Notes under the pieces: model-generated
What the model was told of the DNA's origin: nothing
The model's database searches: none
What the model saw: only the letters and a program-made list of their open reading frames with translations
Source of the DNA: a virus
Taxonomy: Duplodnaviria; Caudoviricetes
Virus record (IMG/VR): IMGVR_UViG_3300010376_000079
Location: 1 to 37,787 of that record
Direction: 5' to 3' (one strand)
DNA: 37,787 nucleotides
Translations under genes and position numbers: made by a program
Shown here: positions 1 to 37,787 of the stretch, piece after piece
Position numbering within the stretch: the first letter of the stretch is position 1
How the letters are laid out: every line of letters begins with the position of its first letter

Positions 1-153
1 AAGAGTCGCGGCAAGGGGTCCGGGTCGCGGCTGCGCAAGTGGGTGTGTGGCTGCGGTGTGATCGCACGCGTCGCGAGCGACGACTTTCAGGCGACGTGCC
101 AGCGCTGCAACAGTGCGTTTGCACGCGGCGATGCAGAGGCGGCGGCGGCATGA
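1..153 (+). CDS. 5'-truncated protein ending in a zinc ribbon, possibly the C-terminus of a SprT-like protein
   Basis: Frame 1 reads KSRGKGSGSRLRKWVCGCGVIARVASDDFQATCQRCNSAF...*, with CxC and CxxC. The stop overlaps the next ATG (ATGA). Not in the ORF track. Confidence 0.6.
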   Translation, partial: KSRGKGSGSRLRKWVCGCGVIARVASDDFQATCQRCNSAFARGDAEAAAA

Positions 154-359
154 CACAGGCGACGACGGTCGGACGGGTAGCCACGTCTACAGGCATGTGG
201 ACGGGCTACCCCGTCGTCATCACGGCAGGGGTCTACGCGGGACGCTGGGGGTGGGTGGTCGATTCGAGGGAGGAGTGGCTGACCATCGCCGTGCCCACCC
301 GGCGCCGGCATTTGAAGGTGCATTCCACCGACGTGATAGGCGTCCGGATGGTAGCTTGA
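150..359 (+). CDS. Small KOW/SH3-like protein
   Basis: ATG at 150 is coupled to the upstream stop. GYPVVITAGVYAGRWGWVV resembles a KOW motif. Confidence 0.55.
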   Translation: MTQATTVGRVATSTGMWTGYPVVITAGVYAGRWGWVVDSREEWLTIAVPTRRRHLKVHSTDVIGVRMVA

Positions 360-383
360 CACTGGGGTTAGGGTGGTTAGGTT
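356..383 (+). promoter_or_regulatory. Early promoter, repeat copy 1
   Basis: TTGACA-N16-TAGGTT containing the shared TAGGGTGGTTAG box. RBS AAGGAGGGA follows. Confidence 0.7.
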
Positions 384-404
384 AGGGAACGACAAGGAGG
401 GACG

Positions 405-569
405 ATGCCCAAGCAAGGTTTGACCGACGAGGAACGCCGCGAAGCCCGAGACGCAGAGGCACGGGCAATGGGGCTGTGCTGCTATCTACACGCCTTCAAC
501 ACGGCGGACGGGACGCATCCGGAGTGGGAGTGCAATTGCCCACACTGCGACAAGGAGGGACAGCGATGA
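405..569 (+). CDS. Small Cys/His-rich protein (54 aa)
   Basis: Strong RBS. MPKQGLTDEERR...LCCYLH...ECNCPHCDKEGQR*. Stop overlaps the next start. Not in the ORF track. Confidence 0.7.
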   Translation: MPKQGLTDEERREARDAEARAMGLCCYLHAFNTADGTHPEWECNCPHCDKEGQR

Positions 570-742
570 TCAGTGAGACGAAATGTGCATGCGGCTCCGG
601 CCACCACAGGCATGCGCTCTACGACGGCTACGGGATTTTCCTCTGCTACGCGTGCGACGCGTGCGAGGCTAGGAGGCTCGCAGGGTATCGCCCGGACATC
701 GGAGAGCGGTACGACTGTGACGAGCCGATTGACGAAGACTGA
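566..742 (+). CDS. Small zinc-finger-like protein (58 aa)
   Basis: RBS AAGGAGGGA. MISETKCACGSG...LYDGYGIFLCYACDAC. Confidence 0.75.
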   Translation: MISETKCACGSGHHRHALYDGYGIFLCYACDACEARRLAGYRPDIGERYDCDEPIDED

Positions 743-757
743 TAGGGTGGTTAGATA
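729..757 (+). promoter_or_regulatory. Early promoter, repeat copy 2
   Basis: TTGACG-N17-TAGATA with TAGGGTGGTTAG. Confidence 0.65.
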
Positions 758-782
758 CGCACACACAAGGAGGGACTAGACA

Positions 783-1019
783 ATGTTTGATCTGGGAATC
801 AAGAGCATCAGCGGGACCGGAAATCAGGCGGATTTTACGTGCGGCTGCTTCTACGACAACAACGCCGGCGTGGCGGGGTACGCGCTCTTTACGTGTCCTC
901 AGAAGCATTTCCAGGCGCACGCGGATCGGCAGGCGTTCCGCGACCACACGCGCACGCACAAGCGACGGCGCAAGGCGTGCAAGTTTTGCCAGGGCGCAGC
1001 GGCGCCGGAGGGGATATGA
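783..1019 (+). CDS. Small Cys/His-rich hypothetical protein
   Basis: RBS AAGGAGGGA. CxC, CxxH and CxxC motifs. Confidence 0.7.
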   Translation: MFDLGIKSISGTGNQADFTCGCFYDNNAGVAGYALFTCPQKHFQAHADRQAFRDHTRTHKRRRKACKFCQGAAAPEGI

Positions 1020-1306
1020 CGATCGAGCTCGATGAGGCGGATCTGGAGCGTTTAATCGAGGCGCTCGACTCGCATGAGTATTGGCAGTTGAGCGACGAGA
1101 GCGAACGCCATTCGGGGTACGTGATCCTGCCAGGGGATCTCAGCGAGGAAGGCGAGCCGGTCGAGGATCTCGACGCGGAGAACCATGATGAGATACGCGC
1201 CTGCCGCGCGCTAGCCGAGCGATTGCAGGCGATCCGGGCGAAGCTGCGGCAGAAACGGAAAGAGGAATTGGCGCGGGATAAGGCAGAGCTCAAGGGAGGA
1301 GCGTAA
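1016..1306 (+). CDS. Hypothetical protein (96 aa)
   Basis: RBS GGAGGGG and ATGA overlap place the start at MTIELDEAD. Confidence 0.75.
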   Translation: MTIELDEADLERLIEALDSHEYWQLSDESERHSGYVILPGDLSEEGEPVEDLDAENHDEIRACRALAERLQAIRAKLRQKRKEELARDKAELKGGA

Positions 1307-1605
1307 TGGCAGCTAAACGGGGAGACGCGTGGCGCAGCGTGCTCACGCCCGAGGAACGCGACGCGCTCGACGAGTTGACCGGCGCCACGCGTGCAAACGA
1401 GGAGCCGAGGTACAAGGTGCCGACGTCGGCGGAGTTGGCATATTTCTTGCGCGAGCTCTCCGCCGAATTGTATGCAGCGGCGCAGCTAGACCGGAAGCCG
1501 GGGAAGGTGCAACGCGTCAAGTGGAACGTCTACGCGTCGCACGCCGAGGCCATCGCGGCAGTGCTCGATGGGACCGCACGCAGCGTGCCGGGGGACAAGG
1601 TTTGA
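1306..1605 (+). CDS. Hypothetical protein
   Basis: RBS GGAGG and TAATG coupling. Confidence 0.75.
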   Translation: MAAKRGDAWRSVLTPEERDALDELTGATRANEEPRYKVPTSAELAYFLRELSAELYAAAQLDRKPGKVQRVKWNVYASHAEAIAAVLDGTARSVPGDKV

Positions 1606-1629
1606 CTTCTCTGCTAGTGTGGTTAGGGT
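1602..1629 (+). promoter_or_regulatory. Early promoter, repeat copy 3
   Basis: TTGACT-N16-TAGGGT with TAGTGTGGTTAG. Confidence 0.7.
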
Positions 1630-1644
1630 AGGGTACGCCCGCAG

Positions 1645-1721
1645 CGGAAGCTGCTCTCTCCGTACCGGGACGCCGGAAACGCTAGCGACGGGGAGAGTGG
1701 CTTTCGGTGCGACGACGCACC
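1645..1721 (+). ncRNA. Candidate structured RNA leader
   Basis: A 19-bp stem (1645-1663 with 1688-1706, four G-U pairs) encloses a CCGG-GACG-CCGG hairpin. A GGTGCG-ACGA-CGCACC hairpin follows just before the RBS. Confidence 0.45.
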
Positions 1722-1742
1722 ACACCAAAAAAGGAGAAAGCG

Positions 1743-2171
1743 ATGGGACTAGACCAGTACGCCTACACGACGACACGGGAGGACGCGGTCGGCGCGTTCG
1801 CCAACACGGAAGACCATGAGGGGACGGATACGCTCATCCATACGTGGCGGAAGCATCCGGATCTGCACGGCTGGATGGAGCGTCTCTATGAGGCAAAGGG
1901 CGGCGCCGGCGTCCAGATAGACACCGACGCGGACGGCGTTCAGCATCAGTGCATGGGGGACGAATTCAACGCCGGTCAGGCCGTGGCGCTCGACGCGGGG
2001 GATCTGGACAAGCTGGAGGAAGCGGTGCGTGCAAACGCGCTGCCGACGACGCGCGGCTTCTTCTTCGGGGAGTCGGTTCCCGAGGACAAGGCGAGCGATC
2101 TCGAGTTTTTGAAGAAGGCTCGAGAGGCGCTCGAGAAAGGACTCAGGGTCTACTACACGTCGTGGTGGTAA
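1743..2171 (+). CDS. Conserved phage hypothetical protein (MGLDQY...WRKH...GFFFG...YYxSWW family)
   Basis: RBS AAGGAG. Motifs of a widespread phage family of unknown function. Confidence 0.85.
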   Translation: MGLDQYAYTTTREDAVGAFANTEDHEGTDTLIHTWRKHPDLHGWMERLYEAKGGAGVQIDTDADGVQHQCMGDEFNAGQAVALDAGDLDKLEEAVRANALPTTRGFFFGESVPEDKASDLEFLKKAREALEKGLRVYYTSWW

Positions 2172-2194
2172 GTCTTCGCTCGATCAGCCACCAC

Positions 2195-2228
2195 GGGGCG
2201 GACGGGGGAATGGTCCCCCGTCCGTTTT
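2195..2228 (+). terminator. Probable intrinsic terminator
   Basis: GCGGACGGGGGA-ATGG-TCCCCCGTCCGT stem with a short T tract after the stop at 2171. Confidence 0.65.
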
Positions 2229-2254
2229 CGCGTTTCCACAAGGAGGGACTAGAG

Positions 2255-2632
2255 ATGGCATTTGGCTGGAGAAGTACCGCGCCACCGGGGACGCGGAAGA
2301 TAAAGGCGGCGGTGGCGCTGGGCTATCAGGCGCCGGCGCCGACGCGGGTCGCGGATCGGCTGACCGACGACGACGCCAGACGGATCGCGGAAGCTGTGGC
2401 GGCGGGGCTCGCAGGGGGCATCATTTCGGTGCTGATGACGGCGGTCTGGCTGTTCATCGCGCTCCCGATTCTCATCTTTGGCGTCGCGCCGGTGCTCATC
2501 TTCCTGATTGGTGGGGCGCTCGATCAGGCGGCGAATGCGATTCCACGGGCGACGCTCGACATCGGGACCGGGGTCGCGGGGCTCGCCGTCGCGCTCTGGC
2601 TGGGCGTGCGCTGGCTTGTCAAGCGGCGATAG
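2255..2632 (+). CDS. Membrane protein with 2-3 predicted TM helices
   Basis: RBS AAGGAGGGA. Long hydrophobic segments and a C-terminal KRR. Confidence 0.75.
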   Translation: MAFGWRSTAPPGTRKIKAAVALGYQAPAPTRVADRLTDDDARRIAEAVAAGLAGGIISVLMTAVWLFIALPILIFGVAPVLIFLIGGALDQAANAIPRATLDIGTGVAGLAVALWLGVRWLVKRR

Positions 2633-2644
2633 TGTGGTTATCTA
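2616..2644 (+). promoter_or_regulatory. Early promoter, repeat copy 4
   Basis: TTGTCA-N17-TATCTA with TAGTGTGGTTA. Confidence 0.55.
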
Positions 2645-2662
2645 TTGGCTACGGAGGGACTG

Positions 2663-2986
2663 ATGCGATTCAAGACGACGATCGAGTTGGATGTCGATGT
2701 CGAGTTTTCGGCAGAGGCGAGCGAGCCGGATGTGGGCTATGTCGGCGGGGTGACGCTGGAGCGGGTGACGTTTCCGAAGGTGCTCCCAGAGGTGGGGGGC
2801 TGGACGCTCGATCCGACGGATCTTCCGGAGGATGTCCAAGCGGCGCTCACGCGGGACGTGACGGAGTATCTCGAAGATCAGGCGACGGAGCGTGCAAACG
2901 ACGAAGCGGAGCGCCGGCGCGATGCAGAGCTCGACGAGTATTACGATCGCGAGCTCCATCTGAGAGACAGAGGGAGAGATCGGTGA
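2663..2986 (+). CDS. Acidic hypothetical protein
   Basis: RBS GGAGGGA. Start MRFKTTIELD. Confidence 0.75.
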   Translation: MRFKTTIELDVDVEFSAEASEPDVGYVGGVTLERVTFPKVLPEVGGWTLDPTDLPEDVQAALTRDVTEYLEDQATERANDEAERRRDAELDEYYDRELHLRDRGRDR

Positions 2987-3312
2987 TGGCAACGGTACGC
3001 ATGACGAATCGACGCTGGACGACACGCACGGTCGCCGGCGTCGAGTTGCATATTGGAGAGCACGCCGGCCAGGTCGAATGGGTCGGCGTCATCGAGGGAG
3101 AGGAGTGGCATTTCTTCGAGGAGGGGCGGACCTTGGCGAAGCGTCCGTTCACCAAACGCTGGCAAGGGTACACGGCGGACCATCTGACGGGCGCACGCAG
3201 CGTCAGTCTGACGAAGCTGGTCACCTGGGTCCTCGAGCATCGCGCCGAGTGGCGCGCCAAGCTGCGGGTACGCAGGGGGGCCGGGACACGCATGGTGGAT
3301 CCGGCGGCTTGA
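2986..3312 (+). CDS. Hypothetical protein
   Basis: TGATG coupling. Start MATVRMTNRRW. Confidence 0.7.
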   Translation: MATVRMTNRRWTTRTVAGVELHIGEHAGQVEWVGVIEGEEWHFFEEGRTLAKRPFTKRWQGYTADHLTGARSVSLTKLVTWVLEHRAEWRAKLRVRRGAGTRMVDPAA

Positions 3313-3337
3313 CAATCTGATACTGTGGCTTTACTGA
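3309..3337 (+). promoter_or_regulatory. Early promoter, degenerate copy 5
   Basis: TTGACA followed by TACTGTGGCTTTACT in an intergenic gap. Confidence 0.5.
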
Positions 3338-3360
3338 GAGCACTACGAAAGCGAGGGACT

Positions 3361-3756
3361 ATGGAAACCCATCTGCATCTGCCGACTGCGACACCGCCCA
3401 AGTGTGACTTTTGCTCCGGGCGTCCCGTCGTCGCGTGTTTCATCGCGTCGGACGCCAAGCTGGAATTCGAGATCGACGGCGAGGGGACACCGACGGGCGC
3501 GTTCAAACGCGTCACCTTGAGCTCGAGCTCGCATTGGGGGGCGTGCGAGGCGTGCGCGGACATCGTGCGAAGCTGGGACAAGGAGGACCGGAGCCACGTC
3601 GCGCAGGGCGCCATGTATCAACGGTGCCTGGATTCTGCGCCGCCCGAGATACGCAATTCCGCATCGGGGATCGCGTCGCTCTACCTGATTCAGGATCAGA
3701 TGTTCTGGTCGGTCTTTCAGGGCGTCGAGCACAGTGTGGAGGAGGCTCATGAATAG
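3361..3756 (+). CDS. Zinc-binding hypothetical protein
   Basis: RBS GAGGGA. CDFC and WGACEAC motifs. Confidence 0.75.
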   Translation: METHLHLPTATPPKCDFCSGRPVVACFIASDAKLEFEIDGEGTPTGAFKRVTLSSSSHWGACEACADIVRSWDKEDRSHVAQGAMYQRCLDSAPPEIRNSASGIASLYLIQDQMFWSVFQGVEHSVEEAHE

Positions 3757-4270
3757 CAAACAGCGTAAAAGTTTAGACGCGTTGCTGGACGGGATGGCGG
3801 AGACCGGGGAGCAACTCATCAGCGAAGGGCATGAGCACGCCGCGACGTTGTTCGGGCTGGAGCTCCGGGGCGAGAAATGGTGCGTCGTCGAGGTGGCGCT
3901 GGTCCCGATTGCCGATGCCAGCGTCAAGGATGCGCTCGCGGAGGTGATGCGGAAGATCGTCGCGCCCTTCGATGCCTACATCTATCTGAACGAGGCGTGG
4001 ATGGTGGTGGCGAAGACCAAGGAGGAATGCGAAGCGATCATCGAGAGCGGGACACCGATCAAGGACCATCCCGCGCGAATCGAGTCGTTTAATCTCCATT
4101 TCGTCTCGAAGCTGGGCGATCAAGTGTTCCGGGACTACGAGATCATCCGGGATGCCAAGGAAAAGACCGCGACGCTGGGGCCAAAGCGGGAGACGGTGAA
4201 TCCGATGGACGGGCGGTTTGCTAATTTCTACGACACCGACGACGTCGCCGTTCCCCGAGGCAGCGCATGA
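3749..4270 (+). CDS. Hypothetical protein
   Basis: RBS GGAGG. Start MNSKQRK. Contains YIYLNEAW. Confidence 0.75.
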   Translation: MNSKQRKSLDALLDGMAETGEQLISEGHEHAATLFGLELRGEKWCVVEVALVPIADASVKDALAEVMRKIVAPFDAYIYLNEAWMVVAKTKEECEAIIESGTPIKDHPARIESFNLHFVSKLGDQVFRDYEIIRDAKEKTATLGPKRETVNPMDGRFANFYDTDDVAVPRGSA

Positions 4271-4638
4271 GTCGGTTAAACGAGAGTCGGCTCTGCCGTG
4301 CGACCGGGACGCATTCCTGGCACCTGGTGGGGCCGATTGTCGTCCTCGCGTCGGAGGGCCGGCGCGTCACGCTCGAGTGCGCACGGTGCGGGACGGTACG
4401 CATCGACGTCTGGTCGCGCCGCCACGGCGGCATCGAGCGACGGGGCTATCAGCGCCTCGCGGAGTACGCAGCCTATCTCAAAGACCACAACCGGGACGCA
4501 GCACGTTTAGACATCTTAGACAATACAAGAGAGGTTAAGGATGAAAGTAAGTACCCTCGCCTGCGACTTGTGCAAGGGCGTCGTTCCCGCCGTCGTCACG
4601 CTGTCGCTGACAAGCGACGACACGCCGCGAAAGGGTGA
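4267..4638 (+). CDS. Zinc-binding hypothetical protein
   Basis: ATGA coupling. CRATGTHSW and LECARCGTVRID. The 3' end overlaps the next gene by 98 nt. Confidence 0.7.
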   Translation: MSRLNESRLCRATGTHSWHLVGPIVVLASEGRRVTLECARCGTVRIDVWSRRHGGIERRGYQRLAEYAAYLKDHNRDAARLDILDNTREVKDESKYPRLRLVQGRRSRRRHAVADKRRHAAKG

Positions 4639-5095
4639 TCCAGCAATCGACGTGTGCAAGGGGCATCTGGCAGAGCTCCGGGCGGCCTTCACCCCGCGCA
4701 AACGCGGGAAGCTGAAGACGGCGCTGGGGCGCGCACGGGTACGCAGCACGCAGGCGCGACTGGCCGGCGTCCAGGCGAAGCGCGAACGCGAGCGGGAGCG
4801 CCATCAGCAGAACGCACCGACGAAGCGGGACGCAGCGCGGGCGTTCATCGACCACGCGATCCTGGCCGCGATCCCGATGGGGGAGCGCACCGCCCGCGAC
4901 GCGATCTTGAAGCGCACCAAGTTAACCGTGGCGGTGTATGCTAAGGGAATCAACCGGCTGGTCGAGCAAGGCTTCGTCGAGGCGTATGGGCCGAAATCCA
5001 AGATGCGGCGGTACGAGCGGACCGTGAGGGGAGACCGATGGGAAGCGAACCAGAAGACGATACCAGCGTCGAACGCGTCTTCACCCCAGGGATGA
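4541..5095 (+). CDS. Putative DNA-bridging protein: Zn-type Lsr2-like N-terminal domain, basic linker and winged helix
   Basis: The N-terminus aligns by eye with the Lsr2 dimerisation domain (KVSTLACDLCKG...IDVCKGHLAELRAAF). The C-terminus has a wHTH pattern (ILAAI...RDAILKRTKL...GINRLVEQGFVEAYG...RRY). RBS GAGAGG. Confidence 0.55.
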   Translation: MKVSTLACDLCKGVVPAVVTLSLTSDDTPRKGDPAIDVCKGHLAELRAAFTPRKRGKLKTALGRARVRSTQARLAGVQAKRERERERHQQNAPTKRDAARAFIDHAILAAIPMGERTARDAILKRTKLTVAVYAKGINRLVEQGFVEAYGPKSKMRRYERTVRGDRWEANQKTIPASNASSPQG

Positions 5096-5328
5096 AGCGG
5101 CGGTCGGTTGTCCGTGTGCTCAAGAATGCGATGCATGATGCGCAACGCGAGCTCGGCACCGATCGCGTCGTCGGCATTTTCGGCATCGTCGTCCGGGAGG
5201 ATGGGACGGCGAGTCTCTTGTCGGCGGTCACCACCGACGAGCTCCGGATCGTGATGAAGGCGATCCCCGAGGCGCTCCACAAGATCGCGATCGAGATCAC
5301 GACGGGGAGGCGGGAGATGGGGCAATGA
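5038..5328 (+). CDS. Hypothetical protein
   Basis: RBS GAGGGG before 5038. An alternative coupled start lies at 5092. Confidence 0.65.
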   Translation: MGSEPEDDTSVERVFTPGMKRRSVVRVLKNAMHDAQRELGTDRVVGIFGIVVREDGTASLLSAVTTDELRIVMKAIPEALHKIAIEITTGRREMGQ

Positions 5329-5495
5329 GAACGAAAGCGCCGGCGCGCTGGACGTTCCGAGGGTGGGAGGAGGTGATCGAAACCTACAATCGGATGGCGA
5401 CGCATCTGCTGTGGGAGGAGCTCGTCACGCTGCACTCGAAGATGGCGGAGATCCACGCGATCTTGGAGCGGCGGACGAAGGGAGCGGAGGAATGA
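5325..5495 (+). CDS. Small hypothetical protein (56 aa)
   Basis: ATGA overlaps at both ends. MRTKAPARWTFRGWEEV...KGAEE*. Not in the ORF track. Confidence 0.65.
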   Translation: MRTKAPARWTFRGWEEVIETYNRMATHLLWEELVTLHSKMAEIHAILERRTKGAEE

Positions 5496-5806
5496 AGGCG
5501 CGAGTGAAACGCAAGAAGCCGATCCGGCGCGTCGTCGTCGAGAGCGGATGTCTCGCGGAGGCGCTCAAGAATGCGCACCGGATCGTGGGCGAGCTCGGCG
5601 CGGCGATCGTGGCGATGCATGCCACCGCACGCGACGCGGGGCTGCTGGTCGATGTCGAGTGCGAGATCCCGAGTGACGAGGTAGACGCCATCCGCGACAA
5701 GATCGGGGCGATCATCCTCTGTCTATCGCCGGCGGCGCGCTATACCATGCCGACGCTCTTGGCGATGGCGGCAGATGATGATGCACAAGAGGAGGTTGCG
5801 CACTGA
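5492..5806 (+). CDS. Hypothetical protein
   Basis: ATGA coupling. Start MKARVKRKK. Confidence 0.7.
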   Translation: MKARVKRKKPIRRVVVESGCLAEALKNAHRIVGELGAAIVAMHATARDAGLLVDVECEIPSDEVDAIRDKIGAIILCLSPAARYTMPTLLAMAADDDAQEEVAH

Positions 5807-6054
5807 TGACTGACGTGAATCTGGCCGGGACCGTCTACATGGGGGCGAAGCGGCTCGTGCGTTTAACCGAGGCGATTGCCTGGCTCGAGGATCGCAAGGA
5901 GCAGATCGTGGACATCGGCATGGCGACGCAGGACGGGACGACGGGCGTCACCGTGTGTCCCGTGTCGCGGACGAAGCTCTTGGAGCTTCTGCGAGCCGAG
6001 GAGGCGTTCGTGGGACATCAGCTGGCCCGCATGACGCAGGGCGCCTACGCGTGA
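5806..6054 (+). CDS. Hypothetical protein
   Basis: RBS GGAGG and TGATG coupling. Confidence 0.7.
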   Translation: MTDVNLAGTVYMGAKRLVRLTEAIAWLEDRKEQIVDIGMATQDGTTGVTVCPVSRTKLLELLRAEEAFVGHQLARMTQGAYA

Positions 6055-6398
6055 AGACCGGCTGGCTCGCCCGGGAGCGGAAGCGGAGAGCGAAGTTGGA
6101 CGAGGATAAACGTTTACGCGAGGTGGTCCATCGGGTGGCGTTGGCGCTGGGCGAGGTGAAGGTGGTCGAGCGGCGGAAGGACGGCGTCGTCCTTGATCGC
6201 GCCGTCGCCAATAAGGATGCCCTGGTACGCGCACGGCGGGCGTACCGCACGGCGGCGACGGCGATCGGCGCGGTACGCATCGCGGCAGGGACCGCGACCG
6301 GGCGCACGCCGCTCGATCGGGAGCGCCGCGTCGTCTTGGAGTGCATGCGCCGGTTGACCGGGCTCGAGCGCGAGCTGACGGAGCTCGAGCGGCTGTAG
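6051..6398 (+). CDS. Basic helical hypothetical protein
   Basis: GTGA coupling. Arg-rich and coiled-coil-like. Confidence 0.6.
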   Translation: MKTGWLARERKRRAKLDEDKRLREVVHRVALALGEVKVVERRKDGVVLDRAVANKDALVRARRAYRTAATAIGAVRIAAGTATGRTPLDRERRVVLECMRRLTGLERELTELERL

Positions 6399-6427
6399 CC
6401 AAAGTGTTACTGTGGTCGTGAAATAGG

Positions 6428-6462
6428 TTGACACATCCCCCGTGATTTCATAGACGGGGGAT
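6428..6462 (+). promoter_or_regulatory. Possible promoter with a 9-bp inverted repeat covering the RBS
   Basis: TTGACA-N17-TAGACG. ATCCCCCGT (6435-6443) pairs with ACGGGGGAT (6454-6462). Confidence 0.45.
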
Positions 6463-7050
6463 ATGACGACGGTCGAGGCAGCCAGGGAGACGAGCCCGCT
6501 CCCGGTGAAGAAGCTGGTCGGGTTGATCCGGCTCGAGTGGGAGAATCTGGAGGGGGATCAGCGGGGCCGCTTCGTGCGCATCGGCACGCTCCTCTCGGAG
6601 CTCCGCCCCCAGGTCCCGCCGAGGAAATGGGGCCGGTTCGTCGCGGCGACGTTCCCGTTCTCCCTCCATAGCGCGACCCGCTACGAGCGGTTCGCTGCGC
6701 AGACGGAGCGGGCGCGGGCGACGGGGGGAACGGGGCCACGGCGGCTCTCGGACGTCGATCCCCCGCGTCAAGCGGCCCGTCCGCATCATCAGGCGAAGTC
6801 GTTCGCGTCCCATCAGGAGGAGCGCGAGCGCATCCGCCGGTTTTTCGATGCGAACCAGCGTTTACACGCGGAGCGCGTGAACGGGGCCGGGGAGCGCGAG
6901 CTCGAGGTCGCGGTGGCGAACCAGATCATCGACGTCGGGTATCGGACCTTGGCGCGGGAGACGCATCCCGATCGCGGGGGCTCGGACGCGGCGATGGTCC
7001 GGCTGTCGGCGGCGCGGGATCGGCTGCGACGCGGGCTCCGGCTGACGTGA
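6463..7050 (+). CDS. DUF3102-like domain fused to a truncated J-domain
   Basis: IGTLLSELRPQV...WGRFV...F.FS...ATRY pattern. C-terminal YRTLARETHPDRGGSDAAMVRLSAARDRL contains the HPD motif. Confidence 0.7.
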   Translation: MTTVEAARETSPLPVKKLVGLIRLEWENLEGDQRGRFVRIGTLLSELRPQVPPRKWGRFVAATFPFSLHSATRYERFAAQTERARATGGTGPRRLSDVDPPRQAARPHHQAKSFASHQEERERIRRFFDANQRLHAERVNGAGERELEVAVANQIIDVGYRTLARETHPDRGGSDAAMVRLSAARDRLRRGLRLT

Positions 7051-7096
7051 ACGATGTCCCCTGGCAGGTGGCCAGGGGGAGACGAGGGAGGGTATC

Positions 7097-7348
7097 ATGG
7101 CAGATGAGACCGAGGAGTTTGTCACGATGACCGTGAAACTGCCGGCGGGGAAGAAGAAGGTCGCGAAGATCCTGGCGATCATGCTCGACACCACGCTCGG
7201 CAGGCTGGGGGGCGGCGCCGTCGAGGCGCGGCTCGACCAGGAGGCGCCCGAATTCACCCAGACGGTGACGGGCTTGATCGCGGGGGCACGGGAGCGCGCG
7301 GGCATCACGGCGCCGGCGCCGGCGATCGAGGAGCCGAAGGCCAGCTAG
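7097..7348 (+). CDS. Possible ribbon-helix-helix DNA-binding protein
   Basis: RBS GGAGGG. An alternating beta strand (FVTMTVKLP) is followed by two helices. Confidence 0.5.
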   Translation: MADETEEFVTMTVKLPAGKKKVAKILAIMLDTTLGRLGGGAVEARLDQEAPEFTQTVTGLIAGARERAGITAPAPAIEEPKAS

Positions 7349-7371
7349 TCAGCAACACGGTTCGGAGTACC

Positions 7372-7410
7372 GGGGCCGGTCGCTCGAGAGGGCTGCCGGC
7401 CCTCTTTTTT
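7372..7410 (+). terminator. Intrinsic terminator ending the early region
   Basis: GGGCCGG..GCTC-GAGA-GGGC..CCGGCCC followed by TCTTTTTT. Confidence 0.8.
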
Positions 7411-7419
7411 CCTAGCAGC

Positions 7420-7451
7420 TTGACACATGCCATGTGCCACAGTATCGTGGC
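7420..7451 (+). promoter_or_regulatory. Sigma70-type promoter of the replication operon with operator-like repeats
   Basis: TTGACA-N17-TATCGT. A CACATG-C-CATGTG palindrome overlaps the -35 and spacer, and GCCAC/GTGGC flank the -10. Confidence 0.7.
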
Positions 7452-7520
7452 TCGCAAGCTGTTGGGGTCGGAAAGCCGAGGGACTACCAGGGGTAGTGCG
7501 TTGACGGGGTCGTTTAAACA

Positions 7521-8525
7521 TTGGAAGGGGTGCGTGCTGTGGGCGAAGCCAACGGACGGCTGGTCGTCGATAACTCGATCCTCTCCGCCACGGCGAAGTG
7601 CAGTACGTATGCGTATGTCCGGTACGCCTGCGGGCTGAACACCAAGGACGAGAGTCTCGCGCTGCGTGCGGGCTCTGCCATCCACGTCGGCTTCGCGGTC
7701 TGGCTGTCTGGGGGGAAGCCGGCAGAGGCCATCCGGGCGATGTCGGAGGACTACGAGCACGCCGTCGAGCTCTATCTCCGGAAGGTCGAGCGCGAGCGTT
7801 TGAGCGCAGATGATCGCCGCTTCCAGCCGGAGTGGGTCGAGGCGATCTTCACGCAGTATCTCACCCGCTACGAGAAGAAATGGCCGTTCAAGGTGATCGA
7901 GCCGGGGTCGGCGGAGCGTCCGATCTCGGCACCGTTCGAGGTGACGATTCCGTCCGGGAAGGAGGTCACCTATGTCGCGCGGTTAGACGCAATTGTCAGA
8001 AAGTGGGAGTCAGGTGGGAAATGGTTGATGGATCACAAGTCCACGAAGAAGGTGAGCGAGTGGTGGGAGGCGAAGCAGAAGACGTCATCCCAATTTTCCG
8101 GACAGATGTGGCTGGCGCGCACCATGCCACTCGACGCCGAGGGCGTCGTCCTGAATGTGATCGAGGTCCCGGAGCCGCATCGGTCGGTCAACAAGTGTCG
8201 GGATCACGGAGTCTCCTATCAGGAGTGCTCCATCCGGCACGCGGGCTCGACCTTCATCTATGTCACGCGGAGCGAAGCGGAGCTCGAGGCGTGGGTCTTC
8301 TCTGCGAAGAAGCTGATCCGGAAATATGATCGGCTCCTCGCTCGCGCGGAGGAGATGGGCGTCGCGGGCGTCGTCGGCGTCCCGATGGAAGGGCGTTTCA
8401 ACGAGGGGTGTACGTTTTGCTCGATGAAGGAGTGGTGTCGGCTCGGGAGGAACGTGAGGAAGCCGGCGGTCCGGGCGACCTTCGTGAGCGACGTCTGGGA
8501 TCCGTTGAAGGAGACCGACGCCTGA
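7521..8525 (+). CDS. PD-(D/E)XK nuclease (Cas4/RecB-like exonuclease)
   Basis: GSAIH, RLDAIV and LMDHKST catalytic pattern. An N-terminal Cys plus C-terminal CTFC-x5-C suggests an Fe-S site. The real start may be GTG 7539, after RBS GGAAGGGG. Confidence 0.85.
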   Translation: MEGVRAVGEANGRLVVDNSILSATAKCSTYAYVRYACGLNTKDESLALRAGSAIHVGFAVWLSGGKPAEAIRAMSEDYEHAVELYLRKVERERLSADDRRFQPEWVEAIFTQYLTRYEKKWPFKVIEPGSAERPISAPFEVTIPSGKEVTYVARLDAIVRKWESGGKWLMDHKSTKKVSEWWEAKQKTSSQFSGQMWLARTMPLDAEGVVLNVIEVPEPHRSVNKCRDHGVSYQECSIRHAGSTFIYVTRSEAELEAWVFSAKKLIRKYDRLLARAEEMGVAGVVGVPMEGRFNEGCTFCSMKEWCRLGRNVRKPAVRATFVSDVWDPLKETDA

Positions 8526-8974
8526 TGGCGAAGAAGCGCAGCGAGTTTAACCAACTGCTCGAGATGGAGTGCGGCGAGATTCCGCCGTACACCGGGAAAT
8601 TCTGGGAGTATTTCGACGCCAATCCCGAGGTGTGGGTGCTGATCCGCGACATCGCGAAGGCGAAGCTGAGTCAGGGACGGCGGTTTGGGATGAAGCAGAT
8701 CTTCGAGCGCATCCGGTTTGGCTACCCCGGCATGGCAGCGACCGACCCGGACGGCACGGGGCTGCGTTTACCCAATAATTATACAGCGTACTATGCAAGG
8801 TTGCTCGTGTTCGTTCGGCCAGACATGGGGGACCTGTTGGTGCTGCGGCAGTTGCATCCCAATGGCGGACACCGGGGTGGGAAGCCACTCCCGTTCAACA
8901 AGACGAAGACCGATGCCGTGGGGGCGCGGGTCGTCTATCTCTGGCAGCACGGGACCTGGCCCGAGGAGGAGTGA
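8525..8974 (+). CDS. Conserved phage hypothetical protein (NP.V...I.E.IR...NNY.AYYAR family)
   Basis: TGATG coupling and a recognisable phage motif pattern. Function unknown. Confidence 0.75.
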   Translation: MAKKRSEFNQLLEMECGEIPPYTGKFWEYFDANPEVWVLIRDIAKAKLSQGRRFGMKQIFERIRFGYPGMAATDPDGTGLRLPNNYTAYYARLLVFVRPDMGDLLVLRQLHPNGGHRGGKPLPFNKTKTDAVGARVVYLWQHGTWPEEE

Positions 8975-9793
8975 ATGGCGGAGGCTGAGAAGGTAGCACG
9001 GCTACAACCGAAGCGGCCCGATCTCCACATCGCGTGTTACGGGGGACCGGGGGCGCGCAAGTCCACGTTCTTCTCGTCGATGCCGAAGCCGATCGTGGTC
9101 GCGCATTTCGATGCCATTGGGAAAGACCTTCCGTATTGGAAGCTGGGGAAGGTCGGGGGCGTCCAGCGGGATAAACGCGGCACCGAGTTTCGGGAGATCG
9201 TGGCGAAGGATGGGAATCTCGTCTGCCGGATCGAGTACTACACCGATCCGGTCGTCGATAATCCGAAGGCGGCGACGGCGTTTCTCGAGCGGCTGAATCG
9301 GTTACCGAAGGAGGTTGATCGGAAGGAGTGCTCGACATTTTGCTTCGAGACGGTGACGTCGTCGTCCCTGAAGGCGCGGAAGATGTACCAGTACGATCTC
9401 GAGCCAGACAATAAAGATCCCCGCAAATGGTACGCCGGCGCCGTCGATATTCTGGAGGAGGTCCTCCTGATCCAGTTGCCGGGGTTGCATTGCAACGTGT
9501 GCGTCGGGCTCCACGTCAGTAAGATCAAGGTCGAGGCGGAGGGCAGCCTGGTTCGCGCACCGCTCCTGCCGGGGCGACTGCTCGAGAGTTTCGCGAGCCA
9601 GTGGCCGGAGATCTATCGGGCGTACATCGACCGCGACAAGAAAACGGGCGAGCGCACCGGCTGGCTCCAGACCTTGTCGGACGAGAAGTGGGAGGCCACG
9701 ACCCAGATCGAGGCACCCGATCCGTGCGATCAGATCTACAAGGCGCTCTGGAAGAATTGGGATCGGGCGTCCCACGACGAGTTGCGCGTGTAA
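8975..9793 (+). CDS. AAA_24 / Sak4-like P-loop ATPase (probable recombinase)
   Basis: Walker A-like YGGPGARKST and Walker B-like FCFETVT. It lies between the exonuclease and SSB, as Sak4 modules do. Confidence 0.75.
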   Translation: MAEAEKVARLQPKRPDLHIACYGGPGARKSTFFSSMPKPIVVAHFDAIGKDLPYWKLGKVGGVQRDKRGTEFREIVAKDGNLVCRIEYYTDPVVDNPKAATAFLERLNRLPKEVDRKECSTFCFETVTSSSLKARKMYQYDLEPDNKDPRKWYAGAVDILEEVLLIQLPGLHCNVCVGLHVSKIKVEAEGSLVRAPLLPGRLLESFASQWPEIYRAYIDRDKKTGERTGWLQTLSDEKWEATTQIEAPDPCDQIYKALWKNWDRASHDELRV

Positions 9794-9800
9794 GCGTGAT

Positions 9801-9825
9801 ATGCCATGGCATCGCTAGTTTAAAC
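9801..9825 (+). promoter_or_regulatory. Operator-like palindromes upstream of the RHH gene
   Basis: Perfect palindromes ATGCCATGGCAT (9801-9812) and GTTTAAAC (9818-9825). Confidence 0.5.
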
Positions 9826-9839
9826 GAAAGGAGCCAACC

Positions 9840-10034
9840 ATGGCAAAGAAGCGAGGGATCGCGGTCGAGAGCGGAGACGTGGTGCTGGTCCAGCTTGCAA
9901 CGCGTGTGCCAAAGCCACTCTACCGGGAGTTGAAGCTGTACTCGGTCACCGCGAATCGCACGGTGGCCGATCTCGTCCGCGAGGCGCTCACCGACGCGCT
10001 CGCAAAGTGGGGCAAGGGCAAGAAGGCCGCGTAG
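9840..10034 (+). CDS. Ribbon-helix-helix transcriptional regulator
   Basis: VQLATRVPKPLYRELK...TVADLVREAL fits the CopG/Arc/ParG-type RHH pattern. RBS AAGGAG. Confidence 0.75.
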   Translation: MAKKRGIAVESGDVVLVQLATRVPKPLYRELKLYSVTANRTVADLVREALTDALAKWGKGKKAA

Positions 10035-10056
10035 TTTAACCAAGGAAGGAAGGGGT

Positions 10057-10803
10057 ATGAAGACACCGGGGTTGATGAAGGGACGGGCGGCGCAAGGGCA
10101 CATGCCGGCGATGGGGGTCGAGCTCGAGATCGAGGAGATCGAACGCCGGGAGACGGGCGAGAACGCGAAGACGCCGGGGTGCCGCGCGTACAATGCGAGC
10201 TACCGGATCGTGGCGCCCGAGGCGTACAAGGATCGGCGCGTGTTCGAGTTTTTCACCATCGGCACGAAGGACGACCCGAAGGCGAAGCGCGACGAGACGT
10301 GGGACCGCCCGGAGCAGGGACCGGGGCGACTCATCCGGATGCTCGAGAAGGCCGGGGTGCCGATCACGGATGACGACGAGGACTGGATGGAGGCGGCACA
10401 GGGGCACAAGGTCTATGCCCATCTGACGCTCCGTCCGGATAACCGGACCGGCTCGATGCGGAACGAGATCGGGCTCTACTTCGAGGACGGCGACGAGGAC
10501 TTCGTCGGGGTCGGAGAGGAGTTGGAGGCGCGTCCGTCCGGCGGGAAGAAGAAGGCGCGCGGCGGAGCCACCAAGGAGCGCGAGGAGGAGACACGGCGCT
10601 CGGCGCGCGGGAAGCGGCGCGAGGACGACGACGAGGCCGACGAGAAGGACGACGACGACGTCCCCGAAGACGAGGACGACGACGAGCCGAAAGGGAAGAA
10701 GAAGAACGGCAAGGGCAAGCGCGACGACGACGACGAGGAGGACGACGCCCCGAAGCGCAAGCGCGCGGCCAGGGGGCGGCAGGACGACGACGACGACGAT
10801 TGA
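10057..10803 (+). CDS. DUF669-like single-stranded DNA-binding protein with a long Asp/Lys-rich tail
   Basis: Beta-rich OB-like core and an acidic C-terminus (DDDDDD). Position follows the Sak4-like ATPase. Confidence 0.7.
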   Translation: MKTPGLMKGRAAQGHMPAMGVELEIEEIERRETGENAKTPGCRAYNASYRIVAPEAYKDRRVFEFFTIGTKDDPKAKRDETWDRPEQGPGRLIRMLEKAGVPITDDDEDWMEAAQGHKVYAHLTLRPDNRTGSMRNEIGLYFEDGDEDFVGVGEELEARPSGGKKKARGGATKEREEETRRSARGKRREDDDEADEKDDDDVPEDEDDDEPKGKKKNGKGKRDDDDEEDDAPKRKRAARGRQDDDDDD

Positions 10804-10863
10804 TCGGTGGATCGACCGGTGGTGGTGGCATGGGACACCACCGGGGTAACGGGGTGGCGGGCG

Positions 10864-13467
10864 ATGCGAACACCGTTCAAACGCACCAAGCGACGCCTCG
10901 TCCGGGGGGTCGGTCCGAGGGATGCGCGGATCATCCTCCTGGGCGAGGCGCCGGGGGCGGACGAGGCATGGTTTGGTGAGCCGTTCATCGGGCAGGCGGG
11001 CGAGCTCCAGCAGCGCGAGGGCTGGGGGCCGGTGGGGATCAGGCGAGAGGGGGTACGCATTGAAAACGTCGTGGAGGAACGACCCCCCGGGAATCGACTC
11101 GAGGCGCTCCAGCCGAGTGCCGTCCGGTGGTGGCAGGGACACGCACGCCGGCGGCTCGATCGGCTCGTCGAGGGGGCGGTGGCGGCGGGTCGGTCTCCGT
11201 GTGTGGTGCCGGTGGGCAATCTGGCGCTGGCGACGTGTCTGCGGGACGATCTTCCGACGATCCTGAACGGGCCGAAGGCTGGAGAATGGCGGACGAGGAA
11301 GCCGTCAGGGATCCAGTGGCGCTCGAAGATCACGCAGTTTCGCGGGTCGCTCTTGGAGTACAAGACCGCGAACGGGGTGCGGTGCCGGATGATCCCCACC
11401 ATCCATCCCGCTGCGCTCCTCTACCGGGAAGCCGGGTATCAGGCGTGGCTGGGGGACTGGCGGCGGATCGCGCGGGAGGTCGAGCGAGGCTGTCCGCCCT
11501 TGCCGCGCGCAACGGATCATATCGCGGCAGGACCAGGAGATTGCCGGCGCTGGCTGGAAGACGCGCTGCGTGATGGCGGTCCGATCGCGGTGGACCTGGA
11601 GACGGCGGGTCCCCAGATTTTGTGTGCAGGCGTAGCGCAGCATGGCGATGCCTCCCTCGTCATTCCCCTGGTGGATCCCGAGAGCGGCACGCGCGTCCCG
11701 TGGGGCTGGGGATACCTGCATCGTATCCTTGGGTCGGAGCTTGTCAAGGTTTTCTGGAATGGCCTGTTCGATACCTTTCTCCTTCGGTGGAACAAGGTCC
11801 AGTTTAAACGCTGGCTCTGGGATGGGTTGGCGATGCACCATCTCCTGGATCCCGGGGACCGGCATACCCTGGCGTACTGCGCGTCACGGGATCTCCGGAC
11901 GATCTTCTGGAAGGAGGAGAGTAAGGAGACGGAGGTGGGGCCGAGGGGCGGACTCAAGCGGAAGACGGCGAATTGGGCGCAATTTTTGCGCTACTGCGGG
12001 AAGGATGCCAGGCACACGATCGAGTTGAAGGAGATCTACCATCGCCGGCTCGAGCGGTGGGGCTTACTCGACATCTACAAGCAGCACTATCGCACGGTGA
12101 TGCTGGCCGCGCTCGACTTGAGTCTCGAGGGCTTCATGGTGGACGAGCTCGAGCGCGATCGGCTCCACGCGCTCGCGATGTCGCGGCTCGAGGCGCTGCG
12201 CCACACGATGACGGAGGTGGTCGGCTATCCGCTGACGACCGGACCACGGGTCCTCAAATCCGGGAAGCGGAGCCAGGCGAAGAACCAGCCGAAGGGCGGG
12301 CTCTCCAATCCTGCTATCATGAAATACTTCTACGAGGACCGGAAGATCCCGCCGTACAAGAAAGGCGGGCGGCGGACGTGTGATGAGGTGGCCGTCCGGC
12401 GGATCCAGGTCCGGTATCCGAAGAAGGCCGGGGCGGTCCCGCAAGCCATTCTCGAGTTTCGCCATCAGGAGAAGGTCGCGCAGTTTACCGCGCGGACGCG
12501 TTTAGACACGGACGGACGGATGCGCTCGCTCTTTCGTCCGCTCACGGATACCGGGCGGTGTCGCGCGCAGACGCCGCCCACCGGGATCGGGACGAATTTA
12601 CAGAATCAGCTTCGGTCGATCCGCTCGATGTTCGTGGCGTCGAAGCCGGGGCATCTGCTCCTCGAGCTCGACGAGAGTCAAGCCGAGAGTCGGCTCGTCG
12701 ATGGAGCGTCGGGCGATCCGAGGGCGCTCGCCCTGGCACGGACGCCTCCAATGCAGTTGGACCAGCATCGCCTGATGGCATCCGAGGTCTTGGGGAAAGA
12801 GGTGATGGAGGTGACGCCATCGGAGCGGGAGAACGTCGGCAAACGCGGCAGACATGCGTGCAACTATGGCATGGAGGGGCTCCGGTTTAGCGAGGTCCTG
12901 ATTAAGGAGACCGAGGGCGAGGTCGTCCTCACGCCGGACGAGTGTCAGACGATCATCGACAAGGTGATGGCGGCGCGCCCGTACATCGCCACCTGGCAGG
13001 CATGGCGCCGGGAGCAGATCATCCGGGACCGGAAGATCGTCAACTCGTATGGCAGGTACTTACTGTTTAACGGCAGACTGTTAAGTAAGGAAGATTATAA
13101 GCAGGGGTATGCCTATGGGCCACAGAGCGATGTCGGGTGTCTGTTGACCCAGGAAGGGTGGGTGCCGGTATGGGATCGAATTCGGAAGGCAAATATGAAT
13201 TCCAGAGTTGTCTTGAACGGACACGACTCCTTCGTGCTGGATGGACCGCCGGACGAATTATGGGAGCTCGCGCAGCGGGCCATCGAGCGGATGATGGCGG
13301 AGCGGGAGTACCAGGGGGTGAAGGGACCGTGGACGCTCCGGATGCCGGTCGGGATGAAGGTGGGCGTGCGGTGGGGCCAGGGGATGATCGAGTGGAAGCA
13401 GGCGGAGCTCGTGAGTCATCAGGACTGGCAGCGGGTCGTCGGCGGATTGTTACGTGGTGCCGCGTGA
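10864..13467 (+). CDS. polA: Family A DNA polymerase with N-terminal uracil-DNA glycosylase-like and 3'-5' exonuclease domains
   Basis: UDG family-4 motifs GEAPGADE, PFIGQAG and HPAALL. Exo I DLET, Exo II NGLFD, Exo III YCGKD. Pol motif A DESQAESR, B KRGRHACNYG, C HDS. Start uncertain (10807 or 10864). Confidence 0.93.
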   Translation: MRTPFKRTKRRLVRGVGPRDARIILLGEAPGADEAWFGEPFIGQAGELQQREGWGPVGIRREGVRIENVVEERPPGNRLEALQPSAVRWWQGHARRRLDRLVEGAVAAGRSPCVVPVGNLALATCLRDDLPTILNGPKAGEWRTRKPSGIQWRSKITQFRGSLLEYKTANGVRCRMIPTIHPAALLYREAGYQAWLGDWRRIAREVERGCPPLPRATDHIAAGPGDCRRWLEDALRDGGPIAVDLETAGPQILCAGVAQHGDASLVIPLVDPESGTRVPWGWGYLHRILGSELVKVFWNGLFDTFLLRWNKVQFKRWLWDGLAMHHLLDPGDRHTLAYCASRDLRTIFWKEESKETEVGPRGGLKRKTANWAQFLRYCGKDARHTIELKEIYHRRLERWGLLDIYKQHYRTVMLAALDLSLEGFMVDELERDRLHALAMSRLEALRHTMTEVVGYPLTTGPRVLKSGKRSQAKNQPKGGLSNPAIMKYFYEDRKIPPYKKGGRRTCDEVAVRRIQVRYPKKAGAVPQAILEFRHQEKVAQFTARTRLDTDGRMRSLFRPLTDTGRCRAQTPPTGIGTNLQNQLRSIRSMFVASKPGHLLLELDESQAESRLVDGASGDPRALALARTPPMQLDQHRLMASEVLGKEVMEVTPSERENVGKRGRHACNYGMEGLRFSEVLIKETEGEVVLTPDECQTIIDKVMAARPYIATWQAWRREQIIRDRKIVNSYGRYLLFNGRLLSKEDYKQGYAYGPQSDVGCLLTQEGWVPVWDRIRKANMNSRVVLNGHDSFVLDGPPDELWELAQRAIERMMAEREYQGVKGPWTLRMPVGMKVGVRWGQGMIEWKQAELVSHQDWQRVVGGLLRGAA
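13047..13116. other. In-frame AT-rich codon patch in polA
   Basis: TAT GGC AGG TAC TTA CTG TTT AAC GGC AGA CTG TTA AGT AAG GAA GAT TAT. Confidence 0.75.
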
Positions 13468-13697
13468 CGCCGCGTGCGCTCTATCCGAGACGCCGCGAGC
13501 GCATCCTCCTCCTGGGTGACGGGACCATGCTGACGCAAGAGGACCCGCATCCGACCGCCGTCGAGGAGGTCTACATCCTGCGCGGGGCGGAGGAGATCCG
13601 CTTCATCTACGACGTCACGACGATCGAAGCCGATGAGCATGGCCGGGAGACGGAGGTGGCGTGGTATCGGGAAGCGTCGAGCGTGGAGGAGGAGTGA
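13464..13697 (+). CDS. Small hypothetical protein (77 aa)
   Basis: GTGA and TGATG coupling at its two ends. Confidence 0.65.
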   Translation: MTPRALYPRRRERILLLGDGTMLTQEDPHPTAVEEVYILRGAEEIRFIYDVTTIEADEHGRETEVAWYREASSVEEE

Positions 13698-15286
13698 TGG
13701 AGGCACGAAATCTGCTGGAGATCCATCAGACCTGGACCCGCGAGCTCGAGGCGCCGTCGCGATTCCACAACTTCTCCTTCCTCGCCTGCTTCGCCCATGC
13801 AGTAGGCCGCCGCGTCTTCCTGCCCTTCGAGAGCGGGATCATCTACCCGGGGCATCTGATGGTCCTCCTGCTTGGAGAGTCGGGAATCCGGAAAACGACA
13901 GCAGCGGCAATGCCGCTCGGCTGCCTCACCGAAGCGCGCGATCGGATCGCGGACAAGACGCGGATCAACGTGATGGCGGAGCGGATGTCTACGGAGGCGA
14001 TGATCGACGATCTCATCCCGCTTGATGAGGACGAGCACCGCGTCGAGTCGGGCGACGCGGACTGTGCAGGCTTACTGCCGGCACTCGAGATGGCAGCAAC
14101 CTTCGGGTCCGCGAAGTACATGGAGGACATGGCCCCGCTCGTCACCCGCTTGGCGGACGCCTCCTCGGGACACTACGACCCTGCAACGGAAAGTGTTGCG
14201 CCCTACTACTACAAGAAGAATTTCAAGAAGGACGGTATCCGGCACTATCGGAATCCGACGCTGACGTTGCTCGCCGCGACGACCCCGGACTCCATGGGCG
14301 AGGATCTCCCGCCGCAGATCAGGAAGACGGGCTTCCTCGCACGACTCTTGACCGTCTTCGAGCGCCGGTCCGATCGGCCCCCAAACCCGCTCCTCGATCC
14401 GCCTACGGACGAGGACTATGCGAATCGCGAGGCGCTCATCGTCGGCTTCGCGCGAGCGACGGAGCTCCGAGGTGCCGCCACGCTTGACGAGGAGGCGAGC
14501 GCGTGGCTGCGCGACTGGTACATGAAGCGCCTGATCCCGGCACAGATCCGGGCGAGCGACGATGTCGTGCGCGGCTTCTTGAATCGCGCGCAAGCCCATC
14601 TGCTGCGCTTGGCGTTGCTCCTGGCCGCGATCGAGGTGTGCAGTGTCGAGCTCCGGGGCATCCGGATCGTCGTCCGGCTGCGCCATGTCCAGCCAGCCGA
14701 GAAGATGGTGATGCGGATCGCCCGCGACCTTCCCGATGCGTTCGGCGCGGTCGGATATACCCAACTAGATAGGACTAAGAATTTCGTCTACAACTATATG
14801 AAGCGCCATGAGAGCGCGTCCCGCCATGCGATCCAGATCGCCGCGCACAAGAAGCAGATCCGGACGGGGACGCTCGAGCCGACACTGCGGACCTTGCTCG
14901 AGGACGGCACGCTGACGGTGACGAAGACGGGGCAGATGAAGGAGTGGCTCTACGCGTTTGCACGCCAGACCGCAGGACCACTCTCCGGGCGACCCGCGAC
15001 CCGGGATGAGGCTGGCACGGAGTATTGGGACCTCTGCTTCGGGACGATCGACGGGACCCCGATCACCGGCGTCTACAGCGACGACGAGCTCCTCAGTCGA
15101 GAGGAGCGCGCACGCCTCGCACGGGAGCGGTATCGGCGCGAGCATCGCGCGATGAATCAGGCGGCGCGGCTCGAGCGGCGGCTCTTTTTCAAGGATCCGG
15201 AAAGGAAAGCAGAGTGGCGTCAGATGGAGCGCGAGGAGCGGCACATCCGACACGAGCGGCGGCGGCTCACGCGGAAGAAGGACTAG
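13697..15286 (+). CDS. DUF3987/YfjI-like ATPase, probable replicative helicase, with a C-terminal winged helix
   Basis: E.P..F, Walker A GESGIRKTT, LTLLAATTP and GFLARLL (Arg finger). RBS GGAGGAG. Confidence 0.75.
   Translation: MEARNLLEIHQTWTRELEAPSRFHNFSFLACFAHAVGRRVFLPFESGIIYPGHLMVLLLGESGIRKTTAAAMPLGCLTEARDRIADKTRINVMAERMSTEAMIDDLIPLDEDEHRVESGDADCAGLLPALEMAATFGSAKYMEDMAPLVTRLADASSGHYDPATESVAPYYYKKNFKKDGIRHYRNPTLTLLAATTPDSMGEDLPPQIRKTGFLARLLTVFERRSDRPPNPLLDPPTDEDYANREALIVGFARATELRGAATLDEEASAWLRDWYMKRLIPAQIRASDDVVRGFLNRAQAHLLRLALLLAAIEVCSVELRGIRIVVRLRHVQPAEKMVMRIARDLPDAFGAVGYTQLDRTKNFVYNYMKRHESASRHAIQIAAHKKQIRTGTLEPTLRTLLEDGTLTVTKTGQMKEWLYAFARQTAGPLSGRPATRDEAGTEYWDLCFGTIDGTPITGVYSDDELLSREERARLARERYRREHRAMNQAARLERRLFFKDPERKAEWRQMEREERHIRHERRRLTRKKD
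14755..14800. other. In-frame AT-rich codon patch in the helicase gene
   Basis: TAT ACC CAA CTA GAT AGG ACT AAG AAT. Confidence 0.75.
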
Positions 15287-15981
15287 GGGCCGAGATCCAC
15301 GCTGCCGCGTTCGGAGAGGAGCCGCTCGATCTGGCGGACGCCGTAGGCACCGGCACCGCCGACCGCGCCGACGCGTCCGATGGTGCGGAGAGACGGGACG
15401 GGGACGCCGAGGCGTCCGAGGAGCCGGTGGGCGAGGAGGGTGGCGACGATGCCCTGGGCGACGTTGCCAGCTTCCCGGGAGCCGGTGAGCGATTCCGTCC
15501 CCGCGCCGGCGAGGGCAGGGCCACCGGTGGCAGCGGTCTCGAGGCCGCGTCCGACTCCGCCGAGGAAGCCGCTGGCGCCTTCGGTCGGAAGCCCAGCCTG
15601 GAAGCGATCGAGGACCTCCTTGTAGGTGCCACCGGACGTCGCCCCGGGCGGGAGCTCCGGGTAGAGCGCGCGATCGGCCAGGTCGGTGAAGAAGGGGCGC
15701 GCCTGGGGTGTCGGAGAGAACGTGTCAGAGGCGGCAGGGAGGGGGACCGTGCCCGGGGGTGGCACCAAGCCGCCTTGCTCGTAGTGGGCGGCGGGTGCCT
15801 GCGAGACGCCGGCGGGCGGCGTCGCACGGGAGGCAGGCTCAAAGGCGGTGAATTCTCCCGCTGCCTCGAGCTCGTTGAAGGCTTTGAGATCATCGGGGGC
15901 GAGCGTACCAGCGGCGCGCTGGTTCATCAGGTAGTCGTAGTAGGGCCGGTCGATGCCGCCCGGAGAGGTCTCTGCCATCAC
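15283..15981 (-). CDS. Probable internal virion/ejection protein
   Basis: Last gene of the virion operon. Gly/Ala-rich with C-terminal hydrophobic helices. Confidence 0.55.
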   Translation of the reverse strand: MMAETSPGGIDRPYYDYLMNQRAAGTLAPDDLKAFNELEAAGEFTAFEPASRATPPAGVSQAPAAHYEQGGLVPPPGTVPLPAASDTFSPTPQARPFFTDLADRALYPELPPGATSGGTYKEVLDRFQAGLPTEGASGFLGGVGRGLETAATGGPALAGAGTESLTGSREAGNVAQGIVATLLAHRLLGRLGVPVPSLRTIGRVGAVGGAGAYGVRQIERLLSERGSVDLGP

Positions 15982-18182
15982 TGTCCTCCGCCAAGGGTCT
16001 GTCCGGGCTGGGTGACGGTCGGTCCCGTGTCCTCCTCGTAGGGTCGGAGTCCGATCATGACGCGGCCCCCTTCCTTGTCGCCATCGGCCACGCGTTTGAG
16101 CGAGGCGAGGAGGATGCCGAGACGATGGATGTTCTCGATCTTCGTCGCGTCGGCGTTCGGGAGGACCTGATGGAGGAGATCCATCGTCTTCACGTTGATG
16201 CGTCCGGAGGCGCCGTAGGCACGGGCGACCCGGATGACGATGTCGTCGGCGGAGCGGAGGAGCGAGGTGGCAGCGGCGCCGGCGGGACCGGGGTCGTTCT
16301 TCGAGAGGTACTCGAGGCCACCGGGCGGGATGTAGCCGTGGGGGCCGATCTGGTTCAAGCCGGGGATGTCGTGGACCAGATCCCCGATGTGGGACCAGAG
16401 GCCGCTCTGGGTGGAGACGTCGATCGCGGTGATCGGGTGCCCGGTCTTTGGGTCCGTGCCGTAGGGGGTCAAGTAGGCGTTCTCGAGGAGCGTGATGGCG
16501 TTCTTGGCGAATTGGCGTTCGGTCGCCTGCTTCACGTCGGCGGTCATCTGGGTCTCGGCAGTCTTCTTGTCGAGCTCCATCTCGTCGAGGCGCGCCTGGC
16601 CGATCTGGATGGCACGGGAGTCGTGGAGGAGGGCGGCGGGGTCGATCTGATTCACGTCTACGTGGTGGCCCGCTTGCTGGCTGTAGCGTTGCTCGAGCTC
16701 GGCACGGAACCAGCTATAGGTCTGCGCTGCGTTCATGATCCCGTTGTAGAGCGCGTTCGGATCGCGGGCCGGGGTCTCGACGGTGCCACCGGTCGAGGGG
16801 AGATCGCCGCCGGCAGCGGGGGGAGGACCTCCTCCTGCTCCCCCGGGCTGCGCCGCGATGGTCCGGACGCCGCCGCGTTCGGGGGCAGGCGTGGCAGCGG
16901 CGACGACGGTGGGGCCGAGGCCAGGAGTAGAGACCGGCTCTGGGGCGGCGGAGGGGTAGCCAGTCTGACCTTCCGCTCCGGGGGCGTTGGCGATCCCCGG
17001 AGGACGGTTTTGGAGCAGATGTTGGCGCGCAGCGTCGAGGTTCGGAGCCGGGGCAGCCGCCGCAGCGGGTGGGGGCGCCGCAGGCGGTGGAGCGGCGGCA
17101 GCAACGCCAGCGTCGCCAGCCGGCGCAGGAGGGCCAGCAGGAGGGGCGGCAGGGGGCTGGCCTACGACACGGGGCGGCTGGGGCTGGGTGCCTGCGAGAC
17201 TGCGCGAGGGGGCTGCTCCGTAACGACCGAGAGGACCGCGATAGCCTTCCCGGAGTGCGATGGCGCCGGTGAGGGCATCCTTCTCGCTGGGAGAGAGGGA
17301 GGCCATCGGACGCGTCGCGTCGATGCCGGCGTTCTCCGCGACCTCGCCGCCGTAGGCGTGATTCGAGCGAAGCTGGAGCCCTTGGCCGACGTTCCCGCTC
17401 GCGTACTGCGGTTGCTCGAGGAGGGCGCGGGCCGCGTCTAACCCATGTTCCGGGGTGTCGAATTGGGCGAGCGTGCCGGCGGAGGTGGTGCGTCCGGGGC
17501 CGAGGTAGCCAGGTTGGGAGCGGGCGAAGGGGCCATCCATGATCCCGCCCGGGTTGTCGGCCATCGTGACGCCACCGCCACTCCCGAGGCGGCGGGTCGT
17601 CGTGCTGCGCTTCAAGCCACGCGGAGCGGGCGCCCCGGATGGCGGGGACGCAGGCGCCTCCGGGACCTGGGGGACGTGCTCGGTCTGCCCGGTGAGGGAC
17701 CAGCCGGTCTTCGGATTCCACTGCCAGCCGGAGACCGGGATGCCGCCGGGGAGACTGCCGCCGAAGGCGAAGGGATTCAGGGTGAGCGCGCGAGCGGAGG
17801 CTTGCTCCTGGTAGGATTTCGCGAGGGCCGGGGTCATCACCTGGGTCGGATAGGTCGCGGGGAGCGGACGGTTGATGTTCAAGGTCGAGGGGACGAAGCC
17901 CTGGCGGATCGGGTTGCCCTGGGCGTCGAAGCCGGTTGGCGCACCGGCAAAGTTGAGCCGGTCCATCGCAGCCTGGCGTTGCTCCGGGGTGACGCCTCCG
18001 CCACCACCCTCGAACGGCATCCCGGTCAGGCGGTACATGGTCGGGTCGCCGGAGTAGAGGGCCGAAGCGACCCCGGGGTCTTGGAGCATGTTGGAACGCG
18101 CATCAGCCGCTTGCGCCTTCAAGTACTGGAGGTGCGCGTTCCAGCCTTCGAGGAGCATGCTGAATGGATTGTTGCCTCCCAT
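15978..18182 (-). CDS. Large ejection protein with a lysozyme-like (cell-wall hydrolase-like) domain and Pro/Ala linker
   Basis: DNPGGI...AQFDTPEHGLDAARALL...Y...VA...G...AIALREG resembles the NNPGNI lysozyme-like phage domain. Confidence 0.65.
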   Translation of the reverse strand: MGGNNPFSMLLEGWNAHLQYLKAQAADARSNMLQDPGVASALYSGDPTMYRLTGMPFEGGGGGVTPEQRQAAMDRLNFAGAPTGFDAQGNPIRQGFVPSTLNINRPLPATYPTQVMTPALAKSYQEQASARALTLNPFAFGGSLPGGIPVSGWQWNPKTGWSLTGQTEHVPQVPEAPASPPSGAPAPRGLKRSTTTRRLGSGGGVTMADNPGGIMDGPFARSQPGYLGPGRTTSAGTLAQFDTPEHGLDAARALLEQPQYASGNVGQGLQLRSNHAYGGEVAENAGIDATRPMASLSPSEKDALTGAIALREGYRGPLGRYGAAPSRSLAGTQPQPPRVVGQPPAAPPAGPPAPAGDAGVAAAAPPPAAPPPAAAAAPAPNLDAARQHLLQNRPPGIANAPGAEGQTGYPSAAPEPVSTPGLGPTVVAAATPAPERGGVRTIAAQPGGAGGGPPPAAGGDLPSTGGTVETPARDPNALYNGIMNAAQTYSWFRAELEQRYSQQAGHHVDVNQIDPAALLHDSRAIQIGQARLDEMELDKKTAETQMTADVKQATERQFAKNAITLLENAYLTPYGTDPKTGHPITAIDVSTQSGLWSHIGDLVHDIPGLNQIGPHGYIPPGGLEYLSKNDPGPAGAAATSLLRSADDIVIRVARAYGASGRINVKTMDLLHQVLPNADATKIENIHRLGILLASLKRVADGDKEGGRVMIGLRPYEEDTGPTVTQPGQTLGGGQ

Positions 18183-18191
18183 GGTAGGCTC

Positions 18192-19055
18192 CTAGACCTG
18201 TGCGCTCGTCGATTGCGAGAGCGAGAGGGACTTGGACTTCTGGCCCATCTGCGGGAGCACCATCTTCAAGAGCTCCATCTCGGGCGACATGGCGCCGGTG
18301 AAGAAGGAGAGGAGGTCGCCCATGCCCTGCATCGGCATCTGGGCGGCGCCCTGGAGGAGAGAGGCGAGTTGGGGGTAGGCGCTAAAAAGGGCCGACATGG
18401 CTTCGGGTCCCATGCCGGCGACGCCGGCGCCCGTGGCGCCAAGCTGGCCCATCGTGCCGGCGGCACCGGAGACGCCGGAGATCGCGGCCTGGCGGCGCTC
18501 CTCGTCGGACTGGAGGGTCTTGAAGGCCAAGTCGGAGAGGAGGCTTTGCTCGCCCGCTTGGCCCTGGCCCCCCTCGACCATCCCACGGGCCGCTTCGCCT
18601 TCCCGGGCCGGGGCGAGCGCGCGGCGCGCCGCTTCCTGATACGTCGCCCGGGATTGGAGAGGCGACATGGCGTCTGCGAGATCGGTCTTCGCGGCGTCGA
18701 GCGCCGTCCCCGCGCCACCGGTCGCCGTGTTGATCGAGCCTTCGTAGGCCGGCAGCGACTTCATGAATTGATCGACGGCGCTCTGGTAGCCGCCATAGGC
18801 CGAGGAGGCGCCCCCGGAGATCACGCCCGAAAGATTCTGGAGCGTTGGGAGGTAGGAGGGGAGAAAGGAGGAGCCCTGGCCAGCGAAGGTGGCAAGGGGA
18901 CCGGAGCCGCCACCCCAGCCGAAGGCTTTCGTCAGGGGATTGGTGAATTGGTTGCGGAGCGAGCCGGCGAGGTTAAACGGCATCCCGCCGAAGGGATCGA
19001 ACATCGCGGGGCGGGAGCTCGAGGAGGCGTAGGACCCGGATTCAGAGAAGCCCAT
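18192..19055 (-). CDS. Probable ejection (DNA transfer) protein
   Basis: Gly/Ala/Ser/Gln/Met-rich helical composition and position after the tail genes. Confidence 0.6.
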   Translation of the reverse strand: MGFSESGSYASSSSRPAMFDPFGGMPFNLAGSLRNQFTNPLTKAFGWGGGSGPLATFAGQGSSFLPSYLPTLQNLSGVISGGASSAYGGYQSAVDQFMKSLPAYEGSINTATGGAGTALDAAKTDLADAMSPLQSRATYQEAARRALAPAREGEAARGMVEGGQGQAGEQSLLSDLAFKTLQSDEERRQAAISGVSGAAGTMGQLGATGAGVAGMGPEAMSALFSAYPQLASLLQGAAQMPMQGMGDLLSFFTGAMSPEMELLKMVLPQMGQKSKSLSLSQSTSAQV

Positions 19056-19614
19056 CGTCCTTCCCTTTCCCTTCGGGTTGCTCCGGCGAGACGGGATCGT
19101 GGTCGAAGCCGTTGCCTTTCTCTACCACCTTGCGGGCGCGCCGATGATCGAGGGTTTGGAGGACCTTGGCGATCGGGGCCGTGGCGCGCGTCTCGAAATC
19201 GGTGAAGCCGAAAGTGTCCCAGACGTGCTGGTCCATCGTGTGCGTCGCTTCGCAGACCTCGAGCCCTTGGGCGAGGGCGTGCTCGGCGCACAGCTCGGCT
19301 AACCGCGCGACGATGCCTTCGCGGCGGTGATCCGGGACGACGTAGGCGTAGTGGACGAAGCCGAAGCGGTGCGGCTCGCCGTAGACGCGAGTCTGGATCT
19401 CGTAGAGGAAGAAGCCCAAGGGACGGAGCTCGTCTTCTGCGAGGAAGCAGAAGACCGTGGCCGGCGATTGGGCGAGGGCGACGGCGACGTCGCGGGTGAA
19501 GGTGTCGAGAGAGGCCAGGATATTCGCCGGGTAGGGACGCGGCTCGTCGGCGAAGGCACGCCAGAGGGCGCGGATGGCAGGGAGATCGTTGAGCGTCGCC
19601 AAACGTATAGTCAT
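19042..19614 (-). CDS. GNAT family acetyltransferase
   Basis: MTIRLATLNDLPAIRALW start and AcCoA-binding motif YVVPDHRREGIVARL. Confidence 0.85.
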   Translation of the reverse strand: MTIRLATLNDLPAIRALWRAFADEPRPYPANILASLDTFTRDVAVALAQSPATVFCFLAEDELRPLGFFLYEIQTRVYGEPHRFGFVHYAYVVPDHRREGIVARLAELCAEHALAQGLEVCEATHTMDQHVWDTFGFTDFETRATAPIAKVLQTLDHRRARKVVEKGNGFDHDPVSPEQPEGKGKDDGLL

Positions 19615-19627
19615 ATAGCTATCTCGC

Positions 19628-20389
19628 TTATGAAGGCTCATGGAGCATGAAGTTGTAGTAGCGACTCGAGCCGCCATACGACGAGGCACAGGTGAGGGTG
19701 AAGTAGTAGGTCGTCGTGCCGACCGGCGCGATGTCGAGCGCGAGGAGATGGAGCACCGGATTGCCGAGGGAGCCACTCGAATCGACGTCACACTGGAGGC
19801 TGCGCTCCGCGACGAGCCGGCCACCGACCGACCCCGCCCAGATGCGTCCGGTGAGGAGTCCCTGTGCTGCACCGGAAAACAGTTGCGTGGGCCACTCCAT
19901 GCCGATCGACGCCTGACAGACGACGACGCCGCGATAGACGTGAAAGGCGATCGAGTCGAGAACGAGATCGGTCGCATTGCCAGGGAAGCCCGGGTTGCCC
20001 ACTGGACCGATGCCGGTCTTCCACTGCGGCGGCTGGGAGCCGCCGAGGGAGGCAAGACTGACGAGCTTGTCCCAGGTGATCGACCCGGGCTTGATCGAGG
20101 CGCCGTCGAAGGCCGTGCCCCCGGAGCCGGAGATCTTGGACGCGTCGATCGGGCCGACGATGTCCGAGTTTTTCACCTTGCCGGTCAGGTTCAACTTTTC
20201 GTAGGCGATCTTCTTGAGCGCGAGCGTCGTGTTGATGTTGTCGTCGTCGAGGCCACCCTTGAGCGCGTTGTAGAGCGTGTTGAAGTCGAGATCCACCTCG
20301 GCGTCGATGATGTCCGGGACCCCGGCAGCCACCTCGTCGGCGTAGTTGGTGTTGCCGGCGGACTTGGCGGGGCGCGGGTAGTTTGGCAT
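19628..20389 (-). CDS. Short tail fibre/spike-like protein
   Basis: N-terminal A.EVD.DFN.L anchoring motif, I.A.KI / IT..KL repeats and a beta-rich C-terminal domain. Confidence 0.6.
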   Translation of the reverse strand: MPNYPRPAKSAGNTNYADEVAAGVPDIIDAEVDLDFNTLYNALKGGLDDDNINTTLALKKIAYEKLNLTGKVKNSDIVGPIDASKISGSGGTAFDGASIKPGSITWDKLVSLASLGGSQPPQWKTGIGPVGNPGFPGNATDLVLDSIAFHVYRGVVVCQASIGMEWPTQLFSGAAQGLLTGRIWAGSVGGRLVAERSLQCDVDSSGSLGNPVLHLLALDIAPVGTTTYYFTLTCASSYGGSSRYYNFMLHEPS

Positions 20390-20399
20390 CGGGCGTCTC

Positions 20400-22562
20400 C
20401 TAGCTCGAGATGCGTTCGGCCTTGAAGGTGGTGCCGGCGATGTAGCGGACCTTGCGTTCGGAGAAGATAAAGAGGAGCTCGAAATCGCGGAGCTCGACGT
20501 TGGCGACGGAGAAGAAGGTCGTCGGATCGGTGTCGGAGCGATCGAGCGACGGGTCGTGGCGGAGGTTGACGATGATCGAGAGCGCGCGGGGGCGCGTGTA
20601 GGGCGTGATGGTTTGCACCTCGACCGGGGCGATCGAGCCGAAGTGGGCGGTGTTCCAGCATTTGTTCGGGGGCGGCGGGGTGCCGGAGGCGCCGGCGGTC
20701 AGGTGGACGAATTGGCCGGGGTCCTCCATGTCTTGGCCGATCAAGATAGGGTCTAAGACGGCGCGAGCGCCCCCGTCCATGATGAAATTGCAGCGCAGCG
20801 CCGACTTGGCGGATGTCTGACAGATCAGGCGGACGCGGGTGAAGACCTTGACATCGAAAGGCTGATCGGCGTCGAAGCGGCCCGATTGCAGGATCGAGCG
20901 CACGGGGATCGGTTGCTTCGGCGTGGTGAAATTCGGGTCGGAGTAGGTCGCGAGTTGGTGCGTGCGGAGGATCTGCGCGTTGCCGGAGCCGTCCTCGAAG
21001 GCGAGGTAGCCCCGATCCACCTCGTAGGGCGAGTTGGGATCGGCGGTGCAGGCGGTGGGGGAGCGATAGGCGTCCACCTCATCCTGCATCGTCATCGGTC
21101 CCCACCATGACGGGACCTGGCCGACCCCGCCCCGGAGATCGCACCACCAGGAGTTGATGGCGCCCGATCCCCCGGATGTCGGGATGGCGAGTTTGTAGAA
21201 TTGCTTGTGGAAGCAGGCCATGGCTGAGGCGCGGGCGCCGGTGGGGATCTGGCGGATCTGGTTCGCGATCGGCCAGCCGATGTCCTGGGGATACCCACCA
21301 CCGGGAGGAATCAAGTAGACACTATCTATACCACAAAAGATAGTACCTACTGGAGTGTTCACGATGGTGTCGTGGGAGATGCAGCCGACGCGGGAGGAGA
21401 CCTCGATCATCTGGGCTTCGCCTTCCGGGTCGAAGGGGTCGCCCTGCACCAAGAATGTCCTACTTGCTGTAAAGAATAGTAAAGGGGCGGTGGCGTCGAA
21501 TTCGGCGGTCACCCCCGCGATACCGATGCCGGTCACGATCTCCGGGAGGGGAACCTTGGCGAAATCGGGGAACAGGGTGCCCTGGTTGTAGGCGCTCTGC
21601 TCGAGGCCGGGGAGGATGACATCGGTGGCGAAGACGGAGTAGGGGTCGGCTTGCGAGCCGGCGAAGATCAGGCGGTTGGTCCAGACGAGGAACATGTTGC
21701 CGGTGCGGAAGACGTTGATCCCGCCCGCCATCGGGACGCGCGTGTCGGTGACGTCTACCGTGGCGAGGAGGACGGGATCGGGGAGCGGCGTCGTCGTGGT
21801 CCCGGTCGCCTGCATGGTGGCGTACTCGATCGGGAAATTGCGCGGCGAGACAAAGAGCCGGTTGACGAGCGGCAGCGTCGCGGCGGCGGGGCGGGTAAAC
21901 GAGAGCGTCGCCTGGGAGGGGACGGTGATGGTGCCCGGATCGGAGCGCGAGACGTAGACGCCCTTCCCGGGCGTCGTGTCGAAGACCGCCCAGGCGTAGG
22001 TGTAGGTGCCAGCCGGGACCGTGTCGGCGCCGGCGGGGGCGGTGGGGGCGGTCGCCCCCGGGGGCGGACCCGTGTCGGTGATCCCGGAGAAGGTGATCGT
22101 CTGCGACGACGGTGCGCCGATTACCCAGGAGACGAGGGGGTCCTTCCCGTTGCCGGCGTAGATGCGGTCACGAAACTGGATCATGCGCCCGATCGGAGAC
22201 GACGCATCCGGGAAATTCGCGAGCGGGGGATCGGCGGTAAACGCGGCTTCTCCGACCGACTGGTAGACCTTGGCGCCGCCCGTCGGCTCGCCGGAGGTGT
22301 TGGTCGTCAGTCCATAGGCGTAGAGGTAGAGCGCGCCGGTCTTGTCGTGCGCGGCGAGGAGCGCGGTCGCGGTCGCCCCGGGGATCGCCTGGACGACGAC
22401 GGAGCCGGGGCGCTTGCCGAGCCGGAAGGCTTGGGTCGGGATCCAGTTCTCGGAGCGCGCGACGAAGGAGGGACCAAGGAACGTACTATCTATTTCTGTA
22501 TTGGTCCCTTTGAATTGACGGAGCCGAAATGCCTGCTCCGGGGAGTCCTTGGGTGCCGCCAT
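20400..22562 (-). CDS. Tail tubular protein B / nozzle-like protein
   Basis: 720 aa. EN...KRPG start, beta-propeller-like DRIYAGNG and NRLIFAG, VGCIS..TI. Follows the adaptor gene. Confidence 0.75.
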   Translation of the reverse strand: MAAPKDSPEQAFRLRQFKGTNTEIDSTFLGPSFVARSENWIPTQAFRLGKRPGSVVVQAIPGATATALLAAHDKTGALYLYAYGLTTNTSGEPTGGAKVYQSVGEAAFTADPPLANFPDASSPIGRMIQFRDRIYAGNGKDPLVSWVIGAPSSQTITFSGITDTGPPPGATAPTAPAGADTVPAGTYTYAWAVFDTTPGKGVYVSRSDPGTITVPSQATLSFTRPAAATLPLVNRLFVSPRNFPIEYATMQATGTTTTPLPDPVLLATVDVTDTRVPMAGGINVFRTGNMFLVWTNRLIFAGSQADPYSVFATDVILPGLEQSAYNQGTLFPDFAKVPLPEIVTGIGIAGVTAEFDATAPLLFFTASRTFLVQGDPFDPEGEAQMIEVSSRVGCISHDTIVNTPVGTIFCGIDSVYLIPPGGGYPQDIGWPIANQIRQIPTGARASAMACFHKQFYKLAIPTSGGSGAINSWWCDLRGGVGQVPSWWGPMTMQDEVDAYRSPTACTADPNSPYEVDRGYLAFEDGSGNAQILRTHQLATYSDPNFTTPKQPIPVRSILQSGRFDADQPFDVKVFTRVRLICQTSAKSALRCNFIMDGGARAVLDPILIGQDMEDPGQFVHLTAGASGTPPPPNKCWNTAHFGSIAPVEVQTITPYTRPRALSIIVNLRHDPSLDRSDTDPTTFFSVANVELRDFELLFIFSERKVRYIAGTTFKAERISS
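21308..21483. other. Two in-frame AT-rich codon patches in the nozzle gene
   Basis: CCT TTA CTA TTC TTT ACA GCA AGT AGG ACA and ACT CCA GTA GGT ACT ATC TTT TGT GGT ATA GAT AGT, separated by normal GC-rich codons. Confidence 0.8.
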
Positions 22563-22568
22563 GTCATG

Positions 22569-23273
22569 TTAGGGGCGGCGACCGTAGCCCCACGTCGGCG
22601 TCGAGAAGACGAGCGGATCGAGTTGGACGGTGGCGGGGTAGCTCCGTTCCGGGAACGAGCCACCGCGCGCACGATTCACCGTGTCGGCGTTCACGGAGTA
22701 TTGCTCCCCGCGACGCGGGTCCACCTCGTAGGACTGCGCCCACTCGAACATCAGATCGGTCAGGAGGACGTCCCACTGGAAGATCGGGACGTCGGCGTCG
22801 TAGGCAACCGCGTCGGAGAGCGGGAAGTCGGGCGGCATGAATTTGTAGCGGAAGGTCGCCTGGCAGGTGTCGGTCGGGAGCGGCCAGGCGCGGCCCACGG
22901 GAGGGACGTTGCCGTAGTCGATTGTCCAGATGCGGGGGCGTGCGGACATCACGTTGGGTGAGGTCGCTTGCTGGAGTTGGAAGGCGCGGTGGTCGGTCTC
23001 GGTGACGATGGAGGGTTGCTGGACGCCACCGGCAGAAGTTATCATGAGAGACTGATCGTCTTCTGGCTTGACGAAGTTGTCGGGGAGGGCGATGAAGCCG
23101 TTGGTTTGAATCGTGAGCGGTCCCATCGTCCAGAGGAAGGGCCAGTCCCAGCCTTGGTAGAGCTCTTGGAGAATTCTGTTGAGGCGGAAGCGGCCCGCAT
23201 TCTTGAGCGACGCCGTCGTGTTGCCGACGCGCTGGAGGGCTTGGTCGAGGATGTCACCCCGCGTCGAACGCAT
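22569..23273 (-). CDS. Head-tail adaptor / tail tubular protein A
   Basis: LNRILQEL...WPFL...LPDNF...P....WPLP pattern and position. Confidence 0.7.
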   Translation of the reverse strand: MRSTRGDILDQALQRVGNTTASLKNAGRFRLNRILQELYQGWDWPFLWTMGPLTIQTNGFIALPDNFVKPEDDQSLMITSAGGVQQPSIVTETDHRAFQLQQATSPNVMSARPRIWTIDYGNVPPVGRAWPLPTDTCQATFRYKFMPPDFPLSDAVAYDADVPIFQWDVLLTDLMFEWAQSYEVDPRRGEQYSVNADTVNRARGGSFPERSYPATVQLDPLVFSTPTWGYGRRP

Positions 23274-23616
23274 TGCCGTTCAATTCCCGCTTTTTTTGGT
23301 CGAGCGCCTCGTCGAGCGAGTGGAGCTCCTCGGCGCGCGCTTCGATCATCTTGTCGAGTTGGGCAACCTTGCCTTGGTGGACCAAGACGACGCGGTCGTT
23401 GTAGGCGACCATCATCTGATGCATTCTCGTCATCGCGAGCTCGTAGGTCTCGAGCGCACGTTCCCGGGAGTCCTCGTAGCATTCGAGGGAGATCTGCTCC
23501 TCCTCGGTCACGCGGCGCGTGATGACGACGCGATAGGGACCGTATTTCCAGGGCTCGGCTTCGCCCAGACGAGCGAGGTGCGTGTTGGGGGCCGTGTCGT
23601 CGGGCGGCTCCATCAT
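23254..23616 (-). CDS. Hypothetical coiled-coil protein
   Basis: Overlaps neighbouring genes at both ends. Heptad-rich C-terminus. Confidence 0.65.
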   Translation of the reverse strand: MMEPPDDTAPNTHLARLGEAEPWKYGPYRVVITRRVTEEEQISLECYEDSRERALETYELAMTRMHQMMVAYNDRVVLVHQGKVAQLDKMIEARAEELHSLDEALDQKKRELNGNAFDAG

Positions 23617-24131
23617 CGACCCCGTCCCGTCCAGTCGTCCGTCCCATCATCCCGTGCAATCGCGGCCATGCGAGCGCGCGAGCCGATCGTCCCCAGGTCG
23701 ATCGTCCGCCCGTTCGATTTGAGGCGATTCATCTCGATTCTCTGGTTTTCCGCGATCATCCAGAGAAGGTATTGGGCGACGGACGCTCGGATGTTGTAGA
23801 CCCCGGGCGGGAAGATGGCGGGGCCGATGACGAAGGGCTCCCCCGTCACGCTGGCCGGGACGGTCACCTCGACGAGTGGCTCGCGGGCATCGACGATGTC
23901 TTGGACGGCGCGCATCAGGCGCGTCAACTCGACGCGGCGATTCATCGCGGCGGTCGTCTGATCGGGGGCGAGGAGTTGGTATTCTTCCGTGTAGAGCCGG
24001 AGTTTCTTCTTGAGTTGGCGATCGGAGAGATCGCTCAAGGCCGGACGAGATTCCGGATCGGGCGCCTCGTCGAGTGACTCCGGGGAGGATGTATCAGCGG
24101 GACGCTGTTTTCCGGTTTCCTTGGTCTTCAT
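23613..24131 (-). CDS. Hypothetical virion-module protein
   Basis: RBS GGAGA. Lies directly downstream of the capsid gene. Confidence 0.7.
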   Translation of the reverse strand: MKTKETGKQRPADTSSPESLDEAPDPESRPALSDLSDRQLKKKLRLYTEEYQLLAPDQTTAAMNRRVELTRLMRAVQDIVDAREPLVEVTVPASVTGEPFVIGPAIFPPGVYNIRASVAQYLLWMIAENQRIEMNRLKSNGRTIDLGTIGSRARMAAIARDDGTDDWTGRGR

Positions 24132-24163
24132 CGTCTCTCCGATCGCTGCCGTTTCACCAATGT

Positions 24164-24178
24164 TCTGCGTTTACCGGA
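24164..24178. repeat. 15-bp exact repeat, copy 1 (TCTGCGTTTACCGGA)
   Basis: Immediately after the capsid stop. Identical to 31771-31785. Confidence 0.7.
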
Positions 24179-25495
24179 TCACCCGAAGGCGCTCGCGGAC
24201 TCGATGCGCGTGCCGAAGTCGGGATTCAGGACGAGCGCCTTGAACATCTGCTTCCAGCCAGCCTTGGTGCGCTGCGCGAGCGGATCCGACTCGCTGGCCG
24301 TGGCGGTGACGATGTAGGTCTTCAAGGCGTCGAGCGTCGTCGCGCCGAGATAGCCGCGCCCCATCACGTAGGAGATGTGGACGTTGATCGAGGCCGGGGG
24401 AATGGGAGGGGCGACGGGTCCAGAGCCGGTCGCGACGAAGGCCGATCCGGTTGTCGGGGCGCCGCCCTTCACCACGTAGGCCGTTTCGGAGCCACCCGCC
24501 AAGTGCTTGATCCGGAATTGGAGGGTGGAGGTGCCGATGACGCCGTTCTCCAAGGTCGTGTAGACCTTGTAGGTGCCGGCGGGGGCACCGGTCTGCATCA
24601 CGATCTTCACGCCGAAGGCGCCGACGTTGTTGATGTCCTGGTCGGCGGAGACGGCGGTCTCGAAGCCGGTCGAGGGGTCCATCCGGGTGATGACGACATG
24701 GACGTGGGCGCCAGCGGCGAAGGGGGTGCCACCGGCGTAGTCGGTCGTCACCGTGTCGGCGGTGACGGCGACCCAGCCGGCGTTCATCAGCGTGATGATC
24801 GGGATGTAGTTGGAGCGCAGCCAGTCCACGCCCATCCAGCGACCGATCATCGCGTCCTTCAGGGTCTCGACCTGGCTGAAGACGCCGGCGAGTTGGAAGG
24901 TCGAGTCTTTGGAGATGTCCATCTCGACGAAGGGATCGACGACGCCCTTGAAGCGTCCGCCCTCATACGGAGGAGCGCCCTTGGAGCGGAGGTTGGCGAT
25001 GATGCGCCGGACATCGTCGGTAACGATGACGTCGGCCTGGGTGAGCGCGGCGCGGCTCGTCCGTTGGCCAGCGAAGTAGATCGTGGTCGCGCCCATGGCA
25101 ACCACCTGGACCTCGCGATCGACGAGCTCGTTGTGTTGCAGAGTCAGTAGCTCTCTAGCTTGCTGTACTAGAGGGTGCTTGATGACCAGGACGACGACGT
25201 CCGACATCGAGCAGACCGCCCCCCACTGATCGAGGACCGCGTCCACGGTGGAGAGGGTGATCGGCGTCGCGACCGGAGTGACCGACTCCTCGAGTGGCGC
25301 CTCGGGGAGCGGGAGCCGCTCGTAGCGCGTGAATTGGGCCGTCTTTCCGGATCCCTTCGGGATGGGCGATTTCTCGCACAGTCCCCAGAAGACGGTGTCC
25401 TTCTCCGCGCGCTCGAGGAGCTCGTCCATCATGTAGACGGCGAGCACATCGGGGCTCAGACTTGCGGAGGTTGCGAGGTTTGGATCGGTAGCCAT
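24179..25495 (-). CDS. Major capsid protein, N4-gp56-like, with an inserted beta-rich domain
   Basis: IPKGSGKTAQFTRYERL, L.QWG...SD, G.IGRW.GV.W..SN and DPLAQR...GWK motifs. Confidence 0.9.
   Translation of the reverse strand: MATDPNLATSASLSPDVLAVYMMDELLERAEKDTVFWGLCEKSPIPKGSGKTAQFTRYERLPLPEAPLEESVTPVATPITLSTVDAVLDQWGAVCSMSDVVVLVIKHPLVQQARELLTLQHNELVDREVQVVAMGATTIYFAGQRTSRAALTQADVIVTDDVRRIIANLRSKGAPPYEGGRFKGVVDPFVEMDISKDSTFQLAGVFSQVETLKDAMIGRWMGVDWLRSNYIPIITLMNAGWVAVTADTVTTDYAGGTPFAAGAHVHVVITRMDPSTGFETAVSADQDINNVGAFGVKIVMQTGAPAGTYKVYTTLENGVIGTSTLQFRIKHLAGGSETAYVVKGGAPTTGSAFVATGSGPVAPPIPPASINVHISYVMGRGYLGATTLDALKTYIVTATASESDPLAQRTKAGWKQMFKALVLNPDFGTRIESASAFG
25144..25172. other. In-frame AT-rich codon patch in the capsid gene
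   Basis: CCT CTA GTA CAG CAA GCT AGA GAG CTA CTG ACT. Confidence 0.75.
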
Positions 25496-25526
25496 TCCGT
25501 TCTCCTTTCCGGCGTTCGCTCGCCAG

Positions 25527-26279
25527 CTACCTTATTGGGGTTTCCCCGTTTTGCGCGAAGAAGCTCTTACGTTCCTCGCGCGACATGCTCATCAGGTCGT
25601 CGGCTTTCGAGATCGGGCGCTGGGGCTCCGTCGTCGGAGCGCGCACGCCACGCAGTGAGCCAGCGGCAGACGCGTCGCGCGAGCGGACGGCTGCGGGGGA
25701 CGGAGGCGGTGATGCGGACGGCTGACCCCCGAATTGCCCTCCGGGCGCGCCACCCTCCGTCCCACCACCCGCGCCGGCGATCTTCTCGTAGTTGTTGGCG
25801 ACCGCGATCCGGTAGGCGACGTCCGGGGGGATGTAGCGACCGGCCTGGATCTCGGCGCGCCGGACCTTCGAGATCTCGTTAAAGAGTTGGTCGGCGTGCG
25901 GGTAGGCGTCCACGTCGCGCAGCATATGGAGTTGCGCGATGTCGTCGGCCTGGGAGCGGATGATCGAGAGCACCTCGGCAGCAGCCTGGCCGATGTAGGC
26001 TTGCAAGAATGGGACGATCAAGTCCCCGTTCTTCTCGATCTCCTGATCGGAGAGGCCGAAGCCGGCGATCTGCTGGCGGAGGTTCTCGGGGATGGCGTAG
26101 CGTTTGCCGGGAGGGAGGGGCGGCGGACCTTGCGGTTGCTGCGGCGGACGGGCGACGGCGTTGAGCGTCTCCTCCATCCGGGCGAGCCGCTCGTTGGCGG
26201 CGGTGATCTGGGTGTCACGTTCGCGGATGGCGGCGAGGAGCTCCTCGTTCCCTTGCGCCGGAGCCGGGGTATCAGCCAT
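25527..26279 (-). CDS. Capsid scaffolding protein
   Basis: Directly upstream of the capsid gene. N-terminal coiled coil and C-terminal DLMSMSREER..F helix. Confidence 0.7.
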   Translation of the reverse strand: MADTPAPAQGNEELLAAIRERDTQITAANERLARMEETLNAVARPPQQPQGPPPLPPGKRYAIPENLRQQIAGFGLSDQEIEKNGDLIVPFLQAYIGQAAAEVLSIIRSQADDIAQLHMLRDVDAYPHADQLFNEISKVRRAEIQAGRYIPPDVAYRIAVANNYEKIAGAGGGTEGGAPGGQFGGQPSASPPPSPAAVRSRDASAAGSLRGVRAPTTEPQRPISKADDLMSMSREERKSFFAQNGETPIR

Positions 26280-26281
26280 GA

Positions 26282-26617
26282 CTACCTACCTTCAAACGTA
26301 TGGACGTTTGGATTGTATTCGGGAGTTTCGTCTGTGGTCTGGGACGAGGCAGCCAGTTGGGTATATTGGAGAATCATTTGCGGGCCACCATGTAGCAGAA
26401 GCGTGAGTTGCTGAATAGCGCCCCAGCGCGTCTCGAGCGTCTCGAAGCCCTGGAGGGGCGCGCCCAAGAGGGCTTCGCGTTGCGCCTCCAAGCCGGCTCG
26501 CAGGCCAAGCCAGACGTCGGAGATCTCGATGGCGCGGAGGTGCGCCTGGGCGGTTTTGCCAAAGAGCGGGTGCTCGTCTTCGGGTTTCGGCTCGAGCTCG
26601 AAGCCACGCCGGAGCAT
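26282..26617 (-). CDS. Hypothetical protein
   Basis: RBS GGAGG. Lies between portal and scaffold. Confidence 0.65.
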   Translation of the reverse strand: MLRRGFELEPKPEDEHPLFGKTAQAHLRAIEISDVWLGLRAGLEAQREALLGAPLQGFETLETRWGAIQQLTLLLHGGPQMILQYTQLAASSQTTDETPEYNPNVHTFEGR

Positions 26618-26974
26618 TTACATGCCTCCCTTCGCGCCACGCGGCATCTTTCCGATCGCGGCCTTGGTCCGGGCGCCGAGTTTCGGGCGCTGGCCGATGG
26701 CGAGGCCACAGACTCCGGGCATCCGTCCGGGCTTCGGCGCCGGCGCCTTCGGGGCTTTCGGCCCCGGCATCCCGCCGCCGCCTTTCGCCATGGCGCCGCC
26801 GAGTGCCGCCCCGAGCGCGGCGAGCGGATTCACCGGGCGTCCGGGCGGGGCAGCGGGCGACGCGGTGCGGGTCGTCCCATCGGAGAGGGTCGCCATGCCG
26901 CCTCCGGGCTTCGGGCCGATCCCCGTCTTCCCGAGTTTCGGTGCCGCGCCTTTCTTGAAGCCCATCTTCGCCAT
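26618..26974 (-). CDS. Basic Lys/Gly/Pro/Ala-rich low-complexity protein
   Basis: RBS GGAG after the portal stop. Fills the gap exactly. Confidence 0.6.
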   Translation of the reverse strand: MAKMGFKKGAAPKLGKTGIGPKPGGGMATLSDGTTRTASPAAPPGRPVNPLAALGAALGGAMAKGGGGMPGPKAPKAPAPKPGRMPGVCGLAIGQRPKLGARTKAAIGKMPRGAKGGM

Positions 26975-26983
26975 CGGGGTCTC

Positions 26984-29287
26984 CTACTGCATGTTGGAAC
27001 GCGGCAGGCGACGCTGGAGGTCGCCCTCGTTGGTGGTCTGCGGGGGACGTCCGGGAGGCTCCGGCATCACGTTGCGCGACGGCGTCATCGAGCCCCCCGG
27101 CCCTGGCGGACCAGGAGGGCCAGCCGGGGGCGGCTGGTTGGGTCCACCGGGACCGGGAGGCTGGCCACCTTGCGCGGCTTGCTGCTGCGCCTGGAGCATC
27201 TGCTGTTGCTCTGCCATCTGCTTCATCGCGAACGATGCGGCGTGGCGCTGGATGTGCTGCATCAGGAGGACTTGGACGGGTTGCGGGAGCGCCATCCCGT
27301 CAGGCGACTGGAGATACATCCCGTGGACCTCGGCGTGCTTCGTGTCGTCGTCGATCGGGGAGACCGTCACCTCGTCGCCGCGTCCGATCTCAAAGAGCTG
27401 ATTCTCGATCTCCGGATCCACCGCGCGCGTCGGCTGGATGTCCTTGATGATCATCTCGGCTTCGCGGTCGCCAAAGCCGGTCGCCCAGATCTCGCGCAGC
27501 AGGTACTTCCAATCGACGCGGGCGTTGTCCATGGCGAGGAATTGAGGTGGTATCCTAGCCAGGATCTGGATGAAGTTGAGCATCTGCTGGACGCGGACGT
27601 TTTGGTTAAACGAGAAGGTCGAGCCGAGCCAGTCGAAGGAGTAGCCGCCGATCAGCGTGTCGCGCGTCACCTGGGTTTCCAAGACGAGGGCGCCATCGGC
27701 GCCGTCCACGCGCAGCGCGAGCTCGCGATCCAGACATTGCTGGAGGAGCGAGAACATCCACTCGAGCGACTCGTTCAGCACCCCTTGCTCTATATTCTCA
27801 ACTACATCTCTTACTTGCAGCAGAGCCTCGCCGCTGACGATGGACATCCCGGTCGCGGTCTGGACGGCTCTGCCTCGAGCGCGGCCCGAGGTCTGGAGGC
27901 CGGCACCGCCGAACGGGGCGACGTTCGCGGCGTCGTTCATCATGGCGACCAGGAAATTGATGACCTGGATCCCCGCCATCGCGGAGTCCTTCGGCGGCTC
28001 GATGAAATTGATGCTCTCGCGTGGGTTCCTCACGAGCCATCTCGCCGCCGGCGCCATCCGGATCGAGTCCGGGAATTGGACGGCGTTCGAGTCCATCGCG
28101 ACGATCGGATTCAGGGCGAAGACCAGGCCATCGCCGGTCTGGTTCATGGTATCATTCATGAAATACTGGAAGTGATCGAGGAGGAAGCAGACGCCGTAGC
28201 CCCAGAATTCGTTTTGCATCTCGCAGAATTTGGCGGCGAGGTAGGGCGGCTGCTGCTTCCACCACGGATTCTGGCGGCAATGGACGAGCGTGTCGTCGCC
28301 GCAGACCCAGAGTTGCCACCATTGCGGGACGTCGGGGGGCGGGTAGGCGTCGTTCTCGTCCGCCGAATCCGCACCGGACGCGTCCACACTACCATACCAA
28401 TATAGCTTGGTAAAGTCCATGGGGCGCTTCGGGTCGTCGGAGGGCTTCTCGGCGCGCGACTGGAGTCCCCGGACCTGGAGGCGGATCTGCTCTGCCTGGA
28501 ATTTGTCGCCGGCCCCGGGTGCCGTCGCCTGGCCCCCCTGGCGCAGTTGCTTGACGCCTTGCCAATTCTCGACCTGATTCCCGAGCTCCGGGCGATCCTC
28601 GTCGATCGGCGTGTCCGCCATCCGCTCGAGCGCGTCCCAATTGATGAGCATGTCCTCAAAGAGGAGCTCGCAGTCGTAGGTGTATTGGGGCGTGTAGGGA
28701 TAGACGTAGAACAGGAAGGGATCGACGACGCGCATCGTCGGGCCGATGTAGCGGACGACCTTCTTGATGCCCTCTTGGATGTCGCTCTTGCCGGTGTCCG
28801 GGTTGGCGACGGCGATGAGGGATGGGACGTCGCGCTCATCCAGCTTCCACCCCATCTCGACGATCGAGGTGCCGAAGATGCAGAGGTTTCGCAAAAAGCC
28901 GGGGAAGATCCCGGTGATCTTGATCTGCTCCCGCATCAGCTTCATCAGGAGCTCGTGGACGACGACGCCGCGCTCCAAGTTGGTCGTCGAGTCGGGGACG
29001 TTCTTGAACCATTTCCCCGAGTCGGGGAAGATGTCGGCTCTGAGCTTTTGTACCCAGTTTTCTATGATACGGTGCGAGATTGGCAGGTACATACGTAACC
29101 TACCGTGATAGGCTTGTTCGGTCCCTCGGAGCGCCCACTGGTTGTAGTAGCGGAGCCATTGCGGACGGATGACGTTGTTCTTCTCCGAGCGAACCTGGAT
29201 GACGAGCGGGGAGAGTGTCTTCTTGAACCAATTCCGGACGCTCGCCTTCTTCGCGAGATTCGGAGAGAGGACCAGTTGATCGCTCAT
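26984..29287 (-). CDS. Portal protein
   Basis: 767 aa. VDPFLFYVYP, NPWW...PY, WGYG, Q...N...N...D, TATG.S and a Gln/Pro-rich tail, all typical of podovirus portals. Confidence 0.88.
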   Translation of the reverse strand: MSDQLVLSPNLAKKASVRNWFKKTLSPLVIQVRSEKNNVIRPQWLRYYNQWALRGTEQAYHGRLRMYLPISHRIIENWVQKLRADIFPDSGKWFKNVPDSTTNLERGVVVHELLMKLMREQIKITGIFPGFLRNLCIFGTSIVEMGWKLDERDVPSLIAVANPDTGKSDIQEGIKKVVRYIGPTMRVVDPFLFYVYPYTPQYTYDCELLFEDMLINWDALERMADTPIDEDRPELGNQVENWQGVKQLRQGGQATAPGAGDKFQAEQIRLQVRGLQSRAEKPSDDPKRPMDFTKLYWYGSVDASGADSADENDAYPPPDVPQWWQLWVCGDDTLVHCRQNPWWKQQPPYLAAKFCEMQNEFWGYGVCFLLDHFQYFMNDTMNQTGDGLVFALNPIVAMDSNAVQFPDSIRMAPAARWLVRNPRESINFIEPPKDSAMAGIQVINFLVAMMNDAANVAPFGGAGLQTSGRARGRAVQTATGMSIVSGEALLQVRDVVENIEQGVLNESLEWMFSLLQQCLDRELALRVDGADGALVLETQVTRDTLIGGYSFDWLGSTFSFNQNVRVQQMLNFIQILARIPPQFLAMDNARVDWKYLLREIWATGFGDREAEMIIKDIQPTRAVDPEIENQLFEIGRGDEVTVSPIDDDTKHAEVHGMYLQSPDGMALPQPVQVLLMQHIQRHAASFAMKQMAEQQQMLQAQQQAAQGGQPPGPGGPNQPPPAGPPGPPGPGGSMTPSRNVMPEPPGRPPQTTNEGDLQRRLPRSNMQ
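27786..27816. other. In-frame AT-rich codon patch in the portal gene
   Basis: CAA GTA AGA GAT GTA GTT GAG AAT ATA GAG CAA. Confidence 0.75.
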
Positions 29288-30018
29288 CGGAGTTGGAGCA
29301 CCTGGATCTGGCCGAATGCCCAGGTGAGGGAGACGGTCGCGTTGGTGGTCGTCATCGCGACGGCGAGGTCCCAGCGCGCGGCGCCCACGGGGGCAGGCGG
29401 CTTCGCGACCCGGACGATGGTGAGCGGGATGTAGAAGAAGCCGGCCTTGGTGAGCGTGTAGGCGAGATTGCGCGTCTGCTGGAGTTGGCCCGGAGGATCA
29501 CCTCGGTAGAGCCCCACGTTCCAGGCGATATTCTGGGCGGTGCCAGGGTCCGTGTTGAGGCCGACCTGGAAGGAAACGTTGGCGAAGACGAGATCCCAGC
29601 GCGTCGGTTCTTCGGTCGCGTCGGTGGCACACGTACAGAGTTGCTGCTGGGTCGTGATGGTGGTCGTGATGGTGCCGTTGCCCGGGGTGCCGACCCAGGC
29701 GCCCTGGACGGTGGCGGCAGGGGGGAGGGCGGCGGGATTGAGCGAGCCGGCAGGGAGAATGATCGAATGGCCGACGTTCAGATCGGAGGTCTGGAGGGAC
29801 GTGATGGCGCCGGTCGGAGCCTGAAGCTGGCCAGCGGTGAGGATGCCAGCGATGGACGCGTTGCCGGTGACGTCGAGATCGCCCTGGACCTGGAGGTTGC
29901 CGGGGATGATCGTCGCCACGGCCATCGTGCCGAGGAGCGCGTCGATCTTCTGCCAATTCGCGTTTTCGGCAGCGTCCTGGCCGAGCGAGAGGTGGAGATT
30001 AGGCGTCTGGTCGGGCAA
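29284..30018 (-). CDS. Fibre/spike paralogue
   Basis: TTG start after RBS GAGGAGGGG. N-terminal QTPNLHLSLGQDAAENANWQKID, then GNLQVQGDLDVTGN repeats and a beta-rich head. Confidence 0.7.
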   Translation of the reverse strand: MPDQTPNLHLSLGQDAAENANWQKIDALLGTMAVATIIPGNLQVQGDLDVTGNASIAGILTAGQLQAPTGAITSLQTSDLNVGHSIILPAGSLNPAALPPAATVQGAWVGTPGNGTITTTITTQQQLCTCATDATEEPTRWDLVFANVSFQVGLNTDPGTAQNIAWNVGLYRGDPPGQLQQTRNLAYTLTKAGFFYIPLTIVRVAKPPAPVGAARWDLAVAMTTTNATVSLTWAFGQIQVLQLR

Positions 30019-30223
30019 CGCCGTTCCCCTCCTCAAGCGTCATCGCGGCCTTCGCGATCTCCTCGTTTGCACGCGCCAGGTCTTCCAGGGCGAGGATGGC
30101 GCCTTCGAGTTGGTTCGTGCCGGCCTTGGCGAGCTCCAAGGCGCGCTCGAGCTCCGCGACGCGGCCCTTCTGGGTCGAGAGTTGGGTGCGGTAGGTCTCG
30201 AGCTTGGATTGAATGTCTACCAT
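29999..30223 (-). CDS. Small coiled-coil protein, possibly a fibre chaperone
   Basis: Heptad pattern and location among the fibre genes. Confidence 0.6.
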   Translation of the reverse strand: MVDIQSKLETYRTQLSTQKGRVAELERALELAKAGTNQLEGAILALEDLARANEEIAKAAMTLEEGNGVARPDA

Positions 30224-30402
30224 GTTGTTTTCTCTTTCCAGGCTTGGCGACAGGCGTCGCTGTCGAAATTGAGGACGGTGTAGGCGTCATCGGCGCCGAC
30301 CGAGGGCTGGGCCGAGGTGTAATAGGCTTCGGTGACCTGGATGCGGACCCAGCCGGTCGGGTCCTCGGATTCCGTCCCGCAGCCGTGGCAGATGTAGGGC
30401 AT
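30217..30402 (-). CDS. Small Cys-containing protein (TRASH/YHS-like)
   Basis: CHGC...FDSDACRQAW. RBS GGAGG. Confidence 0.55.
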   Translation of the reverse strand: MPYICHGCGTESEDPTGWVRIQVTEAYYTSAQPSVGADDAYTVLNFDSDACRQAWKEKTTW

Positions 30403-30403
30403 C

Positions 30404-31771
30404 CTAGCCTCCGATCTCGCACATGCGGAGCGTCCCCGAATTGGACGCCGTGCCGTTGATGCTCCCGCTTGTCCCGGCCCCCATCCAGACTTGGTACTTG
30501 TACGTGTGGGCGCCAGCGGCGGGATAGTCGATCCAGGTGAAGGCGACGAGGGGCGTCACGACCGCGCCGCCCATGTTGCGCGGGATCTCTGCGATCGTGC
30601 CGCCGTCGCGGAGCAAATACTGATCGACGAGCACGTTCCCGCTCGCGCCGAGTTGGATATAGGAGAGGTTCATGTTGACGGTGATGATGACCGGGCCACC
30701 CTTGGTCGTGATAGTCTGAGAGATCACGTCCATGGGAGTCCCATAGCTATTGTAGGTGCCTCCTGTCTGGGCAGCGGCGTTGGTGGCGCCGTTCAAGCCC
30801 GGGGCGTTGTACTTGCCGGTGATGGTCAAGTTGCCGCCGCTGGAGAGGGAGAGCGGGACCGAGGATGCCCAGGTCGTCGGTGCCCACCGCTGGATTTGAA
30901 AGAGATCGCTCGCGGTGTGGAAATACGCTGCCCACCCAGCAACCGTCTGGTCATCGCCCGCCCACGCGCCGCCCCACATGGCGTTGGCGGTGATGCCGTA
31001 CCACCCGGGAGCACCCGCCAGACCGCCGACGCGCATCTTCTGGGTATCGACGCCGAGCTTGAGCGCCATGCGGTCCGTCGCAACGGTGCTGATCGGACCA
31101 GGGATCGTCAGCCGACCCGCGTTGTCGAGGACCAGGAAATTCGTGTAGCTGCCCCCTGCCGCGACGTGCGCCACGCTCCAGTTGTCCGCGTTGACGTTCA
31201 GGAGTTGCTGCCACGCGGGCTTCGTGCCGTCGTCCACCGTGCCGCTCGACGGGTCACGATTGACCGAGAGCGAGAGCCAGGTATTCGGCTGGCTGTTGTC
31301 GGTCTGGATCCGTCCCTTGATCGTGTTCGCGCCGAAGATGTGCGGGACGATCGCGCTGGCGGCTCCGGGCGTGTAGAGGACCTTGGTCGCGTCGGTCGGC
31401 TGGAGGAAGGCACCGGAGATGGTCCAGGGCTGGGAGGTTACTGGTAAGCCTGTTATAATGCCAGTCTTATCAATAACTACACTATCGACGCCTTCGATGT
31501 TGATGACGAGGCGGGTCGGGTGCGTGGTGGGAGTCCAGTCGGCGGTCGCCTCGGCGCGGAGTTGGGCACCCTGGGTCGCGAGCGCGTTCGGATCGAAGCC
31601 GAGCCAGACGAGTTGGCCGAGTTGGTCGCCGGAGAGGATCCCATCGGTGGCCGGGAAGCCCGAGTGCGCGCGGCGCCAGCGGGATTCGGGGACCGGCGTC
31701 CCGGCATTCCCGGTCGCACAGGTGCCTTCGGCTTCGAGCGCGTAGGGGTAGTGCTGGTAGGTGATGGGCAT
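30404..31771 (-). CDS. Tail fibre / receptor-binding protein
   Basis: L.LD..G.L.I repeats and a C-terminal ITTKGGPV...D.PAAG..TYK domain. Confidence 0.75.
   Translation of the reverse strand: MPITYQHYPYALEAEGTCATGNAGTPVPESRWRRAHSGFPATDGILSGDQLGQLVWLGFDPNALATQGAQLRAEATADWTPTTHPTRLVINIEGVDSVVIDKTGIITGLPVTSQPWTISGAFLQPTDATKVLYTPGAASAIVPHIFGANTIKGRIQTDNSQPNTWLSLSVNRDPSSGTVDDGTKPAWQQLLNVNADNWSVAHVAAGGSYTNFLVLDNAGRLTIPGPISTVATDRMALKLGVDTQKMRVGGLAGAPGWYGITANAMWGGAWAGDDQTVAGWAAYFHTASDLFQIQRWAPTTWASSVPLSLSSGGNLTITGKYNAPGLNGATNAAAQTGGTYNSYGTPMDVISQTITTKGGPVIITVNMNLSYIQLGASGNVLVDQYLLRDGGTIAEIPRNMGGAVVTPLVAFTWIDYPAAGAHTYKYQVWMGAGTSGSINGTASNSGTLRMCEIGG
31437..31485. other. In-frame AT-rich codon patch in a fibre gene
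   Basis: GAT AGT GTA GTT ATT GAT AAG ACT GGC ATT ATA ACA GGC TTA CCA GTA. Confidence 0.8.
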
Positions 31772-31785
31772 CTGCGTTTACCGGA
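31771..31785. repeat. 15-bp exact repeat, copy 2 (TCTGCGTTTACCGGA)
   Basis: Spans the long-fibre stop and the next gene's start. Identical to 24164-24178. Confidence 0.7.
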
Positions 31786-34429
31786 GTTGCCCCGCCTCGA
31801 AGAATTGGGCGTAGGCGGTCATCACGTTCCCGGCGTTCGAGGTGTCGTACTGGCCCTGAACGTTCAGTTGCGCGCTCGAGCTCGATTGGAGGGATGCGAC
31901 CCCGCCGCGCGACATGTAGCAGACCGTCACGCCGGCGGTGGCTTGCGTCGCGGGATCGGTCGTCAGCCACATCTTGACGGTGTAGTAGGACTGACCGAGA
32001 TAGAAAAGGATGTCAACGTCAAGGAAGAAATTGGCATTGGCCCAGGAGACGGCGCCCGAGGGCCAGGTGAAGATGGTGACCGGGGCAGAGGCGAGTCCCC
32101 AGAGCACGTTCAGGGTGACCTGGCCCGCAGCGCGGGCGATCGAGCCGTGGAGGGTGAAATGGTAGTGGCGCGTCACGGCGATGCCGCCCGAGGGCCACGG
32201 CCAATTCATCGCCCGGAGGTTGAAGGCGGTCGTCGAGGAGGCGCCACCGGTGTTCGATTGCGCGTCGCCCTTTCCGTGGACGAGCCAGGAGGGATACCCG
32301 GCGCCGATGCCCGTCTGGCCGACGAATTCGGCAAACAGGCATTGGATGTTGTCGAGTTGACTGCCGGAGCCTTGATGATTCAGGACGAAGATCTGTGCGG
32401 GGGAGCCGCCACCGTACCAGTTGTAGAAGCCGACGTTGTGATTGCCGGCTTGCTGGTTGGCGGCGAGGAGCCAGTCTTCCGTCGTCCCGCACACCATGTG
32501 GAAGGCAGCGAGTTGGTTGACACCGGGGTTGGTGGAGGCGACCCGGATCTCGGTGACGCCGTTCGTCACTTGGTTGGCGGAGTAGGCGTAGAAGCGGAGA
32601 TCGTTGACCGTCCCCGCCGGCGTGGTGGTGGTGCCGAGATAGACAGCTTTGCCGATGGTGACCGGGTGAATCGAGGTGGCGTCTTCGGCCCACGGCGAGG
32701 AGACACTCTGCCAGCCGTCGAGTTGGACCCAGGCGCCCGCGACGCGTCCGAGGAAATGGCCCCCCTGGTACTGGAGGGTGCCGTCCTTCGCGGCGAGGGC
32801 CGAGGCGACCATGATGCCACCGGTCGCGAGCTCGAGCCGTTCGGTCGCGACGGCGTTGTCGCCAAAGCGCCAGAGTCCGCCGGCGGTGAAATTGGCAAGG
32901 CAACTTGCCGAGTCCTGCGGCTTGAACCACATCCCCTGTGCCGCGACGTTGATCCAGAGGAGGTTGTCGTCGGCGGAGATGCCGGTGCGGCGCTGGATGG
33001 CAGGGAAGGTAGAATGCCTGAATGTGATGGTGTCGGAGGGGCACTGGAAGGCGATGCCGTAGTTGGCGATCGGGGGCGCGGGGACGAGGGCGTTGTTCGC
33101 GTCGTCCTCGGCCCAGAGGCCGGTGGCGGCGGCTCCGGGGATGTCCACCCAGGCGCCCCCGACGCGGCCCTGGAAGCCAGTCCCCGTATACTGGAGCGTA
33201 CCATCGAGCGGCGAGACGGCGCGTGAGGCGGCGATGACGACGGCGCCGGCGACCCGCAGCATCTCCGGGACGGGGGCGACGGCGGTGCCGATCGAGAGCC
33301 CGGGTTGCGTGAAGCCGGTGCCGGGGATGGCGACCATGCCGTCAGCGGTGGCGAGGAGCGCGTATTGCGGAGCACCGGTCGCCAGCGGGGTGATGGCGAG
33401 ATACCAGTTGGTGCCTTGGTGCGTACCGGACGTCCACGCTTCGGCAGCGTTCACTTGTTCGGTAAACGCGGTGGTCCCGATCGCCGGCATGACGTCGCGC
33501 CGGTAGAGTTGCATCCCGGAGGTGACGCTCCCCATCGGCATCGACGTCTTCACCGTGGACGGCGTCCCGAGGGTCCCGGAGGCGATGGTCAAGGGACCGG
33601 TGATGACGGGATAGGTGCCTTTCTGGGGCTGGAGTTGCGCGCCGGTGTCGAGCCAGGGACCAAGGGTCGTCGGATCGGCCCACTTGGTGTCGAAGTCCGC
33701 TGCCGAATTCTTGATGAGCGCGAAGCCCGTGGCGCCACCGGTCGGCAGGCCGTTCAAGGCGGGAACGTTGTCGAGTTGCTGCCACGCGGTGCCATCGTAG
33801 CCCCGGAAGTGCTTGGTCGCGGAGTTGTAGTCGAGGGCGCCGGCGACGAGACCACCGGACCAGCCGCCGAGGAGGACGCCGAGGGTGGCGGAGAGGCGCA
33901 GTTGGGCGGTGATCTGGGACGCGTTCATCAGGAGCCATGGGAGTCCCGAGGCGCCGTAGAGCTCGAGCGTCGCGCCGGCGCCTTGGCCGGCATAGAGCTT
34001 CAAGCTGTCGCCGGTGCCGACGAGATGCGGGGCGTTGGCCGAGAAGGGGCCGAGGGAGAGTGCCTTCGAGTCGGAGAGCTCGACGGCGGTGCCGGAGGGA
34101 TAGGGCTGGATGGCACCGGCGACGGAGCCGGCTTGCCAGTACTGGACGATGCTGCCGCCGGCGTTCGGTTGCCAGACCGGCACAAGGGACGGATTCAAGG
34201 TGAGCACGTCGCCCACGTTGCCGGGGAGCGGGAGGAGGCGAGCGACGATCGCCGGGTCGAGCATGTCGATCGTGATCATGCCCGGACCGATCAGATCCCC
34301 GATGAGCTTAGCTACTACTCTATAAAGCCTATCATCTATAATGGCCCAGTTACGATTCTCGGCAGCGTCCGAGCCGAGGTCCAGGTGGAGATAGGGGGTC
34401 TGGGTAGACCGATCGCCGTTCTCGCTCAT
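31778..34429 (-). CDS. Long tail fibre protein (883 aa)
   Basis: Start MSENGDRSTQTPYLHLDLG. Three G.L.Y...F.G...GAW repeats and LPTGG.TG..L.K.S..DFDT.W. Confidence 0.8.
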   Translation of the reverse strand: MSENGDRSTQTPYLHLDLGSDAAENRNWAIIDDRLYRVVAKLIGDLIGPGMITIDMLDPAIVARLLPLPGNVGDVLTLNPSLVPVWQPNAGGSIVQYWQAGSVAGAIQPYPSGTAVELSDSKALSLGPFSANAPHLVGTGDSLKLYAGQGAGATLELYGASGLPWLLMNASQITAQLRLSATLGVLLGGWSGGLVAGALDYNSATKHFRGYDGTAWQQLDNVPALNGLPTGGATGFALIKNSAADFDTKWADPTTLGPWLDTGAQLQPQKGTYPVITGPLTIASGTLGTPSTVKTSMPMGSVTSGMQLYRRDVMPAIGTTAFTEQVNAAEAWTSGTHQGTNWYLAITPLATGAPQYALLATADGMVAIPGTGFTQPGLSIGTAVAPVPEMLRVAGAVVIAASRAVSPLDGTLQYTGTGFQGRVGGAWVDIPGAAATGLWAEDDANNALVPAPPIANYGIAFQCPSDTITFRHSTFPAIQRRTGISADDNLLWINVAAQGMWFKPQDSASCLANFTAGGLWRFGDNAVATERLELATGGIMVASALAAKDGTLQYQGGHFLGRVAGAWVQLDGWQSVSSPWAEDATSIHPVTIGKAVYLGTTTTPAGTVNDLRFYAYSANQVTNGVTEIRVASTNPGVNQLAAFHMVCGTTEDWLLAANQQAGNHNVGFYNWYGGGSPAQIFVLNHQGSGSQLDNIQCLFAEFVGQTGIGAGYPSWLVHGKGDAQSNTGGASSTTAFNLRAMNWPWPSGGIAVTRHYHFTLHGSIARAAGQVTLNVLWGLASAPVTIFTWPSGAVSWANANFFLDVDILFYLGQSYYTVKMWLTTDPATQATAGVTVCYMSRGGVASLQSSSSAQLNVQGQYDTSNAGNVMTAYAQFFEAGQLR
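34308..34356. other. In-frame AT-rich codon patch in the long fibre gene
   Basis: ATT ATA GAT GAT AGG CTT TAT AGA GTA GTA GCT AAG. Confidence 0.8.
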
Positions 34430-34439
34430 GGGCACCCGC

Positions 34440-35135
34440 TCATGGGAGCTCGTAGCCCCAGGCCGCGCCGCCGTTCGAGACGACCGAGACGGCGGTCGAA
34501 GACGTCGCCACCATGAGATGGTAGGTGACGGTCTGCGCAGCGCGCTGGTCGAAGGCGAGGAGCGTCGGCATCGGGACCTGGACGACCGTGCCGCCGGTGT
34601 TGCCGGTGAGCGTGACGGCGGGTTGCTGGAGCCAGACGTCGGGCGGGTTGAGGGTCGCGACGCCCCAGCCGAGTCCCGCCCAGACGGCGGTGCCGGTCGG
34701 CTGCGCGGTAAACTGGATCTGGGCGCCCAGGGAGGCCGCGAGGAGGATCGGGCCACCGCGCGTCGTGATCGCAGGGAGCGCGAGCACCTCCTGCCACGTC
34801 GGGCCGGGGTTGTAGGTATGGGCGCCCGAGAGGATCTGCTGGGCGAGGGTGCGGGTCTTCAAGGCTGCGATGGTGAGCGAGCCGTTCGGAAGGGTGACGG
34901 GGCCATTCGGCACGGCGAGCCAGCCTTCGACGTCGAGCCCTTGGACATGGGTCGCGCCCGAGACATCCACATCGCCCGGGACCTGGAGCGGCGAGGGAAG
35001 CTGGAGCACGGAGCCCGGGAGGAAGGCGCGGGCGATCGTGTCGTCGAGGATCCACCAATTCTGGTTGAGCTCGTCGTAGGCGCCGAAGCGAAGCCGGAGC
35101 GTCGGGGTGCGCTGATCGAGGGTGGGTTCGGCCAT
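34440..35135 (-). CDS. Fibre/spike paralogue
   Basis: N-terminal RTPTLRLRFGAYDELNQNWWILD and C-terminal ITTRGGPILL domain. Confidence 0.7.
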   Translation of the reverse strand: MAEPTLDQRTPTLRLRFGAYDELNQNWWILDDTIARAFLPGSVLQLPSPLQVPGDVDVSGATHVQGLDVEGWLAVPNGPVTLPNGSLTIAALKTRTLAQQILSGAHTYNPGPTWQEVLALPAITTRGGPILLAASLGAQIQFTAQPTGTAVWAGLGWGVATLNPPDVWLQQPAVTLTGNTGGTVVQVPMPTLLAFDQRAAQTVTYHLMVATSSTAVSVVSNGGAAWGYELP

Positions 35136-35137
35136 GG

Positions 35138-35776
35138 CTAGATTGCCGAGATGTCTATGAGGTAGTAGTAGCCGCCGATCGCCTGCGAGGGAGGGGCGTC
35201 GCCCATTGCGTAGTAGCCGGTTCCGGAGAGGAAGTAGTCGCCCTTCGTCGTGTCGGGGACTTGGCCGGAGCCGACCGAGGGATAGATCGGGGTCGAGAAG
35301 TAGGCCGCGACCCGGATCGCGACGTTTGCCGCGAGGGGGATCGGCGGGGTGAAGGTGACGTGCTGCCACCCGGAGGCCGACTCGCCGGATGAGGTGACGG
35401 TGCCAAGGACGGAGAGATCACTGTCCTTGTAGACCGTCACCTTGTGCGTGGACGCGGTGTCGGTGGGGTCCTTGTAGAAATAGGCACCGAGGAGGGTCTT
35501 CCCCGAGGTGTGACAGGTGAATTGGGTCGCGACCGTGATCGGGCCGTTGTTCTGGGGTCCTTCCGTGGCACCCGGGGGCATGCTCGCCGGTGCCCAGAAG
35601 ACGCCAGCGGTCCGATTCGCGGGAACGACGACGTTGGCGTAGGCATCGACGGAGCAGACGAAGGCGGTGAGGGCCGAGGCTTCCCACGGGGTACCGCAGC
35701 GCGGACACGTTTGTACGAGGAGCGTCGGGTCGTGGGTGTCAAAGTACTTCCAGATTTTCGGTGTCGGCGGCATCAC
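35138..35776 (-). CDS. DUF4082-like domain protein with an N-terminal CxxC
   Basis: G..FYK...TH...GESASGWQHVTF..PI.L.AN matches the DUF4082 pattern. Confidence 0.7.
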   Translation of the reverse strand: MMPPTPKIWKYFDTHDPTLLVQTCPRCGTPWEASALTAFVCSVDAYANVVVPANRTAGVFWAPASMPPGATEGPQNNGPITVATQFTCHTSGKTLLGAYFYKDPTDTASTHKVTVYKDSDLSVLGTVTSSGESASGWQHVTFTPPIPLAANVAIRVAAYFSTPIYPSVGSGQVPDTTKGDYFLSGTGYYAMGDAPPSQAIGGYYYLIDISAI

Positions 35777-36132
35777 CCCTCAAACGGCGTCAGGACGGGA
35801 GGACCCCAGCCGAGCCCGTACATCGCGGCGACGATCTTCCCGAGGTTTGCGTTGACGATCGCGTTGACGGTGGGACGGATCATGCGATTCGCGGCGACGA
35901 CCTGGGGGGTCGCAAAGAGCCCGTCGATGACGTCGAGCGTTTCGTTCCACGCGCGATCGGTCGCGTAGGGGAGCCCGAGGACCGGGGTCTGGGAGAGATC
36001 GGGGACGCGGAAGGCCAAGGCGGCGCTGTTCTTCTTGGCGACCCACGCGGCATCCAGGCGATCGAAGGTGAGATTCAGGTCCGCGTCACTCACGTAGGCC
36101 ATCCCGAGTCCCGAGGTTCGATCGACGCCCAT
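35773..36132 (-). CDS. Small protein with two copies of the fibre N-terminal motif
   Basis: RTSGLGMAY...LNLTFDRLD and QTPVLGLPY...WNETLDVID. RBS AAGGAGG. Confidence 0.7.
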   Translation of the reverse strand: MGVDRTSGLGMAYVSDADLNLTFDRLDAAWVAKKNSAALAFRVPDLSQTPVLGLPYATDRAWNETLDVIDGLFATPQVVAANRMIRPTVNAIVNANLGKIVAAMYGLGWGPPVLTPFEG

Positions 36133-36162
36133 GGGAGCCTCCTTGTTCGTCTAAACGCGCCC

Positions 36163-37032
36163 TTACCAGAGTCGGTCGCTGGAAGCCAGCTTGGTTAGTT
36201 GCTGGGTCCGATCGGCGCCCGCTGCCTCGAGATTGTCGCAGCCGTAGCGGAAGGCATCGACGAGATCCTTGTGCGGATGCGTCTTCACCGGGCGATACGG
36301 GGGCAGCGACGAGAGATGAAACGCACCACTCAACGCCTCGATGAGATTCGGGCAGCGCGGCGAGATCAGGATGGCCGGATCGTGGCCCACGCGAGGAATG
36401 AAGACGCGGCGGAGGAAGCGTTCTCTCAGGTTGGCGTAGCTGACCTCCTTGCCGGGGCGGTTGGTGTGCATGTGGATGCCGGCCCGCTCGAGGAGCGCCG
36501 CGATGGTGCCGAGGGAGCCGACCGAATTCACCTCCGGGTCGCCGGCGTCGAAATAGTCACTGCGGGTGACGAGATCGGTCGCGATCGCGCTGACGACGGG
36601 GAGGAGTTGGTCGAGCGGGGTGTTGAAGGGACAGAGCTCCCGATGGATCAGGATCTGGCCATAGGTCGAGAGTTGGCCAAAGAGGACGACCGGGCTGACG
36701 GCGCCAAAGTCCCAGAATCGGAGGAGTCGAGCATCCCGGGTGACGGGGGATTCCCGGACGTGGAGGTTCGGGTCGAATTCCGGGACGACCGGCTCGCCCT
36801 CGGGGGAGGACCAGGAGATCTCGTACTCGCGTTGCCAGGCACGGAGGGAGAGCCCTTCCGAGGTCTTCTTCTTCCACTCGCCGGCGCGTTTCGTCGGGTC
36901 GGCGGTATAATGGAGTCGTAAGACAAAGAAACCATTCCTGGCATTCCGCCACTCCGTGACGCCCGTGCGCGGCGTGTCGGCCGACTCCGGGGGCCGGTCG
37001 AGGACGCGCAGATTTTCGAGCGTCTCGCTCAT
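36163..37032 (-). CDS. terL: Terminase large subunit, C-terminal (nuclease) half only
   Basis: LHYTADP, W.REYE, G.PV..EF, RNase H-like FWDFG, CPNLIEAL and HKDLVDAFRY. No Walker A or B. Confidence 0.85.
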   Translation of the reverse strand: MSETLENLRVLDRPPESADTPRTGVTEWRNARNGFFVLRLHYTADPTKRAGEWKKKTSEGLSLRAWQREYEISWSSPEGEPVVPEFDPNLHVRESPVTRDARLLRFWDFGAVSPVVLFGQLSTYGQILIHRELCPFNTPLDQLLPVVSAIATDLVTRSDYFDAGDPEVNSVGSLGTIAALLERAGIHMHTNRPGKEVSYANLRERFLRRVFIPRVGHDPAILISPRCPNLIEALSGAFHLSSLPPYRPVKTHPHKDLVDAFRYGCDNLEAAGADRTQQLTKLASSDRLW

Positions 37033-37337
37033 CGCGGCCAGAGCGCGCCCTGGGGTGGTGCCAGGAGCGGGGCGAGCTCCTCCTCGGCTGGGGTCGGAGG
37101 GCCAAAGGGAAGGTCGTACTGATCGGGCGGAGGTTGGTCGGCGCGCTCTCCGAGACGGAAGCCTAACAAGAAGAATTGGACGCTTGTTTGATCTGGAAAG
37201 TGGACGCGTTCGCCAAAGGAGGCGATGCCATCGACGCCCTGGCCGGTGGGCGACTCGAGGACGATCATGGGGACCTGGAGTTGCCAGAATTGCGCGCGGA
37301 CGGCGTCCGCGAAGGCGTTAGCGGGGGCGCCCGTCAT
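37029..37337 (-). CDS. Hypothetical protein
   Basis: ATGA-coupled to the terminase half gene. Confidence 0.6.
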   Translation of the reverse strand: MTGAPANAFADAVRAQFWQLQVPMIVLESPTGQGVDGIASFGERVHFPDQTSVQFFLLGFRLGERADQPPPDQYDLPFGPPTPAEEELAPLLAPPQGALWPR

Positions 37338-37440
37338 CGTCTTTCCGGGAATCGAGCCATGCCCAGAGAATGTCCAAGCCGACCAAGGCGAAGACGATCA
37401 GGAGGAGGGCACCCAGGATGAAGGAGACCGTGAGCCACAT
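37318..37440 (-). CDS. Small single-TM membrane protein (40 aa)
   Basis: MWLTVSFILGALLLIVFALVGLDILWAWLDSRKDDDGRPR*. Starts just after the upstream stop. Not in the ORF track. Confidence 0.55.
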   Translation of the reverse strand: MWLTVSFILGALLLIVFALVGLDILWAWLDSRKDDDGRPR

Positions 37441-37441
37441 C

Positions 37442-37729
37442 TCACCGCTTCTGGCGCATCAGCGCCGCCATCGCCTTCTTCCCGGCTGCCGTCTTCATCC
37501 GGGGGACGTCGCCCTCGCTGCGACGCTCGCGCCGCGATTCGGTCCGCTCATGGCGTGGGGTGTCGCCGCGCTCCGGGTCCTTCTTCGCGGGGAGCCCCTG
37601 CGTCTTGGTGGCGGCGAAATCCCGGAGTTGCTTCGTCGTCATCTTGACGGAGGTCGGCTTCCCCGCCTTTTTGGCGGCGTACTCCATCCCCATGAAATGC
37701 TGCTGCGCCTTGGAGACGGATGGCATCAC
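37442..37729 (-). CDS. DUF3008-like basic protein
   Basis: MPSVSKAQQ..MG......K.G...M..KQLRDFA.TK..GLP.K pattern. RBS GGGAG. Confidence 0.7.
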   Translation of the reverse strand: MMPSVSKAQQHFMGMEYAAKKAGKPTSVKMTTKQLRDFAATKTQGLPAKKDPERGDTPRHERTESRRERRSEGDVPRMKTAAGKKAMAALMRQKR

Positions 37730-37736
37730 GCACTCC

Positions 37737-37770
37737 CTATATATATGTAATATATAGTTAGCATTGGTAA
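37737..37770 (-). promoter_or_regulatory. AT-rich palindrome at the head of the late operon
   Basis: CTATATAT-ATGTA-ATATATAG inverted repeat directly upstream of an RBS. Confidence 0.5.
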
Positions 37771-37787
37771 CGGCTACGCCGGCCAGT

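Follow-up and report, generated by a model that had tools for sequence, protein, structure and literature searches.

Short TpA-rich patches written in synonymous codons of a GC-rich phage family are a DNA-level signal and may be docking sites for a phage-encoded bridging protein

Why would a phage with GC-rich genes switch, within intact reading frames, to a short run of rare A- or T-ending codons and then back again? The question is raised by the window analysed here, a stretch of 37,787 nucleotides from a member of the Caudoviricetes (IMG/VR record IMGVR_UViG_3300010376_000079). A first-pass annotation had listed 20 such places, rich in TpA steps, and had read them as a second, DNA-level code overlaid on the genes. 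Our literature searches found no title describing such a pattern.

Codon choice in 52 curated genes (12,031 codons) was compared with 300 within-gene synonymous shuffles. Twelve-codon windows of A/T-ending codons exceeded the shuffled expectation, with 17 against 3.7 at a score of at least 5, 10 against 0.91 (sd 0.92, shuffle maximum 4) at a score of at least 7 and 8 against 0.21 at a score of at least 9. When TpA steps were counted in 40-bp windows, a count that took the last gene on the wrong strand (the strand is right in the codon-window test), windows with at least six TpA were in excess (9 observed, 2.1 expected), but those with at least four were not (29 versus 28.3). Patch GC content is 0.46 as compared to 0.65, the width is about 12 codons or 35-45 bp, and the edges are sharp, the rate of A/T third positions falling to background a few codons away.

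Taking a codon score of at least 7 or at least six TpA in 40 bp as the mark of a clear patch, about 14 of the 20 places are clear (4504, 8766, 13047, 14755, 19601, 21308, 21451, 22477, 25144, 27786, 29044, 31437, 34308 and the intergenic 37737) and two are borderline (26281, score 5.7; 28388, five TpA). The other four (27540, 30655, 31981 and 36906) are weak and lie within the chance range of the codon-window test, although 36906 scores 11.0 on a separate rare-codon measure at a site common to G003; relatives have patches near 27540. The list is thus real beyond shuffling but too long by four to six unsupported sites, and it missed two patches scoring at least 7, at 13174-13209 and 23034-23069. 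The patches, to which no strand is assigned, are as follows (window coordinates).

4501..4553, TpA patch in the 3' part of gene 4267-4638, just upstream of the candidate reader gene; codon score 10.2
8765..8800, TpA patch in gene 8525-8974; score 6.8, 6 TpA in 40 bp
13047..13116, TpA patch in the DNA polymerase gene, aa ~730-745; patches of G001 and G002 lie within ~12 codons
13174..13209, rare-codon patch in the DNA polymerase gene, absent from the first list; score 7.5
14755..14800, TpA patch in a primase/helicase-like gene; 8 TpA, 6 CTA/TAG
19597..19632, TpA patch at the start of a GNAT gene; site common to 4 genomes
21308..21356, strong patch in the 720-aa structural gene, aa ~403; score 16.3, hotspot in relatives
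21451..21488, patch in the 720-aa structural gene, aa ~359; score 11.1, common to G005
22477..22520, patch near the 5' end of the 720-aa structural gene; score 9.1
23034..23069, patch in gene 22569-23273, absent from the first list; score 7.4
25142..25177, major capsid gene, hotspot at aa ~107-118; score 10.5
27786..27826, portal-gene patch, aa ~488; has codons in common with G002
28385..28420, borderline patch in the portal gene; 5 TpA, score 4.1
29044..29128, portal-gene patch, aa ~55-80; also called at this site in 4 relatives
31437..31486, fibre-like gene 30404-31771, strong patch; score 15.9
34307..34356, 885-aa fibre-like gene, strong patch close to its 5' end; score 13.5, includes a 20-base stretch identical in G001
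37737..37770, intergenic TpA run upstream of gene 37442-37729 (minus strand); 11 TpA in 40 bp

Contigs from the runs of other soil studies reproduce the patches at 4504-4552, 13047, 14755, 19601, 21308, 21451, 22477, 28388, 34308 and 37737, each contig being gap-free and differing by 0-5 letters; run X1, a possible source of the record, was left out of this count. Because contigs from other studies span them, the patches are not assembly errors. Their supposed spacing of 1-2 kb is right on average (1.4 kb at the low threshold, 2.8 kb at the middle one), but even spacing is not reliable: the spacing CV reached p<0.05 in just 2 of the 20 genome/threshold tests listed, which speaks against a periodic array. 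On a finer scale, TpA spacing has no peak at 9 bp (z 0.3) and weak ones at 4, 10 and 16 bp (z 2.6-2.8), with no convincing 10-bp series indicative of helical phasing. As already remarked from the sequence, the patches share no long consensus; the repeat families listed include no long common motif or repeat, and what the patches have in common is short words.

The wording of the patches locates the signal in the DNA. The A:T ratio after a second-position T is 115:34 in patches and 164:238 outside, and within patches the T:A ratio is 77:13 before a following A as compared to 96:81 before other bases. Arginine codons starting with AG after a T make up 34 of 52 in patches and 29 of 179 outside. 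Out-of-frame TAG occurs 114 times, against 5.4 expected from background codon usage and 71.5 from patch usage, CTA occurs 105 times on the coding strand, and word counts are similar on both strands. TAG[AT][AT], the reverse complement of WWCTA, is also enriched (45 versus 25.8), while coding-strand WWCTA is not above the patch-usage null (25 versus 23.6). Runs of three A or T are fewer than expected (75 versus 98.5), and codon choice as a whole leans towards TpA and CTA/TAG and away from A-tracts and CpG. Because TpA, TAG and CTA are built across codon borders, equally on both strands and with A-tracts avoided, we place the signal in the DNA; together with its recurrence in relatives, this supports the proposal of a DNA-level signal over the genes.

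Ribosome pausing, in which the rarest codons tune co-translational folding or expression, had been offered as one candidate function. The codons concerned are indeed rare, ATA, CTA, GTA, AGA and TTA each making up 1-4% of their amino acid's codons outside patches, and patches of different relatives tend to fall close together (24 pairs within 6 codons versus 11.5, p 0.002), as pause sites might. However, equally rare codons lacking TpA are less used (GTA 0.73, GTT 0.18), TpA is selected across codon borders, similar words occur in intergenic runs, and relatives may lack a patch at identical amino acids. These observations weaken the pausing candidate, which we consider distinctly unlikely. Three further ideas were rejected: out-of-frame "ambush" stops, as TGA is not raised (36 versus 31.6 background); transition-type hypermutation, as patch isoleucine is ATA at 0.62 and ATT at 0.20 though ATC stands at 0.91 outside; and RNA structure, as the patch folding energy (-11.7) is close to that of random recoding with patch usage (-10.9).

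Alignment of relatives shows that the habit persists while individual sites are gained and lost. When A/T third positions alone were taken to define a patch, 120 gene copies (40,045 codons) held 86 patches against 3.7 expected (sd 2.0, maximum 7 in 30 shuffles). An automatic-ORF control gave 3-25 excess patches per 10,000 codons in the family and -0.7 to 5.5 in cultured phages but was noisy through wrong-frame picks, so annotation-free TpA dispersion was preferred. Dispersion is 1.29-2.54 in nine of ten family contigs, with no TpA clustering in the tenth (L049), as compared to 0.88-1.19 in seven of seven cultured GC-rich phages, none of which has TpA clustering of this kind. No cultured relative above 60% identity was found, and viral scans with the 720-aa structural gene and with P0042 returned nothing. 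Synonymous sites among the relatives are near saturation, yet the pattern recurs. Of 58 distinct sites in 13 genes, capsid and tail included, 18 are shared and 40 occur in a single genome, a turnover that also counts against pausing. The capsid patch at 25142..25177 is present in some relatives and missing from others at nearly identical amino acids. Orthologues that keep the amino acids with G/C-ending codons are better evidence than the paralogue comparison drawn earlier at 34308-34356, which is only partly valid because the N-termini of the two paralogues differ in amino acids at that spot.

Another reading takes the patches as functionless relics or as tracts imported from a TpA-rich, lower-GC relative. 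The phage encodes a Sak4-like annealing protein and an exonuclease, distant relatives L013 and L014 have 54-56% GC and more TpA, and co-located patches have 0.48 of their codons in common versus 0.38 for independent draws. However, patch amino acids fit the family consensus at least as well as random windows do (0.80 versus 0.77) where L013 and L014 differ, shared-patch flanks are no more alike than whole genes (0.62 versus 0.62), and the patches are narrow and sharp-edged. We regard relics or import as improbable. Scarcely more probable are scars of escape from sequence-specific cutters such as intein or intron homing endonucleases or CRISPR spacers, to which the width of about 12 codons, similar to a target site, and the coexistence of recoded and unrecoded alleles at conserved amino acids would correspond. 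The sites are too many and too widely spread over genes for this, and conservation in patch columns is hardly above that at random (0.797 versus 0.779, sd 0.013). None of 38 portal homologues exceeds 778 aa (portal only, lengths 421-1343 searched), and the eight hotspot alignments shown contain no insertions. Moreover, escape predicts any mismatch rather than TpA, while leucine codons in patches rank CTA (0.37) above the more distant TTA (0.17) and TTG (0.06).

The window also carries a set of promoter-like sites with TAG words.

356..3340, plus strand, five early-promoter-like sites at 356, 729, 1602, 2616 and 3309

They follow the pattern TTGAC/TTGTC then TA(G/C)(G/T)GTGG(T/C)T, with one further match at 35852. 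The patches themselves might be intragenic sense or antisense promoters: TAnnnT on both strands (89 versus 64; 108 versus 86) and TAGnnT on the coding strand (28 versus 15) are enriched, and these words resemble the early -10 boxes. But TTGAC occurs 0 and 3 times against 1.6 and 1.8 expected, the extended -10 reaches only 10 versus 6.4, a promoter scan of the window gave six sites of which one falls inside a patch, and the next gene often starts 1-2 kb away from a hotspot. Promoter function is hence about as improbable as import.

If the patches are read as DNA, the phage itself encodes a candidate reader.

4541..5095, plus strand, candidate reader of 184 aa; predicted Lsr2-type dimerisation domain, then a basic linker/helix, then a winged helix at the C-terminus

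The predicted N-terminal domain carries C8/C11/C39/H42, which are likely to form a Zn site. The Lsr2 dimerisation domain ranks first for this model in Foldseek (4E1P, probability 0.96, TM 0.56, E 0.1) and in VIA-align (4E1R, Z 5.2, rmsd 4.2, 51/56 aligned), a modest match given E 0.1, a Z under 8 and the Zn-binding ClpG N1 within 1 Z unit (4.5). Neither Pfam PF11774 nor sequence searches of the PDB gave a match, and the predicted homodimer of residues 1-58 with Zn (score 0.27, mark 0.42) is evidence neither way. Residues 51-100 hold 17 K+R and 4 D+E. The C-terminus matches a PadR-type winged helix (5H20, Z 11.1, rmsd 3.1, 91 aligned), and the winged-helix matches listed are generic regulators, Rok absent among them. 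A C-terminal Lsr2 DNA-binding domain with an AT-hook-like RGR loop was not found; some homologues bear GRGR in the wing, and the window's protein does not. Z-alpha domains have a conserved Asn/Tyr in helix 3 and a wing Trp; a Z-alpha (Z-DNA-binding) identity, raised by weak ZBP1/ADAR1 profile matches, was rejected since this residue set is absent from the alignment. The earlier candidate of an AT-binding bridging or silencing protein gains support from the two predicted domains of this putative patch-binding protein.

Homologues of the candidate reader are encoded in G001, G002, G006 and G007. The best 40-bp TpA count upstream of them is 7 in G002, 4 in G001 and G006 and 3 in G007, and the patch at 4501..4553 may possibly serve autoregulation. 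Gene and patches occur together in three of four records covering the early arm, which is not independent co-evolution because all belong to one clade. The fourth, G004, has strong patches (TpA dispersion 1.84) and no detectable homologue; at the syntenic place it has an ORF of 294 aa that fails to align with the family (HHalign probability 1.0 and 0.14). L052 (56% GC) encodes a family member and lacks clustered patches, and the 6.6-kb G007 has the gene and no 40-bp bin with at least four TpA.

The G004 case favours a reader of host origin, a nucleoid protein (Lsr2, HU/IHF or another TpA reader) recruited to organise replication, with the phage protein as modulator or anti-silencer. All the DNA-level evidence would fit this equally well, and mycobacteriophages require host Lsr2, which their own Lsr2 proteins do not replace (PMC10066036, available portion). 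Canonical Lsr2, however, prefers A-tracts and is blocked by G/C (PMC6212790, available portion), unlike these A-tract-poor patches of 46% GC, the 9-bp TpA spacing peak is missing, and neither the capsid nor the candidate-reader family alignment matched any bacterial genome contig searched. A host reader is therefore unlikely in our view, though the least so among the alternatives.

Our best explanation, offered tentatively at slightly below an even chance, is that an oligomerising DNA-binding protein docks at the patches, most likely the phage's own predicted Lsr2-dimerisation-domain/winged-helix protein, and that it bridges the phage DNA rather than silencing it. The reader would be made late in the early region and dimerise through its N-terminal domain, and its winged helix would recognise flexible TpA steps in a Rok-like manner. 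Patches about 1.5-3 kb apart would then be joined into loops, compacting or sheltering the replicating genome. Since the patches span about 35-45 bp in 65% GC DNA, long filaments that silence essential late genes are a less likely mode of action than bridging. As a possible second role, the protein might repress its own gene and the TAG-containing early promoters, which are possible further targets. More doubtful is the broader idea of a genome-wide chromatin code that has arisen in the silent positions of unrelated GC-rich phages, each with its own nucleoid protein as reader; here a Zn-bound chimera of Lsr2 dimerisation domain and Rok-like winged helix would loop the genome between TpA patches and separate phage DNA from the host chromosome.

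AT/TpA-rich foreign DNA is what silencers normally act against, and this GC-rich family retains such words in its capsid, portal and polymerase genes at the cost of using rare codons. The roles of phage-encoded Lsr2-like proteins are described as unknown in the available portion of PMC10066036; if the protein reads the patches, such proteins would gain a function, the DNA-bridger class would gain a new domain combination, and synonymous sites of phage genes would be shown to carry an architectural code.

Among known systems, silencer nucleation sites of the Rok/MvaT/CgpS type likewise combine a local GC drop with TpA steps and few A-tracts, whereas the patches are mostly intragenic and not at promoters in an extended AT-rich region. 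Lsr2 and the prophage-encoded CgpS of Corynebacterium glutamicum CGP3 (PMC7002338 and PMC8612146, available portions) resemble the present case in the Lsr2-type dimerisation fold, here predicted, in phage encoding, in an AT-rich stretch ahead of the protein's own gene, seen in some members, and in targets that combine a GC drop with A/T steps. CgpS acts at promoter regions where GC drops broadly, in contrast to 35-45 bp patches in coding sequence. In support of bridging over silencing, a 50-bp core lacking the wider drop did not give CgpS silencing (PMC7002338). Furthermore, a winged helix here replaces the Lsr2 AT-hook domain, and the Cys/His set suggests Zn. No integrase was detected among 35 proteins scanned in this phage.

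Rok of Bacillus subtilis, as described in the available portion of PMC6212790, also joins an N-terminal oligomerisation module to a C-terminal winged helix (here predicted), and its preference for AACTA, TACTA and TpA steps, with tolerance of G/C and disfavour of A-tracts, resembles the patch vocabulary. The candidate reader differs in its Lsr2-like N-terminus, its basic linker in place of Rok's neutral Q linker, and the lack of a sequence or structural match to Rok among the matches listed. Rok reads foreign DNA with words that the host genome avoids, whereas this phage keeps them in its own essential genes. H-NS-type bridgers have basic linkers (PMC6936261, available portion), and the predicted linker and winged helix would fit that class, oligomerisation resting on the modest Lsr2 fold match. 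Finally, host Lsr2 organises zones of phage DNA replication in mycobacteriophages (PMC10066036). The available portion of that work concerns a host protein and names no coded docking sites in phage genes, but a bridging protein that organises lytic phage DNA is the very role that we infer here.

The window, 37,787 bases at 65% GC and 85% complete (CheckV), matched no cultured phage at more than 60%. Its layout and local features are as follows.

Plus strand: early and replication genes (exonuclease, Sak4-like annealing protein, family A polymerase with a UDG-like domain, primase-like gene)
Minus strand: structural genes (major head protein, SU10-type portal)
356-3340 (+): five similar early promoter-like sites with TTGAC/TTGTC, then a TA(G/C)(G/T)GTGG box that may be an operator or the host's extended -10; the sites also carry a TAG/TAT/TAC -10-like word
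4267-4638 and 4541-5095 (+): genes overlapping by 98 bases; pair and overlap conserved in relatives G001 and G002
29284-30036, 31778-34435, 34440-35126 (-): three tail-region genes sharing the N-terminal motif TPxLxL...NWxxxD; the DNA of 29963-30010 and 34356-34403 is 79% alike
35135-35786: variable slot of the tail region, where the DUF4082 gene (35138-35776) is swapped for 212 other letters in contigs of sequencing runs X2 and X3
36163-37032 (-): separate 289-aa gene whose sequence resembles a terminase nuclease portion, family searches giving no match; the ATPase portion is absent from the window

The first-pass annotation had listed 20 TpA-rich patches, 19 of them written through codon choice inside genes and one intergenic. 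As compared to within-gene synonymous shuffling of 52 curated genes, 12-codon windows rich in A/T endings were in clear excess (10 observed versus 0.91 at a score of at least 7, and 8 versus 0.21 at a score of at least 9), confirming runs beyond codon-shuffled expectation. Fourteen of the listed places were clear, two borderline and four weak, and two further patches also passed. Ten patches are covered by contigs from other studies' runs with few differences and no gaps, which argues against assembly errors; this support records presence only, and run X1 is possibly the source of the window. The mean spacing of 1-3 kb varied with the threshold and was not reliably even, so a periodic array was not supported. 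One borderline patch contains a short, perfectly paired hairpin and then a T-rich stretch (26291-26312), at the end of gene 26282-26617, which may be a terminator instead of a patch.

Within patches, whose definition made no use of TpA, A outnumbered T after a second-position T (115:34, versus 164:238 outside), and T outnumbered A ahead of a following A (77:13, versus 96:81 otherwise). T preceded AG-starting Arg codons in 34 of 52 cases, and the coding strand held 105 CTA and 114 TAG. The patches are low in CpG, GATC and A/T runs, and Ile in them tends to take ATA, which differs by a transversion from the ATC used elsewhere. These preferences belong to the letters of the DNA duplex rather than to individual codons. 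That the patches are ribosome pausing sites is quite improbable, and that they are escape scars is more improbable still.

Relatives, sought with capsid, polymerase and portal queries, comprised two complete genomes with terminal repeats (G001 and G002) and numerous partial records of 64-67% GC. Since synonymous-site identity at conserved amino acids is about 0.5 among them, each counts largely as an independent sample. The 120 copies of 14 core genes hold 86 patches against 3.7 expected; this count excludes contigs L013 and L014 (54-56% GC, capsids about 40% identical) and L005, L009, L024 and L046, presumed near-duplicates from matching identities and peaks rather than direct alignment. Patch positions turn over: of 58 sites across 13 genes, 18 are shared. 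The clustering of positions is real and loose: 24 pairs lay at most 6 codons apart versus 11.5 (p 0.002), and at 25 codons it was not significant. At these hotspots some relatives carry a patch where others encode identical amino acids through G/C codons, and relatives without a called patch retain a slight excess of A/T endings (0.18 versus 0.13). The flanks of shared patches resemble one another no more than whole genes do, arguing against recent import, and we regard a relic or imported origin as highly improbable. TpA dispersion, a clustering measure that also counts intergenic runs, was 1.29-2.54 in nine of ten family contigs and 0.88-1.19 in seven cultured GC-rich phages (BigChungus, phiC31, phiKMV, Mx8, D29, and 50-kb parts of YuA and Bcep22). 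The strongest TpA clusters of relatives G003 and G004 are long intergenic runs of, respectively, short CTATA-like TpA units (23797-23890) and CTA repeats (23899-23995).

The candidate reader is the protein of gene 4541-5095, with homologues in records G001, G002, G006, G007 and L052. A profile search gave 68 proteins at E <= 0.001; in an alignment of the 51 of similar length, plus one protein from another search, C8, D9 and C39 occur in every sequence and H42 in almost all. In the predicted structure (pLDDT 89), a small domain at the N-terminus is followed by a long basic helix and then a winged helix. When the N-terminal domain was modelled alone (pLDDT 88), its top match in both Foldseek and VIA-align was the Lsr2 dimerisation domain, with modest scores and both rankings resting on the same model; sequence profiles missed this match. 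We take the domain to resemble the Lsr2 pattern; the protein is assigned to neither the Lsr2 nor the Rok family. Immediately upstream of the gene, a TpA patch is present in the window and in G002, and a weaker one in G001 and in G006; the corresponding region of G007 has none. An upstream GC drop at actinophage lsr2 is interpreted as autoregulation in passages of PMC8612146. It is highly improbable that the patches are promoters.

Several observations count against a link between gene and patches. G004 carries patches and has its early arm covered, and no homologue was detected there. At the gene's place stands a 294-aa Cys/His-containing ORF (L042:9427-10311, minus strand) with an N-terminal CxxC...H...C stretch, which neither aligns with the family nor has a family match; it may be a functional replacement for the Lsr2-like gene. 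L052 has the gene and lacks clustered patches, and all records with both belong to one clade. A host protein reading the patches is unlikely, though it retains some weight. Our preferred reading, given somewhat less than an even chance, is that the candidate reader would dock on the patches and bridge them, organising the replicating phage genome.

Among titles of mostly open-access literature, we found no prior report of synonymous-site TpA patches in phages and, supplements aside, no Lsr2/winged-helix fusion; such fusions may be listed in the tables of Lsr2 domains from actinophages in PMC8612146. The patch vocabulary is close to that of Rok, which, in passages of PMC6212790, prefers WWCTA and TpA, tolerates G/C and disfavours A-tracts. 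This fit is partial, because WWCTA exceeds a stricter null on one strand only. The predicted layout of the candidate reader follows the tripartite organisation outlined for H-NS-like bridgers in PMC6936261. Short patches in GC-rich DNA favour bridging over silencing, since a 50-bp core alone gave no silencing by CgpS in the portion of PMC7002338 concerned. As a model for the putative role of the candidate reader, host Lsr2 organises the replicating mycobacteriophage genome, according to sections of PMC10066036.
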